This document shows, one piece after another, positions 1 through 64,000 of a DNA stretch of 64,000 nucleotides; the first letter of the stretch is position 1, and every line of letters starts with the position of its first letter. This DNA is from Candidatus Algichlamydia australiensis (lineage in GTDB: Bacteria; Chlamydiota; Chlamydiia; Chlamydiales; JAJFMI01). Location of the stretch: assembly GCA_033977065.1 (NCBI GenBank), contig JAXCHI010000002.1, positions 160,001-224,000 on the forward strand, given 5' to 3'. The notes under the pieces were generated by a model. It made no database searches and had not been told where the DNA came from. It saw only the letters and a list, made by a program, of their open reading frames with translations. Made by a program: the position numbers and the translations under genes.

Positions 1-297
1 AAACTCTTTGAAGAAGATCCACAGACAGAAGGCATTCTGATGATTGGTGAAATTGGCGGAGATGCGGAAGAGCAAGCTGCTGCTTGGATTAAAGAAAACT
101 GCACCAAACCCGTTGCGGGATTTATAGCAGGGGTAACAGCGCCTCCAGGGCGCCGTATGGGCCATGCCGGTGCGATTGTCTCTGGTGGACAGGGAACCGC
201 AGAAGCCAAAATCAGAGCGTTGCAAGATGCGGGCGCAGTTGTGACAGAATCGCCTGCAGAGATGGGTAAAGCGATGCAAGAGGCGCTTAGAAAATGA
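1..297 (+). CDS. sucD: Succinyl-CoA synthetase alpha subunit, C-terminal part (5' truncated by window)
   Basis: MIGEIGG...[18 protein letters not shown] phospho-His motif. Confidence 0.97.
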
Positions 298-1424
298 ATT
301 TTAAGTTACCCGGAAATATTCCTGTACGCGTCAGCTTTGGCTTCTGGGTAACCGCTGCCATCATTGGCGTTCTCTATAGTTTTAATGTAGTAGGTACCCT
401 GATTTGGATGGCGATCATCTTCATCTCTATCCTCGTCCATGAGTTTGGTCACGCGATTGCTTCGCTTATCTTTGGCCAGCACCCGCGCATTGAGCTCATT
501 CCCTTTGGTGGGCTGACCTATCCCGAAGGAAAAAAAATCTCCAAATTCAAAGAGTTTCTTGTGATCTTCAACGGCCCCTTCTTCGGCATCCTCCTCTTTG
601 CTATCAGCTACGCCATCTTAAAAATCCCCGCCGTAGAAAATAGTTTTTGGAAAGGACCTCTGCTTGTGATGCGCAATGTTAACCTCTTCTGGACTTTGGT
701 GAACTTGCTTCCTGTTTTGCCGCTTGATGGAGGACAACTGATGCGAGTGATTTTTGAAAGCATTTTTAAAAATAAAGGGATTAAAATCGCCCTTATTGCA
801 TCAATCTGCATCTCGATTAGCTTCATTCTGACCTCCTTTCTTATTGGTTACTTTTTGATTGGTGCGATCTTTGCGCTCTTCGCCTTTCAAAATTTTGAGA
901 CTTACCGCCACATGCGCTCTTTTGATGAGAGCGACCGCGATGAAGAGAATCAAGAGCTCATACGCAAGGCAGAAGAGGCTCTCGCAAATGATCACAAGCC
1001 TGTTGCCAAGCCTCTTCTAGAAAAGATTATTAAAAAAACCAGCCGCGGCATGATCTTTAATGCTGCAAGCCAATATCTTGCGAAAATTCTCTACGATGAG
1101 GGAGATGAAAAACGCTCTTACGAGCTGCTTATTCGTGTGCATCGTGACCTGCCCTTTGAAGGAAAACTCCTGCTGCATGAGCTTGCATTTAAAAATGGTA
1201 ACGATCAGATGACCCTGCAACTTGCAGGCGAATGTTTTCAAGAGACACAAAACGCGGAAGTGGCACTGCGCTCTGCAAAAGCGGCGGCACGTCTCAAGCA
1301 AGTCGAGCCTGCCATCGGCTGGCTGCAAGCAGCCGAGCGAGCTGGACTCAAAAATATCGAAACACATCTTAAGGAAAAAGATTTTGATTCTATCCGTAAC
1401 CACCCAAATTTGAACCTATCTTAA
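294..1424 (+). CDS. Site-2 (M50) membrane metalloprotease with C-terminal TPR-like region
   Basis: HEFGH and [11 protein letters not shown] motifs, several TM helices, helical C-terminus. Confidence 0.88.
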
Positions 1425-1489
1425 ATAAACAGGTGTTCCATTTTTTTCACATTTTCGGCTCGATCTATTGGTAAATGAATAGATTAGTC

Positions 1490-2926
1490 CTATTTTGTCT
1501 TAAGTGAGTAAAAGCGCACTTGGCCTTTGTAGTTGATTACAAGGAGGATAGCACTCTTTTTCCCGTCAGACTTTTTGAGAGCCTCGTTGAGGTCATTGAG
1601 GCTACCCACTTTTTGGCGGTTAGCCTGGATGATGATCGATCCTGCAGGGATGCGGGCACTACTACTGATAGAACCGGGTTTTACAGCTGTGATGAGCACG
1701 CCTTCTGTGTCTGTAGGATAGCCGAGTTGTTGGGCTTGTGAGGCAGTAAGTTCCTCAACTTCAAGGCCGATGTTTTGCGCAAGGGCAGAGACGTTGGCAG
1801 TTGTCGTCATTTGCGAGCCGATTGTGATCGGAACTTGCATGATTTTGCCTTCGCGGTTCACTGTAAGTGTGACTTTGGTTCCAGGCTTTGCGAGGCCGAT
1901 TTCATTGCGGATGGAAGTGGGGGAGCGAACAGGTTTTCCATTAATTTCTAAAATGATATCGCCCTGCTTTAGTCCTGCTTTATCTGCAGGTGAGTCGCCC
2001 ATGACACGAGTCACAAGAACGCCTTCTGTTTTTTGTAGATTAAGGCCTTCAGCAAGTCCTTTATCAATCGGTTGCAGTTCTACACCGAGATAGCCGCGGG
2101 TTACTTTTCCATCGGAGAGGATTTGTGACTGGATCGTATTGGCAATGTTGCTGGGAACGGCAAATCCAATGCCCATGCTGCCGCCAGAACGTGAGACGAT
2201 TGCAGTGTTAATGCCAATGACTTCTCCGTCTAAGTTTAGAAGAGGACCACCCGAATTACCGGGATTGATTGCCGCATCTGTTTGAATAAAGTCTTCACGG
2301 TCTGTGATTTGCAAGTTTTGTCTGCCTTTGGCACTTATGTTTCCAATTGTTACTGTCGCCTCTAATCCGAAGGGGTTGCCAATCGCCATGCAAAATTCTG
2401 CAATTTCAACGGCTTCAGAGTCGCCAAAAGGAAGATAATCATAATTTTTCCCGTCAATTTTGATGATGGCAAGGTCTGTTTGTGGATCACCACCAACAAA
2501 GGTCGCTTCGACCTCTTCGCTATGACCATTTTGAATGACAACAGTCAACTTTTTTGCATCGCGCACGACGTGGAAGTTGGTCATGATGTAGCCATCTTGT
2601 GTGAAAATAAAACCAGAGCCCTGGCTGCGCTGCGGCTGTGGCTGACGATGGAATCTAGGGGTGCCTTCAAAAAAACGGCGAAAAAATTCGTCTTGTTGAC
2701 TGAAAGGATTGCTAGGGCCGTAACCTTCGTAGAGATCTTCGCTCGTATAGCCTTCTGTTTTGATGAAGACAACGGCTGGTGTAGCTTTTTTTGCGACGGC
2801 GGAAAAGGCGCGCGATAAGTCTTTTGCGGTGCAGATACACTTCTCATCACTTGTTTTCGATTTAGCTGCTTCGATGTTTGTGCTAATAAGAAGAATTGAA
2901 CTTAATGCAATTGCAGTAAATTTCAT
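1490..2926 (-). CDS. htrA: HtrA/DegP periplasmic serine protease with two PDZ domains
   Basis: Signal peptide, TNFHVV, DLAIIKI, QTDAAINPGNSGGPL, two PDZ-like repeats. Confidence 0.96.
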   Translation of the reverse strand: MKFTAIALSSILLISTNIEAAKSKTSDEKCICTAKDLSRAFSAVAKKATPAVVFIKTEGYTSEDLYEGYGPSNPFSQQDEFFRRFFEGTPRFHRQPQPQRSQGSGFIFTQDGYIMTNFHVVRDAKKLTVVIQNGHSEEVEATFVGGDPQTDLAIIKIDGKNYDYLPFGDSEAVEIAEFCMAIGNPFGLEATVTIGNISAKGRQNLQITDREDFIQTDAAINPGNSGGPLLNLDGEVIGINTAIVSRSGGSMGIGFAVPSNIANTIQSQILSDGKVTRGYLGVELQPIDKGLAEGLNLQKTEGVLVTRVMGDSPADKAGLKQGDIILEINGKPVRSPTSIRNEIGLAKPGTKVTLTVNREGKIMQVPITIGSQMTTTANVSALAQNIGLEVEELTASQAQQLGYPTDTEGVLITAVKPGSISSSARIPAGSIIIQANRQKVGSLNDLNEALKKSDGKKSAILLVINYKGQVRFYSLKTK

Positions 2927-2967
2927 AACGGTTTTCCTTTTTCAATATTTCTTTAGTTTATCTTCAT

Positions 2968-5898
2968 CTATGCAATTTGGCAAGAGATGGTTTCTTGCAA
3001 TGAATGGGTAGGGATTTTTTCTTTTTCTAAAAGTTCTTTAGCAGCAAAGGTAGCATAAAGAGCACTCTCTTTTTTAGAGAGTAGATGCTCTTTGGCCACA
3101 CGCGCAACCTCTTCCGGCTTTGCCGATAGGATGCGATCGCGCCACTCTTGGCGTCGTTTTACTGTTTTTCCTTCACGGAGTGCAAAGTATTCTGCAGAGG
3201 CACGCGCGCTTGGGGAAATCGGCATATCCAAATTTTGCAATAAAAGTAGCTGCGCCTCTTCTAAATCAGCTGCGGTGAAGTTGCCACTGGCAACTTCTTC
3301 GATACCTTTATCAAATGCTTTGAGTGTGGATTGAATGTGCGGATCGCGTGAGCCGAGGCAGATAAAATGACCGGTTAAGGGATTGTAACCGGCACCAGAG
3401 CCGTAAGCACCACCCTGTTCGCGGATTGTTTTATGTAAGACTTTATTTTCCATCAGTTTTGGTACGAGTAGAAGAAGCGGTGCATCGGGATTTGTCGAGG
3501 TAATTGTGCGGAAACCCCAGCCGGTAAAGGCAACAGGGGATGCGATTGCTCTTCCTTGTGAGGTAATAGAGAGCAGCTCTTCGTTTGTTTTCCAGGGAGT
3601 AAAGGGTTTGGCTGAAATTTTGCTAAGATTAAAGAAATTTTCTTTTTTAAGTCTTTGGTAGTCTTCTTCATCGCAGCTAATGATGAGATTCGGTTGATGA
3701 AAATGGAGAATTTTTTCCTTTAACTCTACAAGTTTTGCTAGCAATTCATCCGCAAGTCGATCAAAGTTTGTGGCGAGATGTTCAATAAATTGGTAGTAGT
3801 GCAAGCCAAAGCTCTGCTCTTTAATACTTCCAGAAGGCGAGCAACCAGCAGTAGCAAGAGAGAGGGCATAACTCATTGGACTGCTTTGTACTTTGCTCTG
3901 GAGTCCGGTGTACATTTGTAGCACTAGCTCGCGAATACGCTCTTTTTCATCAAAGCGCACCTCTCTTGCTGTCTCAATCAGGGTTTGTAGCATCGCTCCT
4001 GCATTGCGAGAGAGGGCTTTAGAAGAGAGGGAGAATGAGGGGCGCATCTGATTAGGATCATCAAATTGTGTATTGAGGGAACTGGAGGCCCAAATGCCGC
4101 CTGTAATACTTTCAAGGTGCTGCAAGTTTTGCGCGAAATCGCGCTCTGCGCAGCCAAGTTCTGGAAGCAACTTGGTAAAAAGAGTGAAGTAGGGAAGCTC
4201 TTCTGCTTCAAGTGCAGGTGTGTCAAAAACAAGTTGAGCATAGACAAGGCCGTTAGTGAAGCAGTTGTGTGAAAAGACGGTTAGATGATCAAATTTTTCT
4301 TCGCGCAGTGGGAAGCTACGCGCTTTGGTATCCACATCTTCAAGACTCACTTTTGGCAAACAACTTAAGTCTTGACCCTCTTGTTTCTCTTGCAGCTCTT
4401 TTAAATCTTTTGCTTGGGCAATAATCTGTTTTTTTTGTTCATCTGTTAGCTGTTTTTCTATTTCCGTAAGCCGCTCTTTTTCTTCTTGGTCTTCACGCTC
4501 TCCACGTTTAGGATCGGGCTCCATTGTCAGGTTGACAAAATGCGGGTTATCAAGGAAATACTTTCTCAGCAGGTCTGTGAGGTAGTTTTGATCTTTTAGC
4601 TTCTCTTCGATCTGGTCAAAGAGCGCATGCAGTTGCAGTCCGCGCGCAGGATCGATGTTGTGCTGTTTTAGCAATCCAGAACGGAAGAAGAGTGTGAGAC
4701 CAAATGGTGTAGACCCACTTGTTGTTTCTAGTCGGTCGAGCTCGAGCTGGTGGAGGGAATTTTGAATAAGCTTTGGATCAATTCCCTCATTCGCAATCTC
4801 CTCTAAGCTCTCGCGTACAAGCTTTTCAATCGCCTCAGCACTCTCTTTTTTTGCTCCGCGACAAAAGATCAGATAGGGAATCTCATGCATATCTGTGTCC
4901 ATAAATCCATCAGCGTGTGTGCAGAGCCCTGATGCGAGCAGACGACGTTTGAGCGGCGATGCGTCCGTATCCATTAGTGTTGATTCTAGTAAACTTAAGC
5001 CCAGCAAATCCTCCTGATTTTGGATTGGTACTGTGAGCCAGCCAAGCGCCACAAACGATTTTCCCTCTAGTTCTGTGTCGCTTGTCGGGTAGGTATCACA
5101 AACGCGTTTGGGTGCCGTGAATCTTCTTTGAGAAGCGATTGGTGGGAGTGGTTGTTTGAGCTCCGCCTCATGTAAAACATTTTTCTCAATAAAATCGAGA
5201 TGCCCCTCTAAAGGCAAGTTGCCATAAAAATAGAAGAGACAGCGGCTAGGATGGTAAAACGTTTTATGAAAGCCGAGGAATTCCTCATAACTTAAGTTGG
5301 GAATATCGCGCGGATCGCCTCCCGAATTAAAGGCGTAAGGGGTGTCAGGTAATAGGAGTTCATTGATCTTATGCCAGGTGCGCATTTCAGGGGAAGCGAC
5401 TGAACCTTTCATCTCATTAAAAACAATTCCTTTGTAAATCAAATTCTCTGCTTCATCAAAGTCAAAGCGGTGTCCCTCCTGACGAAAGCTCAACTCGTTC
5501 AATTCAGGGTAGAAAACAGCATCCAAGTAGACGCCTAGCAAATTATAAAAGTCTTTCTTTACCTGCGTAGCACATGGATAGCAGGTCATATCTTGACCTG
5601 TTAACGCATTCATGTACGTATTGAGGCTGCGGCGATTCATAGAGAAGAAGGGATCCTTTACAGGATATTTTTTGGAGCCGCATAAAACTGTATGCTCAAG
5701 AATATGAGGCGCGCCATTGGAGCTCTCTGGCAATGTCTGAAACGAGAGACAAAAAACATTTTCCTTGTCGTCACAGGCAATGTGCATGACCTTGGCTCCG
5801 CTCGGCCTGTGGGTCAGTTCGATTAATGTCGCTTTTAGCTCTTCAATTGGCTCACTTCGCATGCAAACAAAATTGCCGTATTCTTGGTCTTTCTTCAT
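2968..5898 (-). CDS. M16C insulinase/presequence-protease-like metallopeptidase
   Basis: HILEHTVLCGS inverted zinc motif, REQGGAYG motif, 976 aa. Confidence 0.94.
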   Translation of the reverse strand: MKKDQEYGNFVCMRSEPIEELKATLIELTHRPSGAKVMHIACDDKENVFCLSFQTLPESSNGAPHILEHTVLCGSKKYPVKDPFFSMNRRSLNTYMNALTGQDMTCYPCATQVKKDFYNLLGVYLDAVFYPELNELSFRQEGHRFDFDEAENLIYKGIVFNEMKGSVASPEMRTWHKINELLLPDTPYAFNSGGDPRDIPNLSYEEFLGFHKTFYHPSRCLFYFYGNLPLEGHLDFIEKNVLHEAELKQPLPPIASQRRFTAPKRVCDTYPTSDTELEGKSFVALGWLTVPIQNQEDLLGLSLLESTLMDTDASPLKRRLLASGLCTHADGFMDTDMHEIPYLIFCRGAKKESAEAIEKLVRESLEEIANEGIDPKLIQNSLHQLELDRLETTSGSTPFGLTLFFRSGLLKQHNIDPARGLQLHALFDQIEEKLKDQNYLTDLLRKYFLDNPHFVNLTMEPDPKRGEREDQEEKERLTEIEKQLTDEQKKQIIAQAKDLKELQEKQEGQDLSCLPKVSLEDVDTKARSFPLREEKFDHLTVFSHNCFTNGLVYAQLVFDTPALEAEELPYFTLFTKLLPELGCAERDFAQNLQHLESITGGIWASSSLNTQFDDPNQMRPSFSLSSKALSRNAGAMLQTLIETAREVRFDEKERIRELVLQMYTGLQSKVQSSPMSYALSLATAGCSPSGSIKEQSFGLHYYQFIEHLATNFDRLADELLAKLVELKEKILHFHQPNLIISCDEEDYQRLKKENFFNLSKISAKPFTPWKTNEELLSITSQGRAIASPVAFTGWGFRTITSTNPDAPLLLLVPKLMENKVLHKTIREQGGAYGSGAGYNPLTGHFICLGSRDPHIQSTLKAFDKGIEEVASGNFTAADLEEAQLLLLQNLDMPISPSARASAEYFALREGKTVKRRQEWRDRILSAKPEEVARVAKEHLLSKKESALYATFAAKELLEKEKIPTHSLQETISCQIA

Positions 5899-5968
5899 AG
5901 AGCCCCAGTATACGACAACTCTCTTTTTTTAATTAACTCAAGATCACTAATCGCATCTTCGTCAAGGT

Positions 5969-5988
5969 TTTTCTGTTACAGAGTACTA
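5969..5988. repeat. Terminal remnant of fold-back family B
   Basis: ttttctgttacagagtacta matches the terminus of element 18563-18725 and shares its TA with element A1. Confidence 0.75.
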
Positions 5989-6149
5989 GATAGTGTCGTC
6001 AAAAGGCTATAATCAGATTATTTTTCATGTTTGCAGCTTATTTTTGTGCGGAAAATGAAGCTGAATTTGTAAATTCCGCTTCATTTGAGCACAAAAATGG
6101 AGCCCAAACATGAAAAATAAGATGGTTGTATGCTTTTGACGACGCTATC
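5989..6149. mobile_element. Fold-back MITE-like element, family A copy 1 (161 bp)
   Basis: GATAGTGTCGTCAAAAG...CTTTTGACGACGCTATC, palindromic over its whole length, TA on both sides; reverse complement of 36512-36672 with one difference seen. Confidence 0.92.
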
Positions 6150-6188
6150 TAGACAACTCGGTCAAAATAATCCAAAAGCTAGATGAAA

Positions 6189-6208
6189 GGCACCCCGAAA
6201 GGGGCGCC
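6189..6208 (-). terminator. Likely intrinsic terminator after nrdB
   Basis: ggcacccc-gaaa-ggggcgcc hairpin 11 nt past the nrdB stop, followed by a short U tract on the minus strand. Confidence 0.6.
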
Positions 6209-6219
6209 CATTGAAGAGA

Positions 6220-7260
6220 CTACCAAGTGAGGCTGGCAGAAGATTGGTACTCGTTGACGCGGGTTTCAAAGAAGTTCTTCTCTTTGCCCAGATCAATTGT
6301 TTCGCTCATCCAGGGGAAGGGGTTGCTCGATCCATAGAGCGCTTTGAGGCCGATACGCTCGAGGCGACGGTCAGCGATGTGCTGCACGTACTCGCGGAAC
6401 ATCGGAGCCGTGAGGCCGAGGATGCCTTTAGGAAGGCAGTCAACAGCGTACTGATACTCCAGTTCAACAGCCTCTTTGATCAGACCGATGATGTGCTGCT
6501 GGAACTCGGGGGTCCAGAGGTGGGGATTTTCCTCCTTGATTCCGTTAATCAAGTCGATGCCAAAGTTCAAATGGATGGTCTCATCGCGCAGAATGTATTG
6601 GAACTGCTCGCCGATTCCGGTCATTTTATTTTGGCGGTGTAGAGAGAGAATCATTGCAAAGCCGCTGTAGAAGAAGAGACCTTCCATAATGATATAATAG
6701 CCGATCAGGTTTTCTAAGAATTTTTGCGCACCTTCAGTTGTTTCAGTTGTGAAATTTTCGTTCAGCATATCTTCGGTAAGCTGCATCTCAAATTTATCTT
6801 TAGCTTGTATAGCAGGGATTTCGTTGTACATGTTGAAGATTTCACCTTGGTCAAGGTTAAGAGACTCAACTATGTAGTGGAAGGTGTGAGTGTGGATCGC
6901 TTCTTCAAACCCTTGGCGTAGGAGATATTGGCGCGCTTCGGGGTTAGTCAGATGTTTATAGATACCGAGAACAATGTTGTTGCCAACTAAGCTCTCTGCT
7001 GTGCTAAAGAAGCCGAGGTTGCGCATGATCAGCCGGCGCTCTGCTTCTGTAAGCTCATTAGACTTCCAAAGTTCGATGTCTTTTGCCATCGGTACTTCTG
7101 TTGGCATCCAGTGGTTAGCACAACCATTGAGATAGTGCTCCCATGCCCAACCATATTTGAGGGGCATCAGTTGGTTGACATCAACTTTGGTGCAGTTAAT
7201 CAGTTTTTTTTCATTTGCTTGGACGCGCTTATTTTCGCCGTCTTTAATATGTTCTTCCAT
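6220..7260 (-). CDS. nrdB: Ribonucleotide reductase beta subunit, class Ic (Mn/Fe) type
   Basis: EEAIHTHTF (Phe at the radical-Tyr position), STAESLV (Glu first ligand), [16 protein letters not shown]. Confidence 0.96.
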
Positions 7261-7276
7261 TATTAACCTCTTTTTT

Positions 7277-7439
7277 AGGAGACACTGAACGACTCATGCA
7301 CCGTTATCTGGGCCGATAAATTCTAGAAGAGATTATTTTCGATCTCCATCAACTTGCAAAAGTTGATTGCGATTTCCAAATAATCTTTTCTAGATTTTTC
7401 AGCTCGGTCTAACGGCACAGCAGCTATTCAGCGGCTCCT
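7277..7439. mobile_element. Fold-back element, family C copy 1 (163 bp), filling the nrdA-nrdB spacer
   Basis: AGGAGACACTGAA...TTCAGCGGCTCCT ends, central atcaact/agttgat hairpin; homologous to 10805-10967. Confidence 0.88.
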
Positions 7440-7444
7440 TTTTT

Positions 7445-10400
7445 TTATTGACAGCTCTCGCATCCCTCTTCGAGATTGCATACTGGTACATCTACTTTTT
7501 CAGCGCGATCAACTTTGACGCGGGCAGAGGGGGATTCGCTCTTCATCCAGCGCGGTTGCAGTCCGCGTTTATTGATGTCTGTTGTAGATTTTTCTACTTG
7601 CGTGGCTCCAAGTGTACGCAGATAGTAGGTTGTTTTCAAGCCGCGTTTCCACGCTAACATGTACATCTGGTGCAGTTTTTTTCCACTCGGTTCACCCATG
7701 AAGAGATTGAGGGATTGGCCCATATCAATCCATTTTTGACGACGCGAGCCACACTCGATAATCCATTCGGGATCAATCTCAAAACAAGTCGCAAAGAGTT
7801 GTTTAACATCATCTGGAATGCGCTCAATTTCACTGATGACGCCATCAAAATATTTTAGATCATCCAGCATCTCTTCATCCCAGAGGTTCATTGACTTCAA
7901 CTTTTCAATGAGGTGGGTGTTAGGTACTGTAAACTCACCAGAGAGGTTGGATTTAGCAAAAAGATGCTTGTAGGTCGGCTCAATGGTAGGAGTGACTCCA
8001 GCAATATTGGAAATCGTTGCTGTTGGAGCGATAGCCATTGTATTGGAGTTGCGCATACCAAATTGCTTGATATGGTTGCGTACGGGTTGCCAATCCATGC
8101 GAGTCGTGCGATCTACTTCAAAGTTGCCGCCACGCTCTTTTTCAACTAAGTCAAGGGTGTCGATTGGAAGAAGACCACGATCCCATTTTGACCCCTTGAA
8201 ACTTTCGTAGGCTCCACGCTCTTTTGCTAGCTCACTGGAGGAGAGGATAGCGTAGTAGGAGATCATCTCTTGACTCTTATCAGCAAACTCAACGGCTTCA
8301 TGTGAGGCAAAAGAGATCTCTTGCATGTAGAGCGCATCTTGGAAGCCCATTACGCCAAGACCGATAGGACGGTGGCGTGCATTGGCATTTTTGGTTTCTG
8401 GAATGGGGTAGAAATTGATGTCGATCACATTATCAAGCATGCGAATTGCGGTGCGCACAGTTTTGGCAAGACGCTCTTCATTGATACCTTGGGGTGTGGT
8501 GTGTTTAGCAAGGTTGACAGAGCCAAGGTTGCAGACAGCTGTCTCTTTATCAGAGGTATTTAAAAGAATCTCTGTACAGAGGTTGGAGCAGTGCACGACG
8601 CCTTCGTGATCTTGTGGAGAGCGGATGTTTGAGGGATCTTTGAACGTGATCCAGGGGTGGCCTGTTTCAAAGAGCATGCTGAGCATTTTTCGCCAGAGGG
8701 TCATCGCTTCCATTGTTTTGAAGCTGCGAATTTTTCCTTCTGCTGCCATCTTCTCGTACTCCTCATAGCGTTTTTCAAACGCTGCACCATAAAGATCGTG
8801 TAGATCGGAGACTTCATCAGGACTAAAGAGCGTCCAGTTACCATTTTCTGCCAAGCGTTTCATGAAAAGATCGGGAATCCAGTTGGCAGTATTCATGTCG
8901 TGGCAGCGGCGACGCTCATCACCCGTATTTTTGCGTAGTTCTAGGAAATCTTCGATGTCAAGGTGCCACGTTTCCAGGTAACAACAGCTCGTACCTTTGC
9001 GTTTCCCGCCCTGGTTTACAGCTACAGTGGTGTCATTCACAATTTTTAAGAAGGGGACAACGCCCTGGCTCTGACCATTGGTGCCTTTGATACGGGCTCC
9101 GGTGGCGCGTACATTGGTCCAGTCGTTGCCGATACCGCCGGCCCATTTTGCTAGCTGCGCATTATCGGAAATCACTTTAAAGATGTGCACGAGATCATCG
9201 TAGACAGTGCCGAGGAAGCAAGAGGAGAGCTGCGAGTGGTTGGTACCGGAGTTAAAGAGAGTAGGTGTTGAAGAGACAAAGTAAAACTGTGAAAGCAGAT
9301 TGTAAAACTCAATTGCACGCTCGGTTTTTTTCTCTTCGCGAATGGCAAGACCCATTGCTACACGCATCCAGAAGACTTGTGGCGTTTCAATGCGGCGTCC
9401 CTCATCGTGAATGAAGTAGCGATCGTAGAGCGTTTGAATCCCCAAGTAAGTGAAAAGAAGATCATTTTTTAGGTCCATCGCTTCAGCTAAGCGATCGAGA
9501 TCAAAATCTAAAAGTTCTTCTGAAACACGATGGATGCTAATGCCGTGCTTGATATACTTTTTCAAGTAATCTTTGTGCTCTTTAATCAGTCGTGGGTCGC
9601 TGGCAGAGACGCCGATTGTTTCGCGATAAATCTGGTCAAGAAGAAGTCTGGCGGAGGCAAATGAGTAGTTAGGATCGACTTCAATTTTGGCTCGTGTTGC
9701 CATAATAAGAGCTGTATCGATCTCCTCCTCTTTAATCCCTTCGTAGAAGTTGAGAGTGGTATTGTGCACAAGAAGGTCGACATCAACATCTTTCAAGTCA
9801 CGACAAGCAAACTGTAAGCGTCTTCTAATTTCTGATTCGGTAAGCTGCTTCTCTTTGCCCTCACGATCCGTGTAAGTGAAATATTTCTCTTCTTTGATCT
9901 CTCTTTCTGCTGCAATTTCGGAGGGAGCTTTCTGTTGGCCCACCAATGATCTATAGAGAATGTACTCCTTAGCAACATCAAAATAGCCCTCATGCATCAA
10001 GGCATCTTCAATACTATCTTGGAGTTTGTGCAGTGTGAGCGTACCTCCCTCTTTCACAAGAAGCATCGCTTTTTCTACAACAATTTCTGTAAGGAGGTTG
10101 ACAGCTGAGATTACCTCTTCTGGTGAGGTTCCTTGGATATGGAATGTACGGTGAAAAGCTTTTTCAATTGAGGAGGCAATTTTAATCGGCTTAAAGCGCA
10201 CAGGAGCGGTGCTGCCTTCGCGGAAAATTTTAAGGTTTTCGGGAGAGTCTTCACGGATCTGTTTGTGGTGATCGCGGTAGATGATATAATCGCGAGCAAC
10301 ATCGTGATGGCCTTTCTTCATCAAAGTGACCTCAACTAAATCCTGAATCCCTTCTACAGTAATGGAGATGCCCTTTTGAGCGAGCTCTGTGATCTGTTCC

Positions 10401-10651
10401 ACAACAAGGTTTGTGAGATTTTCAATCGATTTTGCCACATCTTCTGGAAGAGGATTGGGGGTTGCGACTTTTTTCGTATCGCGAAACGCAAGCTCAATCG
10501 CTTTTAAGATCAGTTCTTTATGAAAGGGAACAATCGTACCATTACGTTTGACCACCGTAAATGTGGTGATCGTACCTTTTTTCATGCTGCCCGCAATTTT
10601 ACTAATCAGTTTTTCTTTGGGCTCTCTTCCTGCTCTTTTTGTCTCTCTCAT
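7445..10651 (-). CDS. nrdA: Ribonucleotide reductase alpha subunit with multiple N-terminal ATP cones
   Basis: VVKRNG cone, [29 protein letters not shown]-terminal CESCQ. Confidence 0.97.
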
Positions 10652-10664
10652 ATTTCTCCTCGAA

Positions 10665-10712
10665 TTACCATATATTGTGGTTATAACCTTTCCATTACAC
10701 TATATATTGTAG
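10665..10712. promoter_or_regulatory. Tandem NrdR boxes upstream of nrdA
   Basis: ttaccatatattgtgg (10665-10680) and acactatatattgtag (10697-10712) match acaCwAtATaTwGtg; starts 32 bp apart. Confidence 0.88.
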
Positions 10713-10804
10713 AACGATAGATTAAGTCTAGGAAAAAAATTCCTTCCTATGAACGCGTGTTTTGGCGTGACAAGAGTCTGTTTTTCTGTTATAAATGAAG
10801 TATG

Positions 10805-10967
10805 AGGAAACATTGAACAATTCATGTACCGCTATCTCGGCCGAGAAATTCTAAGAAACTGCATTTTCAATCTTCATCAACTTAATACAGTTGATTGCGA
10901 TCTCCAAATGAAGTTTTTTAGAATTTTCGGCTCGACCTACCGGCACAGCAACTGTTCAGTGTTTCCC
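10805..10967. mobile_element. Fold-back element, family C copy 2 (163 bp)
   Basis: AGGAAACATTGAAC...GTTCAGTGTTTCCC followed by TA; colinear with 7277-7439. Confidence 0.88.
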
Positions 10968-10969
10968 TA

Positions 10970-11133
10970 AGGAGATACTGAATAACTGCTCTTTTCGAGA
11001 AGAGATCAAAAAATGAGGACAAATTGGTTTTGGAGAACGGAGCTAACTCCAATATGAGTTAGTGAGTTTGAAAAACCGATTTGGACCAATTTTTGATCCC
11101 TTATCGAGAAGTCTGAGTTATTCAATGTTTCCC
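10970..11133. mobile_element. Fold-back element, family D copy 1 (164 bp), abutting C2 via a shared TA
   Basis: AGGAGATACTGAATAAC...GTTATTCAATGTTTCCC, TA-flanked, central ctaactc/gagttag; reverse-complement homolog at 52990-53152. Confidence 0.88.
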
Positions 11134-11152
11134 TAAGAGAAGGATTAAAGTC

Positions 11153-11977
11153 ATGCGACAAGTCTATCTTGTTCCGAATATCATCACAGCATTTGGGCTC
11201 TCATGCGGTCTTTACGTAATCTTTAAGGCTAACCTTATTGGAGAAGACATGGGCATATATGGTGTACTTTTATCCTCCTCTCTTCTTTTGATTCTCGCTT
11301 CGTTTGCAGACTTTCTTGATGGAGCAGTTGCGCGTGTACTGCATGCAGAAAGCGAATTTGGATTGATGTTTGACTCCCTTTCCGATGCGATCACTTTTGG
11401 AGTAGCACCTTCAGTCCTCCTTGTGAAAAGTCTTTCACCAGAACTTGGCACGCCCCTTTCTTTCTTTGTTGTGTTAGGGGCGATGCTCTTTTCTCTCTGC
11501 GGCGTTTTGCGTCTTGTTCGCTACAATGTAAAAGCGGCAGAGAAAAAGGAAAAACCTAAAGAAGAAAAACCGAGTTTTACTGGCTTGCCTATTCCCTCTG
11601 CAGCTCTCGCTGCTCTCTCAATCAATCTCTTTCTTAACTCTCCAAAAGGAGAGCTCTGGTTTCCGATGAGCATGATGACAAAATCGATCGTTCTCACTCT
11701 TTGCACACTCTTTGTCGGCTGTCTGATGGTTTCCAAAATCAAATTTCCTAGCCTCAAAGCACTGCACATCCGTGTCCCATCCGTACACCTCCTCTTTGCA
11801 ACTGTGATCTTTGCCATATTTTTGCTCTACGGCATTCTCTACCAATTTACTCTTGTCTTTACGATCCTTACTTGGGGTTATATCTTCACAGCCCTCGCTC
11901 TTCTCGTTACGCATTATATCGTCGGTAAGCGCACAAATGCCCTCAAAGCTTTCGATCCCGACGACGAAGAGGAATAA
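11153..11977 (+). CDS. pssA: CDP-diacylglycerol--serine O-phosphatidyltransferase
   Basis: DFLDGAVAR...SEFGLMFDSLSDAITFGVAP CDP-alcohol phosphotransferase motif; FTGLPIP. Confidence 0.93.
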   Translation: MRQVYLVPNIITAFGLSCGLYVIFKANLIGEDMGIYGVLLSSSLLLILASFADFLDGAVARVLHAESEFGLMFDSLSDAITFGVAPSVLLVKSLSPELGTPLSFFVVLGAMLFSLCGVLRLVRYNVKAAEKKEKPKEEKPSFTGLPIPSAALAALSINLFLNSPKGELWFPMSMMTKSIVLTLCTLFVGCLMVSKIKFPSLKALHIRVPSVHLLFATVIFAIFLLYGILYQFTLVFTILTWGYIFTALALLVTHYIVGKRTNALKAFDPDDEEE

Positions 11978-12026
11978 AAATTTTACTCTTATTTTGTAAA
12001 AAGAGAATTTTTGGTACAATATTCCC

Positions 12027-13157
12027 ATGAGTATTAAAGAATTTCCTTTAAATTTAGCGCTTCCTTCATTTGGACAAACGGCTTTCCTCTCCTGGGGGTT
12101 GTGTCAGCTTGGATTGAGTCATCTTCAATCTAGAAGTCCTTATATTCAAAATAAAATTGTAGACAGGCGTCACACACTTCATACTGTAAATTCTTTTATT
12201 AGCTATTCAACGCTCGCATTTTTTTCCTATCGAGTAGTGAATGTGATACAGTACGGCGAATCTTGGGGCGTCCTAGAACCAGTAAGAAAGCTATTCTGTG
12301 AATTCAGGAGCTCTCCATTTATTCAATCTTCTTATAAATCGACAGTAACACTCTCAGAAATGACTGAAAAAATCTGCAGGAATTATATTGGAAATGATTT
12401 AACTTTCTTTGCTGCTCTTATGCTAGGATCGTTTTTCTTTATGGCTGTTTCAGGAGTTATAATAACGGTTTCAATATTGGCAGTAACTCGTTTTCACACT
12501 GCATTGCAGGATATCTCTAAAAAAACGAATTCACGTTGCTTGCCTTCAGAGGGTTTTGAGGATGTAGAAGATAAGATAAGTGTGGAATGGATAAATTCCC
12601 CTTATCAAAATACGCTGCAGTTTGATCACTTGCTTTCTCTTGTTGCAACAGTTGCGTTTGCTGCTTTAGCCGAGCAAAAATGGGCATTTCTTGTATTAGT
12701 GGTAGCGCAGATTAGCGCGGTAGTTACTGTGGCAAAATGGAAAACATTAAAATTCTCTTCAAAAGAAATAGAGTTGGAGAAAGTGAATGAGGGGCCTCAA
12801 AAATGCAAATTTCACTATATTTTTCCGGTAATTGAGTCTGCATCAGCAGGTACATATTTTTGCACGAATCACGAATTTCCTTTAATTAAAATTGTAGAGT
12901 CAATTTGTCAACAGCTAAATAGAGCTAAAATTAAGATTAAAAATCGACATACAGACCATCATTGGGAATACAACAAATTTTTGTATGATCGTATTTCGTA
13001 CAAAGTGACCGTCGAAAACAAAAACCTTCCTAGATGTAAACATGAGTGCAAAGCGCCACCTCGAAATGTATTTAGTGTGCAATTTTTCGATCGCCATATA
13101 GATCAAAAAAGAAAAGTGTCAGAGGAGTGGATTCCGGCCCAAATCACAGTTGTATAG
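12027..13157 (+). CDS. Hypothetical AT-rich membrane protein, possible effector
   Basis: 376-aa ORF with hydrophobic segments and a Cys/His-containing C-terminus. Confidence 0.7.
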   Translation: MSIKEFPLNLALPSFGQTAFLSWGLCQLGLSHLQSRSPYIQNKIVDRRHTLHTVNSFISYSTLAFFSYRVVNVIQYGESWGVLEPVRKLFCEFRSSPFIQSSYKSTVTLSEMTEKICRNYIGNDLTFFAALMLGSFFFMAVSGVIITVSILAVTRFHTALQDISKKTNSRCLPSEGFEDVEDKISVEWINSPYQNTLQFDHLLSLVATVAFAALAEQKWAFLVLVVAQISAVVTVAKWKTLKFSSKEIELEKVNEGPQKCKFHYIFPVIESASAGTYFCTNHEFPLIKIVESICQQLNRAKIKIKNRHTDHHWEYNKFLYDRISYKVTVENKNLPRCKHECKAPPRNVFSVQFFDRHIDQKRKVSEEWIPAQITVV

Positions 13158-13236
13158 GGGATACTGAATAAAGAACCCATCCTGGTAAACAAGTTTTTGT
13201 CACTTTCTCTTATTTTGTCCAGTACTGAGATTTAAA

Positions 13237-13353
13237 ACTATTCTCACTTGGGGCTACATCTTCACAGCACTCTGCCTCCTCATCACACATTACATTGTGG
13301 GCAAACGCACCGATGCCCTCAAAGCTTTTGATCCTGACGACGAAGAGGAATAG
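13237..13353 (+). pseudogene. Orphan duplicate of the last 38 codons plus stop of pssA
   Basis: Translates TILTWGYIFTALCLLITHYIVGKRTDALKAFDPDDEEE*, matching 11861-11977. Confidence 0.93.
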
Positions 13354-13356
13354 TAT

Positions 13357-14271
13357 TTACAGAGACTTAAGGGAAGTTTTGTAGAAGAATTGCGCTTGCT
13401 CATTTAGGGCTTTTTCGTCGCTTTCAAACGTATGGAATGAGTGCACCATATCGGCGTAAAAGAAAAAGTCATAGAACTCGCGCGTAGATGTTGGAATCTC
13501 TACAGTGTAGTTTGTATCAAAAATTTCCATTAATTCTGCAATTTGCGCTTTTGTAAGTCCGCAGTATTCTGCTTCCAATTTAATGTAGTTCCGGGCGTAG
13601 ATCGCATCGCGCGCTAGCGGTCCACCGCGATCGCGCTGTAGCGAGGGGGCCATGCTCACAAGATCGATCATGATCAGCTGATCATTTTGATCATCATAAA
13701 AGAGATTTCCAGGGTGGGGATCCCCATGAATCACAGCTGGAGCTAAGGTTTCTTTTTCCATTGCTGCTTTAAGGCGGTCGAATTTCTTTCGGACTCTGCG
13801 TGAGGTAAGGAGCTTAACTCCCTCTTCAATCCTCTCCTGCTGCTTGAGATAGGAGTTGGGAACTTTTTTCTTATATGTGTTTGTTTTGCTATGCAGTTCT
13901 GAAAAGCTTAAAGCCGTTTTGCGTACGGCACGCTTGAGGAGTTCAAAGTCAGAGTTGTGGATCAGTTCGCTTAATTGCCTGCCATGTGCTGGAGTCATAG
14001 TAAGAAGGTTTCTTTCCGTAGAAATATTAAGAATTTGGGGGGCTGAAAAGTTTTCATAGGAAGTGTGAGCAAGATATTCGAGCGCTTTTTTCTCTTTGAG
14101 TAGCGTTTTAGTGGCGTCATATTTTTTGGTAACCGCAATGCACTGACCGTTAGCGCCTGTCTGAAAGAAAACCTCCGAATTAAATCCTACACTGGTAAGA
14201 TCAAGATGCGTCGGGGCTCCGCATAGGAGGGAGGCAAATAGAGTGAGAATTATAGTTACATTTTTAAACAT
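13357..14271 (-). CDS. APH/choline-kinase-like phosphotransferase with signal-peptide-like N-terminus
   Basis: HGDPHPGN (Brenner motif) and IMID motif. Confidence 0.8.
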   Translation of the reverse strand: MFKNVTIILTLFASLLCGAPTHLDLTSVGFNSEVFFQTGANGQCIAVTKKYDATKTLLKEKKALEYLAHTSYENFSAPQILNISTERNLLTMTPAHGRQLSELIHNSDFELLKRAVRKTALSFSELHSKTNTYKKKVPNSYLKQQERIEEGVKLLTSRRVRKKFDRLKAAMEKETLAPAVIHGDPHPGNLFYDDQNDQLIMIDLVSMAPSLQRDRGGPLARDAIYARNYIKLEAEYCGLTKAQIAELMEIFDTNYTVEIPTSTREFYDFFFYADMVHSFHTFESDEKALNEQAQFFYKTSLKSL

Positions 14272-14309
14272 TTTTAACTATTATAAACCTTTTTATTATT
14301 AAATTCTAT

Positions 14310-15449
14310 ATGGTAATTTTAATTTTATCTTTGTTATTAGGAATTTTTGGAATTCTTCTTTTATTAAAAGAGAAAAAAGTCATTGAGCTTAAAGCGGAGC
14401 TTAAGGGGAGTCAGGAGCGCGAGCGCTTTTTGCAGGAGACGAAGGAGGAAATGCAGCATACGTTTAAGTCTTTATCTTCTGATGCGCTTGAGAAAAACAA
14501 TCGCTCATTTATGCAGCTTGCGGGGCAGATGGTTGAGCCGATGAAGGAGTCGCTCGGCAAGTTGGATAAAGGCATGCGCGAGATAGAAAAAGAGCGCAAA
14601 GGAGAGCACGCCTCGCTAAAGACGCAGATGGAACATCTGGCCCAGTCAGAAAAAGAATTAAAACGCGAAACAGAGCGGTTGGTACGAGCTCTTAAGCGTC
14701 CAGGTCAGCTAGGAAAGTGGGGTGAATTACAGCTCCGGCGTGTTGTCGAACTTGCAGGCTTAAAAAAACATTGCGATTTTGTGGAGCAGAAGACAATTGA
14801 TGTTGGGGGGAATAAGATTCGTCCTGATCTGATTGTACAGCTACCGGGAGAAAAGCAGATCATCGTCGATTCCAAAGCGCCCTTTGACGCCTATCTGGAA
14901 GCGATGGAGACAGAAGAAGAGGGAGTGCGCGCTCTTAAGCTCAAAGAACATGCCAAAGCGATTCGTCACCATGTTATGGACCTAAGCAAGAGAAAATATT
15001 TTGAGTCAGTCACACTCTCGCCGGAGTTTGTTGTTCTTTTTCTTCCTTCGGAAGGATTTTTTAGCGCTGCATTGGAAGTTGACCCTGGTTTGATGGAGAT
15101 GGGGCTTGATCAAGGAGTGATTCTTTCAACACCCACAACACTGATCGCGCTGCTGCGCTCAGTTGCATATGGTTGGAAACAGGAAGCCATTGCAAATAGT
15201 GTGCAAGAAGTTTCTAAGTTGGGGCATGAGCTTTATAAGAGAATTTCTGACATGAACACGCACTTTGCCAAGCTAGGTCGCCAGTTACAAAGCTCTGTCG
15301 ACGCGTATAACAGTGCGATGGGGTCCTATGAGTCGCGCGTATTGGTCAGTGCAAGACGTTTTCAAGAGCTTGGTGCCGCGTCAAAAGAGCGCGAGTTAAC
15401 AGAATTAATGCAGATTGATAAAAGTACACGCCAATTAGATCAGCGCTAA
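14310..15449 (+). CDS. rmuC: DNA recombination protein RmuC
   Basis: GKWGELQL, RPDLIVQLP, VDSKAP, FVVLFLPSE, TPTTLIALL. Confidence 0.95.
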   Translation: MVILILSLLLGIFGILLLLKEKKVIELKAELKGSQERERFLQETKEEMQHTFKSLSSDALEKNNRSFMQLAGQMVEPMKESLGKLDKGMREIEKERKGEHASLKTQMEHLAQSEKELKRETERLVRALKRPGQLGKWGELQLRRVVELAGLKKHCDFVEQKTIDVGGNKIRPDLIVQLPGEKQIIVDSKAPFDAYLEAMETEEEGVRALKLKEHAKAIRHHVMDLSKRKYFESVTLSPEFVVLFLPSEGFFSAALEVDPGLMEMGLDQGVILSTPTTLIALLRSVAYGWKQEAIANSVQEVSKLGHELYKRISDMNTHFAKLGRQLQSSVDAYNSAMGSYESRVLVSARRFQELGAASKERELTELMQIDKSTRQLDQR

Positions 15450-16211
15450 GTTTTCAATCCAATCGTCGGGCACGCGCGCTTTTTTACGATTATTGATCTG
15501 GTACACATGTCCTTTTGCGCGCTTGGGAATAAGGTGCTCAGGAAGAGCTTTCCTCCAGGCATCCCACTCAGAAAGCTCTTTGGATTTAAATCGCTTTAGC
15601 CACTGCATACCAAAGGAGACATGACCAATCTCGTCGCGTAAAATTTGTGCCATGAGTTCGGCTGATTCATGATCACCAAACCGTTCAAAATTTTTGCCGT
15701 AGTTGGGAGCAAAGTCTAGGTTGGCCATTTCAAAAGTCAAGCTCATCACACTCACATATTTAATTGGCGAGGTGAGGTGGCGCACCTGACGCCAAAAGTG
15801 TTCATAAAGGGGCATTGAGCCAAACTCTACACCCATCTGTTTTAATCTATCACAGTAGATACGCACATGTTCTTGCTCCTCTTTTAAAGTATTTGCCAGT
15901 CCCTTACGAAATGCTTTGGGAGCATCTGGAAAAGCAAGAAGAGCTTGGGCCATAATCTCTACAGCAAGTAATTCATGACCACAAAAGCGGTGAAGGCAGA
16001 TGGCGCGATTATCAGCACTTTTATGTTCGTGAAGGGGAGGAAGTTTATCCTCCTTAGTGCGGGTAGAAAATTCCATCCCTACGGGGCGAGACGGTTTGTC
16101 AAAAAGAAGAGAGGGGCCGGGAGTCTCATCTGTTAAAACCTCTGGAGTAAGAAGTTTCTCCTCCAGAGTTTTTGCAGATAAGATGCGCTCGGCCCATATG
16201 CGAAGTTCCAC
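15435..16211 (-). CDS. Ferritin-like DUF455 family protein
   Basis: HELLAVE, EEQEH, FEMANLD, DEIGHV di-iron-type motifs. Confidence 0.85.
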   Translation of the reverse strand: MELRIWAERILSAKTLEEKLLTPEVLTDETPGPSLLFDKPSRPVGMEFSTRTKEDKLPPLHEHKSADNRAICLHRFCGHELLAVEIMAQALLAFPDAPKAFRKGLANTLKEEQEHVRIYCDRLKQMGVEFGSMPLYEHFWRQVRHLTSPIKYVSVMSLTFEMANLDFAPNYGKNFERFGDHESAELMAQILRDEIGHVSFGMQWLKRFKSKELSEWDAWRKALPEHLIPKRAKGHVYQINNRKKARVPDDWIENLALI

Positions 16212-16213
16212 AC

Positions 16214-17365
16214 CTATTCGCTGTCGAGAACGTAGTAGGCAGGAAAGGCAAAATTATTGTTTGGTCTTTCCGAGACTTGGAGATTCACCCTTTTTCCAAT
16301 CAAATTCTCTAAATTGATGTGAGTGCTATAAACGCACCCAACTGGTATGCCATTCTCTTTCAAAATATGGCTCCCTGGTTTATTTCCAACAGGATCAGAA
16401 AAGAGCTCAAGTACACCTGAAATAAATTTTGCGTTGAGCTTCTGATCAGTGTAGTAGTCATCCATGGTTTTGGCATGGTGCATAGCAGACCAGGAAATAA
16501 AGATTGCTTCCTCTACTTTCTCCCAAACTTTTGTTCTTTCAGGACAGGCATTTTGCATAGATACATCGTTTTGCTTAGCAGAAGCGATTGCGTCATGAGA
16601 GAACTTATTGGAGAGGTTATCGTTCTTTGCTTTGAGATAAGCAATTTGACGATTTTGGTAGTCCTTTTCTAATTCATTTAAAAGGTTTTTTGCTTTTTCA
16701 ACAGCTCCGGGAAAGTCGACGTAGTCATTGATGACAGTAAGGTAAGTATTTTTGATGCGGGCGATATTAATCTCTTCAAAAGACTTGTGCATCTCAGACT
16801 GTGTGAGAAGAGCGGCTGAATCCATCAGCTGCTTCATCGTCGCGTAACGCTTATCTTGAACAGCCTTATACTCAGGACCGCCGGCATACTCTACAAATTC
16901 TTTTGCAATGTAGAAAACTGTATTTTCTGGGGGAGCAATTTCCAGCCACTTTCCATTGCGCTCGCAAATTTTTCCATCAACACGAGTGCCTGAATTGACA
17001 TGCCCTACAACAGGAGCTTCTAAAGAAGGCTCGAGGCGTACATTGACACGATTTCCTTCTACAATGTTATCGAGAACAAAGCTGCGAAAAATATAGGCTT
17101 TGCTGTTTGTTGGAGGAGCAACTTTGTAAAAGTCATTTTTTTCTCCTACAACAACAAAGAGATCGCCTTTGTTATATTCACCAACAATGGAGCTTTCAAG
17201 CTCGGGAGCTGTGCGCAAACGTACGTGGCTTCCTACAACTTTTCCTGAAAAACTTTTAAATTCTTTCTGCTGACGAGCAGGAAGGGTTTTGCTGGCGTTA
17301 TTCTCTTCTGCTTTGGCAGCTGTTAGAGAGAAAAGCGCGCACCCAACAAAGACATACTTAAACAT
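16214..17365 (-). CDS. Exported SH3b-domain protein (chlamydial CT017-like)
   Basis: Signal peptide, two SH3b-like repeats (VRLRTAP, VNVRLEPSLEAPVV), C-terminal RPNNNFAFPAYYV. Confidence 0.8.
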   Translation of the reverse strand: MFKYVFVGCALFSLTAAKAEENNASKTLPARQQKEFKSFSGKVVGSHVRLRTAPELESSIVGEYNKGDLFVVVGEKNDFYKVAPPTNSKAYIFRSFVLDNIVEGNRVNVRLEPSLEAPVVGHVNSGTRVDGKICERNGKWLEIAPPENTVFYIAKEFVEYAGGPEYKAVQDKRYATMKQLMDSAALLTQSEMHKSFEEINIARIKNTYLTVINDYVDFPGAVEKAKNLLNELEKDYQNRQIAYLKAKNDNLSNKFSHDAIASAKQNDVSMQNACPERTKVWEKVEEAIFISWSAMHHAKTMDDYYTDQKLNAKFISGVLELFSDPVGNKPGSHILKENGIPVGCVYSTHINLENLIGKRVNLQVSERPNNNFAFPAYYVLDSE

Positions 17366-17481
17366 AGCCGCGACTCCTAAATGATCATTTACTCCAGAGT
17401 TTAGTTTTTTTCGCTTTTTGTTTCCATATGAAAATAATTCCTTTGTCGCTGTATCTTTAACACAGGATTTTTAAATTTAAA

Positions 17482-17645
17482 AAACCCGAGTTGCTACCCC
17501 CTTCCCCCTTTGGAGAGTGCCTTTTCGCGACCTACTTAACTTCAACTCTCAGAAATGTTTATTAAACATTCCCTTCGAGTTGAAATTAAGTATCCCATCA
17601 AAAATCCTTCTCTCCATAGGAGAAATTGGGTAGCAATTCGAGTTT
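17482..17645. mobile_element. Fold-back element, family E copy 1 (~164 bp)
   Basis: AAACCCGAGTTGCTACCC...GGGTAGCAATTCGAGTTT, central aatgttt/aaacatt; homolog at 26503-26667. Confidence 0.85.
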
Positions 17646-17794
17646 TAAAAAAAGAGAGGAGTATGGCTGGTCAAACTACTCTTATTCGGCATGAAGGCGG
17701 GACTCAAAATGGAGCTAAAGATGGCTCGCATGTTAGAAGCTAGAGTATTGATTGCATAGCCCCAAAAACACCTTACAGTGTAAAACTCAAGTTG

Positions 17795-18451
17795 TTAACC
17801 AATTTCTTCTAAGGCGAGATTCTTCTCATGAAAATGCATTGCGTGTGAACTCTCTTTACTCAGGCCCATTTCTTTATACGAGAATGAAGCTTCCAAATTA
17901 GGAAGTCTTTTATATCCTAAACTTTCCCAAAAAGTAGTTAGACTTTTGTATTCAGTAGGCATCCTTTTGTCAGATTTATCACGGAAAATTTCACATAAAA
18001 CAACTTTTTCAAATTTCTTTAGTTCTTTCAAGAATTTTTCAAAAGCCAAATACATTTTCTTTCCTGTGCCTTTATTTCTAAACTCCTTCAAAAGCATGAT
18101 TTCACCTAAATAGTAAACTTTATTCATTGGAAGGTTTTTTTTAAGGAACACCTCTTGGACTTCCTCCATCGATTCGCTTACCGGAATTCCGGTAACAGCA
18201 CCAATAACAGTCCCACCTTCAATTGCTAAAATAAATAAAGCATTTTGAGTTTCGGCGTAGATTTGAAGATACTTTTCTTCCCCATCATAACTTCCATCGT
18301 ATAGGTATGGCCACTCTTTAAAAACAACCATTCTAAGTCTAGCAAGCTCGCGTAAATATGGAAGTATCTCTTTTCCTTGTAAGCTAATAATTTCAATGTT
18401 TTTCTTGTAAGTCATATTAAAAATCGAAGCGAAGCAAAGCAAAAAGGTCAA
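17795..18451 (-). CDS. GNAT family acetyltransferase (start may be 18415)
   Basis: EWPYLYDG, YLGEIMLLKEFRNKGTG acetyl-CoA motif, FWESLGY. Confidence 0.88.
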   Translation of the reverse strand: MTFLLCFASIFNMTYKKNIEIISLQGKEILPYLRELARLRMVVFKEWPYLYDGSYDGEEKYLQIYAETQNALFILAIEGGTVIGAVTGIPVSESMEEVQEVFLKKNLPMNKVYYLGEIMLLKEFRNKGTGKKMYLAFEKFLKELKKFEKVVLCEIFRDKSDKRMPTEYKSLTTFWESLGYKRLPNLEASFSYKEMGLSKESSHAMHFHEKNLALEEIG

Positions 18452-18562
18452 CCCGCGGAAGTAAAAACTTTTTTCTGATGTAAGCTATTACCGATTGCTT
18501 GGGCATCTTGGTCTTTGCGAAGCGCATTCTTATCGAAAAATCTTCTTATCCATATGAGGCTA

Positions 18563-18725
18563 GTACTCTGTAACAGAAAATTTTAGCATTATTTTTACGT
18601 TAAAGCCTCGGGATTGAACTATCGAAAATCACCTCGTATTTGATTAATACTAGGTGACTTGCGATAGCCCAATCGCGAGAGCTTTCACGTTAAAAAGAAT
18701 AGCAAAATTTTCTGTTACAGAATAC
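18563..18725. mobile_element. Fold-back element, family B (163 bp)
   Basis: CTA-GTACTCTGTAACAGAAAATTT...AAATTTTCTGTTACAGAATAC-TAG; palindromic throughout. Confidence 0.88.
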
Positions 18726-18814
18726 TAGGTAATGGAAAAATAAATATCAAGTATAAAGAGATGAAAAGTTTGTACTCCATATTTTTAGAGATGTTGTTAC
18801 GGGGGGGGTGAGAG

Positions 18815-19516
18815 TTAGCTACTTAAAACAGCTCGGATGTGGTTGCAGTTTTTCTCCCCACAGGTGCAGCCTACTGGTGAACCCAAGTGCACACGATAGC
18901 GCTCTTCAAGGCTAAGAGGGTTTTGCACTTCGTAGGTCTGCTCACCCACTTTGGCGATTTTCCATTCTGAGAAGGTAAGTTCATCATCAGTGACAATTTC
19001 ACTGTCGCTTCCGTCAAACTCGGGATGAACCAGCTCTTTTTCTTTACCTTGCATAGCACGCGCGACCTGGCAGTAAAAGCAGTTACAATGTGGCTCTGCT
19101 TTTGGCATCGCCTCAGTCGCCTCAGAACCAAGCGCTTCGGTTATTTTAGCAATTCTTTCCAACATCTCTTGTGGAAGGTCAGGAGCACCGGATTGGCTTT
19201 GATTGTGCTCAAAGACATTGCCCATTCCTTCTAGCCCTTCAATACCAAACTTAAATGGCATGGCAAAAGCGACGTTGGAGTCGGGGCGCATCTCTGGTTT
19301 AGGCTTTTTAGGTTTTTCTGGTAGAGACTCAAGGTGTTCAGCGTGAGCGATAAAGATCTGCTCTAAGATATCTGTCTCTAGCTCGGGAAGTTCAATTGTT
19401 GCGCCACTCTGGAGAGTGATCAGCAATTTCCCTTCGTGAATGTGGAGCGCGCTGATATTTTTCCACGATGTGGAGATATAAGGGGGGATGCTAAGAATTT
19501 TTTTTGTGAACTTCAT
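18815..19516 (-). CDS. Chlamydia-specific CT016-like protein with C-terminal SWIM-like Zn motif
   Basis: ILSIPPYISTSWKNI N-terminus, EPHCNCFYCQ, CTCGEKNCNHIRAVL. Confidence 0.85.
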   Translation of the reverse strand: MKFTKKILSIPPYISTSWKNISALHIHEGKLLITLQSGATIELPELETDILEQIFIAHAEHLESLPEKPKKPKPEMRPDSNVAFAMPFKFGIEGLEGMGNVFEHNQSQSGAPDLPQEMLERIAKITEALGSEATEAMPKAEPHCNCFYCQVARAMQGKEKELVHPEFDGSDSEIVTDDELTFSEWKIAKVGEQTYEVQNPLSLEERYRVHLGSPVGCTCGEKNCNHIRAVLSS

Positions 19517-19580
19517 GAGACACCTGCCAGTTTGCTTATACCTAATATTACAATACTTGTGTCAATTTGGTCAAGAAAAA

Positions 19581-19607
19581 TTAGCACTCTAGGTTGCGGT
19601 CTGCTTG
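19581..19607. promoter_or_regulatory. CIRCE-like HrcA operator between the CT016-like gene and phoH
   Basis: TTAGCACTC-N9-GTCTGCTTG: perfect left arm, TAGCA-N15-TGCT spacing. Confidence 0.65.
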
Positions 19608-19798
19608 TTTTAAACTATTGATTATTACTACCCATTAATGTAAAACATAATTAGAAAGAATAAGGGGAGAGATTAATAATAATTATTTTAAATTACCTAA
19701 TCTCAGGAGATTAATAATAAATACCCCAATTTCCATTCAAAAATCCAATTGGATTATTCAAAAAAATTCTTTTTCTAGCGTCTTTATGTCGCTAAATG

Positions 19799-19920
19799 TA
19801 AGGCAAGTGCTGAACAGGTCACGATTTCCGAAAAAGCTTCGAAAATCGGTCGAAATTAATTTTTCGAACTCGCTAACTCTTATGAAGTTAGCTCTGTTCT
19901 CCAACATCAATTTTGCCTCA
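19799..19920. repeat. Diverged, right-truncated family D copy
   Basis: gaactcgctaactcttatgaagttagctctgttctccaa colinear with the D2 core. Confidence 0.8.
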
Positions 19921-19948
19921 ATAACCAAAATAACCAAGGAGGGACCTT

Positions 19949-20896
19949 ATGGCCCTAATATCCAATGATGTAATCATACCTCATAATAAATCCAACTCGT
20001 CCAAATCAAGGCGTACCGATCGCAGGCTTTCTAGGTCTGGTGAATCAAAACTCTATAAGGGACGCCGCACGATCAATGTTGCTAAAGAGGAGATCGACCT
20101 CTTTTATGCAAAGGCTGGCCTACAGGTTGAGGCAAATGATTTCTACCCAAATGAGTACTGTCTCCTCTCCTCTCCTGAAAACACATCTGCTCTAGCAAAG
20201 TATAATTCTAAAACCAAACTTTTAGAGCCACTTGTTCCATTAAAGCGCGATGTGTGGGGGATCAACCCTCTCAATGTTGAGCAGCGCTGCGCTATGGACC
20301 TGCTTCTGCGTGACGACATCAAACTGGTAACGTTTATTGGGAAAGCAGGAACAGGAAAGACCTTGATGGCTCTCGCTTGTGCCCTTCGAAAAGTTTTTGA
20401 TGAGGACTCTTTTCGCCGTATCTTTGTTTCACGACCGATCATGCCTCTTGGCAAAGATATCGGCTATCTTCCTGGAACTAAAGAGGAAAAGCTTGTTCAC
20501 TGGATGCAGCCGATCTTTGATAACCTCGATGTGCTTTGTGATTCAGGTGACAACTCAGGAGAGACAAAAAATTGGATCATGGAGTCGGGCAAAGTTGAAA
20601 TGGAGGCGATCACCTATGTTCGTGGTCGATCGCTCTCTAACGCCTTCATTATCATTGACGAAGCGCAAAATCTTACCCCCCACGAAATGAAAACAATCAT
20701 TTCGCGTGCGGGTCACAACACCAAGATTGTTCTCACAGGAGATCCTTGGCAGATTGACAACCCAAAGCTTGATCCGGAAAACAACGGCCTCACGTATGTG
20801 GTCGACCGCTTTAAAAAGCAGAAGATTTATGGCCATATGGTGCTGGAGAAGTCTGAGCGTTCTGAGCTTGCTGCTTTAGCTGCCGACCTTCTATAA
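19949..20896 (+). CDS. PhoH-like ATPase (PhoH2/CT015 type) lacking the N-terminal PIN domain
   Basis: GKAGTGKT, IGYLPG, RGRSL, DEAQN, TGDPWQID. Confidence 0.9.
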   Translation: MALISNDVIIPHNKSNSSKSRRTDRRLSRSGESKLYKGRRTINVAKEEIDLFYAKAGLQVEANDFYPNEYCLLSSPENTSALAKYNSKTKLLEPLVPLKRDVWGINPLNVEQRCAMDLLLRDDIKLVTFIGKAGTGKTLMALACALRKVFDEDSFRRIFVSRPIMPLGKDIGYLPGTKEEKLVHWMQPIFDNLDVLCDSGDNSGETKNWIMESGKVEMEAITYVRGRSLSNAFIIIDEAQNLTPHEMKTIISRAGHNTKIVLTGDPWQIDNPKLDPENNGLTYVVDRFKKQKIYGHMVLEKSERSELAALAADLL

Positions 20897-20905
20897 TTTG
20901 TTTTT

Positions 20906-21760
20906 ATGAAGCGTTACCATCAATTATCGCCTCCTCAAGAGGCGATTTTGGTTAAAAAAGGAACGGAGCGTCCCGGTTCGGGCAAGTTCAATGATTTTTC
21001 TGAGCCTGGCATCTACACCTGCGCGCAATGCGATGCGCCTCTCTATCTCTCTAAAGATAAATTCTCCTCCGGCTGTGGCTGGCCCAGCTTTGATGATGAA
21101 ATTCCAGATGCCGTCAACCGCTATCCCGACCCCGATGGGATGCGCACAGAAATTGTCTGCGCACGCTGCAATGGCCATCTTGGTCATGTCTTTACAGGGG
21201 AAAATCTCACCGATACAAACACACGCCACTGTGTTAATTCTATTTCTCTTTCCTTTGAGCCTGCTTTAACTGAAGAGAGATATGAGCGCGCGCTTTTTGC
21301 TGGCGGCTGTTTTTGGGGAGTGGAGCATCTTTTTGCAAAAGAGAAAGGTGTAATCAAAGCGACCTCAGGCTACTGTGGCGGTCACCTTGTCAACCCCACC
21401 TACAAAGAAGTTTGTGGCGGTGGCACAGAACATGCAGAAGTTGTAGAAGTTCTTTTTGATCCGCAAAAAACCGATTATGAAACTCTTACCAAATTCTTCT
21501 TTGAAATTCACGATCCGACACAAGGCCCGCGCCAAGGTCCCGATATTGGTCGGCAGTATCGCTCTGCCATTTTTTACTTCACTGAAGAGCAGAAACAGAT
21601 CGCGGAAAAACTTGTTGCAAAGCTTAAGGCGAAAGGATTTGAGGTGACAACAGAAATTGTTCCTGCAAGTCATTTTTATAAAGCAGAAGAGCATCACCAA
21701 CACTACTACGAAAAAACAGGAAAAAATCCCTATTGCCACATACGTATATCTAGGTTTTAG
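20906..21760 (+). CDS. msrAB: Fused methionine sulfoxide reductase MsrB-MsrA
   Basis: GCGWPSF, HLGHVF, RHCVNS (MsrB), then [16 protein letters not shown] (MsrA). Confidence 0.95.
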
Positions 21761-22907
21761 TTCCTGCTAGAAAGCTTGTCGTCCAGGCATTCTGAAAGTT
21801 AAAGCCACCTGTAACGCCATCAATATCTAAAATTTCGCCGGCGAAGTGGAGACCAGGGCAGATTTTGCTCTCCATCGTTTTGAAGTTGACCTCGCGGAGG
21901 GGGATGCCGCCGCAGGTCACAAATTCTTCTTTATTCGTTGTTTTGCCCTCGACTTGGTAGGTGTCGGCTTGGAGCTTTTTGGTGAGTTGCCCGATTTCTT
22001 GGTTAGAGAGAGTGGCGATTTTCTTTTCTCCAATGGGGCCAATGAGAGTTTTCCAGAGGGATTTGGGAAGTAGGTTTTCTGAAGAAAGAAGTTTTTTGGG
22101 ATTGGCATTTTTGATTTGTTCTGGAGAGAAGTTGGGAAGCCAGTTGATGGTGAGGGGAGTGCAATACTTTTTTTCTGCGAGGTGGCGTGCGGCAAAGGCG
22201 GAGAGTTTGAGTGCGGCAGGACCGCTAAAGCCAAAGTGGGTAATGAGCAGGGGACCGGTTTGTGTAAAGTGGTCGAGGGTTAATTTTGCAGGAACGGAGA
22301 TACCAGAGAGCTCTTTAAGTGGTGAGTTGGGGACATTAAAGGTGAAGAGGGAGGGAACGGGATCAATGATCGTATGACCGAGAGATTTGGCAAAGTTGTG
22401 GCCTTGGAATGAGCTACCGGTAGCGAGTAAAAGTTTTTTGGTGTGAAGGTTATCAAGCTGAAAGCCATTTTCGGTTTTTGTGATGCTTTGGATGCGCGTG
22501 CGTGTGCGGATTTCAACCCCGAGTGTTTCGGCTTCTTTCAGGAGGCAGTTAATGATGGTTTCGGAAGAGTTTGTTACGGGAAACATGCGGCCATCTTTTT
22601 CAGTTTTCAGTTTGACACCGCGAGAGGAGAACCAGTCGATGGTCTCTTGTGGGCCAAATTTGTGAAAAGGACCAAGAAGCTCTTTAGAGCCGCGTGGATA
22701 ATTTTGAGTGAGTTCGCGTGGATCAAAGCAGGAGTGAGTAACATTGCAGCGCCCCCCGCCAGAGATACGCACTTTTGACAGAAGTTGCGCGGTTTTTTCT
22801 ACGACAAGAACGCGAGCGAATTTTGCTGCATGACAAGCGGCAAAAATCCCGGCGGCACCACCACCTAAGATAATAAGGTCATACTCTTCTTTTTGCGCGA
22901 TAGCCAT
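21750..22907 (-). CDS. HI0933/BaiN-family flavoprotein
   Basis: [35 protein letters not shown]. Confidence 0.93.
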
Positions 22908-24258
22908 AGAATAAAAGGACAGGGAGTAGGAGCGAGATAAGCCCTATTCCAATCATGGTAGAGTAGGTTTTAATGGATTCTATATGAATTTCTTCAGGCG
23001 GGAAGAAGCCGACAAAGATGGTGAGGGCGCAGGCGAAAAGGCCAAGCAGACAGGTGGTCCAGATGCCAAGATTATTCCCAGGAATTTTAAATACTGCAGG
23101 GCGATCGTGGTGCTTGTAGTGAAGAATGAGACCAGAGAGAAACATGAGGATGTACATCAACATGTAGAGGCAGGTGCTAAGTGCAGTTAAAAACCAGTAG
23201 AAACTATTGACGCTAGGAACAAGGAGGAAGAGTAGGCAGAAAAGACTTACAAATACTCCCTGCGCAATCATAATGCGAGAGGGAACACCATAACGATTTT
23301 TTTTAGAAAAGAAAGGGGGCATAAAGCCAAATTCAGAGGCGTGAAGCAGGCCTTTGGCGGGGGAAATCAGCCAATTAATAATGCTGCCAACGGTGCCGAT
23401 GACGACAAGGAAAGTGAGCGGCATGAGGCACCACTCCATGTGAAAGACGGAGAAAAAGTTGGCAAAGACTTGCATCACACCTGATACAAGGTTGATTTCG
23501 GAATCGGGAAGGACAAAAGCGATGGCAAGAGAGCCCAAAATCATGGTTGTCAAGATAAAGGCACAGGAGATGAAAATCGCTTTGGGAAAGTTGCGCTGTG
23601 GGCTATCAATCTCTTTAATATGCACGCCAGAGAGTTCCATTCCGAGGTAGGAGGCCATAATGGCAATCAGCGAGACCCAGCTTGTAGAAGACTTAAATGA
23701 GGGCAAAATGCTCCCAAAGGTAATCGAAATTTGAAGAGGTTCTCCAGAAACGGCCCAAAAAATTCCTAAGAATATGAGGGCAAACATCGGAAAGACAGTT
23801 CCAATAAGGACGCAGATACTATTGATTTTTGCAGAGATACGTAGGCCGAAGAGATTGACAAAGGTGAGACCCCAAAACACGGAGAGGACAACAGCTGCGA
23901 TATAACCTTTATGTTCGGCAAGTGCGGGATTAACGAGGTAGGCGAGGGTTCCCGCAATGAAAGAGAGAATTGTCGGATACCAGACCATGGTATTGATCCA
24001 TTGGAGCCAGATAGCAAGCATCCCAGTCTTTTCGCCAAAGGCCATCTGCACCCAGTGGTAGACCCCGCCTTTTTCGGGAAAAGTTGCGGAGAGTTCAGCT
24101 GCAATTAGAGAGGTAGGAATTAAAAATATTAATGCCGCAAAAATAAAAAAGAAAATTAACTCACTGCCAAAAAGAGCAGCAGCAGGAAGATTGCGAATGC
24201 TATCAATAGCAGCAATGACTAAAAGGACAAGGGAAAATAGAGAAATTTTCTTACTCAT
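22879..24258 (-). CDS. APC-family amino acid permease (GadC/XasA-like)
   Basis: DSIRNLP, AELSATFPEKGGVYHWV, about 12 TM helices. Confidence 0.92.
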   Translation of the reverse strand: MSKKISLFSLVLLVIAAIDSIRNLPAAALFGSELIFFFIFAALIFLIPTSLIAAELSATFPEKGGVYHWVQMAFGEKTGMLAIWLQWINTMVWYPTILSFIAGTLAYLVNPALAEHKGYIAAVVLSVFWGLTFVNLFGLRISAKINSICVLIGTVFPMFALIFLGIFWAVSGEPLQISITFGSILPSFKSSTSWVSLIAIMASYLGMELSGVHIKEIDSPQRNFPKAIFISCAFILTTMILGSLAIAFVLPDSEINLVSGVMQVFANFFSVFHMEWCLMPLTFLVVIGTVGSIINWLISPAKGLLHASEFGFMPPFFSKKNRYGVPSRIMIAQGVFVSLFCLLFLLVPSVNSFYWFLTALSTCLYMLMYILMFLSGLILHYKHHDRPAVFKIPGNNLGIWTTCLLGLFACALTIFVGFFPPEEIHIESIKTYSTMIGIGLISLLLPVLLFYGYRAKRRV

Positions 24259-24283
24259 CCTTCGAGTATAATGGGTTTAAGAA

Positions 24284-24670
24284 TTATCTGCGACCGCGGC
24301 GCCCTCTGTGCTCTCCTCTTCTTTCACGCTCTCTTCGGTAATATCTACGGCTGCGGCGACGGTGATAGTGTCTTCCTCCGTAGTAACGTCTGTCATAGTA
24401 GTGGTAGTGCCACCGTCTATAGCCATAATGGTAGTAGCGATGGTAGTAAAGATTTCTTCTCCGCCATGCGTAGAAGTCGGGCCTTGTAGAAAAATAAACC
24501 CCGTAATAGACGCCAGGTCCAACCCAGATTACTTCTGAATCGTCATAGCCATCTGGGTCATCGTAGTCATCATACCCACCAGAATGGTACTCTACATAGC
24601 CGCCTTGCGCAGAGAGTTTTCCTCCTAAAACAATCATGCAAACAAAAACTAAGAAGTGGTATCTATTCAC
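24284..24670 (-). CDS. Exported Tyr/His/Arg-rich protein, paralog 1
   Basis: Signal peptide, WVGPGVYYGVYF...WRR motif, Arg/Gly tail. Confidence 0.8.
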   Translation of the reverse strand: MNRYHFLVFVCMIVLGGKLSAQGGYVEYHSGGYDDYDDPDGYDDSEVIWVGPGVYYGVYFSTRPDFYAWRRRNLYYHRYYHYGYRRWHYHYYDRRYYGGRHYHRRRSRRYYRRERERRGEHRGRRGRR

Positions 24671-24676
24671 TCGCTT

Positions 24677-25114
24677 TTACCTGCGCCCGCCGCCTCTACG
24701 GCCTCCGCCGCGACGTCCACCACCTCCGCCATGGTAATGGTAGTGTTGGTGCACATCTGTTTTGTGGCCTCCAGCTGGTTCAGCGCGACGCTCTCCAGCT
24801 CTATTATCGCGCTCGCGGTTGCGATCTCGATTTCGATCATAGTCACGATCTCGGTCCCAATCTCGGTCATAGTGGTAGTGGTAATGGTAGAAGAGGTGGT
24901 TGCGTCTCCAACCGATAAAGGCTGCTTCGGTTGCAAACCAGAGACCGTAATAGTAGCCCGGACCGACCCAAACGACATTATCTGATTGATCAGAGTCGTT
25001 TTGACTATCTGACTTGTCATTACTACTATCTTGATTATTTTGATCGTTTTGAGCGCACATGGTGCAACAGACCATTGTTATGGAAGCAAGAAAAAAAGAA
25101 AGATATTTATTCAT
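24677..25114 (-). CDS. Exported Tyr/His/Arg-rich protein, paralog 2
   Basis: Signal peptide, WVGPGYYYGLWF...WRR motif, RD repeats, GGGRR tail. Confidence 0.8.
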   Translation of the reverse strand: MNKYLSFFLASITMVCCTMCAQNDQNNQDSSNDKSDSQNDSDQSDNVVWVGPGYYYGLWFATEAAFIGWRRNHLFYHYHYHYDRDWDRDRDYDRNRDRNRERDNRAGERRAEPAGGHKTDVHQHYHYHGGGGGRRGGGRRGGGRR

Positions 25115-25169
25115 TTTAAAGAAAATTAAGCTTTTCTTTTTAATAACAAATAAAAATTATTTGGTAAAA

Positions 25170-26396
25170 TTACTTTCTTCTTTTTCTTTTTGCGGGTTTT
25201 CTTTTATTTTGAAAACGGGGACGAGGCTTTGGACGAGATGAAGTTGAAGGTTTTTTTCTAGATGGCTCAAATCCCACTCTTTCAACGACATCCATCTTGT
25301 GCCCTGTGAATTCTTGAATTTTTTTCACTAAGTGCGCATCCCGATGGGAAGCAAACGAGAGAGCTGTACCTTTTGCACCCGCTCGACCTGTTCTTCCAAT
25401 CCGATGAACGTAATCTTCGATGTTACGCGGAAGATCAAAGTTGATCACGTGGGTGATCGATTGTACATCGATACCGCGCGCTGCAACATCAGTTGCAACT
25501 AAAATTTTAATCTTTCCATTGCGCAGCTGAGAGATCGTGCGTGTGCGCTGTCTTTGGCTCATATCGCCATGGAGTGCCGCTGTAGAAAACCCTTTGTCAT
25601 AAAGCTCCTCAACTAACTGATCGGCATGCCGTTTAGTAGAAGTAAAGACGATCGCGTTATCAATAGGATCTTCATTTAGGATATGGTCGAGCAGACGGTT
25701 TTTATGCCCAATGTTATCGACATAGTGAAGATTTTGTTGGATGTTCTCGTGCTTTGCTTTTTTAGCGTGGACAACAACATCTACAGGATTCCGCATCAGC
25801 TCGTTAGAAAATTTCATAACACTACCTTCAAGGGTGGCGGAAAAGAGGAGTGTTTGACGCGATTTTGGAGTTGCCGAAGCGATTTGATTGACGGGTTCAA
25901 CAAAACCCATATCGAGCATGCGATCCGCTTCATCAAGAATAAGCATCTCAACTTTTGAAAGGTTAACCTTGCGCTGCGTGATGAGATCGATCAAGCGTCC
26001 TGGGGTGGCAATCAGCAAATCACATGGCCGTGCGAGCTTTCGCAGCTGTTTGTGATAGGGAACACCGCCATAAATACAAGCAACTTTCATCTTCTGCAAA
26101 TATTTGCCGTACTTTTCAACCTGAGTAGAGATTTGAATTGCTAACTCGCGAGTTGGAGCCAAAATCAGTACACGAGGAGCCTTGCTTGGTTTTTCTCGAG
26201 GAGTGAGAATTTTGTTAATAGCAGGGAGAAGAAACGCAGCAGTCTTACCAGTCCCTGTTTGGGCAGAAGCGCGAAGGTCGAGACCTTCAGAGACTTTCGT
26301 TATAGTTTTAAATTGAACTTCAGTAGGTTCCAAATACCCGGCCTCTTCAAGAGCTTTTAGAAGTTTGGGGTGTAGATTAAATTTTTCAAAAGACAC
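25170..26396 (-). CDS. DEAD-box RNA helicase (RhlE-like)
   Basis: AQTGTGKT, PTRELA, DEADRM, SAT, HRIGRTGRAG. Confidence 0.96.
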   Translation of the reverse strand: MSFEKFNLHPKLLKALEEAGYLEPTEVQFKTITKVSEGLDLRASAQTGTGKTAAFLLPAINKILTPREKPSKAPRVLILAPTRELAIQISTQVEKYGKYLQKMKVACIYGGVPYHKQLRKLARPCDLLIATPGRLIDLITQRKVNLSKVEMLILDEADRMLDMGFVEPVNQIASATPKSRQTLLFSATLEGSVMKFSNELMRNPVDVVVHAKKAKHENIQQNLHYVDNIGHKNRLLDHILNEDPIDNAIVFTSTKRHADQLVEELYDKGFSTAALHGDMSQRQRTRTISQLRNGKIKILVATDVAARGIDVQSITHVINFDLPRNIEDYVHRIGRTGRAGAKGTALSFASHRDAHLVKKIQEFTGHKMDVVERVGFEPSRKKPSTSSRPKPRPRFQNKRKPAKRKRRK

Positions 26397-26502
26397 GAGA
26401 TATTCCTTGGTGATTTTTTGGATCTATCTGAATAGGCTTGTTGTGCTATTTTCTACCAATTTTGCGATATTTTCCCGAATAACTTTAATCAAGTTAGTCT
26501 TG

Positions 26503-26667
26503 AAAACTTAAGTTGCTGCCCCCCTTTCCCCTCTGAAGAGATCCTTTTTGCGACCTGTTTCGTTTCAAATTTCAGAAATGTTTAACAAACATTCCTTCAA
26601 TTTGAAACGAAACATCTCATCAAAAATCCCTCTCTCTATAGAAGAAACTGGGTAGTAACTTAAGTTT
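26503..26667. mobile_element. Fold-back element, family E copy 2 (~165 bp)
   Basis: AAAACTTAAGTTGCTGCCC...GGGTAGTAACTTAAGTTTT; colinear with 17482-17645. Confidence 0.85.
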
Positions 26668-26766
26668 TTGAAAAGATCCTAAACTCTTTGAAAACCTTTA
26701 AAACAGCTTTATTAGGACTGACCCTTAATATATCTTAACAGATAGTGTGTAATAAAAAGAAACTTT

Positions 26767-27510
26767 TTATTCAGAATATCTAAAAAGATATTGATCGAAG
26801 AGATCTGGATAATGCTCTTTGACCTTTTTATTCATCTGATAAGCGACCTCTTTCGAGCGGCTTTTCATATGATAATCAGTTGACTTTCCCCTTGAATGGG
26901 CGCGGCCAGGATAAAGTTTAAAAATATTTCTTGATTCTTCTTTCGCCCTAAGAATTAATGCTGGCAAATCTTTAACATTTAATCCCAATTCATTGTGGAG
27001 TTTTTGAAGCTCGGGGAGGGGGTCAAAAAGAAAGTCTTCATAGTAAAGAATAAGTTTGTCACCTTCCCACTCATCAAAAAAATGGATGTTTTCAAAATAA
27101 GAGTTCATGTTTTTAGGAAATTTTGAAAATTCTTGGGATATAGAACCTTTCAACATCCCGTTTATAATTTCATGGAAAAAACACTCTTTGTAGTCCCTAA
27201 GTAGCAAAAGGAGAAAACTTTTCTCATCTTTTGGAACTTTTTGAGAAAAATGTGTTCGATAATATTTTGGTGCTCTTGGGTTGTTTGTTAAGTGAAAGAG
27301 GTGATTGAATTTATCGTAGGCCAGAACCTTGTCCTTACGAATAATCGTTACGTCTGTATTCAGAAGTCTTGCAACATAAAGATTCATCAGATGCGATCCT
27401 GAACCGCTATAACAGAGCTGATAAAGAGCGTTATAAGGTTGCTCCTGTGAATAGGCTTTTGCTCCTACAAAAAGAATCGAAACCAGGAGTATGATAAATT
27501 TGTTTTTCAT
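26767..27510 (-). CDS. Sulfotransferase-fold protein with signal peptide
   Basis: YSGSGSH (5'-PSB-like), LLRDYKE (3'-PB-like), YYEDF. Confidence 0.6.
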   Translation of the reverse strand: MKNKFIILLVSILFVGAKAYSQEQPYNALYQLCYSGSGSHLMNLYVARLLNTDVTIIRKDKVLAYDKFNHLFHLTNNPRAPKYYRTHFSQKVPKDEKSFLLLLLRDYKECFFHEIINGMLKGSISQEFSKFPKNMNSYFENIHFFDEWEGDKLILYYEDFLFDPLPELQKLHNELGLNVKDLPALILRAKEESRNIFKLYPGRAHSRGKSTDYHMKSRSKEVAYQMNKKVKEHYPDLFDQYLFRYSE

Positions 27511-27587
27511 TGTGCCAAGTATTGCAATCACATTTAGATCTTGTCAAGAAACAAAAAAGCACGTAGAAATAACGTTTTGAGGTAGTT

Positions 27588-28712
27588 ATGAAAAGATTTA
27601 TTTGTGCTCTTGGATTTTTGCCAGCACTCTTTGCGTCAGAAATTTATGATTTAAAGTCCCATGGACATCCACAATATCAGGACATATTTTTAAACGGAGA
27701 GGTAGTGAGTAAAGCAAGCGGTTATGAGCGATTTGAAGAGAAGAGGTTTGCAGTTCTTGACTCTATTCTCTCTCGCTATACAAGACCCTTTACAATGCTT
27801 GATGTTGGGGCCTCTCAGGGCTATTTTACATTTCGGGCTGCTGACAAGTACCCTGAGGGGATATTTGTAATGCTAGAGGGATCAAATTATCACTATCCTA
27901 AAATTTCGCAGCAGCTTAGGAGCATTTGCAGAGCAAATACAAATTCAAAAAATGTCATCTGGCTTGACCGCTCAATTTATGCAAAAGATTTTGCTCGAAT
28001 GGCAACCTGTGAACATTTCGATGTCATTTTAGCGCAAAATATTTTGCATTGGTTCAAAGACGATTGGGAGATACTGCTAAATAGCTTTTTACAGATGTCT
28101 CATGTAACAATTATTGAGCTGCCTCCGAATGATTGCAAAAAAGGGTCAAAACAATATTTATTACGAAACGAGCTTCACGCCCATCTATCTGAGACAGCAA
28201 CTCAGGTTTTAGAGGGTGTACCTCGCCATACAAACCCTCGCCTTAAAACGACCTATTACATCTTTATAAACGAGAAAGGTGAGACGAATTTACAGCGCAA
28301 CTCAATGGTTCATGGCGACTACAAGGATCGAGACCATCTCATTACATTCGATTTTGAAGCGAAAAAGTTTATTAAACGGGATCACAAGCCTCCTTTTATG
28401 GAGGAGTGTATTGAGTGGGAACCAGGTATCAATTTGCTAACCTACCTCTGCTTAAACGGACAATACCCGCAAAGAGATGTGATTGCAAATCTCTTGCCAA
28501 TTAATCGGAATCATAAAGATTGGATGCCAAACAATATGATTTTGCAAGGGCATAAATTAACCCTTATTGATTTTGATGATTGGAAAAATGAAAGAGGGGG
28601 ATTTGGACAAAATTGCTGTTCAAAAGCGCGAATAGAAAAACTAAAAAGATTAATTCGTCATGGAGATGAGCAGAAAGTAAAAGAATTTTTATGGGGAAAA
28701 AAGAAGAAGTAA
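27588..28712 (+). CDS. Class I SAM-dependent methyltransferase-like protein with signal peptide
   Basis: MLDVGASQGYF motif I, FDVILAQNILHW; kinase-like HKDWMPNN...LIDFD tail. Confidence 0.72.
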   Translation: MKRFICALGFLPALFASEIYDLKSHGHPQYQDIFLNGEVVSKASGYERFEEKRFAVLDSILSRYTRPFTMLDVGASQGYFTFRAADKYPEGIFVMLEGSNYHYPKISQQLRSICRANTNSKNVIWLDRSIYAKDFARMATCEHFDVILAQNILHWFKDDWEILLNSFLQMSHVTIIELPPNDCKKGSKQYLLRNELHAHLSETATQVLEGVPRHTNPRLKTTYYIFINEKGETNLQRNSMVHGDYKDRDHLITFDFEAKKFIKRDHKPPFMEECIEWEPGINLLTYLCLNGQYPQRDVIANLLPINRNHKDWMPNNMILQGHKLTLIDFDDWKNERGGFGQNCCSKARIEKLKRLIRHGDEQKVKEFLWGKKKK

Positions 28713-28717
28713 AAAAA

Positions 28718-29125
28718 ATGCTTTTATGCCCTTGCGGAAGTAAAAAAAATTATGCCTACTGTTGTAGGCCCTATCATGACGGAAAACTTCCAGAGAGTGC
28801 GCTTCTTCTAATGAAATCGCGTTACTCTGCGTATGCAAGAAATCTTCCTGAATATATTATTTCTACAACACATCCGGAAAATCCTCATCGAAATCCAAAC
28901 CAGGATAATTGGAAGAGGTCTATTGTAGCCTTTTCAGAAGGTACAGAGTTTGAGAGATTAGAGGTTTTAGATTTCCAAGAGAGAGGGAACAAGGCAACGG
29001 TTACATTTACCGCCTATCTATTACAGGATGGTAAAAACGCCTCGTTCACTGAAAAGAGTTTTTTTGAAAAAATAGGAGAGCGTTGGCTCTATCAATCAGG
29101 AGAAGTGCAATTAGGGAACACTTGA
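28718..29125 (+). CDS. ychJ: YchJ/SEC-C motif protein
   Basis: CPCGSKKNYAYCC, LMKSRYSAY, EKSFFEK...WLY. Confidence 0.9.
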   Translation: MLLCPCGSKKNYAYCCRPYHDGKLPESALLLMKSRYSAYARNLPEYIISTTHPENPHRNPNQDNWKRSIVAFSEGTEFERLEVLDFQERGNKATVTFTAYLLQDGKNASFTEKSFFEKIGERWLYQSGEVQLGNT

Positions 29126-29240
29126 GTGAAAACACTCATTTCCCTATAATAGATTTGTCAATGCAGTGGTATCGAGAATTTCTGGGGTTAGTCTCCCTTT
29201 TCTCAAAAGCGGCATATGAGAAATTAAAAGGAGAGACAAA

Positions 29241-29507
29241 ATGTCTAACAAGAAACTTTATGTGGGAAATATCCCTTATTCATTTGATGATGCAAAATTA
29301 GAAGAGGTGTTTAAAGCTTTTGGCGAAGTTGCATCAGCCCAAATCATTAAAGACAGAGATACGGGCCGTTCAAAAGGCTTTGGCTTTGTTGAAATGAGCG
29401 ATGAAGAGCAGGCAAAAGCTGCAATCAAAGGGTTGAACGGAACTGAATTCGATGGTCGTGCTCTGACAGTGAATGAAGCGCGTCCTAAGGTCGATCGCAA
29501 TAGATAG
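29241..29507 (+). CDS. RRM RNA-binding protein
   Basis: LYVGNI (RNP2), KGFGFVEM (RNP1). Confidence 0.96.
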   Translation: MSNKKLYVGNIPYSFDDAKLEEVFKAFGEVASAQIIKDRDTGRSKGFGFVEMSDEEQAKAAIKGLNGTEFDGRALTVNEARPKVDRNR

Positions 29508-29514
29508 GAATTTA

Positions 29515-29769
29515 TTAATTCCTCTTAACCCCAATTGTAATGTGAAATTCATATTTTTTTTGGGGAAGACCATACTTTTTTCTGATCGCATCTAATTCAG
29601 GTGCCTCAATTACAAGAAAATAGACCTCATCAACTCCTTCGAGTTTTTGAGGTTTAACGCTCCCATACCCTTTTAATTGGAATGGGATGCTCATTCCCAG
29701 CTCTTCAAATTCAATTTTTTTGTACTCATTAGGAAAAATCAGACTGACGTCGACTTCAAATCGTTTCAA
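29515..29769 (-). pseudogene. C-terminal fragment of a 2H phosphoesterase-like protein
   Basis: Only one HxT motif (EFHITIG); abuts the LysR stop. Confidence 0.55.
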
Positions 29770-30608
29770 TGTTTAAGTTTCTGTATTACAAATTTTTCCA
29801 ACGTATTAATTGCTGAATTATTTGCTTGGTGTTTGAGTAAAGATACATGTGTATCTTCGAGCCCAGGGAGAAAAGAAAAATCCAGAATTGGTAGGTCATC
29901 GGGGATCATAATATGCGGCATAACCGTAATCCCCATTCCCGCTTTAACTGCAGCTACGGTGCTAGAGTAGCTTGGGCTAGTAAAAACTAGGCGCCATGCT
30001 CGATTCAATTCAGCAAGAGCTTTTAATCCTGCTGCTCGATAAACACAAGGATCCGGTGCAAGTACAAGAGGCACCGGTTTATTTGGATCTAAAAGGTTTG
30101 GATCTCCTACCCACCTCAATGGTTCAGACCAAATTTCAAGGCCATTAGGAAAATCTTCCGGTCGGTTCATTTTTACTAAGACAAGGTCGAATTCATTTTT
30201 TTTGAAGTGGCTGAAAAGATTGATGGTCAGGTCACACTCGACATTCAATAAAATTCTTGGATGTATCCTCGAAAAATCAGCCAAAACGTCTGACAAGAAC
30301 AAACTTGCAAAGTCTTCTGGCAGACCAAAACGGACTTCCCCTTCAAGATCGGGCTCATTAAAACGATCCATGACTTCACTATGAAGAGCAAAAATTTTTC
30401 TTGCATAACCAAGGAACACCTGCCCAGCTGGGGTAAGAGTGAGTGTTTTTTGACGCACAATTAGCTGTTGATTAAGTGTTTTTTCAAGCTTTACAACTTG
30501 TTGACTAACAGCCGATTGAGTGCGATTTACGCGTTTTGCAGCTTTGGTAAAGCTGCCCGTTTCTGCAATGGCTATAAAAGTTTGTAGGATAAAGGTATCT
30601 ATTGACAT
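29766..30608 (-). CDS. LysR-family regulator, divergent from dabBA
   Basis: GSFTKAAKRVNRTQSAVSQQV HTH plus substrate-binding domain. Confidence 0.95.
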   Translation of the reverse strand: MSIDTFILQTFIAIAETGSFTKAAKRVNRTQSAVSQQVVKLEKTLNQQLIVRQKTLTLTPAGQVFLGYARKIFALHSEVMDRFNEPDLEGEVRFGLPEDFASLFLSDVLADFSRIHPRILLNVECDLTINLFSHFKKNEFDLVLVKMNRPEDFPNGLEIWSEPLRWVGDPNLLDPNKPVPLVLAPDPCVYRAAGLKALAELNRAWRLVFTSPSYSSTVAAVKAGMGITVMPHIMIPDDLPILDFSFLPGLEDTHVSLLKHQANNSAINTLEKFVIQKLKH

Positions 30609-30642
30609 AAGAATTTCTAATCCAAGCTATAAGTTATTCTAT
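30607..30642. promoter_or_regulatory. Putative LysR binding sites (T-N11-A)
   Basis: ataagaatttctaat and ataagttattctat next to the LysR start. Confidence 0.45.
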
Positions 30643-30702
30643 CTTTACTAATAACACACCTCCGAATATCATAGAATCAAGAAAAATATTCGTGTAAGTA
30701 TA

Positions 30703-32049
30703 TTGATTATGTTCTCTTATTTTAAAGATTTGTTTTACATTGATCAGATCTCAATATTGATGCTTGGGCTCCTCGCTTTTGTCGGCACTTGCATAGGTGC
30801 TTTTGCTCATCGTTATATGAAAGGCGATAGCCGTTATCTCTCGTTTTTCTCTTATCTCGTTCTTTTGCTTCTATCGATTGGGGTGATGGTAAGCGCTGAT
30901 CATATGATGCTCCTATTTTGTAGTTGGTGTATAAGCAATTTTATTTTAGCAAAACTTATGGTTCATAAAGCCAGTTGGAGGGCAGCAAAAAACTCCGGCA
31001 TGCTGGCTTTAAAAAATTTCCTTTTAGGGGCGGTCTGTGTCGGCAGTGGTCTATTTTTCCTTTATACTGGAACTGGTGAGGTTTCCATCAAAGCTGCAAT
31101 CCACACTAATTTAAAAAATAACTTTACAGATTTTGCTCTTTTTTTCTTGCTTTTAGGTGCAATGGCCCAATCTGCAATTTGGCCATTTCATCGCTGGTTG
31201 ATTAGCTCTCTTAATTCACCTACTCCTGTTTCAGCCATCATGCATGCTGGGCTTATCAATGGAGGAGGTTTTTTACTGGCACGTTTTGCCCCGCTTTATC
31301 TACAAACCCCGAATATGCTTACGCTAATTTTTGTAATAGGTATGGCTACAGCACTTATTGGCACACTATGGAAGTTAATGCAGCATGATGTAAAACGCAT
31401 GCTCGCTTGCTCGACAATGGGACAGATGGGGTTTATGTTAGCTCAGTGTGGTTTGGGTCTTTTTCCTGCTGCTATTGCTCACCTTTTGACACACGGTTTA
31501 TTTAAAGCCTTTCTTTTTCTTGGCAGTGATGGAGCAGTTTTTGAGAAGAGGCAAGACTTGAGCTGTAGTAGGAAGGGTTCTGTTTTTATTTGCGCACTAT
31601 TTTGTGGCTTGGTAGGCAGTTGTTGTTTTGCATTTACAAGCGGTAAATCTTGGTTTGCTGGTGATACAACACTCGTACTTATGGTGATTGCTCTGCTCAC
31701 TACGAGCCAAGCAGCACTAACAATTCTGGCGATGAAGATTCGTCATAGAATTTCTGTGGCATTGAGTGTTAGTAGTATAATGGGGTTAATCTACGGGCTA
31801 AGTGTGTACTCTCTATCAAAGATTTTAGAGCCCGCTGGACTCATGCAACCCATGCCAATCAACTATTTTCATATTGGGGGGATAACTCTTTTGGTAGCAT
31901 CATGGCTATCAATTGTTTTCCTCAATAAAAAGAGAGTACCAAAATTTTTAGAAGTTTGGACTCAAAGAGGGTATGTAGCTGCACTAAATGCAAGTCAGCC
32001 CCATCCAAGTACCATTACAACACACCGCAATCAATACAAGTATTTGTGA
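30703..32049 (+). CDS. dabB: DabB/MpsA-like membrane subunit (NuoL-like) of an inorganic carbon pump
   Basis: QSAIWPFHRWL, PTPVSAIMHAGLIN, STMGQMGFM, HGLFKAFLFL; directly upstream of a DUF2309 gene. Confidence 0.88.
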   Translation: MIMFSYFKDLFYIDQISILMLGLLAFVGTCIGAFAHRYMKGDSRYLSFFSYLVLLLLSIGVMVSADHMMLLFCSWCISNFILAKLMVHKASWRAAKNSGMLALKNFLLGAVCVGSGLFFLYTGTGEVSIKAAIHTNLKNNFTDFALFFLLLGAMAQSAIWPFHRWLISSLNSPTPVSAIMHAGLINGGGFLLARFAPLYLQTPNMLTLIFVIGMATALIGTLWKLMQHDVKRMLACSTMGQMGFMLAQCGLGLFPAAIAHLLTHGLFKAFLFLGSDGAVFEKRQDLSCSRKGSVFICALFCGLVGSCCFAFTSGKSWFAGDTTLVLMVIALLTTSQAALTILAMKIRHRISVALSVSSIMGLIYGLSVYSLSKILEPAGLMQPMPINYFHIGGITLLVASWLSIVFLNKKRVPKFLEVWTQRGYVAALNASQPHPSTITTHRNQYKYL

Positions 32050-32056
32050 GGGACTT

Positions 32057-34279
32057 ATGACAGTAGTAGCCACAGCAAAAGAAAAAAATAGTAGTTGCGA
32101 AACAGAAAGAAAAAAGTCATTTGCAGAGATTGTTGACCACTCATGGAGGATAATTGCTCCCTATTGGCCTCTAAAAAGCATCAATGCTGTTAATCCATTG
32201 CAAGGATTTGAGCACCTTTCAATTGAAGATGCATTCAGAGAAGGAACAGCCCACTTTAGACAGAAAGTACTCCCTAGCGCTATTGAAGCAGCAAATCGCG
32301 AAACGATCAAATGGTTGCAGGCCTATTTTGATGAGGGCCAAGCTACGATTAAAATGCCGTCAAAAAATAAGGGGTTGTTTGCGTCATGGAAAAGACTCGT
32401 CCCTTTCGATAAGCGAATCCATCAAAACGATAAAAAGAAAATTGATTTTCTAAACTCTCTTTCCGACTCTCCTGAGCATGCGCTTACACGCTCACTTCAA
32501 CTACTAAAAATCAGAGAAGAAGAGATTCTGCAGTTTTTAAAACTGGCTCTGAGCACAATGCCTGGCTGGCCTAGTTATATCAAATATCTAGCTGAGTGGT
32601 CCGATGCCAAAACTAAAGAGCAGAATTCCTCTCTAAAGACAGAATATTTGGCTATGAGAGTCGTAACTATCTATCTTCTTTGGCCAGAAGCAAGAGAGTT
32701 GTTAGAATGGAATAAACAGGCAATAAAAAATACCCTACTATTAGAAACTCCTTTTAAGGAAATGAATAAGATTGAAAAATCTTATCGCCATCAGCTAATA
32801 AAAAAGCTGGCATCGCAAAAACTTAAATCAAGAGCTACTCCACTGGCACAGCTTGTGTTTTGTATAGATGTACGCTCAGAGCCATTTCGTCGCGCTATTG
32901 AATCTGCTGGAGGATATGAAACTTTTGGCTTTGCTGGTTTTTTTGGTGTTCCAGTTCGAATCAAAGATGAGACAACAGGGGAGGCTTACTCTTCTTGTCC
33001 CGTCTTATTGTCTCCTAAGCATGAGGTTGTTGAATCTCCCTGTTGTTCAAGTGTAAAACAAGAGGATCACAAAAAAGGTCATGAACGTTTTCTATTAATT
33101 CAAAAAATTTATCAATCGATTAAGTACACTTTTTCTGCGCCATTTGCGATGGTAGAGGGGCTAGGAATTGCTAGTGGAATTTGGATAGGGTTACGTACAC
33201 TGGCACCAAGTCTTGCGTCTCGCTTAAAAAAAGCTGCGAAAAACTCGATTCAGGAGAAGGTGCAAATGCAACCCTCCTTAAAGGAGATCTCTTTTGAACA
33301 GCAGTGTGCTTATGCTGAAAATGCGTTGAGAATGATGGGGCTTACAGATCACTTTGCCCCTTTAGTAGTTTTTTGTGGACACGGATGCGCAACTGAGAAC
33401 AATGCGTACGCTTCGTCTCTTGATTGTGGTGCGTGTGGAGGAAAAGCGGGGGGGAGTAATGCAAGAGTTTTGGCGATGATGCTCAATTCTACTAAAGTAA
33501 GAGGGCATCTTGCTAATTCAGGGATAAATATTCCTGAAACCACTAAATTTATTGGGGCCGAGCATAATACGACTACAGATGAATTGGTCCTCAATTGTGA
33601 TGAGCATTCTGAGCGAACGGAAAAGTTGAAAAATGATTTGAAAAGAGCGCAGGAGATAAATAGTCTATTTAGGCTTAAAAAAATGAAGCCAGCTTCTCGT
33701 TTTTCAGCTCCTCACCGGCACACTTTGCGGCGATCACGTGACTGGGCAGAAGTACGTCCTGAATGGGGATTAGCAAAAAATGCGGCATTCATTATTGGAC
33801 CTCGTAGCTTGACGCAATCACTCGATCTTGAAGGAAGGTGCTTTTTGCATTCATACGATTATGCTCAAGATCAGAGCGGAAAGTTTCTCGAGTCGATACT
33901 AACAGCTCCTATGATTGTCACGCAATGGATCAACTCTCAATATCTCTTCTCGACGCTTGACAATGTATCATTTGGAGGGGGGAGCAAAATTACAAAAAAT
34001 ATTACTGGCAAAATTGGAATTATGCAGGGAAATGCGAGTGATTTAATGACGGGCCTGCCACTTCAATCGGTTTATTCAAGTGACAAGAGCTCTTACCATG
34101 TGCCTCAAAGATTGATGACAGTTGTTTACGCTCCAAGAGAGAGATTAGATTCCATCATTGAGTCCCATGAGGTGTTGAAAAAACTATTCGGCAATGGTTG
34201 GGTAGAGCTTGTCTCTATTTCACCTGAAACTCATGAAGCCAACTTGCTTAAGAGAGATTTCACGTGGGAAAAAGTCTGA
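32057..34279 (+). CDS. dabA: DabA/MpsB (DUF2309) beta-carbonic-anhydrase-like subunit
   Basis: FCIDVRSE, GHG, LDCGACGG Zn ligands; RPEWGLA; FLHSY. Confidence 0.92.
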   Translation: MTVVATAKEKNSSCETERKKSFAEIVDHSWRIIAPYWPLKSINAVNPLQGFEHLSIEDAFREGTAHFRQKVLPSAIEAANRETIKWLQAYFDEGQATIKMPSKNKGLFASWKRLVPFDKRIHQNDKKKIDFLNSLSDSPEHALTRSLQLLKIREEEILQFLKLALSTMPGWPSYIKYLAEWSDAKTKEQNSSLKTEYLAMRVVTIYLLWPEARELLEWNKQAIKNTLLLETPFKEMNKIEKSYRHQLIKKLASQKLKSRATPLAQLVFCIDVRSEPFRRAIESAGGYETFGFAGFFGVPVRIKDETTGEAYSSCPVLLSPKHEVVESPCCSSVKQEDHKKGHERFLLIQKIYQSIKYTFSAPFAMVEGLGIASGIWIGLRTLAPSLASRLKKAAKNSIQEKVQMQPSLKEISFEQQCAYAENALRMMGLTDHFAPLVVFCGHGCATENNAYASSLDCGACGGKAGGSNARVLAMMLNSTKVRGHLANSGINIPETTKFIGAEHNTTTDELVLNCDEHSERTEKLKNDLKRAQEINSLFRLKKMKPASRFSAPHRHTLRRSRDWAEVRPEWGLAKNAAFIIGPRSLTQSLDLEGRCFLHSYDYAQDQSGKFLESILTAPMIVTQWINSQYLFSTLDNVSFGGGSKITKNITGKIGIMQGNASDLMTGLPLQSVYSSDKSSYHVPQRLMTVVYAPRERLDSIIESHEVLKKLFGNGWVELVSISPETHEANLLKRDFTWEKV

Positions 34280-34354
34280 TTTTTTCAGGCATTTTACAAT
34301 CTCAAATACATCTCGACTTATTGCTATTTTTAATATAACTTGAGTTATTAAGAA

Positions 34355-34984
34355 ATGGAAATATTTGATATCACTTTGACTCTATCTAAAACTGTTCCAG
34401 TGTGGCCAGGTAGTAAGCAACCTGAGTTTGATCAAGTTTTAAATATAAAAAATGGAGATCCTGTAAATGTGACAAATATGAGTATGTCTGTTCATACAGG
34501 CACGCACGTTGACGCTCCTTGTCACTTTGTAAAAGAAGGAGCCTCGGTAGAAGAGCTTCCTTTAGATATTTTAACAGGAGAAGCTGTTGTAATCGAGCTG
34601 CTGGACCACTCTACTCTCACAAAGAAAATATTACAAAATGCGCAAATTCCACCAAAGACATCTCGACTTTTAATAAAAACACGAAATTCTGACCATTGGA
34701 AACGAGAACCAACTGAGTTTGACCAAACATTTGTTGCGCTAAGTTTAGAAGGGGCTAAATTTTTAGTTGAGCGGGGGATTCAACTAATTGGTGTTGATTA
34801 TCTTTCTGTAGCAACTTTTAACGAACTTGCTTCTGTCCATAAACTCCTTTTTGAGGCGAGTGTAGTTGTCGTTGAGGGGTTGGATCTTTCAAAAATTGCA
34901 CCTGGTAAATATAACTTTTGCTGTTTGCCCCTTAAAATTGCAGGGGCGGATGGTGCTCCAGCACGGGCTATTTTATCTAAATAA
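34355..34984 (+). CDS. Cyclase family protein (KynB-like)
   Basis: HTGTHVDAPCHF, GVDYLS, DGAPARA. Confidence 0.92.
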   Translation: MEIFDITLTLSKTVPVWPGSKQPEFDQVLNIKNGDPVNVTNMSMSVHTGTHVDAPCHFVKEGASVEELPLDILTGEAVVIELLDHSTLTKKILQNAQIPPKTSRLLIKTRNSDHWKREPTEFDQTFVALSLEGAKFLVERGIQLIGVDYLSVATFNELASVHKLLFEASVVVVEGLDLSKIAPGKYNFCCLPLKIAGADGAPARAILSK

Positions 34985-35096
34985 TCTCTGTACCAGACAA
35001 AAATTCCCTGAAGGATGTTTAATAACTATTTAATAAAGAATGGCTTGCGCTCATATTCTTGACAGGGAAACGCCCCTGTTCTAAACTTTATTCCGT

Positions 35097-36281
35097 ATGA
35101 AGTTCAAAATCGTACTTTTTTTGATGTTTAGATCACTTTTTGCAGAGCAGTCTCTTCTTCTTCTAAATGATACGTCTGAGTGCTATCACTGGGGCTGTAC
35201 AGGAACATCTCAGGCAATGAGAGAGGAGATCCAAGAAATAGGATACGCGCTTGAATCCATTTCTATTCTTGATCTACGCAATTTAGAAGGGGTTCCTTCC
35301 TCTTTTTCTCTCTTTGATGAGAAAGAAAAATTTCAGCTTTTTAAGCAAAGTAATCCCTCTCTATGCGAGCGATTAAAAAAGTCAGACATAGTAGTCATTA
35401 ACGGAGAAGGTTCCATCCATATGATGCGCCCACTTCCTCGCGCTCTTCTCTACGTTGCCTACATCTCCAAAAAGTTTTTTGGTAAACATACCGAAATTAT
35501 TAACCACTCCTGCTTTCCAGAGGATTGTTTAAAAGTAGATGACGAAGAGACAAGAGATCTCTATGCAGGTGTATATAAAACTGTAGATTATGTTTGTGTG
35601 CGAGAACCTTTGAGTCGGACTGTCTTAAATTCTCTTGGTGTAGAGAAGGTTGATGAAAGTTTTGACTCGCTGCCTCTCTATATCAGAAAACACTATACAG
35701 TCCCACAAAAGGCAGCAAGCAACACGATCGTACTCGCGGGATCTGTTGATTGGAAAGAAGAGGGGATGAAGATCGTTGTCCAAGAGTTAAAAAAATTAGA
35801 AGAGCAAGGCTACAAAATTCAAGTTTTAGTAGGAGCAAAAGATCGTCCTGCCTATGACGACAAGTTGTTTGTTGAATTTTTAAGCGATGAGCTAAAAAGT
35901 GGATGGGAGCTCATCGATGCTAAATCACTTGATGAATGGCTCGGTGCAATTGCAAATGCGGATTTACTTGTCTCAGGCCGCTTTCATCACACGATCGCTG
36001 CAATCTGTTTAAAAACACCTTTTGTGGTTCTCAACTCCAATACACCAAAAATTGAAGGCATGCTCTCTATTATGCCAAATCGACATGTAGAGGTGTTGCA
36101 GTACCTAGATCCTGATCTTGAAACAAAAATTCAGAATAGTATCGATGCAGCATTTCAGATGTCAGAAGAGACTTTTCCAACCTTGGAAATCATTTGTGAA
36201 AAAGCCCAAAAAAAGTTTTCAAATTTGCAGTCTTACGAAAAATGTGGTTGGCAGAAGCAAAAGCACTTTCAGTCGGATTAG
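35097..36281 (+). CDS. Polysaccharide pyruvyl transferase family protein
   Basis: NGEGSIH, VREPLS, SGRFHHTIAA. Confidence 0.8.
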   Translation: MKFKIVLFLMFRSLFAEQSLLLLNDTSECYHWGCTGTSQAMREEIQEIGYALESISILDLRNLEGVPSSFSLFDEKEKFQLFKQSNPSLCERLKKSDIVVINGEGSIHMMRPLPRALLYVAYISKKFFGKHTEIINHSCFPEDCLKVDDEETRDLYAGVYKTVDYVCVREPLSRTVLNSLGVEKVDESFDSLPLYIRKHYTVPQKAASNTIVLAGSVDWKEEGMKIVVQELKKLEEQGYKIQVLVGAKDRPAYDDKLFVEFLSDELKSGWELIDAKSLDEWLGAIANADLLVSGRFHHTIAAICLKTPFVVLNSNTPKIEGMLSIMPNRHVEVLQYLDPDLETKIQNSIDAAFQMSEETFPTLEIICEKAQKKFSNLQSYEKCGWQKQKHFQSD

Positions 36282-36707
36282 GAAGCAGGGGAATCTCAGT
36301 AAATACGGTAAGTTTAGGCGGGGTGTGGACAGAGAAGCTTGCAGAAAAGATGGAAAAAGAGTCGCAAGACTCTGGAGAATCTGTAGAAAAGCTGCGCGTA
36401 AATCGCGTGCAAAATATTCCTCTAAAAAAATATGCCGAGCTATCTGAAGTGGCAAGTGTTGTAGAGCAAATGTTAGGGGATTTGACAAGCCATCTTACTA
36501 GGCAAAATTTAGATAGCGTCGTCAAAAGCATACAACCATCTTATTTTTCATGTTTGGGCTCCATTTTTGTGCTCAAATGAAGCGGAATTTACAAATTCAG
36601 CTTCAATTTCCGCACAAAAATAAGCTGCAAACATGAAAAATAATCTGATTATAGCCTTTTGACGACACTATCTAGTTCTAGATGGAGGGTTTACCTCAGC
36701 TTATTAG
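36242..36707 (+). pseudogene. SDR oxidoreductase C-terminal fragment interrupted by element A2
   Basis: RGISVNTVSLG...IPLKK...HLTRQNL, then element, then VLDGGFTSAY*. Confidence 0.85.
36512..36672. mobile_element. Fold-back element, family A copy 2 (161 bp) with TA duplication
   Basis: Removing the element and one TA restores caa aat tta gtt cta gat gga (QNLVLDG). Confidence 0.93.
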
Positions 36708-36730
36708 AGAAGACACTCTCTAAACGGCTC

Positions 36731-36796
36731 ATCAAAATAACCTTTTCTAGAATTTTTCGACCGAGATAGCGGTGTATGAGTGATTCAGTGTTTCCA
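36731..36796. repeat. One arm of a family C element (reverse orientation)
   Basis: Matches the reverse complement of the C1 left arm and ends in TA. Confidence 0.8.
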
Positions 36797-36900
36797 TAAG
36801 AGAAATAGGGGAGTAACTTAGGTATTTGCCTCAAGTAAACTTCCTTGCAGTAAACTCTTTATTGCTACATCATTCAATTTGAATTTTGTCGGAGGTTCCC

Positions 36901-38814
36901 ATGAAAAGTTTCACCCTTTTCCTCTGTTTTAAGATCATATTTCTACAAGGAGTTGCTACAGCCGCTTGTCCTGCAGCGATTCCGCCTCTTCCACAGCTGC
37001 CTGTACCCGCTATTGTGCCTCCACCTGTTGCAACATGTCCCACACCTACACCAGCGACAGTATCCGGTTATTTGCCCATTACCTTTGTAAACAATACAGG
37101 TTTGCCTGCATCTGAAATTTTTATTGCCGTTCTTGTTAATTCTAGTACGCAGTTCCTCTCGTTTAGTGGGGCAACTCAGAAACTAGCCACAATTACAGAT
37201 TTTACCCCAACAACGTATCTCTCCTCATCGGCATACACAAGTACTTTAGATTCATTTGAGATGATCGCTGCCGATACATATACTTTCTACATTCCAAATG
37301 ATGGAAATAGCAGTGTACCGAATAGCAATGTAATGAAATCTTCTAGAATTTTAATTTCATTGAAGGAGCCCCTCACTTATTTTATAAATAATCTTGGAGT
37401 GCTGCAGCTGCCTACAGATACGGTGGCAACAAACGACAACTACTTTGTCTTGAATGATAAAGTAGAATTTGATCTGGGCAGTAACGGTTTTAATCGTTTA
37501 AATTTAAATCTTACAGGCGTCGATTTTTTTGGCCTCCCGCTGCTAGTTCAAGCAAATTATAAATTTTTGAATGGCACTACATTTACTGACGCCTGCGGTG
37601 TTACAGGGATGCCTACGGGAGTGACCTTTTCCGATGTATTTACAGAGTACTCCTCTTCTCTTGCCTCTCTTCAAACTCCCTTTGATCAATATTGGAAAGA
37701 GGTTGTAGCTACCTACAGTAATCCCCCTTCATCGGGAGGTGATCTTTGTAATCTTCGTATTTTTGCACCTGCTACTGCAATGGGCAGCACACAAACGCAA
37801 TCTAATCCTAGCAGAGTTACTTTTCCGATAAATTACTTTTTAAACTCTGTTGCAAATCCTAAGAATTGCACCTGGTTCAATGCAGTTTGGAGTGGCAAAA
37901 CAGAGTCTGGAGTTGAAGCTTTTTACGAGAGAAAAAAACCAAAACCCTATCTTGTTCTTGACGCGACTACAGAGGCGGGTTCTGCCACCGCAAAAGGGTA
38001 TGAAATTGGAGATAAAAGTTTCCGTTTTGAAATTATTGGTGGTGCAGACGCAGGGAAAACGATCACAATCCCGCTTCCCACAAGCACAAAAGCATTTTTT
38101 ACTGGTGCGGTTAGCGATTATAAACCTGCAATTATAAGTAGTGCATCTGCAGCAACAAACAATCAAGTTTTTAAAGTTTTTGCTACCTCCATTATTTCGG
38201 GGATTATTCCAATTGATTGTAAACATCCTGATCAAATTACAATCAATGGGGCCTATGTACAAGAGCAGTCGGCCGATTACTTTGAAAATAATGCAATTTT
38301 AACAAAAGCATTGAACGGCTGCGACTGTGTTGCAAATGTACCCTGGTATGATTTTTACTCGAGAACACTGCTCACAATCGGAACACCAAACATTTTTTAT
38401 ACCTCTGCTTACTCCGATTTCTTAGGGACCGATGGTACAATTGTTATCGTCAATCTTGATACAGATAATTCAGCAGCAAATATTACAATCAACCTCAATG
38501 ATTGTACAACTGGTGTGAATTTCCCCGAGCCTTTCTCTGATACGGATACGTATGATATTACAGTGGGAATTCCTGCGAATACTACCGTGCGTTTTGGCAC
38601 TTCAATATCGGGTCCTTTTGGAGCGATTCCTGCAACAGCAGACGGAGATGAGTTTTTTTTAGAGGTGACCTACAACTCAGGTGTGTATAGTGGGCAAACA
38701 TTTGTTACGCAAATTGCCCCCTTAGCACAAATATTTCATCCTGTACTCCCAGGAGAAGGAGTGGTGACAACAACAGGAACAGAGACAACAGTAACCATAG
38801 GAGCCAGTCCATGA
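36901..38814 (+). CDS. Exported GH64-like (beta-1,3-glucanase/thaumatin fold) protein
   Basis: Signal peptide, Pro-rich linker, LPITFVNNTG, SSRILIS, KVEFD...TGVDFFGLP, RIFAP, YTSAYSD. Confidence 0.62.
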   Translation: MKSFTLFLCFKIIFLQGVATAACPAAIPPLPQLPVPAIVPPPVATCPTPTPATVSGYLPITFVNNTGLPASEIFIAVLVNSSTQFLSFSGATQKLATITDFTPTTYLSSSAYTSTLDSFEMIAADTYTFYIPNDGNSSVPNSNVMKSSRILISLKEPLTYFINNLGVLQLPTDTVATNDNYFVLNDKVEFDLGSNGFNRLNLNLTGVDFFGLPLLVQANYKFLNGTTFTDACGVTGMPTGVTFSDVFTEYSSSLASLQTPFDQYWKEVVATYSNPPSSGGDLCNLRIFAPATAMGSTQTQSNPSRVTFPINYFLNSVANPKNCTWFNAVWSGKTESGVEAFYERKKPKPYLVLDATTEAGSATAKGYEIGDKSFRFEIIGGADAGKTITIPLPTSTKAFFTGAVSDYKPAIISSASAATNNQVFKVFATSIISGIIPIDCKHPDQITINGAYVQEQSADYFENNAILTKALNGCDCVANVPWYDFYSRTLLTIGTPNIFYTSAYSDFLGTDGTIVIVNLDTDNSAANITINLNDCTTGVNFPEPFSDTDTYDITVGIPANTTVRFGTSISGPFGAIPATADGDEFFLEVTYNSGVYSGQTFVTQIAPLAQIFHPVLPGEGVVTTTGTETTVTIGASP

Positions 38815-39866
38815 AAATCAAAACACTTATATTTCTCCTTGCGATAGCATTTGTCATGGCAGATCAACTACCAGCTACATCTTGCGATGTGGGTTGCCCC
38901 CCACCAAAATATGAACCTCCTTGCTGTGATGAACAGGGAGCTTATAAATATTTTGCTTCCGTAAGCTATCTTTACTGGCAGCCTCTTCAGGAAAATATGA
39001 TTTTAGGAGTGGTTTCTGATAACGCAAACGCTCTTGATCTTGTGAATGGAAATGAAGTCGATTTGGACTTTAAGTATAAGCCTGGATTCAAAATTTGCTT
39101 AGGGATGGATCTCGATTATGATGGCTGGGATACTTCTCTTGAGTATACCTGGTTTAGGGCAACAGCCGATGTGCAAGTCAACTTAGATCCCAATAATATT
39201 CCCAAAAAACTCTTTCCTGCATGGCAAATCCCCAGTTTTTTGAATCCCCAATACAACTTTGGATCGGAAAAGTGGACGCTGCAGATGCACCTAATTGATT
39301 GGGACTTGGCGCGCATGCATGCCATCGGACCAAGGCTCTGTTTCAAACCTTTTATTGGTTTGCGATTTGCCATCATTGATCAGGATCTTGATATTGACTA
39401 CGTCAACACCAATCCCGCAGATTTTTTTATCTTTCCCTCAACGCATATTGATCTCTCATCCGATTCTTGGGGGATCGGTCCGCGTGTTGGACTCTTTACA
39501 AATTGGGTACTTGGCAAAGGTTGGCGTTTGTATGGCAATGGGGGGTTAGATATTCTCTATACGCAATATGATTTGGAAAGCGAGCAAAACACAGAGGTGG
39601 CTGTTGCCAATCGCATTATTGTAAATCACGATAATGCCAATTACTTGAGAACGCACCTCGATCTAAACCTAGGATTTGGATGGGGCAGAGGCTTCTCCTG
39701 TGATCGCTACTATGTTGATCTCTCCGCAGACTACGGCGTTCAAGTCTTCTTTGACCAGAATATGTTGCGAACCGCTGTAAGCGCGCAATCGATCGGAAGA
39801 AGTTTTTTACCTAACGGAAATCTTTATGTCCATGGACTGATTGTTAACCTTCGCGTAGGATTTTGA
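38811..39866 (+). CDS. Lpg1974/Legionella-MOMP-like outer membrane beta-barrel
   Basis: Signal peptide, YLYWQP, FKYKPGFK, DGWD, WGIGPRVG, terminal LRVGF. Confidence 0.85.
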   Translation: MKIKTLIFLLAIAFVMADQLPATSCDVGCPPPKYEPPCCDEQGAYKYFASVSYLYWQPLQENMILGVVSDNANALDLVNGNEVDLDFKYKPGFKICLGMDLDYDGWDTSLEYTWFRATADVQVNLDPNNIPKKLFPAWQIPSFLNPQYNFGSEKWTLQMHLIDWDLARMHAIGPRLCFKPFIGLRFAIIDQDLDIDYVNTNPADFFIFPSTHIDLSSDSWGIGPRVGLFTNWVLGKGWRLYGNGGLDILYTQYDLESEQNTEVAVANRIIVNHDNANYLRTHLDLNLGFGWGRGFSCDRYYVDLSADYGVQVFFDQNMLRTAVSAQSIGRSFLPNGNLYVHGLIVNLRVGF

Positions 39867-40019
39867 AGGAGAAATATGCGTAAATATCATCATTATGGAT
39901 TTCGACCACTGAGAAACGGGACGACGAAGCCCTTGTAGAGACCGAATTGGAGTAATCAAGATCCCTGATCTCATATTGCCAGGGGCAATTTTTTTCTAAG
40001 TCACTTTTGAGAGATTATT

Positions 40020-40367
40020 TCAAAAATCTTCTACTGTTGTGGCTGAAATGGAAATCTCATCACCTTTTTTGATATCGCAAAGAGCAATATTTGCTTCCTT
40101 TTCCATGTCTGAAGCAACATTTGGTTTATCTGATCGGTTCACATGTCTTTCGGGATCAGGGTAGAAAAAAATAGAACCTTCACGTTTATGGCAAAAATTT
40201 TTCTTTTCATACTCCGGAAGGGTGTTGTACTCTCTCTCTGTTAGGACCTTTAAATTCCATTTGATCACAACTTCGCCCTTTTTGAAGTTTTTGCAAGCGA
40301 ATACCCCTAAGCCGTCGTCAAATTGCCCTATTTCAGATGTTTTTACCTCAACGGTTTCAAAATACAT
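40020..40367 (-). CDS. Small SET-domain protein
   Basis: GLGVFACKNFKKGE, HVNRSDKPN, ALCDIKKGDEI. Confidence 0.8.
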   Translation of the reverse strand: MYFETVEVKTSEIGQFDDGLGVFACKNFKKGEVVIKWNLKVLTEREYNTLPEYEKKNFCHKREGSIFFYPDPERHVNRSDKPNVASDMEKEANIALCDIKKGDEISISATTVEDF

Positions 40368-40457
40368 TGAGTTCCTCCTCTTTTTTTCAGAAATCTGTTA
40401 TATTTAGGAGCTTCCATACTATTTATATATTAAAGCTAAATTCAGTACGAGTAACCT

Positions 40458-42014
40458 ATGAAAATGATACCGACAAAAATCAAAAATTTTTTAATGCCAT
40501 TTGAGGGAAAATGGAATATCGACTTTTTTTGCGGTCTTACCGTTGCTCTAGCGCTGATTCCAGAGGCGATTGCGTTTGCATTAGTAGCAAATCTCGATCC
40601 TCTAGTCGGCCTCTATTCGGCATTTTTTCTATGCTTAATTGTCGCTTTGCTTGGGGGAAGACCTGGGATGATCTCTGGAGCTACGGGCGCAATGGCTGTG
40701 GTTGTTGCGACTTTAGTGATTCAACATGGGGTTGAATACCTATTTGCAACAATTGTATTAACGGGGATTTTTCAACTACTTGTGGGGCTTTTTCGACAAG
40801 GTAAGCTTATTCGAATTATGCCAAAGTCCGTCATGGTTGGTTTTGTAAATGGTTTAGCAATTGTAATTTTTATTGCTCAGTTGGAGCAGTTTAAAATAAA
40901 CATTAATGGAGTAAAGAGCTGGCTTACAGGCTACCCCTTATATTTAATGATTGGATTAGCCCTGACTGCCATGGCAATCACCCACTATTTACCAAGGTTT
41001 ACAAAAAAAATACCAGGAGCTCTTGTTGCTATTGTCTTTGTGACAGCTATCGTGCGCCTCTTTCAGTTAGATACTCGTCTTGTTATGGATATGATGGGAG
41101 GAGAAGGAGTTTCTTATGGATTCCCGAAATTTTCGTGGTTACATGTACCATTTGACTTCTCAACTCTCAAAATTATCGTTCCCTATGCTCTGGTTCTGTG
41201 CATTATTGGCTTATCTGAATCTCTAATGACCTTATCGTTAATTGATGAGATCACTCATACCAGGGGACGTGCAAATAAAGAGTGCGTAGCCCAGGGAATC
41301 GCTAACGTCATGTCTGGGTTTTTTCAAGGAATGGGTGGGTGTGCAATGCTTGGGCAGAGCATGATCAATATCAATTCAGGAGGTCGGGGTAGGTTATCAG
41401 GAATTGTTGCTGGAGTCTTTCTTCTCCTTTTTATCCTGATTTTTTGGCCTGTCATTAAAATGATTCCGCTTGCTGCCTTAGTTGGGGTAATGATGATGGT
41501 AGTGATCGAAACCTTCGAGTGGGCCACCTTTAAATTTATCCGTAAAATCCCAAAACATGATGTTTTTGTAATCGTGATTGTGACTGCTGTGACAGTGTTG
41601 ACCAATTTGGCAGTTGCAGTCATTGTAGGAGTGGTCATTGCGGCACTCGTTTTTGCTTGGGAAACAGCAAAAAATATCTACGTAAAAAAGAGCATTAATA
41701 AAAATGGAGCAAAAGAGTACCACCTCCATGGGCTCTTATTTTTTGCTTCCGTATCTCAGTTTAAAACATTGTTTGATATTGAAGATGATCCCCAAGAAAT
41801 TATCATTGATTTTATCCATGCGCGCGTGACCGATCATTCAGCAATTCACGCCATTCAATTCGTTACTGAACGCTACAAAGCACTGGGAAAAAAGTTGTGC
41901 CTGCGCCACTTAAGTCCCGATTGCAAGTTGTTGCTTAAAAAAGCAGGAGATCTGATCGAAACGAATGTACTAGAAGACCCTGATTACCTTGTAGCATCAG
42001 ATCAGCTAGGTTAA
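40458..42014 (+). CDS. SulP/SLC26 anion transporter with STAS domain
   Basis: ALIPEAIAF, GGRPGMISGATGA, GGCAMLGQS, LFFAS. Confidence 0.95.
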   Translation: MKMIPTKIKNFLMPFEGKWNIDFFCGLTVALALIPEAIAFALVANLDPLVGLYSAFFLCLIVALLGGRPGMISGATGAMAVVVATLVIQHGVEYLFATIVLTGIFQLLVGLFRQGKLIRIMPKSVMVGFVNGLAIVIFIAQLEQFKININGVKSWLTGYPLYLMIGLALTAMAITHYLPRFTKKIPGALVAIVFVTAIVRLFQLDTRLVMDMMGGEGVSYGFPKFSWLHVPFDFSTLKIIVPYALVLCIIGLSESLMTLSLIDEITHTRGRANKECVAQGIANVMSGFFQGMGGCAMLGQSMININSGGRGRLSGIVAGVFLLLFILIFWPVIKMIPLAALVGVMMMVVIETFEWATFKFIRKIPKHDVFVIVIVTAVTVLTNLAVAVIVGVVIAALVFAWETAKNIYVKKSINKNGAKEYHLHGLLFFASVSQFKTLFDIEDDPQEIIIDFIHARVTDHSAIHAIQFVTERYKALGKKLCLRHLSPDCKLLLKKAGDLIETNVLEDPDYLVASDQLG

Positions 42015-42637
42015 GTCTGACTTGTGCGGTGCTTTTTAAAGAGAAACTGAAAGGAGCCTGATGGCGCTTGCAACTGTTGTTCGAGTAGTTTTGGAAAAGC
42101 GTGCATTCGGCGGTTCAGATCTTTTTCCGTCCAAGAGTAGATTCCCTTATCAGTAAGAAATTGAACTGCAGAGAGGATAAATTCTGCGCATTCAAGAGGG
42201 GTTTCGGTCTTGAACACCCCCTCATCACACCCTTGTTGGATGATCTCTGCATAAAGTGGAGCTTGTTTAATTAACGCATGAGCAAGTAGGCGACTATGCA
42301 TGGCACTATTCGCAGGTTTGTGGAGCCCATCCAATACAGCTCTATTTTCTTCGGAAATATTTCCGGTGCTTACGAGTAGTTGGAGCTTTTGCAAGGCATT
42401 TTTTTGAGACCCCTCAATTAGAGATCTCATATGGGTCACATTTTCTCCAACAATCTCTTCGATCACGGCTTCAAATAGTGCTTCTTTGGATTCAAAATAA
42501 TGGTATATAGTTCCTTTGGCTATATCGAGCTCTTTCATGATTTTCTGCATCGTCATATTTTCGTAGCCTTTGGAATCAAAGAGGTGACGAGCTGCCTTAA
42601 TGATCTCTATTTTTCGCTCAAGTTTTGCCATGGCCAC
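42011..42637 (-). CDS. TetR/AcrR family regulator
   Basis: AKGTIYHYFESKEAL HTH. Confidence 0.95.
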   Translation of the reverse strand: MAMAKLERKIEIIKAARHLFDSKGYENMTMQKIMKELDIAKGTIYHYFESKEALFEAVIEEIVGENVTHMRSLIEGSQKNALQKLQLLVSTGNISEENRAVLDGLHKPANSAMHSRLLAHALIKQAPLYAEIIQQGCDEGVFKTETPLECAEFILSAVQFLTDKGIYSWTEKDLNRRMHAFPKLLEQQLQAPSGSFQFLFKKHRTSQT

Positions 42638-42670
42638 AGTATAGCAAAATTAAATCATCTTTACCAGTTG

Positions 42671-42683
42671 ACCGACGGTCGGT
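42671..42683. promoter_or_regulatory. Putative TetR operator
   Basis: ACCGAC-G-GTCGGT palindrome overlapping a TTGACC -35-like hexamer in the divergent spacer. Confidence 0.7.
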
Positions 42684-42704
42684 TTGTGTGATATCCTTTT
42701 AATT

Positions 42705-43859
42705 ATGAAAATATTAATATCAGGCGCTGGGATTGCCGGCCTTACACTTGCCTATTGGCTTAAAAAGCGTGGTTTTACTCCAACAGTCGTTGAGAAACAT
42801 CCTTGTTTGAGAAAAGGAGGATATAAAGTTGATGTGCGTGGCGCAGCTATTGAGGTTGTAAAACGAATGGGAATCCATCAAAAGCTTCTCGATGCAAACG
42901 TCAACATTTTGCATTCAAAATTTGTCACATCAAACGGTAAAATATTTGAATTTGATGGTGATATTACAGGTTTGTCATCAGAAGGAGAGATTGAAGTGAA
43001 TCGCTGGGATCTTTCTCGAATCATTTCAGAAACACTAGATGGAATTGAGATGATTTTTCACGACGCAATTACAAAGATAGACGCAGAAAAGATGGTCTAT
43101 TTTGAGAAAAGCTCACCTAGAGAATTTGATCTTGTTATTGGAGCCGATGGTCTTCGCTCCAACGTGAGAAGATTAGCATTTGGGGAAGATTCAAAATTTT
43201 TAAAGGAGTATGGAATCCATTTTTGTATCTATCCAATTAAAAATATTTTTGATCTTGATCGTACGGAGCTTGTCTATTTTGACAAGGGAAAATTAGTATC
43301 AGCATACGCAGTAAATAATAATTCACTTGCTGCTCTCGCATATAAATCTGAGAAAAACAGAGCATTGTCGTGCGAAAATCCAAAAGCAGTATTTGAGGAG
43401 CAGTTTAAAGATTTAGGCTGGGAGATCCCATGGTTTTTGAATGCGATGAAAGCAAGCGATAATTGTTATTTTGACTCATTAGCGCAAGTCAGCATGCCTT
43501 GTTGGTCTAAAGGGCGAGTTGCCTTGGTAGGAGATGCTGCTTATGCAGCTTCTGGAGCCTCTGGAATGGGGACGAGCATGGCCATCGTTGGAGCATACGT
43601 TTTAGCTCGTGAAATAGAGTTAGTTAAAGGAGATTATAGAATAGCTTATGCTAACTATGAAAAGTCGATTTGGGAATATGTCGAAAAGGGACAGAAGCTT
43701 GCAGAGTCAAGTAACCGGATGATGACAAGAAAATCATCTTCAATACTTGTTAAGAGTCAGCTCTATCTAATGAAATTGATGCCAAAAAAATTCTTCCACT
43801 TCTGGGCAAAAGTAGGAAGGCGGCGCATGAGAAAAGTAGCCGATTCGATTTCGTTGTAG
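42705..43859 (+). CDS. Group A flavin-dependent monooxygenase
   Basis: GAGIAG, DLVIGADG, GRVALVGDAAY. Confidence 0.92.
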   Translation: MKILISGAGIAGLTLAYWLKKRGFTPTVVEKHPCLRKGGYKVDVRGAAIEVVKRMGIHQKLLDANVNILHSKFVTSNGKIFEFDGDITGLSSEGEIEVNRWDLSRIISETLDGIEMIFHDAITKIDAEKMVYFEKSSPREFDLVIGADGLRSNVRRLAFGEDSKFLKEYGIHFCIYPIKNIFDLDRTELVYFDKGKLVSAYAVNNNSLAALAYKSEKNRALSCENPKAVFEEQFKDLGWEIPWFLNAMKASDNCYFDSLAQVSMPCWSKGRVALVGDAAYAASGASGMGTSMAIVGAYVLAREIELVKGDYRIAYANYEKSIWEYVEKGQKLAESSNRMMTRKSSSILVKSQLYLMKLMPKKFFHFWAKVGRRRMRKVADSISL

Positions 43860-43860
43860 T

Positions 43861-43964
43861 CACATATCTGTTTGCTAACGCTCCTTACGAAACCAATAGG
43901 TTTCGTTGCGTTACGTTTACAAAAATCTAAGCAATTTTGCGGGCTTTTTGTAATGCAAAAATAT
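43861..43964. repeat. Diverged partial family F copy
   Basis: gctcctt-acgaaacc-aata-ggtttcgt-tgcg...aaaaaatctaagca...tttttgtaatg colinear with 46846-46945. Confidence 0.78.
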
Positions 43965-44199
43965 TGCCAATAGAGTTAAGCTACATATCAGCTCTTCTTC
44001 TATTTTTGCTCCATTTGTATAACAAAAAATATTGTAAATGTTTCAATAAATCTTGTTGTAAGAGTGGCTGTGAGTAAAAATATTTATCAAGCTGTTTTTG
44101 CAGTAAGGCTCTGTGCTCGATAAAAATTTTGCCCAAAGTGAATCGCAACCAAATTGAAGCAATGCTGTTTCAAGCGATGAGTTCATAGCTCATCGGCCT

Positions 44200-44241
44200 A
44201 TGAACCTATCTCACTAAAATTGTTTTATAAGATAGGTTCAT
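44200..44241. repeat. Short inverted repeat, possibly a collapsed element or terminator
   Basis: 12-bp perfect IR atgaacctatct/agataggttcat. Confidence 0.6.
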
Positions 44242-44270
44242 GTGTGAAGAGGGGAATCGAAAAGGGTTAT

Positions 44271-45563
44271 TTAATTTACAAGTTCTAGATATTTGATTCG
44301 TTTTTGGAATATTTTTTTGGTATGACTTGTTTGGCAGTAATCGACTGGTTGTTTGCCACTTTTGTCTTTTGCCGTTAGATCTTCTAAGTCACCAGTTAAA
44401 AGTAAAACTTTTTCGATATAACTTGAATTATCAGAAGGGCCTTTTTTTCGCATAGCGACATAGTGAAAAATCGATTGACCAGATTTAGTTTTAATTTTAA
44501 CAAGGCTAGTAGATTTCTTAAGAAGAGTTTCAACCAATTTCAGTGTGCAGTATTTTACAGCTAGATGTAACGCTGTTTCACCCTTGTTATTTTGGATATT
44601 TAATAGGGGATCAGTGGCTAGTAATAGTTTGCACAATGTAGTCATGCCGCCGAAGGTTGCTCTATGAAGGGGTGTATTTCCAGTTTTTGGGTCTTGACTA
44701 TTTGGGTTCGCGCCTTTTTTAAGCAAGTACTTTACCCCTTCTTGCCATCTAGCAGTTACAGCCTTTCCTAAAAGCTCGTCTAAAGTTTTTTCTTTGTGGG
44801 ATTCGTTTGTTCGTTCAATGTAGTCTTTAAGTTTTGAGATGTTTTTTTCGCTTACATTGAAAGTTTGTTTTTTTGAGGCGTAGTCAGCGGGCAGCTTGCC
44901 TGATTTGTCTCTAACAAGAACAGAGTAAGGATTCATTTTTATAATTTTTTTTACGACTGTTAGTGATCCATAAACTGCGGCAAGGTGTAGTGCTGATTTT
45001 CCTTCGAGATTTACAGGTAAAGAGAGTGATGCATTCTTCTCTATTAATAGAAAAAACATCTCTTTATACGTAGCAAATTTTGAGCAATTGATAGCTGAAG
45101 AACCTGTCTCCTTGTCAATCCAGTTAGGATCAGCTCCATTTTCTAACAATAGTTTTGCGCCTTTCTTCCAATTTTCTTTAATTGCGCTATGTAGTGCAAT
45201 TCCTAGGTAATTGCTACTCTTTGCCAATTCATTAATTTTGGTGGCTAATAGTTCGCTATCTTTAGCGCAAATAGCTCTATAAACTTCAGGAAAAGGTTCT
45301 TTTAATTTTTTCGAATATTGTGAACTGACTTTTCTAGATTTAGAGGGAGGGCGATCTTCATCTTCTGAAGGCTTAGGACAAATTAAATTTTGAATTTCAG
45401 AAGGATCAAGGCTAAAAAATGGATTATCTAAAATATCATCTGAAATTCTTTCTGAAAATGTTCTTGTTCCCAGAATAGATGGGGGTGGAAGTTCTTCTTG
45501 GAGATCGAACTCGATTGGTTTAAAAGGTTCATGTGCAATTGAACCAATGGGTGTAATATTCAT
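44271..45563 (-). CDS. Ankyrin-repeat protein, paralog 1
   Basis: GKSALHLAA, GNTPLHRA, GETALHLAV; disordered Ser/Pro/acidic N-terminus. Confidence 0.92.
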   Translation of the reverse strand: MNITPIGSIAHEPFKPIEFDLQEELPPPSILGTRTFSERISDDILDNPFFSLDPSEIQNLICPKPSEDEDRPPSKSRKVSSQYSKKLKEPFPEVYRAICAKDSELLATKINELAKSSNYLGIALHSAIKENWKKGAKLLLENGADPNWIDKETGSSAINCSKFATYKEMFFLLIEKNASLSLPVNLEGKSALHLAAVYGSLTVVKKIIKMNPYSVLVRDKSGKLPADYASKKQTFNVSEKNISKLKDYIERTNESHKEKTLDELLGKAVTARWQEGVKYLLKKGANPNSQDPKTGNTPLHRATFGGMTTLCKLLLATDPLLNIQNNKGETALHLAVKYCTLKLVETLLKKSTSLVKIKTKSGQSIFHYVAMRKKGPSDNSSYIEKVLLLTGDLEDLTAKDKSGKQPVDYCQTSHTKKIFQKRIKYLELVN

Positions 45564-45660
45564 GTCATTTATTATATAATCAAATAACAATAAAAGCAAT
45601 TAAATTTTTAATTATTTAATTTTTTATAAATAAATGTAAAAATTATTTTTTGAAAAATTA

Positions 45661-45727
45661 CCACTCTCAAAATCGTTTTTTACAGACAAAAACGCCGCAG
45701 AGCCACTCATCTTTTTTTGCTTGCTCT
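45661..45727. repeat. Left part of family F plus flank
   Basis: ttttacagacaaaaacgccgcagagccactcatcttttt near-identical to 46819-46857. Confidence 0.85.
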
Positions 45728-45880
45728 AGCTCTCTCTATCAGCAAAGACAATCATTCCTTCAGACATGAAGTCGGCAAGTTTAGGATGGAAGGGATCTAG
45801 CTGCTTCCTAAATTCAGGATGTTCTCACCTATTTGAAATTTTTTAAATCTGTATTTGATGAAACAAGGCCTAGTACTCTT

Positions 45881-46558
45881 TCACCTTTGTTTCTTCGAAA
45901 CATAGTCAACGGGTAGCTTACCGTATATGTCTCTCTCAAAGAGGGACAAAGGAGCTTTTTCTATAATTTTTTTAACGACTTCATGTGAGTTAGAGGCTGC
46001 TGCAAGGTGTAGTGCTGATTGTTTTTGGCGATTTAGGGGTAAAAAGAGGGATGCATTCCACTTTAGTAATAGAAAAAACATTTCTTTATGTGTAGCAAAT
46101 TTTGAGCAATTGATAGCTGAAGAGCCTGTCTCCGGATCTCTCCAGTTAGGATCAGCTCCCTTTTTTAACAGCAGTGCTGTGCCGCTCTTCCAATTTTTTT
46201 TAATTGCAGAATGCAGTGCAACTTCTAGGTAGTTACTATTATTTACTAATTCATCAATTCCGGTGGCTAATAGTTTGACATTTTTAGTGCAAATAGCTCT
46301 ATAAACTCTAGGAGCAGGTTTTTGTAATTTTTTCCAATATTGTGAATTGGTTTTTCTAGATTTGGAGGGAGGGCTATTTTCGTCTTCTGAAAGTATAAGA
46401 TAAGTTAAATCTTCAATCTCAGAAGAATCAAAGTTAGAAAGTAGACTATCTACAGTTCTTTGTGAAAATGTTCTTGACCCTAGAATAGATTGGGGCGAGG
46501 CTCCTCCTTGGAGATCGGGCCTTATTGTTTTAAGGGAATTAGTTGGCAAAATATTCAT
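45881..46558 (-). CDS. Ankyrin-repeat protein, paralog 2 (C-terminally truncated, possibly a pseudogene)
   Basis: Colinear with the N-half of paralog 1 (ETGSSAINCSKFAT identical); stops at YVSKKQR. Confidence 0.8.
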   Translation of the reverse strand: MNILPTNSLKTIRPDLQGGASPQSILGSRTFSQRTVDSLLSNFDSSEIEDLTYLILSEDENSPPSKSRKTNSQYWKKLQKPAPRVYRAICTKNVKLLATGIDELVNNSNYLEVALHSAIKKNWKSGTALLLKKGADPNWRDPETGSSAINCSKFATHKEMFFLLLKWNASLFLPLNRQKQSALHLAAASNSHEVVKKIIEKAPLSLFERDIYGKLPVDYVSKKQR

Positions 46559-46815
46559 GTCATTTATTGTATCATTAAATAATAATAAAATCAATCAAAT
46601 GGTGTTAATGTTTTAATTTTCGGTGTTTTTAATAAAAAAAATATTTAAAAAATTTTTTTAAAATTAAAAATTCATAGGGTTGCTCATTTTTTTTGACTAA
46701 TGTTCCTTGTCAAACCTCAAAAGATTTGAATTTGTCGCATTAGCAATAAAACTTAAGCATCTGTGCGGGCTTTTATTATGTAAAATAATTTTTGGAGGTT
46801 CCCACCCCCAAAGAC

Positions 46816-46947
46816 AAATTTTACAGACAAAAACGCCGCACAGCCACTCATCTTTTTCCGCTCGCTCCTTGGTAAACCCTCGGGTTTACCTGCGTCGCGA
46901 TCGAAAAAATCTAAGCACCTGTGCGGCGTTTTTGTAATGTAAAATTT
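46816..46947. repeat. Fold-back element, family F (132 bp), just downstream of tmRNA
   Basis: aaattttacagacaaaaacgccgcacag...ctgtgcggcgtttttgtaatgtaaaattt, central ggtaaacc/ggtttacc. Confidence 0.85.
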
Positions 46948-46952
46948 ATCTT

Positions 46953-47351
46953 TGGAGGTGGAGAGAATCGAACTCTCGTCCTCAGCTAGTTTCCTAGGTT
47001 TGACTACATGCTTATTGCCTTAAGTATTTAAGAACTCACCCTTATGTAAGACACCCCATGTAGAGCGAGCTCTATCCCATATGTGTCTTGAGAAAATGCC
47101 CTATGGAATACAAGCACTCCTCATACCAAGATAAATGACGATCGTACACGAACTCTCGGTCCGATTCTGTGTGGATCGCGCTTAGGATGTCGGGTTAGGA
47201 CGCTAAGCTATCGCTCAAGCTTAAGCAGCTAGAGCAAAATCGCAATTTTCTTCGCCAATTACAATGCTAGTCGGATGATTTAGGAGGCCAACCGACGTCC
47301 TCCGCATGCCAAAAAATAGGTAAGCTACCAAGTCGAAACCTGTTCACCCCC
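46953..47351 (-). ncRNA. ssrA: tmRNA
   Basis: 5' GGGGGTGAACAGGTTTCGAC, 3' GAGAGTTCGATTCTCTCCACCTCCA with G3.U pair; tag frame 47256-47221 reads GEENCDFALAA*; CCA not encoded. Confidence 0.95.
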
Positions 47352-47520
47352 ATCTGTAATTATACCAGAAAAAACCTGTACAAGCAAACTAGCAACTGGT
47401 TAACAATCAGTAAGTTAGACTGGTGTTAGTTGGTGCTTTCACGGTTTTTCTGAAATTAGTGTAGGTTTTTGGGCTTTTTTTGGGTAGGACAAAAGCCTAA
47501 TTTTTAGTAAGATAAGGGCT

Positions 47521-50500
47521 ATGTTTACGACCGAAAAAGAGAGTTTCTCAAGCCGCGAAGAGCGCATTCTTAACTTGTGGAAAGAAAAAGATATTTTTAA
47601 AAAGTCAGTGGAGAACCGGAAGGGTTCAAAACTATTTTCCTCCTATGATGGCCCCCCGTTTGCCACGGGGTTGCCCCACTATGGCCATATTTTAGCGGGT
47701 ACGATTAAAGATGTTGTTTTGCGCTACAAGACGATGCAAGGGTTTTATTTGCCAAGGCGTTTTGGTTGGGACTGTCACGGTTTGCCGGTGGAAAATGAGA
47801 TTGAGAAGGCGAAGAATTTGGGTGGAGCGCCCTCAATTGAAAAATTTGGGATTGGCAATTTCAATGAGGAGTGTCGCAGCATTGTTTTCCGCTTTGTTGA
47901 GGAGTGGAAGAAGACGGTTGATCGGATGGGGCGCTGGGTCGATTTTGATCAGACGTATAAGACGATGGATCCGACCTATATGGAGTCGGTCTGGTGGGTC
48001 TTTTCTGAACTTTGGAAAAAGGGTTTGGTCTATGAGGGGTTTAAGGTGATGCCCTTTTCAGCAAAATTGGGAACCCCACTTTCTAATTTTGAAGCGAATT
48101 TAAACTACCGCGATGTAGATGATCCTTCGTTGACGGTTGCGATGCCTCTGAAAGAGGATGAGAATACGAGCTTATTGATCTGGACAACGACCCCTTGGAC
48201 GCTGATTTCAAACTTGGCCGTGATTGCCAATCCAAAGATGCGTTATGTCAAGGTAGAGAAAGAGGGGCGTTTCTATATCTTGGCTAAGAGTCGTTTGGAG
48301 CACTATTTTGAGGGGGCAAAGGCTGTAGAAGAGTTTTCTGGAGAAGACCTTGCTGAAAAAGAGTATTTACCGCCATTTGAATATTTTTCTGATCGTGCTG
48401 GGTTTCGCGTTCTGCTGGATGAATTTGTGGGCGAGGAAGATGGCACAGGTCTTGTGCATGCTGCGCCTGCGTTTGGAGAGATGGACTTTTTTGTCTGCAA
48501 GCGTGAGGGGATTGAACCAGTCTGTCCGATTGATCAGAATGGAAAGTTTACAAGTGAGATTCCTGAGCATGAGGGCCAGTTTGTCAAAGAGGCAGATAAA
48601 GCGATTATCAAACGTTTGAAAGAGGCGGGTAGGGTTTTTGATCATGGGACGATTCGTCACAGATACCCGTTCTGTTGGCGCTCTGATAGTCCTCTGATCT
48701 ATCGCGCAGTGAGCACTTGGTTTGTCTCGGTGGAAAAAATTAAGGAGCAGTTGATCACGGCAAATGAAAAAATTCATTGGGTGCCGGGGCATTTGCAAAA
48801 GGGACGTTTTGGGAAGTGGCTTGAAAATGCGCGCGACTGGGCGATCTCTCGCAATCGCTATTGGGGTACACCGATCCCAATTTGGCGTGCAGAGGATGGA
48901 GAGTGCATTGCAATTGGGTCGAAAGAGGAGCTTGAGAAGCGTACAGGAAAGAAAATTGAAGATTTTCATCGCCACTTTATTGATGATCTGACGTTTGAAG
49001 AAAATGGCAAGACGTTTTCGCGAGTGTCGGAAGTTTTCGATTGCTGGTTTGAATCGGGATCGATGCCCTATGCGCAAAACCACTATCCCTTTGAAAATAA
49101 AGAGTTGGTTGAGGAGGGCTTCCCAGCTGAATTTATTGCGGAGGGGCTTGATCAGACTCGCGGCTGGTTTTACACGCTCAATGTACTCTCTGTAGCGCTT
49201 TTTAACAGGCCCGCTTTCAAAAATGTGATTGTCAATGGGATCTTGCTTGCCGAAGATGGCAACAAGATGTCCAAGAGCCTGAAGAACTATCCGGAGCCGG
49301 AAATTGTTTTTGAAAAATTTGGTGCCGATGCAGTAAGGCTTTATCTACTCAATAGCCCCGCAACGCATGGCGATGACTTGCGCTTTTGTGAAAAAGGCGT
49401 TGAGCAAGTGGTGCGAGGGATGCTTTTGCCTCTTTGGAATAGCTACTTTTTCCTTGCGACGTATGCAAAAATTTATGGCTGGCAGCCAGGCGCAGATCTT
49501 GAAAAGCCGGAGGCGGTCATTGATCGCTGGATTCTCTCTAAGCTGCAGACTTTGATCTCTGATGTGCAGAAAAGTATGGATGAGTACCAATTAAGCGATG
49601 CGGTTCCTCCATTTTTGCGATTCATTGATCAGGTGACTAATTGGTACATTCGCCGCTGTCGTCCGCGTTTTTGGGCGGATGAAGATTCATCTGATCGCCG
49701 AGAAGCGTTCCAAACACTCTATCAAGTTTTGCAGAGTTTAGTCCGCATTGCGGCGCCGTTCATTCCTTTTATCAGTGAGGCGATCTACCAAGGTTTGCGC
49801 AGAGAAAAGGATCCAGAGTCTGTTCACCTTACAGATTTTCCAAAAATGAATCCTAATATGCAGGATGAAAATCTTGAAAAAGAGATGGCTCTTGCGCAGA
49901 CAGCTGTGAGTCTGGGGCATGCTCTTCGCAAAGAGGAGCGTATGAAAGTGCGCCAGCCTCTACCAAAAGTCTTTTTAATTTCGTCCGACAAGCAAGTCTT
50001 GACTGCCTTAAAAAGCAGCGAAAATTTGATCCTAGATGAGCTCAATGTTAAGGAAGTTGTCTACTCTGAAAATGAGAAAGAGTTTGTGGAAATCAAAGTG
50101 AAACCCAATTTCGCAGAGTTGAAAAAGCGAGCAGGTGCCAAAATGGGCCCAATTTGTAAAGCGGTTGGCTCGCTTTCAACAGAACAGGTTAACACCCTTC
50201 TTAATGGAAAATCTGTTGAGATCGAGGAAAATTTTGCTCTGACGGAAAAAGATCTTTTGATTGAGCGCAAAGTAAAGCAAGGTCTTGTCGCAAGTTGCGA
50301 AGGCGCACTAACTGTTGCTCTAGACTTGACCCTAAGTGAAGAGCTTAAACTTGAAGGTTTGGCCCGAGAAATTGTCAACAAGCTGAATACGATGCGTCGT
50401 GAAGCGAATCTTGAGGTTACAGATCGCATTGAGGTCCAGATAGAGGGTTCTGATCGCGTGAGCCAAGCGTATGAGCTGCATAAAGATTACATTTGTGGAG

Positions 50501-50598
50501 AAGCACTCGTAACAAAGTTAGAGATGGTTTCGAACACAGGTCAGGAGTGGGATTTGAATGGAGAAATGGCTAAAATAGCTATAAAAATAACTGCTTAG
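47521..50598 (+). CDS. ileS: Isoleucyl-tRNA synthetase, type 2
   Basis: DGPPFATGLPHYGH, GWDCHGLP, WTTTPWTL, KMSKS. Confidence 0.98.
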   Translation: MFTTEKESFSSREERILNLWKEKDIFKKSVENRKGSKLFSSYDGPPFATGLPHYGHILAGTIKDVVLRYKTMQGFYLPRRFGWDCHGLPVENEIEKAKNLGGAPSIEKFGIGNFNEECRSIVFRFVEEWKKTVDRMGRWVDFDQTYKTMDPTYMESVWWVFSELWKKGLVYEGFKVMPFSAKLGTPLSNFEANLNYRDVDDPSLTVAMPLKEDENTSLLIWTTTPWTLISNLAVIANPKMRYVKVEKEGRFYILAKSRLEHYFEGAKAVEEFSGEDLAEKEYLPPFEYFSDRAGFRVLLDEFVGEEDGTGLVHAAPAFGEMDFFVCKREGIEPVCPIDQNGKFTSEIPEHEGQFVKEADKAIIKRLKEAGRVFDHGTIRHRYPFCWRSDSPLIYRAVSTWFVSVEKIKEQLITANEKIHWVPGHLQKGRFGKWLENARDWAISRNRYWGTPIPIWRAEDGECIAIGSKEELEKRTGKKIEDFHRHFIDDLTFEENGKTFSRVSEVFDCWFESGSMPYAQNHYPFENKELVEEGFPAEFIAEGLDQTRGWFYTLNVLSVALFNRPAFKNVIVNGILLAEDGNKMSKSLKNYPEPEIVFEKFGADAVRLYLLNSPATHGDDLRFCEKGVEQVVRGMLLPLWNSYFFLATYAKIYGWQPGADLEKPEAVIDRWILSKLQTLISDVQKSMDEYQLSDAVPPFLRFIDQVTNWYIRRCRPRFWADEDSSDRREAFQTLYQVLQSLVRIAAPFIPFISEAIYQGLRREKDPESVHLTDFPKMNPNMQDENLEKEMALAQTAVSLGHALRKEERMKVRQPLPKVFLISSDKQVLTALKSSENLILDELNVKEVVYSENEKEFVEIKVKPNFAELKKRAGAKMGPICKAVGSLSTEQVNTLLNGKSVEIEENFALTEKDLLIERKVKQGLVASCEGALTVALDLTLSEELKLEGLAREIVNKLNTMRREANLEVTDRIEVQIEGSDRVSQAYELHKDYICGEALVTKLEMVSNTGQEWDLNGEMAKIAIKITA

Positions 50599-50613
50599 TT
50601 ATTTTTCGTCTCC

Positions 50614-50702
50614 TTCTCGCTGCGCCAAATCGAATCTCAGCCGTCGTGCCGTACGCAGTACTGCCACGCCGTCAGATATCCAATTTTGCTTTGCGATAAG
50701 AA
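50614..50702. repeat. GC-rich imperfect hairpin downstream of ileS
   Basis: Arms ttctcgc/gcgataagaa around cgtcgtgcc-gtac-gca-gtac-tgccacgccg. Confidence 0.55.
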
Positions 50703-51000
50703 CCCGCTGTAGCCGCTTCGCGCAGTGCGAGTTTTTTTTGCAGTCGCTTCGCGTATCAATAAATCTACTTCAAACTAAGAACCTGCTGTAGCCACTTCGC
50801 TCGGTATGAGCTTATTACGATTGTTTTGCTCTTTTGTAGTTGCCTCCTTGATTTTTGACCAAATAAAAAAATATTTACCTTGATTTTTGACCATGAAGGT
50901 ATTGATTTAACCTTGAAATACAACCATGGGTAGTCATGTGAAGCGTTTAGTTGTTTGGATTTCGTAAAATTAAATTTTAGGATTACAAAAAAAAGTAAAA

Positions 51001-51112
51001 TTTACCTTTGAAAAGGGCCTCGACTCAAAACGAGTTGTTAAAGAGTTATCCTTTGCAATGAGAGAAAAAATTACTCCAACTGAAACTCTCTTTGTTTTTG
51101 ATGAAGTAGTGA
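51001..51112 (+). pseudogene. Remnant of an AAA_14/DUF4143-type ATPase gene
   Basis: FTFEKGLDSKRVVKELSFAMREKITPTETLFVFDEV ends in a Walker B-like motif. Confidence 0.5.
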
Positions 51113-51114
51113 CT

Positions 51115-52947
51115 TTACTCGATCTCTTGCGGGAGTCTGTGACGCTTGCGTTGGTAGTAGTTCCAAAGAAATATGAGGATGGCGGCTATAATCCAGATGA
51201 TAAAGTGAGGGAGTGTTAGCCACGGGTAGGGCGGCTGAACTGGCTGACCAAAGCGCGAGCCTGGTGGCCAGAAGATAAAGTCGGGTGAGCCGCGAAGGTT
51301 TCCTTGCGGGACAAATCCAAAGACGCGACTATCGCCGCTCATGGCGTAGTTATCACCAAGGGCGAGGTAGTGTTTTTCTGGGATTTTTAGCCCGTATGTT
51401 TGTAGAAAGTCGCAATCGATTTCTCCTTCTGGAGTAATTGGGGGGCCATGATCGATAAAGGGGAGGTAAGGTGCTGGCTTTGCTTTCTCTTCCTCAACAA
51501 ATTGTATAAGGTTTTTTTCATCTTTGTCGATAACTTTAGCTCCCATAACGTAGAGATCTCCATTGCGAAACCAGGCGAATCGCGAAGGGCGCAGGTGTTG
51601 GCACTCTTGGTTTGAGCCAAAGCGTGTATCAAATTCAATCCCAAGATTAAAGAGTGCTTGTAGCTGTTTGTTATTGGGGTGATTTAGGGGGTAATCTTCA
51701 GGAAGTTTTTTTGAAATTCCCTGCCATTGGATCTTGTAAGCTCTACCTTCACGGATTTCAAAGGTGCCATTTTCAATTCCTCGTAGTGGAACGACATAGT
51801 AGGGGATTGACTGATCTTTCGGAATGTGTGTCCCATACCTGTAGGCGTAGCCATCTCGAACTGTAAAGCGCGCGGTATAGAGGCCGCGATGGAGATGGGT
51901 CAGCTGTTGCTGAGTGAGGGGAATGATGGAGCTCTCCGTTTTTAATGCGGGTCTTCTTCGACCATAAATATCTAGTTCGAGGCTGGCTTCTTTAAGAGAG
52001 GGATCGTGTGTAAGCTCAAGATAGAGAGCCGCACCTTTTGTAAGCTCATGATCGGTCCACGCTTCTACTTCTTCTGTTGTCAGAAGCTTGGCCATAGCGT
52101 AGTTGCGCATGCCCCAAAGCTGTCCGTAATCCTCGACACCTGGTACAAGCATTTTTCCACAGATATCTCCTCTTCCTATCTGTGTAAGTTTAGCAACAGG
52201 TTGATTCATTTGATAGAAGATTGCAGGAGAGTAGATACCTCCACGGGGGCGGTCTGGTGTGACGGTTTTGCCTCCAAATTGGAGAAAAGGGACATGGTCA
52301 ACGTAGGGGAGCTCCGGATATTGCAACTCATGTGTGATGTCATTTCCATTGCAATCTACTCCGTATAGCTTTCCTCCATAAAAATAGACGGTATCTCCAG
52401 GTTTTCCCATGAGTCGTTTAACGAGTTGTTTTTTACCTGGAAAGATATAAAAATAGCGCATCTCGCTATCAGGAATATCCATGTTTGCTGTCGTAAAGGT
52501 GAAAATACCAGAGCGCTGAACAAGGTCAGGATCAAAATAGAGGTGAGTCGGTTTGAGGGGGGTATTGATTCCAAATGTAGTTTTGCTAACAGAGAGGCGA
52601 TCTTTTTCTTGTAGGGTTGGACGCATAGAGCCCGTTGGGATTTCATAGAGTTCAAACCAGACTTGACGGATCAAGATTGCGGCGATAAGAGCAAATCCTA
52701 AACCTACTATGGAGCGAAGATGATCATAAAAATCTTTTTTGAGATAGGTCTTTGAAAACTCTGCAAGCATGTTAGTCGCTTGCGTTGCTTCGTCCCGATC
52801 GTGTTCGATAATCGCTTTTTGAGCGGTTTTAAGCTCTCGACAAATTGTATCGCGCTCTTCGCTGTTTAGCTGTTCTCTTTTACGTCTGTATTTTTTTAGA
52901 GTAGCAAAGAATATCTTCTTGCACTTGCGTAGGGATCTAAATCTCAT
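51115..52947 (-). CDS. lepB: Signal peptidase I (long chlamydial form)
   Basis: IPTGSMRPTL, LVKRLMGKPGD, LGDNYAMSGDSRVFGFVP. Confidence 0.95.
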   Translation of the reverse strand: MRFRSLRKCKKIFFATLKKYRRKREQLNSEERDTICRELKTAQKAIIEHDRDEATQATNMLAEFSKTYLKKDFYDHLRSIVGLGFALIAAILIRQVWFELYEIPTGSMRPTLQEKDRLSVSKTTFGINTPLKPTHLYFDPDLVQRSGIFTFTTANMDIPDSEMRYFYIFPGKKQLVKRLMGKPGDTVYFYGGKLYGVDCNGNDITHELQYPELPYVDHVPFLQFGGKTVTPDRPRGGIYSPAIFYQMNQPVAKLTQIGRGDICGKMLVPGVEDYGQLWGMRNYAMAKLLTTEEVEAWTDHELTKGAALYLELTHDPSLKEASLELDIYGRRRPALKTESSIIPLTQQQLTHLHRGLYTARFTVRDGYAYRYGTHIPKDQSIPYYVVPLRGIENGTFEIREGRAYKIQWQGISKKLPEDYPLNHPNNKQLQALFNLGIEFDTRFGSNQECQHLRPSRFAWFRNGDLYVMGAKVIDKDEKNLIQFVEEEKAKPAPYLPFIDHGPPITPEGEIDCDFLQTYGLKIPEKHYLALGDNYAMSGDSRVFGFVPQGNLRGSPDFIFWPPGSRFGQPVQPPYPWLTLPHFIIWIIAAILIFLWNYYQRKRHRLPQEIE

Positions 52948-52989
52948 GGCTGCATGTTAGAGTCTTATAAAGGTGTTGTCAAGTGCTTA

Positions 52990-53152
52990 TGGACATACTG
53001 AATAATTTAGACTTTTCGATAAGGGACCAAAAATTGGTCCAAATCGGTTTTTCTAACTCACTAACTCTTATGGAGTTAGCTTCGTTCTCCAAAACCAATT
53101 TGTTCTCATTTTTTCATCTTTTCTCGAAAAGAGCAGTTATTCAGATGTTTTT
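52990..53152. mobile_element. Fold-back element, family D copy 2 (163 bp)
   Basis: Reverse-complement homolog of 10970-11133; TA at 52988-89 and 53153-54, the latter inside the upstream gene's stop codon. Confidence 0.88.
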
Positions 53153-53805
53153 TACGCGTCTCCGCTATCTATAAGGCGAATTTTAAATGTGGCAGCACTG
53201 TTTGAGATTTCCATCCAGCAAGGGAAAGGAGATCCTTCATGAAAGTAGAGTTCCAAGTTTTTTCCTGCAAGCTCTGTTCCATCATCAGGCCAGTGCGCTT
53301 TGTAGACTTTCGTAGCTATTTTTGTCAGTTTTTTTCCATTTTGAAAGAGGGGTGGATTCCAAATTTTACGCATATCTAGACCCTCTTGAGGAGGGGCTCC
53401 GATGCGTTTTCGATCTTTTTCTCGCACAGCTTTTAAGGGAAGAGCAATCAAATCAGTAAAGAGTTGCTGCGCTGATGAATTTAAGGAGACCTCTCTTTGA
53501 GGAGAGTAAGCATTTGTACAGACTCCTCTTGCCAAGTCTATTTCGTAGAGTAGGTGCGAGGTAGCTCCTGGGGTCCCGTCGCGATACCAGCTGCGCCAAT
53601 TTATTTTTTTTGCTTTATGACTAGGAATGCTGATCTCTTCTAAAACTACACGCTTATCGGTAAGAGATTGAATACGCATGAAAGTGACCAACTTGCTCTG
53701 CTCTGTGACGATGTATTGGCCCTCATGCGCAAAACGAAGGCGTTCCTTAATCGTCATAGAAAAAAGAGGTATAGCCAAGAATAGGGGAAGGATGAGGCGT
53801 AGCAT
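53152..53805 (-). CDS. Chlamydia-specific exported protein (CT021-like)
   Basis: Signal peptide, LEEISIP, WNPPL, WPDDGTELAG, IDSG; next to lepB. Confidence 0.72.
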   Translation of the reverse strand: MLRLILPLFLAIPLFSMTIKERLRFAHEGQYIVTEQSKLVTFMRIQSLTDKRVVLEEISIPSHKAKKINWRSWYRDGTPGATSHLLYEIDLARGVCTNAYSPQREVSLNSSAQQLFTDLIALPLKAVREKDRKRIGAPPQEGLDMRKIWNPPLFQNGKKLTKIATKVYKAHWPDDGTELAGKNLELYFHEGSPFPCWMEISNSAATFKIRLIDSGDA

Positions 53806-53814
53806 GGCCCGATT

Positions 53815-54693
53815 TTACTCGATTGTTTCTAAAAGGTCTACTTCCAACGTGGCGTGGTATATATTATATTTTTCTTTTAACATCGCGTGTGCTCGTTTTA
53901 AGGTGGCACTGATCTCATCTGCACGAAGGTGACATGAGAGGGCATTTTGTCCTTCTGCTACGGTCCAAATGTGAAGATCAAAAACAGCACGTACCCCAGG
54001 AAGTTTAAGTAAATTTTTTTCTACTTCGTCTGGATTTATATCTTGCGGAGCTCCTTCCATCAAAATAGTAGTGGTTTTTTTGATGATTTTGGCAGATGTA
54101 AAGAGGATTATAAGAGCAAAAAGAGTAGAGATGATAGGGTCAACGATAGAGTAGTGTGTCCATAGAATAATGAGTCCAGATGCAATGACTCCGATGCTGC
54201 CAAGAAGATCCCCTATGACATGTAAAAAAGCAGCTTTTACATTGAGATTTCCTTCTTGATGCGTGTGAAGAACCTTCATCATGACGATGTTTGCAATTAA
54301 GCCGATAGTTGCAACGATAAATACGATAAGGCCTTTGACCTCTTCTGGATGGATCATGCGTGTAATGGCTTCGTAGATGATAATAAGGCAGAGTGCCCAG
54401 AGTATTACGCTGCTTGCTAGAGCTCCTAATATTTCGGCGCGTCGATAGCCAAAGCTCATTTTTGATGTTTTAGGACGCATCCCAATTTTTATTGCAACAA
54501 TGCTTAGAAGAAAGGCTCCTACGTCTGTGAACATATGAAGTGCGTCGGCGATTAGAGCAAGAGAATTTGCAAGATAGCCAAAGAGAAATTCAACAGCCAT
54601 AAAGATGACAGCTATTAAAAGAGCAATTTTAAGAGCGTGGGTCTGCTTTTTTCCTTTTTCTTCAAAATTATGTAACTCAAAGTGACAAATCAT
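53815..54693 (-). CDS. CDF family Zn/Co/Cd efflux transporter (CzcD-like)
   Basis: SLALIADALHMFTD, FGYRRAE, NVKAAFLHVIGDLLGS. Confidence 0.95.
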   Translation of the reverse strand: MICHFELHNFEEKGKKQTHALKIALLIAVIFMAVEFLFGYLANSLALIADALHMFTDVGAFLLSIVAIKIGMRPKTSKMSFGYRRAEILGALASSVILWALCLIIIYEAITRMIHPEEVKGLIVFIVATIGLIANIVMMKVLHTHQEGNLNVKAAFLHVIGDLLGSIGVIASGLIILWTHYSIVDPIISTLFALIILFTSAKIIKKTTTILMEGAPQDINPDEVEKNLLKLPGVRAVFDLHIWTVAEGQNALSCHLRADEISATLKRAHAMLKEKYNIYHATLEVDLLETIE

Positions 54694-54730
54694 AATTTTG
54701 TGTTATATATTATTTTCTGGGGTGTTTACA

Positions 54731-55081
54731 ATGAAAAAAATATTATTTAGTTTGAGTCTTCTTTTAATAATGCCAGGGTGTGCGCAAGGTTCAAGCAGTA
54801 GCCCTTCGAGTGAAGTAACACGTGAAAATTGGCAGGAAAAGATCTCAATTCTTGACCAAAGCATCACGCGCAAGAAAAATTTAAGTGATCTCTATCGCGC
54901 TAAAGCAACGCGTGCAAAAAATCAGGGAGATCGCCTGCAGTTTAATCCCAATAATGTTGGGGATGCAAGACGGTACTGGAATGTTGCAGACTATTATAAC
55001 GAACAAGCAGATCTTCTTGATCAGCAGGTTGTAGTTTTGCAGCAGGAGCGTCAACGCATTTTGGAAAAATATGGAGAGTAA
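54731..55081 (+). CDS. Putative lipoprotein
   Basis: MKK-hydrophobic-MPGC lipobox-like signal, coiled-coil body. Confidence 0.7.
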   Translation: MKKILFSLSLLLIMPGCAQGSSSSPSSEVTRENWQEKISILDQSITRKKNLSDLYRAKATRAKNQGDRLQFNPNNVGDARRYWNVADYYNEQADLLDQQVVVLQQERQRILEKYGE

Positions 55082-55173
55082 GTTTTTTCTGGCCATGTGG
55101 TGTAGGATCTGTTACCATATTCCTGGAAACGCTGAAAAAAATCCTCATACATAATATAACTTAAGAATACCTT

Positions 55174-56688
55174 ATGGTGCACAATTTCTTGAACGTTCTT
55201 GCAAATAGTAGCTCTTGTTTTCCTGCTAACCTTGATGTAGGAAATGCGGGCTTCTCTCTTCAAAGTCACTCGATTAGTCCTTTTCACATTACTTGTCTCG
55301 TTATTTTTGCCTTGGCGGTAATTCACACTCTTCTTGCAAATAAGATTTCGCAAGTTTCACAAAGGATTGCAGAGCGTCACCGCAAGCGCCGAGCTCGTCC
55401 TCCTGGCTTTGATCCAACTTTTCCAGAAAATGATGAGAAGGATAAGAGCTTTGCTGCTGAAATTTTACACTTTCTCGGTGAAGTTGAAGTGATTTTTGGT
55501 ATTTGGGTGATTCCCCTTCTCTTTGCTATCTCGTTCTTTTACGATTGGGGCACTGCAGTAGAATATATAGACTCACGCAGCTATGTAGAGCCTATATTTG
55601 TTGTTGTTGTGATGTGTCTTGCTGCAACACGTCCTATTGTAAAATTATCTGAGCGCATGCTCGCCTTTATCGCAAAATTGATGGGAGGATCCCTCGCTTC
55701 GTGGTGGTTTGTTATCCTTACAGTTGGACCTCTTCTAGGCTCTTTAATTACAGAAGCAGGGGCGATGACTCTTTCTGCTCTGCTTTTGGCAAATAAATTT
55801 TACCAACATGGGCCATCAAAGCGTTTTGCCTACGCAACGATGGGCTTGCTCTTTGTCAACGTCTCTGTTGGAGGGATCCTCACAAATTTTGCTGCCCCTC
55901 CTGTACTGATTATTTCTAATTGTTGGGATTGGACAACAAGCTATATGTTTACCTACTTTGGGTGGAAAGCTGTATCGGGAATTTTAGCAGGAAACACTCT
56001 CTACTTTTTCCTTTTTAGAAGAGAATTTCGCATTCTTGAAAAGCGAAGTAAATCAGCAAAAATGAAGGGCAATGAAATAGAAGAGGCAAAGGCTCCTCTC
56101 TGGATTAGTTTAATTCATGTGCTTCTTCTCTTTTGGTGCGTATTTAACTCCCACTATCCTGCTGTATTTATCGGCACTTTTTTGCTCTTTTTGGGATTTC
56201 ATCAAGCAACCTCACCCCACCAATATCCTTTGCACTTAAAGCGTCCCATCTTAGTGGGCTTTTTCTTGGGAGCACTTGTAATTCATGGTGGATTACAGGG
56301 GTGGTGGATTACGCCCTTGCTTGGTGGGTTAAAAGAGGGACCTTTGATGCTTGTTGGAACGGTTCTTACAGCGTTTAACGACAATGCAATGGTAACTTAC
56401 CTCTCTAGTTTGATCCCGACGCTTACAGAGGGGATGAAGCAGGCGATTATGAGCGGTGTTGTTGTAGGTGGTGGTTTAACTGTTATTGCTAACGCACCCA
56501 ACCCTGCTGGACAGATGTTATTGCGTAAATATTTTAAAGATGGCGTCTCGCCCTTACGTCTTTTCATTGCTGCGCTAATTCCAACATTAATTCTCTTTGC
56601 CATTTTTTACTTTGGATTGAATCTCTCTGCAGATTCTGCTTTGACTTTTGTAACAAAAAATTTTAGTCACTCATTTACCAGGTATTAA
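55174..56688 (+). CDS. DUF1504 putative Na+/H+ antiporter
   Basis: GEVEVIFGIW, LGSLITE, FAAPPVL, GGGLTVIANAPNPAG. Confidence 0.85.
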   Translation: MVHNFLNVLANSSSCFPANLDVGNAGFSLQSHSISPFHITCLVIFALAVIHTLLANKISQVSQRIAERHRKRRARPPGFDPTFPENDEKDKSFAAEILHFLGEVEVIFGIWVIPLLFAISFFYDWGTAVEYIDSRSYVEPIFVVVVMCLAATRPIVKLSERMLAFIAKLMGGSLASWWFVILTVGPLLGSLITEAGAMTLSALLLANKFYQHGPSKRFAYATMGLLFVNVSVGGILTNFAAPPVLIISNCWDWTTSYMFTYFGWKAVSGILAGNTLYFFLFRREFRILEKRSKSAKMKGNEIEEAKAPLWISLIHVLLLFWCVFNSHYPAVFIGTFLLFLGFHQATSPHQYPLHLKRPILVGFFLGALVIHGGLQGWWITPLLGGLKEGPLMLVGTVLTAFNDNAMVTYLSSLIPTLTEGMKQAIMSGVVVGGGLTVIANAPNPAGQMLLRKYFKDGVSPLRLFIAALIPTLILFAIFYFGLNLSADSALTFVTKNFSHSFTRY

Positions 56689-56761
56689 AACGTGTCTTTA
56701 GTACCCTGTAATAGAGTACTGAAATTGCAAATTTTCTCTTCAAGGGATACAATCAGTTCTT

Positions 56762-57385
56762 ATGCTGAGTGTGGAAAATCTTACTTTCAGTTTTTCTGGA
56801 AAGCAGTTACTAAACAACCTCTCTTTACAAGTCAAAAAGGGGGAGCGCATCGCTCTACTCGGCCCATCTGGAAGTGGAAAAACGACTCTTTTTAAATTAA
56901 TTGCAGGTCTCTATCCTATTCAACAAGGAAAAATTTTTATTGGGGGCAAATCCCTTGATGAGGGAAGAGATCAAATTAGTTATATGATGCAAGAAGATCT
57001 TTTACTCCCCTGGAGAACAGCAATGAAAAACGCGTTGCTGCCCTGCGAATTTGCAAAAAAAGATCAAAGAGAAGAGGCAGAGCAAATCTTTGCTCAAGTA
57101 GGTCTCACAGGTTATGAAGGGTACTATCCTCATGAGCTTTCAGTAGGGATGCGTCAGCGAGTCGCCCTGATTCGTGCTCTGCTTTTGCGTCGCCCAATTT
57201 TAATTTTAGATGAGGCTTTTTCCTCTGTTGATTACGATCGAAAAGAGGGATTAATGAAGCTTGTTGATGAGATGGTAGAGCGGTACCATTTAACTCTGCT
57301 TTTTATTACACACAATCCTGATGAAGCCAGATACTTGTCAAATAAGATATATCATTTAAAAGAAGGGGGGCTACATGCTAGCTAG
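56762..57385 (+). CDS. ABC transporter ATPase (NitT/TauT type)
   Basis: GPSGSGKT, LLPWRT, LSVGMRQR, LDEAFS. Confidence 0.93.
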   Translation: MLSVENLTFSFSGKQLLNNLSLQVKKGERIALLGPSGSGKTTLFKLIAGLYPIQQGKIFIGGKSLDEGRDQISYMMQEDLLLPWRTAMKNALLPCEFAKKDQREEAEQIFAQVGLTGYEGYYPHELSVGMRQRVALIRALLLRRPILILDEAFSSVDYDRKEGLMKLVDEMVERYHLTLLFITHNPDEARYLSNKIYHLKEGGLHAS

Positions 57386-58046
57386 TTCTCTTCTTTTGCC
57401 ATCTCCTTATGCGGTTTTTGTGCGATTGATTCAACACTTTCCGCAGTTCCTTTTCCATCTTTCAGCAACTCTTCTTGAGATGATTCTTGGTATGGGGTTA
57501 GCAGCTCTGATCGCATTTCCAATCGGGTATTTGATGGCGCGTTTTAAAACTGTAGGGATGACTCTACAACCTGTTTTTCTTTTGATAAAATGCTTGCCGA
57601 TGTTTGCTTTAGCTCCGATTATGCTCCTCTTTTTTGGTTGGTCGATGATTAGTATTGTAATTCCTACAGCCTTAATGATCATCTTCCCTCTTACTATCAA
57701 TATTTACCGCGGTCTTATGACGGCAAAAAAGAGTCATCTTGAATACTTTCAGGTACATGGTGCGAGCGCGTGGCAAACCTTTTGGAAACTCAAATTTCCT
57801 TTTGCAATGCCCTACATATTTTCGGGCCTGCGCATCTCTGCGGGCTTAGCTGCAATGGGAGCCATTGCAGGAGAGTGGGCGGGTGCCCAGAGAGGCCTTG
57901 GCATCTATCTGCAAGAGTGCCGTTTTCAATTTGATATAGAGGGGGTTTTTGCCACACTCATTGTACTTCTTATGATGAGCACGCTCTTTTATGGCGCTTT
58001 CATTCTTCTTGAAAAGCTTGTTACAAGGAGGAAGTTTGAAACGTAG
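57375..58046 (+). CDS. ABC transporter permease (NitT/TauT type)
   Basis: LPSPYAV, GASAWQTFWKLKFP, GAIAGEW. Confidence 0.9.
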   Translation: MLASSLLLPSPYAVFVRLIQHFPQFLFHLSATLLEMILGMGLAALIAFPIGYLMARFKTVGMTLQPVFLLIKCLPMFALAPIMLLFFGWSMISIVIPTALMIIFPLTINIYRGLMTAKKSHLEYFQVHGASAWQTFWKLKFPFAMPYIFSGLRISAGLAAMGAIAGEWAGAQRGLGIYLQECRFQFDIEGVFATLIVLLMMSTLFYGAFILLEKLVTRRKFET

Positions 58047-58959
58047 ATTTTTTCTCCTCCTCTTTCCGCTTTTTCTCTTTAGTGGGGAGCGCGTTCGACT
58101 TCTTTTAGATTGGTACCCCAATCCTGATCATGTTCCAATATATGCGGGAAAAGAAAAGGGGTTTTTTCGAGAAGAGGGGATCGATTTAGAGTTGATTAAA
58201 CTCTATGATCCTATACAGACAATGGCACTTGTTGAAATGGGGAGAGTGGATATTGCCATCCATGTCTCCATCCCTCTAATGCGAGTCGCTTGCCGCACAA
58301 AAAATTTCAAAATTATTGGCACCTATGTTGATAAGCCTTTGCAGGGAGTTACTGTACGAGCAGATAGTGGAATTTTAACGCCCAAGGATTTAGATGGGAA
58401 AGTCATTAGTGCAAAACCTGACGGCTCTGTCTCTTTAGTTCTAGGTGCTTTTGCAAAAAAAGAGGGGATCGCCTTCAAAGAAATCAAAAAGATTCCCATG
58501 GATCTTACTCCTATTCTAGCAACAGGAGCAGCAGACGGAGTTTCGGGAATCATGTGGAATGTTGATCCTGTGATGCTTGATACAGTGGGCGTTGCCACGC
58601 GCTCATTTCGCTTTGATGAATTAGGTGCACCTGTCTATCCCGAGCTGCTGCTTGTCTGCAATAAGAAGTATGCGAAACAAAATCCCCAAACAATCGCAAA
58701 GTTTTTACGCGCTCTTGAAAAAAGTAATCAATTTTCTGTTGATAACGAAGAGGAGAGCTTCTCTCTTTACGCCAAAGCACTTCCTACTAAAAGTCCAAAA
58801 ACAATTGCATGGGAGCGCAAATCTTGGGCGGTAACTGCCCCTCAAATAGCGAGAAAGGTAGCACCTGACGAAAAATCGATCCAGACCCTCTACGATTGGA
58901 TGGAAGAGGGGAACTTTTTAAAAGAGAAATTTTCACCTACTAGCCTTATTCATAAATAA
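57991..58959 (+). CDS. NMT1/THI5-like substrate-binding protein (true start probably near 58036)
   Basis: LLDWYPNPDHVPIY, GFFREEGID, VYPELL. Confidence 0.85.
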   Translation: MALSFFLKSLLQGGSLKRRFFLLLFPLFLFSGERVRLLLDWYPNPDHVPIYAGKEKGFFREEGIDLELIKLYDPIQTMALVEMGRVDIAIHVSIPLMRVACRTKNFKIIGTYVDKPLQGVTVRADSGILTPKDLDGKVISAKPDGSVSLVLGAFAKKEGIAFKEIKKIPMDLTPILATGAADGVSGIMWNVDPVMLDTVGVATRSFRFDELGAPVYPELLLVCNKKYAKQNPQTIAKFLRALEKSNQFSVDNEEESFSLYAKALPTKSPKTIAWERKSWAVTAPQIARKVAPDEKSIQTLYDWMEEGNFLKEKFSPTSLIHK

Positions 58960-60294
58960 CTAATAATCAATTGTTTGTTATTTTATTAACAAAAATTTAA
59001 AAATATGTTATAATTTTCTTTAGTTATGGAAGGACTAAAGGAAGTTTTCTCAAAAAAACCGCAAGACCCTTATAAGTATATGCCTTTTCAAAGGCATGAT
59101 GCTCCCTCTGGGCATCTGCTATATGGTCAAAAATCGCCTCCTGAATATGAGCATACGCCAACTAGCTATTTTGAAGTTGTATCAAATGGAGAAGTGGCGA
59201 TGGCCCCTGCAGAGGAAGGTCTTAGTAATAGAGTCTCTTCCTTTTTTCAAGATCTCTCTTCTGTACCCTCCATGACTTCAGTCATCTCTGATTTAAACGC
59301 GACAGTTATCACTACCTCTCTCGATGTGCTCAAAATATTTGATCCCGAAGATTCTAAACCCTTTTTGGCAATCGGGAATCTCTCTATACTCTCAGCAGCT
59401 ACCGCACCAATCAATCTACTGGATGGGTATCAAACCTTAAAAAAGACCAATAATATCGCTCAATACCGGCTTGCCCTTCTTGGTTTAGCAATCAGTGCAC
59501 TTCAGTTTGTCAGAGGGTTTTTGAATCTTGCTAAAGATTTTTCTATAGATATCGCAGGAGCAGCTGGAAAAACTTTTCCAAAAGCGCAAAGAGGAGTAGC
59601 TGCTCTTATTTCTACTCTTGGTCTTGTTTTTTACGGTGTAGTGATCTCTTATTATGGCTACAAGCTCTCTTATCATCTAAATTTTCAATGGAATTTTTCA
59701 AAACTTACAAGAAATCCCGATGCAAAAAAATTTCTTATAAAGGAGTACGAAAAAGATCCCTCCTTGTTAAAGCTAAAGATGGGTGATCTGGCTTTCCACA
59801 AATTAGACAAAATGATGAAAATGCGTGCAGAAAGGAATAAAGTTTTAGAAGATCTCCACACCAATAAAAGTGATTCTGAAGAAGATTTATGGAGAAGTCG
59901 CAGTGAAGTCAATGCGATTTTAGAGCAGAACGAATTTGATAGCATGATTAACAGTGTGAAGTGGGCGATGCGAGGCGAGAGTTTGGTTCGTATGGTGGGA
60001 ATTACTGCCTGCTTAGTCTCTGTAACTTCCCTCCTCACGGCATCAATTCTTTCAGGAATGCCCGCATTGATTGCCACAATTACCCTCTCCCTTTTAGGTG
60101 GGACCCTCTGGTTAATTTCAGATAGCTTTACTCTTTGGAACTCCTTGCAAACAGGAGAAAAAAACTGGAAAACGGTCTTAAGCTTAGCGCTTCTTGTCTC
60201 AGTTTCGCTACTTGCCTTGAATACGGTTCTTCTTTTTGCAGGAGGAGCTCTCTCTGCAGCGATCATCGGAGGGATGGTTCTCTTCTGGTTTGGA

Positions 60295-61961
<1,667 letters not shown>

Positions 61962-63170
61962 TCAAAAAGACCTTAATGCTTTGGCAATCGGCATTTTAGC
62001 AACACGGAAGCCGGCAAAAAATGAGGCGATCAGAGCTGCGACTACACTCATGGCCATAGTGTAGAAGACCATAGGCCATCCAAAGGTGAACGAGACGAGG
62101 AACTGTCTAGTCATGCCAGGACCAGGTGGCATCAAAATCCCCTTATCAACAAAGAGGGTTAAAATTATAGCGGATAGACCAATTCCCACGAGACTACCAA
62201 TTAGAGCTAGCATTGCACTTTCAGTAAGGAAGAGGCGCATAATAGAAAAGACAGACTCCCCATTAGCGCGCAAATTTCCAATCTCTTCCTTACGCTCTAA
62301 TACAGAAGTAGAAACGGTGTTGAAAATGCCTAAAAGAACAATAGATAAAATAATAATCTGTACAACTCTAAATTGCGCTTTAAGCCAATCTACCGAATGC
62401 TGGTAAAAGATTTTATCCAATTCAGCAAAAGAGGTTGCCTCTAAATTGGGGTAGGCCTCTTCTACCGTTTTTGCCACATGATCCCAGTCGCTCAAATCTC
62501 TTAAAGCAAGAGAGATAAGTTCAACTCGATTTGTTCTGACAAGTCTCTGTGCTCTGTTTAATTGGATACGAAATACACGGCTATCAAATTCGACAGAACC
62601 TGTATGAAAAATCCCTGTTACAACAAAATTTGCCTCATTTAAGAGGCCTTTTGCTGAAGTGGCAACAACCCTTACGCGATCACCGGGGGAAACACCCAAA
62701 GAGTTGGCAAGACCACGGCCAAGCAAAATCCCATTCGGCTCATCTGTAAGGAGCTTTCCCTCTTCAACATTCAAACTCGTAAAAAACTCTGCCTCTTTAG
62801 CTGCTTCAATTCCTTGCCCATAGCCACTTACTGTTGTATTGCCTTTTTTAAGCAGGGCAGAAAAATTGGCACGAGGAAATACCTGTTCTACGCCATCAAG
62901 CCGCAAAAGAAACTCTTCGACCTGACGACTGTTGAGAATCCAGTGACGAGTAGGGTCCTCATAAACTTTGTCGCGATACCCCTTAGTGTTTACCTGGCCA
63001 TAACCATACTGAGCGCGAATCGTATCCTCGCGATATTGCTCTAAAACGCCTGTAATAAACCCATCAAAGGAGAAAAGTGCACCTGCTCCCATAGCAATAG
63101 TAAGCAAAATGGCAAGCGTTCTGCGTACATTACGAAACAGATTGCGAAAAGCTAAGAAAAACCAGATCAT
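61962..63170 (-). CDS. FtsX/LolE-like ABC permease
   Basis: RNLFRNVRRT, SVLERKEEIGNLRANG, four-TM topology. Confidence 0.9.
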   Translation of the reverse strand: MIWFFLAFRNLFRNVRRTLAILLTIAMGAGALFSFDGFITGVLEQYREDTIRAQYGYGQVNTKGYRDKVYEDPTRHWILNSRQVEEFLLRLDGVEQVFPRANFSALLKKGNTTVSGYGQGIEAAKEAEFFTSLNVEEGKLLTDEPNGILLGRGLANSLGVSPGDRVRVVATSAKGLLNEANFVVTGIFHTGSVEFDSRVFRIQLNRAQRLVRTNRVELISLALRDLSDWDHVAKTVEEAYPNLEATSFAELDKIFYQHSVDWLKAQFRVVQIIILSIVLLGIFNTVSTSVLERKEEIGNLRANGESVFSIMRLFLTESAMLALIGSLVGIGLSAIILTLFVDKGILMPPGPGMTRQFLVSFTFGWPMVFYTMAMSVVAALIASFFAGFRVAKMPIAKALRSF

Positions 63171-63838
63171 GCAATTCTCCCATCGACAAGGTGAAAATTC
63201 ATTTCAGAATGCTTCTCTACCATCGGGTCGTGTGTAGAAACAATAATGGAACAGCCCCTCTCGTGTACAAGCTCCTGCATCAGTTCAACAATCCCTTCTC
63301 CCGTTTTTTGATCGAGACTAGCTGTAGGCTCATCAGCAATAATGACATCGGGTTTTTTTGCAATGGCCCTAGCGATTGCAACCCGCTGTTTTTGCCCTCC
63401 ACTTAGTTCAGAAGGCCGCTTTTTGCGTTGATCTTCGATACCTACAGCCTGCAGAGACTCTGTTACCCGTCTTTCAATCTCGTCGCGCGAAATTCCTTGC
63501 GAAGATAGAAAGTACATCACATTTTCCTCAACAGTCAAAACAGGAATGAGATGAAAGTGCTGAAAAATAAAACCCAAATGATACAAGCGCAATTCATTCT
63601 TCTTTTTCTCGCTCATCGATGAAATTTCGTCGCCTAAAAAATCGACACCCCCTTCTTGCACAGGCTCAATTAAACCTAAAATATTGAGAAGAGTAGATTT
63701 TCCCGATCCAGAAGGACCAGTAAACGTGATGAAAGAACCTTTTGGAATTGAAAGAGTTAAGTCGTGTAGGGCGGGAATCTTCTGTTTTCCAGCAATATAG
63801 GAAAAGTACAAATTTTTAATTAAATAAAGGTCTTCCAT
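63167..63838 (-). CDS. LolD/MacB-like ABC ATPase
   Basis: [32 protein letters not shown]. Confidence 0.95.
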
Positions 63839-64000
63839 AATTAACTTAGTTATATATCATTGTATAAATAAAGTTAATTAAAGTAGCGAGATAAATAATC
63901 AAAATAAATTTCAGGCTCAGAGTCTTGCAAGAATTCTTTCACAAAAGACGCGTTTTTCTTCTTAACTTTTTTGCTATGGTAGAGGACTTCACCATTGGAG

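Follow-up and report, generated by a model that had tools for sequence, protein, structure and literature searches.

The usual definition of a MITE rests on its termini, its size being regarded as incidental to how it arose. Rickettsia palindromic elements and YPAL are non-autonomous palindromic repeats of intergenic DNA, and Correia elements show a TA duplication. In the summary table of one article (PMC3184786 Table 1), the Correia elements of Neisseria (CREE/NEMIS) are intergenic fold-back MITEs of ~104-157 bp said to carry an IHF site, and the sizes listed for ERIC, RUP, Nezha, and MaeMITE run from 107 to 435 bp. The same article describes bcr1 of the Bacillus cereus group as mobile and ~155 bp long, with compensatory base-pair changes by which a long double-stranded structure is preserved (PMC3184786). 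Among the IS427-group elements tabulated elsewhere, 11 of 12 have a 2-bp duplication, with IS sizes of 832-865 bp (PMC3281130 Table 2).

The window, that is, the whole 64,000-nt stretch of DNA analysed here, holds nine full-length elements of comparable form, all of them end-to-end imperfect palindromes of 161-165 bp lying where an earlier note had placed them. The five families to which that note assigned them, A to E, are real, but two further families, F and G, and a separate 160-bp fold-back in the window had not been included.

Fold-back families in the window and the genome

Both family A copies are 161 bp long, have TA on both sides, and match the nhmmer model over positions 1-161 (A1, 5989-6149, minus strand, E 1.7e-55; A2, 36512-36672, plus strand, E 3.5e-56). 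A solo B-type terminus, TAGTACTCTGTAACAGAAAA, adjoins A1 via a shared TA and was located by exact pattern match on the minus strand at 5969-5988 (G000:C2:165969-165988); no joint skipping A1 was seen among the contigs, which drop rare variants. The full-length B copy, B1 (18563-18725, plus strand, 163 bp), was placed by nhmmer and its cTA..TAg flanks. Family C is represented by C1 (7277-7439, plus strand, 163 bp, model 2-163, E 5e-45), which has a relative of 162 nt and 75% identity in the congener G001, and by C2 (10805-10967, plus strand, 163 bp, nhmmer), which is joined through one TA to the family D copy D1 (10970-11133, minus strand, 164 bp, model 2-162, E 3e-46). The second D copy, D2 (52990-53152, plus strand, 163 bp, model 2-156, E 2e-43), has a degraded right terminus and, as a query, gave 17 blastn HSPs of >=140 nt. 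The two nhmmer-detected copies of family E are E1 (17482-17645, plus strand), with a core of ~160 bp given its 7-bp target duplication, and E2 (26503-26667, plus strand, E 9e-48).

Scattered fragments, also reported earlier, are found genome-wide as many partial nhmmer matches, three of them in the window: a truncated D copy (19804-19922, plus strand, model 3-121, E 5e-28), a C half-element (36734-36795, minus strand, model 2-63, E 6e-12), and a truncated G copy (44109-44205, minus strand, model 68-172, E 9e-12). An extra E-type terminal arm at 17781-17819 was found as inverted repeat I6, 82% complementary to 17609-17647. The additional low-copy fold-back, H1 (46802-46961), was identified by a fold-back scan and blastn and is of uncertain MITE status; its right end overlaps by 10 nt the 3' end of the tmRNA gene (46952-47351, minus strand).

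Using one nhmmer model per family to count and measure full-length copies throughout the genome, we found 34 copies of A (31 of them 161 bp), 16 of B (14 at 163 bp), 14 of C (9 at 163 bp), 19 of D (18 at 162-164 bp), and 13 of E (10 at 163-164 bp), which upholds for these families the common length of ~163 bp first noticed in the window. Together with F (15 copies, 162 bp) and G (11 copies, 173 bp), there are at least seven multi-copy, non-coding families of 161-173 bp with 11-34 full copies each, and A to G occupy 27,672 bp, or 1.5% of the genome. ORFs of >=150 aa cover 86% of the genome, and 105 of the 122 full copies overlap them by <10%.

The consensus sequences have self-complementarities of 0.67-0.83, and each folds, in agreement with the fold-back shape predicted earlier, as a single long hairpin with terminal stems of ~12-22 bp; the arms were recovered independently by an inverted-repeat search. 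The interiors are unrelated, as had been claimed: among 45 consensus pairs, just the C-D termini (positions 1-20) stand out, with z=12. Single-linkage clustering of repeat regions merged everything into one chain and was discarded, and loci L103-L106 contained no full fold-back by alignment.

Target sites, mobility, and transposases

The families are true non-autonomous MITEs, as seen in their target duplications, nested insertions, and a congener empty site, and the earlier description of them as non-autonomous and mobile is borne out. Copies of F inside G, with AT duplicated, and of G inside A, with TTTTGAC duplicated, provide paralogous empty sites, and an IS903-like IS lies inside A with a 9-bp duplication. 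One orthologous empty site was found, at the C2+D1 locus, where the insertion is absent from G001.

Flanks differ among families. TA/TA borders 33 of the 34 A copies; this TA is invariant, so the duplication is not separable from the element ends, and no empty A site was found. Family B lies in a CTAG context (cTA..TAg) in 13/16 copies. Families C and D are old, with duplications ambiguous at 2-4 bp and TA/TA in only 3/14 and 3/19 copies, respectively. Duplications of 2 bp (AT, AG, or AA) accompany 13 of 15 F copies. Family E has an exact 7-bp target duplication in 6/13 copies after its ends are shifted inward by 2 nt, and G has a 7-bp duplication in 10/11, every one different. The TA targeting once proposed for all five families thus holds for A and B and probably for C and D, but not for E. 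The 7-bp duplications of E and G mean that at least one further transposase type is involved. A single trans-acting mobilisation machinery for all families, which had been the original proposal, is unlikely, because duplications are 2 bp in A, F, and perhaps B, possibly 4 bp in C, D, and perhaps B, and 7 bp in E and G.

The earlier note took TA duplication as the mark of an IS630-type transposase, and the TA on both sides of A copies and the CTAG context of B fit IS630/Tc1-mariner MITEs. However, strict TA is confined to A and B, DDE_3 (IS630) is absent from the genome while controls matched in 5/14 genomes, and the A termini belong to another kind of IS, so we consider this origin highly improbable. 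The mariner Pfam family matched neither this genome nor any control genome, making that search uninformative.

A broken IS at G000:C2:415058-415817, with a DUF4096 ORF (E 7e-20) and a DDE_Tnp_1 ORF (E 1e-17), ends in a family A terminus adjoining TA and is the sole copy in the genome. The related genome G183 carries five identical intact copies of an ~840-bp IS with both family A termini, whose protein is 79% identical to that of the broken IS. Family A and the IS have in common termini of 15-16 nt and TA flanks, and the terminus pattern read backwards, as a control, gave 0 matches. The termini of family A are those of an IS5-family, IS427-group IS. The match is limited to the first ~16 nt, which rules out family A as a plain internal deletion of the IS.

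Other candidate parents were rejected. The IS903-like IS5 element, the sole transposase among 25 long-repeat ORFs scanned, has termini unrelated to every family; the ends of both IS256 copies and of the plasmid DUF772 gene are likewise unrelated, and rve is present as a broken fragment only. A check for HUH/RAYT transposases gave no Y1_Tnp match in the genome, with controls matching in 6/14, and REP/REPIN sequences with RAYT are further excluded in that the elements are ~160 bp with duplications rather than 20-40-bp palindromes. The window's lack of a transposase is consistent with the published annotation table, and the assembly (93% complete) yielded no functional transposase for any family, though the A copies are 98% identical. 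Contig ends are not repeats. Searches for parents of B, C/D, and G gave MITE-sized pairs or solo termini only; none was found for E and F, whose termini were searched in 800 kb of G148, and family A itself was not found in 40 relatives.

Apparent constraint on length and fold

Most double changes across the arms keep Watson-Crick pairing (C 55:9, D 72:27, E 33:6, G 18:0, F 10:1), whereas control pairs in which the partner was shifted by 1-3 columns are for the most part not complementary (C: 4-12 vs 15-29). Even in the absence of selection, complementary double changes could arise if one arm served to repair the other in a hairpin that forms transiently. Substitutions greatly outnumber indel events per copy (26.1 vs 0.79 in C, 27.7 vs 0.47 in D, 17.3 vs 1.15 in E); the old families are ~30% diverged, yet their indels are few.

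Similar sizes recur in related chlamydial genomes. G148 has F-like cores of ~161-162 bp, two other families of 161 bp, and A-terminus pairs of 157 and 159 bp, also 107 and 82 bp. B-like spans in G183 are 170 bp in 5/7 pairs, with another family of 164 bp; the B-like element of G186 is 167 bp, the C-like element of G001 is 162 bp, and B-like elements of 163, 166, and 167 bp occur in three genomes. G-type termini in other chlamydial MAGs enclose cores of 161, 173, and 174 bp. Related termini with diverged interiors thus keep the same length in other genomes. Length is not strictly fixed, as the 173 bp of G and the other lengths in relatives show, and the 400 kb scanned in G019 contain fold-backs of 72-109, 145, 212, and 308 bp with no 160-bp mode. 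The idea of a chlamydial class of such elements therefore applies to some lineages (coded f1, f44, and f8) but not to all. Helical-phase quantisation of length was rejected, since lengths in the related genomes are continuous over 157-169 bp.

Complementary double changes, rare indels, and a size shared elsewhere appear to support the earlier view that size and fold, not sequence, are constrained, and suggest that what can be moved depends on size and shape rather than on sequence. Our overall explanation, which we think reasonably probable, is that DDE transposases move these short non-coding MITEs in trans and that copying needs a ~160-bp rod. Such a rod would have ~80-nt arms, ~160 bp in all, and correct termini, and its arms would physically pair inside the cell, forming a hairpin or cruciform of DNA. 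Since lineages without the fold or the length would cease to multiply, sequence would drift freely while length and fold stayed fixed, and unrelated families would converge on one size. Against this explanation stand the failure to find a functional transposase in the assembly, the variation in length, and the differing duplication lengths, which imply more than one enzyme and hence no single machinery as the source of the one size. Candidates for what fixes ~160 bp are the synapsis of ends on stiff short DNA, the geometry of the hairpin, and a ceiling imposed by palindrome instability.

The common length might instead be history rather than function, if one ancestral ~160-bp fold-back had served as a scaffold on which termini and cores were swapped. 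The families are indeed mosaic. Besides the shared termini of C and D, D and H2 have centres that align in register (z 3.4), the termini of B show a weak likeness to those of G (z 3.1), and ~13 copies are hybrids in which a B left arm is combined with an A-like right arm. Because of this mosaicism, some length sharing may be inherited. As a general account, however, we find an inherited scaffold unlikely. Similarity among A, B, E, F, and G is not above shuffled controls, so any common ancestor would lie far back, and lengths would have drifted since then unless indels were selected against; indels are instead rare in C and D despite ~26-28 substitutions per copy, and the differing duplication lengths imply different enzymes. 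Common sequence ancestry of the families was rejected on the same comparisons, in which no pair apart from C-D exceeds z 3.8.

Physical limits acting on any enzyme are another possibility, with a floor set by the stiffness of short double-stranded DNA, which has to loop to bring its two ends together, the replication instability of long palindromes setting a ceiling, and elements piling up at ~160 bp between them. Measured against a mirrored null, four of the 10 consensus sequences (A, p.004; B,.008; H1,.010; E,.038) have A/T tracts phased at a 10-11.5-bp period, and G, at 173 bp, is about one helical turn above 163 bp, with G-type termini found at both 161 and 173-174 bp. An IS50 transposition study reportedly met limits of length and twist, which we count in favour of this account. 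Orientation follows GC skew (81:41), the weaker-hairpin strand tending to be the G-rich strand, as would fit hairpins forming at the replication fork; the bias is absent from the youngest family. On the other hand, the tracts of C, D, F, G, H2, and H3 are not phased, the 157-169 bp of relatives are not quantised by 10.5 bp, and a looping limit leaves the whole-element palindrome unaccounted for. We rate this two-sided limit as a little less likely still than an inherited scaffold.

A host function, in which a ~160-nt hairpin is retained as an RNA stabiliser, terminator, or protein-binding site whose role sets the size, seems very unlikely. Copies are nearly all intergenic, and certain known MITEs are described as changing mRNA stability or bearing promoters (PMC3184786), but selection against gene disruption already predicts that location. 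Moreover, orientation is unrelated to upstream gene direction (42:48), copies differ between congeners, as at the empty site in G001, and matching against any Rfam family at its gathering score returned the tmRNA alone in the window and nothing for the elements.

A bolder reading is that shape acts as the gate for transposition in this clade, with the transposase, or a host factor working with it, acting on an extruded hairpin or cruciform with ~80-nt arms. We offer it only as a speculative possibility. Any sequence forming such a rod with suitable tips could then be amplified. If true, it would explain the repeated birth of unrelated families at one size, the co-varying arms, and why, in older families, the weaker hairpin comes to lie on whichever strand is left single-stranded at the fork during replication.

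Significance and comparison with known systems

The literature on Algichlamydia, on MITEs in Chlamydiae, and in Simkania yielded no description of these elements, and the words 'palindrom', 'mobile', and 'insertion sequence' are absent from the text of the genome paper; as far as the literature search showed, this is the first account of MITEs in chlamydiae. The elements account for much of the symbiont's repetitive intergenic DNA and of the contig breaks in its short-read assembly, and the parent IS type is named for one family (A). Seven or more unrelated families coexist in one small genome, with sizes that agree within a few bases and are retained while sequences drift, and they form a natural data set for asking what a DDE transposase requires, physically, of a short transposon substrate.

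Compared with the IS427-group IS (~840 bp, with DUF4096 and DDE_Tnp_1 ORFs), family A has the same termini and TA flanks, and the 2-bp duplication and IS size agree with the entries tabulated for that group (PMC3281130). Unlike its parent, which is broken in this genome, family A has an unrelated interior and is a palindrome throughout. ERIC, RUP, Nezha, and MaeMITE, as listed, resemble these families in being non-autonomous intergenic palindromic repeats, but among them, as among Rickettsia palindromic elements and YPAL, size varies by family, whereas here unrelated families in one genome share it. As described, bcr1 is similar in size, mobility, and pairing-preserving changes; it is, however, a single family with 5-bp duplications whose structure is discussed for RNA, while orientation here follows the replication strand and not transcription. 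Correia elements are likewise short intergenic fold-back MITEs. In a comparison by description rather than sequence, they form one family with two size classes, whereas here one size is shared by seven or more families that are unrelated.

Fold-back families of nearly common length

The assembly of Candidatus Algichlamydia australiensis (seven contigs, 1,799,045 bp, G+C 42%) carries seven multi-copy fold-back families, A to G, which together cover 1.54% of the genome (27,672 bp), with no copy on its 87,402-bp plasmid. In this assembly, G000, the window corresponds to C2:160001-224000. All nine elements that the earlier note had read in the window, in families A to E, are present in place, and their arms were recovered independently by an inverted-repeat search; F and G are new. 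Profiles made from de novo repeat families and run over the genome with nhmmer gave 34 full copies of A (161 bp in 31, mean pairwise identity 0.98), 16 of B (163 bp in 14, 0.94), 14 of C (163 bp in 9, 0.69), 19 of D (162-164 bp in 18, 0.72), 13 of E (163-164 bp in 10, 0.74), 15 of F (162 bp in all 15, 0.955), and 11 of G (173 bp in 10, 0.91). The near-common length first claimed from the window thus holds genome-wide, with modes of 161-164 bp for A to E, and the outliers (116-158 and 186 bp) are individual copies with a deletion or expansion. An unbiased fold-back scan of the genome returned 125 candidates, 58 with outermost seeds 160-180 bp apart, and outside families A to G it picked up four further fold-backs of 160, 161, 164, and 168 bp at one to three loci each. 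Since the bacterial MITE sizes in one review table span 104 to 435 bp (PMC3184786, Table 1), six unrelated families at 161-164 bp are, by informal comparison, unexpected for independent draws.

The families also agree in fold, as had been proposed: consensus self-complementarity is 67-83%, and each predicted shape is a single long hairpin with a terminal stem of 12-22 bp and an apical stem of 7-10 bp. Their interiors are indeed unrelated, and C and D share termini only (z 12), the lone clear excess over shuffled controls among 45 consensus pairs. Marginal pairs, some involving the low-copy fold-backs H2 and H3, were F-H3 (z 3.8), D-H2 at their centres and in register (z 3.4), B-G at their termini (3.1), and F-H2 (3.0). 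Overlap with open reading frames of at least 150 aa, which make up 86% of the genome, is below 10% in 105 of the 122 full copies. We found no earlier account of families A to G in the literature; the genome paper gives 11 transposases, and a word check of it found no mention of palindromes, mobile elements, or insertion sequences (PMC11317633).

Two low-copy fold-backs adjoin RNA genes. H1 (window 46802-46961, 160 bp) overlaps by 10 nt the 3' end of the tmRNA gene (window 46952-47351), the sole match in an Rfam scan of the window, and its far terminus is an inverted copy of that 3' end. The single-copy, 164-bp L182 (G000:C4:162280-162443) likewise starts within tRNA-Tyr, 12 nt before the gene's 3' end, and closes with an inverted copy of that stretch. 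Because the layout is the same at both genes, these two may be other than ordinary MITEs. Separately, a hybrid element of about 110 bp in about 13 copies (for example, within G000 C4:390224-390500 and C2:110286-110700) fuses 47 nt from the start of B with a 63-nt A-like right arm; it is TA flanked and always adjoins a GC-rich module, about 170-250 bp long.

Target duplications and candidate transposases

The elements of families A to G are transposon derivatives, and they do not share one target. The proposed TA targeting fits A (33 of 34 copies have TA at either end) and B (cTA..TAg in 13 of 16), the latter flank being compatible with duplication of TA within a CTAG target or of all four bases, CTAG, around a core of 161 bp, and fails for E, F, and G. 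Family G has 7-bp duplications in 10 of 11 copies, no two alike; in E, moving both ends inward by 2 nt reveals exact 7-bp duplications for 6 of 13 copies and leaves a core of about 160 bp; and 13 of the 15 F copies show 2-bp duplications (AT 10, AG 2, AA 1) around a 160-bp core. In C and D, whose age leaves the target ambiguous, TA/TA occurs in 3/14 and 3/19 and 4-bp matches in 6/14 and 6/19. Nested copies serve as paralogous empty sites, with AT duplicated where F lies within G and TTTTGAC duplicated where G lies within A. An empty orthologous site, which the earlier note had proposed to look for, was found in the congener G001 (genes about 75-80% identical), where the flanks of the adjoining C and D copies at window 10805-10967 (+) and 10970-11133 (-) are about 15 bp apart versus 345 bp here. 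C- and D-type elements often stand back to back via a single common TA (..CC-TTAA-GG..), as at window 10967-10970, G000:C3:71366-71369, and locus L105, and do so in another genome (G141) too; the edge of a pre-existing element appears to be a preferred insertion target.

The suggested IS630 origin was not borne out, as a transposase profile search gave no DDE_3 match in the genome with controls positive. Y1_Tnp, covering HUH/RAYT enzymes, had no match with controls positive; the mariner family had none in this genome or the control genomes; and rve was represented by one broken fragment. In the published annotation, IS903-like, IS256, DUF772, and Rpn genes appear alongside one IS5 fragment. 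This fragment (G000 C2:415058-415817) carries a DUF4096 and a DDE_Tnp_1 ORF, its 3' end is cut by an F copy, and it terminates in the outermost 14-16 nt of family A, with TA adjoining. Relatives occur in 18 further genomes of a 200-genome sample of the order. In G183, five identical copies of an IS of about 840 bp (protein identity 79%) have the family A terminus at both ends and TA flanks; the reversed terminus pattern gave no hits. Elements of the IS427 group listed in one table are 832-865 bp long, with 2-bp repeats in 11 of 12 (PMC3281130, Table 2). Termini, TA flanks, size, and repeat length together make family A an IS5/IS427-type MITE rather than one of IS630 type. Nor is A a plain deletion derivative of this IS, the two having nothing in common past the terminus. 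Parents of B to G were not found, the termini of E and F having been sought in 800 kb of G148, and a different type of transposase is suggested for E and G by their 7-bp duplications. An IS903-like IS5 element (G000:C3:388907-389996, 9-bp duplication) lies within a family A copy, so that IS activity of some kind must have followed the burst of A. The genome also holds several near-identical AAA-ATPase_like+PDDEXK_9 genes and YhcG-type PD-(D/E)XK nuclease genes (loci L003, L006, L015, and L016-L018), and its published table has four Rpn-family PDDEXK_2 genes.

Probable arm pairing and strand polarity

Double differences from consensus at predicted pairs are mostly complementary (complementary:not 55:9 in C, 72:27 in D, 33:6 in E, 18:0 in G, and 10:1 in F, counted as sequences and not as independent events), and the balance reverses when the partner is shifted by 1-3 columns. 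Such changes suggest selection on the fold but could alternatively be the product of inter-arm repair in a transient hairpin; under selection or repair alike, these sequence patterns imply that the arms would pair in vivo. In C and D each copy has about 26-28 substitutions, against 0.79 (C) and 0.47 (D) indel events; in neutral bacterial DNA, indels are commoner. Both fold and length look constrained.

The hairpins are also polar. In all 10 consensus fold-backs, mismatches on one strand are mainly A·C (46) versus G·T (8), so that the complementary strand forms the stronger hairpin, in 10/10 with RNA and 9/10 with DNA parameters. The weaker-hairpin strand is the locally G-rich strand in 81 versus 41 copies (binomial p 4e-4, families not being independent), with a strong bias in B (14:2), E (11:2), and F (12:3), followed by D (13:6), C (9:5), and G (6:5), and none in the youngest family, A (16:18). 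Orientation has no link with upstream gene direction (42:48). With the origin placed from skew alone, this pattern is consistent with the loss of copies that place their strong hairpin on the strand laid open at the fork during replication.

Size class across genomes and known elements

In 800 kb of G148, from another family, fold-backs measure 82, 109, 139, 161, 161, 165, 166, 169, 173, 186, and 195 bp, including four F-like copies with cores of about 161-162 bp and A-terminus pairs spanning 157 and 159 bp; other A-terminus pairs there span 107 and 82 bp. A 400-kb sample of G183 gave 71, 164, 172, 172, 177, and 187 bp, with B-like pairs 170 bp across in 5 of 7. Single loci in G186 (B-like, 167 bp) and G001 (C-like, 162 bp) and 33 loci with G-type termini in other chlamydial MAGs (cores of 161, 173, and 174 bp) are similar in size, and a 400-kb sample of G019 gave 72-109, 145, 212, and 308 bp. 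The size class is thus a trait of some lineages, drifting by a few bases, and no phylum-wide law. The family A consensus (query window 5986-6152) also occurs on 158-200-nt contigs in metagenome runs X3, X4, and X6 of three other studies, with one difference in 166 nt and, in X3, a B-like terminus following; these short contigs likely represent a low-abundance relative of which the repeats alone assembled.

Helical quantisation of length is rejected, since lengths in related genomes are not quantised, and A/T-tract phasing is significant in just 4 of 10 consensus sequences. We rank first a size-and-fold requirement at the transposition step, which would set the length near 160 bp. An inherited mosaic scaffold common to the families ranks second, and a length range bounded by DNA stiffness on one side and palindrome instability on the other third. 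Part of this behavior has precedent: an IHF site is already known in Correia elements, as are compensatory changes in bcr1, a MITE of about 155 bp (PMC3184786).

Follow-up and report, generated by a model that had tools for sequence, protein, structure and literature searches.

The window, a stretch of 64,000 nucleotides from the 1.8-Mb genome of Candidatus Algichlamydia australiensis, contains two full-length copies of a short repeat, here called family E. The two copies, E1 and E2, belong to different subfamilies and are each bounded by direct repeats (Table 1), although the E1 boundary has a one-base freedom either way owing to its A/T-rich ends. The sole ORF overlapping E1, of 62 aa, extends beyond the element. 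A promoter scan detected no promoter-like sites around E1 and E2, and one short terminator-like site was found inside E1 against 0.3 expected. At gathering score, the only Rfam match in the whole window was a tmRNA (positions 46952–47351), and Rfam searches on three family E loci returned solely sub-threshold, miRNA-precursor-like matches. The interval of the earlier note on this DNA, 17482–26667, also includes ∼9 kb of unrelated genes lying between E1 and E2. A weak match to the right end of family E, which shares sequence with the 3′ part of the acetyltransferase ORF, could be either the decayed remnant of a solo end or a chance similarity.

Table 1. Positions in the window of E1, E2, their neighbours and the family F2 elements.
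Feature	Position	Strand	Remarks
E1	17483–17645	+	full-length family E element; C-rich 'plus form' on the window + strand
E1 flanks	17478–17482 and 17646–17650		TAAAA
E1 inner rod and apex	17533–17592	+	arms of the earlier note flank the conserved apical hairpin GAAATGTTTATTAAACATTCC
E2	26505–26667	+	full-length copy, other subfamily of family E
E2 flanks	26500–26504 and 26668–26672		TTGAA
E2 inner rod and apex	26556–26614	+
Candidate family E right end, 38 nt	17782–17819	−	weak match, E = 0.003
ORF, 383 aa, SH3_3 domains	16214–17365	−	E1 is 117 nt upstream of the start
ORF, 218 aa, GNAT acetyltransferase	17795–18451	−	E1 is 148 nt downstream of the stop
ORF, 408 aa, DEAD-box helicase	25170–26396	−	E2 is 108 nt upstream of the start
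ORF, 254 aa	26767–27531	−	no Pfam match; E2 is 98 nt downstream of the stop
Family F2	5975–6164 and 36509–36679		∼168-nt hairpin element

Copies, ends and distribution of family E

Searching the genome with nhmmer yielded 42 non-overlapping family E matches on four contigs, 13 of them full-length (159–169 nt, typically ∼165 nt) and devoid of a transposase gene. The whole 165 nt form an imperfect foldback, whose terminal inverted repeats of ∼18 nt consist of AACTCAAGTTGCTACCCC at one end pairing with GGGTAGCAACTTGAGTT at the other. AT-rich direct repeats of ∼5 bp, read by eye, flanked all ten consensus-ended copies (ATTGT, ACAAG, TATAA, TTTTA twice, TAAAA twice, TTGAA, TTCGA and GTTTA/GTTCA); five of these were read unadjusted, four after shifting the boundary by one base and one after a shift and with one mismatch, the three divergent full-length copies being left out of the count. 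In the sister species, both family E copies adjoin DNA whose counterpart in the present genome is element-free; an alignment of these sites was too diverged to define the element ends or to provide a clean comparison of filled and empty sites. In the present genome, one copy (C3:646012–646340) has its apex interrupted by an inserted MITE of a different family, F2, and truncated as well as internally deleted copies are also present. At five loci, ∼57-nt minis missing the inner rod were found, which could represent a transposing subfamily or recurrent deletion between GGAGAGAC and GGAGAAAC; if they moved as minis, the rod would be dispensable for movement. Most family E copies are intergenic, and the 13 full copies show mixed orientation relative to their flanking genes, so that no single transcribed strand is implied. 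Family E is a non-autonomous hairpin MITE, a small non-coding mobile element.

A possible source of its ends came to light in a relative (G086), which carries a ∼1.16-kb element with the same ∼18-nt termini; at least four of its copies could be aligned, they are flanked by 3-bp duplications, and the element encodes a 293-aa IS982-family transposase (NF033520, 171 bits, cut-off 130). The MITEs and the IS of that genome are identical over the terminal 17–19 nt, to which their sequence sharing is limited, and a by-eye comparison of the family E ends with that IS showed agreement at 13 of 18 terminal positions. The target duplications differ in length, 5 bp in family E versus 3 bp in the IS, a difference within the variable range of the IS982 family. 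No IS982-type IS or transposase was found in the present genome (93.4% complete) or in the sister species. Family E would have spread by cut-or-copy transposition duplicating a ∼5-bp AT-rich target, and the genome today appears to encode no recognisable transposase belonging to the family. An IS200/IS605-type or REP/RAYT single-strand element was rejected on account of the target duplications and of the lack of any PF01797 (Y1/HUH) match in the genome, Tn3-type transposition gave no match, and the ends of the other transposase-bearing elements are unrelated to those of family E. The unrelated elements comprise an rve remnant, an IS903-like IS whose duplications are 9 bp long and whose terminal inverted repeat is GGCCTTGTTGC, and a 1568-bp IS with the terminal inverted repeat TAGTCGACCC.

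A BLAST-level search of 41 relatives detected family E nowhere but in the present genome and the sister species. Reaching past these two required a covariance model; of 150 genomes of the order searched with it, 13 contained family E relatives. Scanning the contigs of other genomes (own genome excluded) for the right end gave single matches at 22 loci from unrelated phyla, which we estimate to be roughly chance level.

Fold, strand asymmetry and covariation of the arms

The pairings described in the earlier note were recovered at both loci. In E1, TACTTAACTTCAACTC (17533–17548) is complementary to its partner (17577–17592) bar one position, and in E2, TGTTTCGTTTCAAATT (26556–26571) has a perfect complement at 26599–26614; the outer arms pair with two mismatches in ten positions in E1 and one in ten in E2. 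Both elements are predicted to form imperfect rods far more stable than shuffled sequences, with folding energies of −58.9 kcal/mol (z −9.5) on the plus strand and −86.5 (z −13.6) on the minus strand for E1, and −59.7 (z −11.3) and −70.1 (z −10.1), respectively, for E2. The minus form, i.e. the complement of the window + strand, was the better folder in 13 of 13 copies, and outperformed the plus form with RNA parameters (−75.4 versus −55.9 kcal/mol) as well as with DNA parameters (−38.3 versus −32.2). Four G-U wobble positions are fixed on the minus strand in 11–12 of 13 sequences and correspond to C-A mismatches on the + strand. The same strand folded better at 24 of 24 loci in other genomes, a figure that is partly circular as the covariance model picks its best-scoring strand. 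In an alignment of 11 genomes (18 non-redundant rows), the two arms differ in their conserved sequence, GATTTTTGATGAGAT versus AGATCGCAAAAAG, and have therefore not been homogenised. Asymmetric internal features are kept in nearly all copies and across genera, namely an internal loop rich in C (ACCC facing TCCC) and a bulged, asymmetric module (UUUUUG-A-UGA-GA / AG-UCG-CAAAAA). The better minus fold together with these conserved asymmetric features favours a single strand constrained to fold rather than mere copying of one arm from the other. A hammerhead-like reading of UGAUGAG...CGAAA was discarded, the three-way junction being absent and the first core position being U, as was an IHF-site reading of CATCAAAAATCC, which does not match the 3′ half of the consensus.

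When E1 and E2 were compared, 35 of 165 aligned columns differed, and 26 of these columns belong to pairs. Seven pairs had changed on both sides and were Watson-Crick in each copy (7/7), bearing out the mirrored substitutions that had been noticed earlier, and twelve pairs had changed on one side. Random scattering of the 26 differences produced a mean of 2.7 two-sided pairs, and seven or more in 0.28% of 10000 trials, complementarity not being demanded in this test. The covariation held up in a larger set of 13 sequences, 11 from the present genome and two from the sister species: double changes were observed at 15 of 60 pairs (39 cells) on the plus strand and at 17 of 64 pairs (43 cells) on the minus strand, neither being equalled in 500 shuffles, and controls with slid partners on the plus strand gave 2–6 pairs. 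Five to six of the double changes fall on one deep branch splitting the two subfamilies, so that independent events are fewer than cells. A tree-aware count revealed 18 same-branch double changes, 15 of which ended Watson-Crick, against null means of 7.4 and 2.7, and none of 2000 simulations attained the observed counts. Across the superfamily, double changes occurred at 62 of 64 pairs, and 89.8% of cells were paired versus 57.6% in shuffles; this alignment was fitted to the structure, and structure-aligned palindromes always show 'covariation'.

The pairing had also been claimed to be actively maintained. For the lineage this agrees with the shuffles and the tree-aware null, as covariation exceeds both chance and shared descent, but it does not extend to the individual resident copies: terminal branches carried 55 pair-weakening or pair-breaking changes (26 G-U, 15 A-C and 14 other mismatches) and seven compensated ones, compared with 11 and eight, respectively, on internal branches. 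As private changes are mostly uncompensated, the resident copies look to be decaying. Changes per column amounted to 0.98 in paired and 1.43 in unpaired columns, a modest difference, the latter set including gappy ones. The suggestion that G-U and A-C mismatches be compared to tell RNA from DNA proved informative in another respect, since the four fixed G-U positions and the consistently better minus fold report the folding strand while leaving RNA and DNA undiscriminated; among sporadic changes, 29 from Watson-Crick to G-U and 17 to A-C were counted on the minus strand, a non-significant excess.

Intact family E copies with readable GC skew lay in one orientation relative to the skew in 12 of 12 cases. 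Family F2 of the same genome, in contrast, is represented by 37 full copies oriented 19:18 relative to the skew, even though on either strand its fold is stronger than that of family E. The F2 copies are nearly identical, indicating a recent burst, and thus offer no covariation. The idea that purging of strong hairpins from the lagging-strand template is a general rule is weakened by this stronger-folding, unbiased family, which is however young. A relation to KOPS was rejected as well: GGGAAGGG occurs on the G-rich strand of family E, but the truly skewed oligomers of the genome (AGGGGAG and kin) are absent from it.

Origin of the paired arms and relation to known elements

We favour, at about even confidence, the view that family E is a hairpin MITE with IS982-type ends whose pairing is kept mainly by a constraint on single-strand folding. 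Lineages still spreading or surviving would be those subject to this constraint, and their arms would consequently stay paired; the folding strand would most likely be the complement of the window + strand, in which C-A mismatches of the + strand become G-U (or G-T) wobbles. Covariation and strand asymmetry, like the existence, ends, target duplications and spread of the family, are observed; selection on the fold, the nature of the folding molecule (RNA or ssDNA) and the role of the fold are inferred. Speaking against this view are the non-significant excess of sporadic wobbles, the modest difference between paired and unpaired columns, the mixed orientation relative to genes, the mostly uncompensated private changes and the minis, which lack the inner rod. 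A rather unlikely alternative is that a mutational process and not selection is responsible, with template switching copying one arm from the other and thereby erasing or mirroring changes. Template switching is well documented in E. coli, where it brings imperfect inverted repeats closer to perfection in a strand-biased manner (PMC7202029), and compensatory changes in RNA stems have been suggested to arise from it (bioRxiv 10.1101/2021.04.15.439925). Such a process would suit the adjacency of several compensated E1/E2 pairs (11/12, 60/61 and 72/74), the presence of transversion-type double changes (AT to TA, AT to CG and TA to GC) and, being coupled to replication, an element orientation tied to replication direction. 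Yet two adjacent pairs among seven of 60 are, by estimate, only about twice the chance expectation, the private changes are mainly uncompensated, and efficient switching should have erased the four C-A mismatches of the + strand, the C-rich loop and the bulged asymmetric module, all of which persist in nearly all copies and across genera. Template switching at quasipalindromes during replication may still have contributed some of the double changes alongside the folding constraint; the more specific proposal of the earlier note, arm-to-arm copying during mobilisation, received no direct support, and the conserved arm asymmetries oppose copying as the only force.

That the covariation is only apparent, the subfamilies being separate fresh foldbacks of different IS ends with arms matching by construction, we regard as very improbable. 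The five to six double changes on the deep branch between E1-like and E2-like copies would fit this, as would the 'covariation' that structure-aligned palindromes of any kind display, but all subfamilies, including those of other genera, share the fixed wobbles, internal loop, asymmetric module and apical hairpin, and such common departures from symmetry indicate descent from one already asymmetric ancestor. Double changes moreover occurred on at least five other branches, terminal ones included (11-166 in E2; 8-169, 18-159, 60-117 and 65-112 in C3_679037), with a further private one in C2_296037 (62-115). Least likely of all is that family E consists of structured RNA genes or cis-regulatory RNAs kept per locus for a host function. 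Covarying stems, some conserved unpaired blocks, a strand-specific fold and a largely intergenic location are what such RNAs would display, whereas target duplications, differing sites in the sister species, one element inserted into another, copies that are truncated or have lost internal parts, and ends of the IS982 type are those of a transposon; the results of the Rfam searches, the lack of a promoter-like site in or beside E1 and E2 and the mixed orientation relative to neighbouring genes likewise speak against RNA genes. A more elaborate version of the folding constraint, in which the rod is a strand-specific folded module (RNA or ssDNA at the fork) on IS982-type ends, conserved across several chlamydial families, with the loop as a binding site and orientation versus replication deciding intact survival, appears doubtful to us; if true, it would make family E a mobile structured element whose persistence is set by replication direction.

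ERIC/IRU is a whole-length hairpin MITE of 100–250 bp, mostly intergenic, with terminal inverted repeats and a very stable predicted fold. Family E differs from it, and from RUP, Nezha, Chunjie and Correia/NEMIS, in ends, duplications and hosts. The latter four are likewise 100–250 bp long, mostly intergenic and possess terminal inverted repeats and very stable predicted folds, and some whole-length hairpin MITEs act at the RNA level once co-transcribed (PMC3184786); for most of the five, the available part of that paper gives no count of covariation across diverged copies. Another counterpart is bcr1 of the Bacillus cereus group, a dispersed non-coding element of ∼155 bp at non-conserved sites, with 5-bp direct repeats and with base-pair compensatory changes maintaining a fold whose stability varies among copies (Delihas, 2011, PMC3184786). 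It resembles family E in size, non-coding nature, dispersal, direct repeats and compensatory changes; family E, unlike bcr1, forms a single long rod with ends matching an IS982-type element in a relative, and the Rfam searches showed no sequence relationship between the two. Arms that change in step have been described before in a few bacterial elements of this kind. In Cardinium, a host-restricted intracellular bacterium, the inverted repeats of the non-autonomous MITECca01 match an IS982-family IS (PMC9769881). That element is ∼240 bp long and coexists with intact parent copies, whereas no parent of family E was found in the genome that carries it, and a whole-length foldback, covariation or orientation bias are not described in the available part of the MITECca01 paper. 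We found no description of MITEs in chlamydiae in the literature, and the term is absent from the main text of the genome paper.

Compensatory changes are commonly taken to prove that an RNA is functional. In family E they occur in palindromic mobile DNA, a setting in which template switching during replication can mimic them, and its diverged copies, its relatives in 13 of 150 genomes and its fixed asymmetries make the two causes experimentally separable. The orientation bias of intact copies relative to replication, if real, would suggest that the stability of hairpin DNA in a natural genome depends on its orientation, and the occurrence of MITEs in chlamydial symbiont genomes bears on their annotation, gene disruption and assembly.

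Compensatory changes between the arms of family E

The ~165-nt hairpin MITE family E is represented in the window by E1 and E2, members of two subfamilies. An earlier note had claimed mirrored substitutions in their arms, and the arms that it quoted were indeed present in E1 (17533-17548 with 17577-17592, one mismatch) and E2 (26556-26571 with 26599-26614, no mismatch). The two copies align end to end with a mean column identity of 86%, and each is predicted to form a single long imperfect hairpin, with energies of −58.9 (E1) and −59.7 kcal/mol (E2) on the + strand of the window and of −86.5 and −70.1 kcal/mol on the complementary strand; z-scores on both strands ranged from −9.5 to −13.6 and were equalled by none of the dinucleotide shuffles. 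When compared by MAFFT alignment and RNAalifold structure (165 columns), E1 and E2 differed at 35 columns, 26 of these differences falling in paired columns. Twelve pairs were changed on one side and seven on both sides, all seven being Watson-Crick in both copies, which bears out the claim of mirrored substitutions. Random scattering of the 26 paired-column differences gave a mean of 2.7 two-sided pairs, and seven or more in 0.28% of 10000 trials.

Covariation was likewise significant in a larger set of 13 sequences, 11 from the source genome and two from its sister species (G001), the two full copies that had diverged most (C2:109667 and C4:18821) being excluded from the alignments. The + strand structure had 60 pairs, 15 with two-sided change (39 cells), and the complementary strand 64 pairs, 17 with two-sided change (43 cells); neither count was reached by any of 500 shuffles on either strand, and 2-6 two-sided pairs were obtained when partners on the + strand were displaced by 1-3 columns. 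As repeat copies are related by descent, the changes were also placed by parsimony on a FastTree tree and compared with a null in which each column was re-simulated on that tree independently of the others. This revealed 18 same-branch double changes, 15 of them ending Watson-Crick, against null means of 7.4 and 2.7, respectively; the observed values exceeded those of all 2000 simulations. The deep branch separating the E1-like and E2-like subfamilies holds five to six of these events, with the remainder distributed over at least five other branches that include terminal ones. The closest described analogue, according to the portions of the literature consulted, is bcr1 of the Bacillus cereus group, which resembles family E in its length (~155 bp), its 5-bp direct repeats and a fold kept through compensatory changes (passages of PMC3184786).

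Selection on the fold or copying between arms as possible causes

The covariation fits both selection on a folded single strand and template switching during replication, in which one arm is copied from the other. Passages of the respective sources describe template switching at quasipalindromes as established in Escherichia coli and strand-biased (PMC7202029), and propose it as an origin of compensatory changes (bioRxiv 10.1101/2021.04.15.439925). However, the persistent asymmetry of the hairpin weighs against arm copying being the only force. In 11-12 of the 13 sequences, four positions are G-U on the minus form and C-A on the C-rich plus form carried by the + strand in E1 and E2; an internal loop rich in C is kept across genera, as is a bulged module whose arms differ in sequence; and the minus form folds better in 13/13 copies with RNA and DNA parameters alike, as well as in 24/24 loci of other genomes, a result that is partly circular because the covariance model picks the strand.

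A strong claim of selection is tempered, on the other hand, by sporadic single changes, which favour minus-strand wobble by just 29 to 17, by paired columns, which change only modestly slower than unpaired ones, by the mixed orientation of the copies relative to neighbouring genes, and by the terminal branches, where changes that weaken or break a pair outnumber compensated ones by 55 to 7. With corresponding numbers of 11 and 8 on internal branches, resident copies look as if they decay while the constraint acts at the level of lineages. The comparison of G-U with A-C mismatches, proposed in the earlier note for telling RNA from DNA, supported a preference for one folding strand at the four fixed positions, with a non-significant excess among sporadic changes, but does not separate RNA from single-stranded DNA, since G-T is the mildest mismatch in DNA too.

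Copies, mobility and IS982-type ends

Two rounds of nhmmer detected 42 non-overlapping matches to family E in the source genome (1.80 Mb, seven contigs, 42% G+C, 93.4% complete), in which the window occupies C2:160001-224000; the sequencing runs containing DNA of the window were exclusively labelled dinoflagellate metagenome. Thirteen matches are full-length, each covering at least 130 of ~168 model positions, and the remainder are truncated, internally deleted or belong to five ~57-nt 'minis'. All minis have the junction GAGAGAC/TGGGTAG, located at the base of the inner rod between two 8-nt near-repeats (GGAGAGAC and GGAGAAAC), and at least two possess their own 5-bp flanking repeats; they are either a subfamily that transposes in this short form or the products of a slippage deletion that has recurred. 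Copy-specific direct repeats of ~5 bp (ATTGT, ACAAG, TATAA, TTTTA twice, TAAAA twice, TTGAA, TTCGA and GTTTA/GTTCA) flank ten consensus-ended full copies, five unadjusted, four after a one-base shift attributable to the A/T-rich ends, and one after a shift plus a mismatch. Both copies of the sister species adjoin DNA whose counterpart in the source genome is element-free, and one copy of the source genome is interrupted in its apex by family F2, a second hairpin MITE (~168 nt, 37 near-identical full copies genome-wide). The copy at C3:2177-2341 lies in the loop of a pre-existing palindrome (AGAGAGTCTCTT-ACAAG-...-ACAAG-AGACTCTCT) so that its target was itself a hairpin and may have been a terminator.

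Coordinates of repeats and other features (C1-C4, contigs of the source genome G000 unless another genome is named)
Feature	Location	Strand	Score
E1	window 17483-17645	+
E2	window 26505-26667	+
Family E minis	C2:145223-145280, C3:154860-154916, C4:152670-152726, C4:334608-334665, C4:411845-411900
Family F2	window 5975-6164	+
Family F2	window 36509-36679	-
F2 inside family E apex	C3:646091-646256
Repeat D4	window 19801-19929, 52996-53107
IS903-like element	C2:397645-398754, C3:388891-390000
1568-bp insertion sequence	locus L086 567-2134 = C1:79605-81172
tmRNA gene	window 46952-47351	-	137.5 bits
Diverged repeats beside tmRNA gene	window 44864-46185, 45438-46533, 45658-46867
IS982-type elements with subterminal palindrome	locus L114 (G086 C1:41050-42500), locus L118 (G073)

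BLAST-level searches found family E in only 2/41 related genomes. A covariance model built on the minus-strand alignment gave full-length matches in 13/150 scored genomes of the order (one genome unscored), with shape and sequence blocks in common, namely the ends (..GATTGC/AGTTGC..), GATTTTTGATGAGAT, the apical GAAGGAAT..ATTTC and AGATCGCAAAAAG. In the relative G086 the end motif also occurs as inverted pairs ~1137 bp apart, and an alignment of four of these loci gives a single ~1.16-kb element that has the TIR GACCCAGATTGCTACCCTGA and 3-bp duplications and encodes a 293-aa protein matching the IS982-family transposase model (171 bits, cut-off 130). The MITEs of G086 have only the terminal 17-19 nt in common with this element, and their conserved interior therefore does not derive from it. 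No homologue of its transposase was found in the source genome or sister species, the sole match to NF033520 in the former being a 50-bit fragment, and the ends of the other transposases in the source genome are unrelated; this makes family E an IS982-type MITE whose parent is missing from the assembly.

The IS982-type elements at L114 and L118 carry their own long palindrome just inside one end (ACTCGGCTTAAGGGC...GCCCTTAAGCCGAG in G086). The source genome also contains an IS903-like IS5-family element of 1110 bp (two copies, 99.8% identical, 9-bp target duplications, interrupted transposase frame) and a 1568-bp insertion sequence with a perfect 17-nt TIR (TAGTCGACCCTGAAAAA) and a 416-aa ORF weakly matching DDE_Tnp_1.

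IS982-derived MITEs are published for Cardinium (passages of PMC9769881). Among the literature matches listed, no description of MITEs in chlamydiae was found, which does not prove that none exists. The genome paper refers to 11 transposases and lacks the term MITE (PMC11317633), and the main texts of a review and a survey of prokaryotic MITEs, both from 2024, lack 'Chlamyd', 'IS982' and 'orientation'.

Orientation relative to GC skew

GC skew is strong and coherent in the source genome, being positive throughout C2 and C4, and on C3 negative to ~360 kb and positive beyond. The C-rich plus form lies on the G-rich strand in 12/12 full copies with readable skew (two-sided binomial p = 0.0005), the 13th being on a skewless 20.7-kb contig, as opposed to four co-oriented and four anti-oriented among eight partial or interrupted copies (Fisher p = 0.014 vs intact). 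Since both orientations are found among the partial copies, the bias more probably reflects survival than insertion. Family F2, with 19:18 (Fisher p = 0.002 vs family E), folds more strongly on both strands and is unbiased, so that the bias of family E is not explained by hairpin strength alone. In other genomes (20-kb skew windows) the plus form was on the G-rich strand in 5/6 loci of G086, 3/3 of G073, 1/1 each of G148 and G088, 0/1 of G118 and 1/5 of G103; the last two indicate that the rule is not universal.

The non-palindromic repeat D4 (~118 nt, 21 copies) is co-oriented with GC skew in 16 copies and not in five. G-rich oligomers (leading:lagging AGGGGAG 257:25, AGGGGAGT 87:3 and GAGGGGAG 82:4 in the whole genome) are dispersed with random flanks, mostly within genes of either direction, at ~1 per 6.4 kb on C2, and resemble a polar motif of the KOPS or Chi type.

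The value of following up family E lies in an asymmetric fold conserved order-wide, together with a replication-linked orientation.

Follow-up and report, generated by a model that had tools for sequence, protein, structure and literature searches.

A candidate MITE family with probable TA target-site duplications, one copy of which interrupts an SDR pseudogene remnant, in an environmental chlamydia

Chlamydiae possess repeat-poor genomes. Expansions of insertion sequences are known in the phylum and have lately been proposed as a route of genome reduction (excerpts of PMC9723776), and the genome description of Waddlia mentions repeats of more than 200 bp and transposases only (PMC2878342). 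No description of MITEs or palindromic repeats in Chlamydiae was found in the titles and abstracts of the open-access literature. Bacterial MITEs are described as AT-rich elements of less than 200 bp that possess terminal inverted repeats (TIRs), 5'-TA-3' termini and a target-site duplication (TSD), and that form long stem-loops (excerpts of PMC2229807). The RUP element of S. pneumoniae is a MITE of this kind: it is small (107 bp) and non-coding, with stops in all frames, TIRs and insertion at TA. It occurs in approximately 108 copies, whose high identity to one another has been taken as a sign of recent mobility, and there is a candidate parent with matching TIRs, IS630-Spn1, to which its mobilisation is attributed on the basis of the TA duplication (same excerpts). 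The Correia or NEMIS elements of Neisseria measure 107–155 bp; their TIRs span about 24 bp, TA forms the termini, a TSD is present, and the transcripts fold into long stem-loops. The Rickettsia palindromic elements (RPE) are palindromes of 105–146 bp found inside the genes of an obligate intracellular host (both in the excerpts of PMC2229807). Among insertion sequences, members of the IS630/Tc1-mariner family such as ISY100 integrate almost exclusively at TA, which becomes duplicated, and short TIRs are all they require in cis (excerpts of PMC2170065). For the IS427 group of the IS5 family, direct repeats of 2 bp are given in all four rows among those listed in Table 2 of PMC3281130.

The DNA analysed here, referred to as the window, is a stretch of 64 kb (64,000 nucleotides), in which two copies (A1 and A2) of a short repeat, family A, were identified. 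The features of the two loci are as follows:

5987–5988, no strand: TA beside A1, on its right side in element orientation
5989–6149, minus strand: copy A1 of family A, in the intergenic region bounded by the nrdB stop at 6220 and the start of an M16C/PreP-like peptidase gene at 5898
6150–6151, no strand: TA beside A1, on its left side in element orientation
35097–36281, plus strand: pyruvyl-transferase-like ORF (Pfam PS_pyruv_trans), of which the last 16 or so codons are out-of-frame SDR remnant
36221–36511, plus strand: SDR pseudogene remnant upstream of A2, homologous to residues 143–239 of P0001 (tblastn, 85.6% identity, E 4e-51)
36510–36511, no strand: left TA of the putative target-site duplication at A2
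36512–36672, plus strand: copy A2 of family A, a non-coding MITE-like element of 161 bp, GATAG...CTATC
36512–36528, plus strand: left TIR (17 bp) of A2
36656–36672, minus strand: right TIR (17 bp) of A2
36673–36674, no strand: right TA of the putative target-site duplication at A2
36675–36707, plus strand: SDR remnant downstream of A2, the last 10 codons and the stop

Pairwise alignment and blastn showed A1 and A2 to be identical at 160 of 161 positions (99.4%), the sole difference being at 36606, where A2 possesses an A and A1 a T (at about position 6055 of the window). An initial annotation of this DNA had proposed that the copies differ at one visible base (ggaaaatg vs ggaaattg) and lie 30 kb apart in opposite orientation; the alignment agrees on that base, and the copies are indeed mutually inverted (minus strand for A1, plus strand for A2) at a spacing of 30.4 kb. 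A repeat finder run on the window reported the same pair as an inverted repeat of 170 nt with 99% identity (5982–6151 and 36510–36679). The first 29 nt of the element end have exactly two occurrences in the window, on the plus strand at 36512 and on the minus strand at 6149, and none of 100 dinucleotide shuffles gave two or more matches to this 29-mer. The likeness of the copies ends within a few bases, with TA before and TAGT after both, followed by unrelated flanks. A loose search of the window revealed no further copy, solo TIR or degraded copy.

The element is 161 bp in length with a GC content of 35%, as against 42% for the window. Its tips (GATAGCGTCGTCAAAAG vs GATAGTGTCGTCAAAAG) form an inverted match at 16 of 17 positions, and conserved blocks continue beyond them, such that 31 of the first 40 nt match between the ends; overall, the element consists of two arms of 69 nt each with 78% complementarity. 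When folded as RNA, the element is predicted to form a hairpin over its whole length (-70.4 kcal/mol, z -12.8), a stability reached by none of 200 shuffles, and the fold as DNA is likewise stable (-48 kcal/mol, z -12.6). There is no coding capacity: each of the six frames is broken by stops, and no open run exceeds 39 codons.

A1 is intergenic, lying 70 nt past the nrdB stop and 90 nt ahead of the peptidase start. The window is chlamydial in its gene content: a CT021-family protein is encoded in it, and Pfam domains identify the gene order htrA, M16 peptidase, nrdB, nrdA and CDP-alcohol phosphatidyltransferase, an order also found in Chlamydia. On the minus strand at 6182–6209, 11 nt after the nrdB stop, there is a GC-rich stem of 8 bp with a loop of 4 nt, followed by TTTCATCT. 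This structure (TTTC after the stem) was seen by eye and was not called by the terminator scanner; it is likely the nrdAB terminator, with A1 approximately 30 nt downstream. If co-transcribed, the A1 hairpin could conceivably affect mRNA stability or read-through.

For A2, the surrounding reading frame permits reconstruction of the empty site. The frame entering the element reads ...LGDLTSHLTRQNL (ending HLTRQNL) up to position 36511 and then continues through 22 element codons to a stop, while from 36675 the same frame reads VLDGGFTSAY followed by a stop. Scripted deletion of 163 bp, that is, the element and one TA, rejoined ...TRQNL and VLDGGFTSAY with its stop in frame, whereas deletion of 161 bp gave an immediate stop and deletion of 165 bp a frameshift. 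The reconstructed C-terminus was compared with four SDR homologues (P0001–P0004; full-length, 248–266 aa, obtained by a search with the pre-insertion part, P0001 being 86% identical), and it aligns with all four with no gap at the junction and with the same final Tyr. The result strongly supports an insertion accompanied by a short duplication, and it bears out two points of the initial annotation, namely that A2 interrupts an SDR reading frame with duplication of its target and that the rejoined tail would align with SDR homologues across the junction. The annotation had also regarded the excision as fixing the ends GATAG...CTATC and a duplicated TA. This is the most parsimonious register; the excision does not by itself fix it, as a deletion of 163 bp fits a duplication of TA, TAG or an imperfect T/CTAG (YTAG) alike, and the ends are to that extent not strictly determined. 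The TA register is kept here because no other is at once symmetric and free of mismatches at A1 and at A2. TA is present on both sides of both window copies, which fits the TA target of IS630-type elements and the 2-bp duplication of the IS427 group alike.

The target of A2 was found to be less than a complete gene. The claim of insertion into an SDR gene stands insofar as an SDR frame is interrupted, but this frame is not that of an intact gene: only a 3' remnant of about 107 of 249 codons (residues 143–249 of P0001) is present, and Pfam adh_short_C2 is matched over positions 154–229 of 236 only. The first 142 SDR codons have no tblastn match anywhere in the 64-kb window. Upstream, alignment of the pyruvyl-transferase ORF with four homologues showed that similarity stops after ...KKFSNLQ, placing the junction at approximately 36221. 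In a relative, a pyruvyl transferase (P0006) and an SDR (P0002) are both encoded on contigs of 31,074 bp, which suggests that the two genes adjoin when intact. It follows that a deletion of roughly 0.5 kb took out the pyruvyl-transferase end, the sequence between the genes and SDR codons 1–142, and fused both genes. The SDR gene hit by A2 is now, and perhaps was already at the time of insertion, a 5'-deleted pseudogene. A2 likely has no functional cost, since the SDR gene is dead already. Downstream, A2 lies 214 bp upstream of the gene of a GH64-like secreted protein, which starts at 36886.

When the element read-through was used as a protein query, two matches were obtained: the window's own 110-aa ORF (P0125), and P0126, a protein of 181 aa named hypothetical protein by NCBI in the Candidatus Algichlamydia australiensis MAG. 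The last 23 residues of P0126 consist of a Leu and 22 element-encoded residues, all of them identical, and a HMMER scan of 1.84 billion representatives with the element-encoded tail returned only P0126 (E 3e-5). Residues 1–158 of this protein have no counterpart in the window and no Pfam domain. P0126 therefore marks a third insertion site, outside the window, in a related or identical organism and with the same orientation and frame class; the Leu before its element tail fits a codon of the form xTA, though it is not proof of TA. A protein-tail search greatly undercounts copies, because only one of six orientation and frame combinations gives a searchable tail. An exact TIR pattern with two conserved inner bases was found at only two loci among 185,579 species genomes. 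These were rejected as family A copies and attributed to chance, since they comprise 17–18 nt of a single end and lie in Bacteroidales and Desulfobulbaceae MAGs. No match was obtained by blastn of the element against plasmid and phage collections. For annotation, the 110-aa 'SDR' ORF P0125 is to be read as a pseudogene fragment with an element-encoded tail, and the C-terminus of P0126 as likewise element-encoded.

Taken together, family A is a typical bacterial MITE in every tested respect, with two copies in the window and one further copy detected through P0126 dispersed in unrelated contexts. It is very probably a MITE of low copy number that is mobilised in trans by a TA-duplicating DDE transposase. 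Such a transposase, encoded elsewhere in the genome, would bind both inverted repeats and excise or copy the element, which would then integrate at a TA dinucleotide that becomes duplicated on either side. A1 would have landed in the nrdB–peptidase spacer, just downstream of the GC-rich terminator-like hairpin, and A2 ten codons before the SDR stop.

Compared by description with the systems outlined above, family A resembles RUP in its small size, non-coding nature, TIRs and insertion at TA, and differs in having three known copies in another phylum. It shares with the Correia elements the length class, TIRs, TA termini with TSD and a stem-loop fold; Correia elements, in contrast, possess an IHF site and promoter or RNase III functions and are restricted to Neisseria; no such motif was found in family A. 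As with RPE, the element is a palindrome of an intracellular bacterium that is found inside a gene; unlike RPE, which are in frame and co-translated, it adds 163 bp (not a multiple of three) and introduces a stop after 22 codons. Several other classes of small repeat were considered and rejected. REP and REPIN sequences are palindromes of 20–40 bp with a GTAG or CGTC tag at one end and no TSD, associated with a RAYT (PMC3733652), as opposed to a unit of 161 bp with TSD; the CGTC of family A sits 5 nt inside the end rather than at it, and no Y1 transposase was found in the window. An integron attC site was dismissed, as there is no integrase and there are no core sites, and so was a PATE of IS200/IS605, such elements being without TIRs and TSD. 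Family A is an ordinary kind of mobile DNA, one that apparently has not been described so far in this bacterial group.

The class of the transposase could be IS630/Tc1-mariner-like or that of the IS427 group of the IS5 family. The two were left even, as the TA duplication alone would point to IS630 and the gene inventory of the organism with P0126 to IS5/IS427. This inventory comes from excerpts of PMC11317633, in which the organism of P0126 is described as a Simkaniaceae symbiont of the dinoflagellate Cladocopium with a MAG of 1.80 Mb in seven contigs, 42.1% GC and '11 transposases'. The excerpted Table S8 of that paper contains no occurrence of IS630, DDE_3, HTH_Tnp or mariner (the MAG is 91.7% complete, and absence is not final), and no IS630-type transposase was found among the 53 window ORFs either. 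IS5-family entries in the same excerpts include one DUF772 ORF, and a DUF4096 ORF of 240 bp stands beside a DDE_Tnp_1_2 ORF of 324 bp, both of them fragments; the table further contains two transposases of the Mutator family and four Rpn/PDDEXK_2 proteins. The IS5/IS427-type candidate parent thus looks degraded in this MAG. Family A, whose end reads GATAGYGTCGTCAAAAG, is likened to the IS427 group by the size of its duplication. The ends of IS5-family elements typically begin with GA or GG, and the GA at the start of family A agrees with this.

The same kind of element could also be read in another register, as a unit of 159 bp (ATAG...CTAT) with a 4-bp YTAG duplication in the style of the IS5 group. 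CTAG is perfect on both sides of A1, the TIRs remain symmetric, and the annotation of the relative with the third copy includes genes for IS5-family transposases. A2 reads TTAG on the left and CTAG on the right, and the SDR peptide cannot tell the CTAG from the TA register because TTA and CTA both encode Leu, excision of 163 bp yielding an identical peptide whichever copy of the duplication stays. The mismatch at A2 would however require a mutation after insertion, yet the copies differ at only one of 161 positions, while under the TA register the C before the left TA of A1 is a coincidence of only one in four; the 4-bp reading is for these reasons unlikely. Hardly any credence can be given to the idea that the assembler created one of the copies by collapsing a repeat or pasting it in. 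Each copy has a unique, coherent gene context, TA flanks of its own and a private base at one position, the location of A2 exactly restores the SDR frame, and the same sequence recurs at a third site in an independent record, P0126. It is conceivable that family A is first and foremost an RNA or DNA hairpin with a function of its own (a terminator, mRNA stabiliser or sRNA precursor) that was duplicated by means other than transposition. The very stable fold, the location of A1 between co-directional nrdB and peptidase genes and the same orientation of both window copies relative to local transcription would suit such a role; the shared orientation of two copies, though, is a one-in-two event. 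The precise boundaries with a duplicated TA and the breakage of a reading frame by one insertion argue against it, as does the Rfam search, in which nothing exceeded the threshold at E-values up to 10 (best 35.1 bits vs a gathering score of 83). The sub-threshold Rfam matches are plant and animal miRNA hairpins, with the best from a plant, reflecting a generic long hairpin, and scans found no promoter-like or terminator-like site within A1 or A2. A primarily functional hairpin is consequently considered very improbable, although the two models are compatible, since a MITE can acquire such a role.

More weight attaches to the age of the family. Family A may be a fossil MITE, its parent transposase lost or degraded and its copies alike through gene conversion or short-read polishing, and this is a tenable reading although we lean against it. 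A scan of 53 window ORFs turned up no transposase domain, the only IS5/IS427-type ORFs of the relative (DUF4096 and DDE_Tnp_1_2) are the 240-bp and 324-bp fragments, the copy number is apparently low, and the homopolymer frameshift in pyrG (see below) hints at possible small assembly errors. Against this stand both intact TSDs and the 99.4% identity of the copies, compared with 90.6% for family B (a second repeat of the window, see below) and with arms that are 78% complementary. The interrupted SDR remnant, moreover, is still an open frame with 86% identity to its homologue, and gene conversion of a 161-bp tract across a distance of 30 kb, though possible, need not be invoked.

On the MITE reading, the intact TA flanks, the identical 23-residue tail of the third copy and the open, conserved SDR remnant all point to recency, and the three family A copies likely share a recent common origin, as far as their sequences can tell. 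The initial annotation had concluded that the family moved recently and is probably still mobile. Recent movement is plausible in relative terms, given the identity values for family A, family B and the arms cited above, but not as it was worded, and continued mobility is a possibility placed somewhat short of even. A bolder proposal is that this is the first MITE family documented in Chlamydiota, recently active in a Simkaniaceae lineage without an intact cognate transposase and cross-mobilised either by an IS transposase that is unrelated or borne on a plasmid, or by an enzyme of the Tc1/mariner type that the eukaryotic host supplies within its cell; in its entirety this is speculative and improbable. 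In an environmental chlamydia, a near-identical MITE family with intact target duplications marks a transposase as recently active, and filled and empty sites offer simple PCR- or read-level markers for strain typing. The inverted pair A1/A2, 30 kb apart, also provides potential substrates for inversion.

A number of other repeats and frame disruptions were identified in the window. Family B is a second MITE-like repeat of approximately 160 bp, present at 10978–11137 and 52986–53144 as an inverted pair 42 kb apart. Its copies are 90.6% identical (14 mismatches and one gap), with ends CTGAATAACTG.../...AGTTATTCA, and it is unrelated to family A; the flanks of copy B1 contain a direct repeat of 11 nt, GTTTCCCTAAG, which starts a few bases beyond the obvious ends. 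The CTP synthase gene (pyrG) on the minus strand is split into an N-terminal ORF of 349 aa (60867–61916) and a GATase ORF of 157 aa (60295–60768). The break (60768–60900) is a frameshift at a T-run just before the conserved VPGGFG motif, and it means either that pyrG is truly a pseudogene or that the homopolymer was misread in sequencing. At 44271–46867, ankyrin-repeat genes (442 aa and 237 aa) occur as a tandem duplicate, and the locus contains several families of direct repeats at a spacing of about 1 kb with identities of 76–88%. A direct repeat of 116 nt (81% identical), at 11861–11976 and 13237–13352, brackets an ORF of 376 aa with no Pfam domain (12027–13157). The CDP-alcohol phosphatidyltransferase gene has the first copy of this repeat as its 3' end, and the pair may have been left behind when a gene was inserted or partly duplicated.
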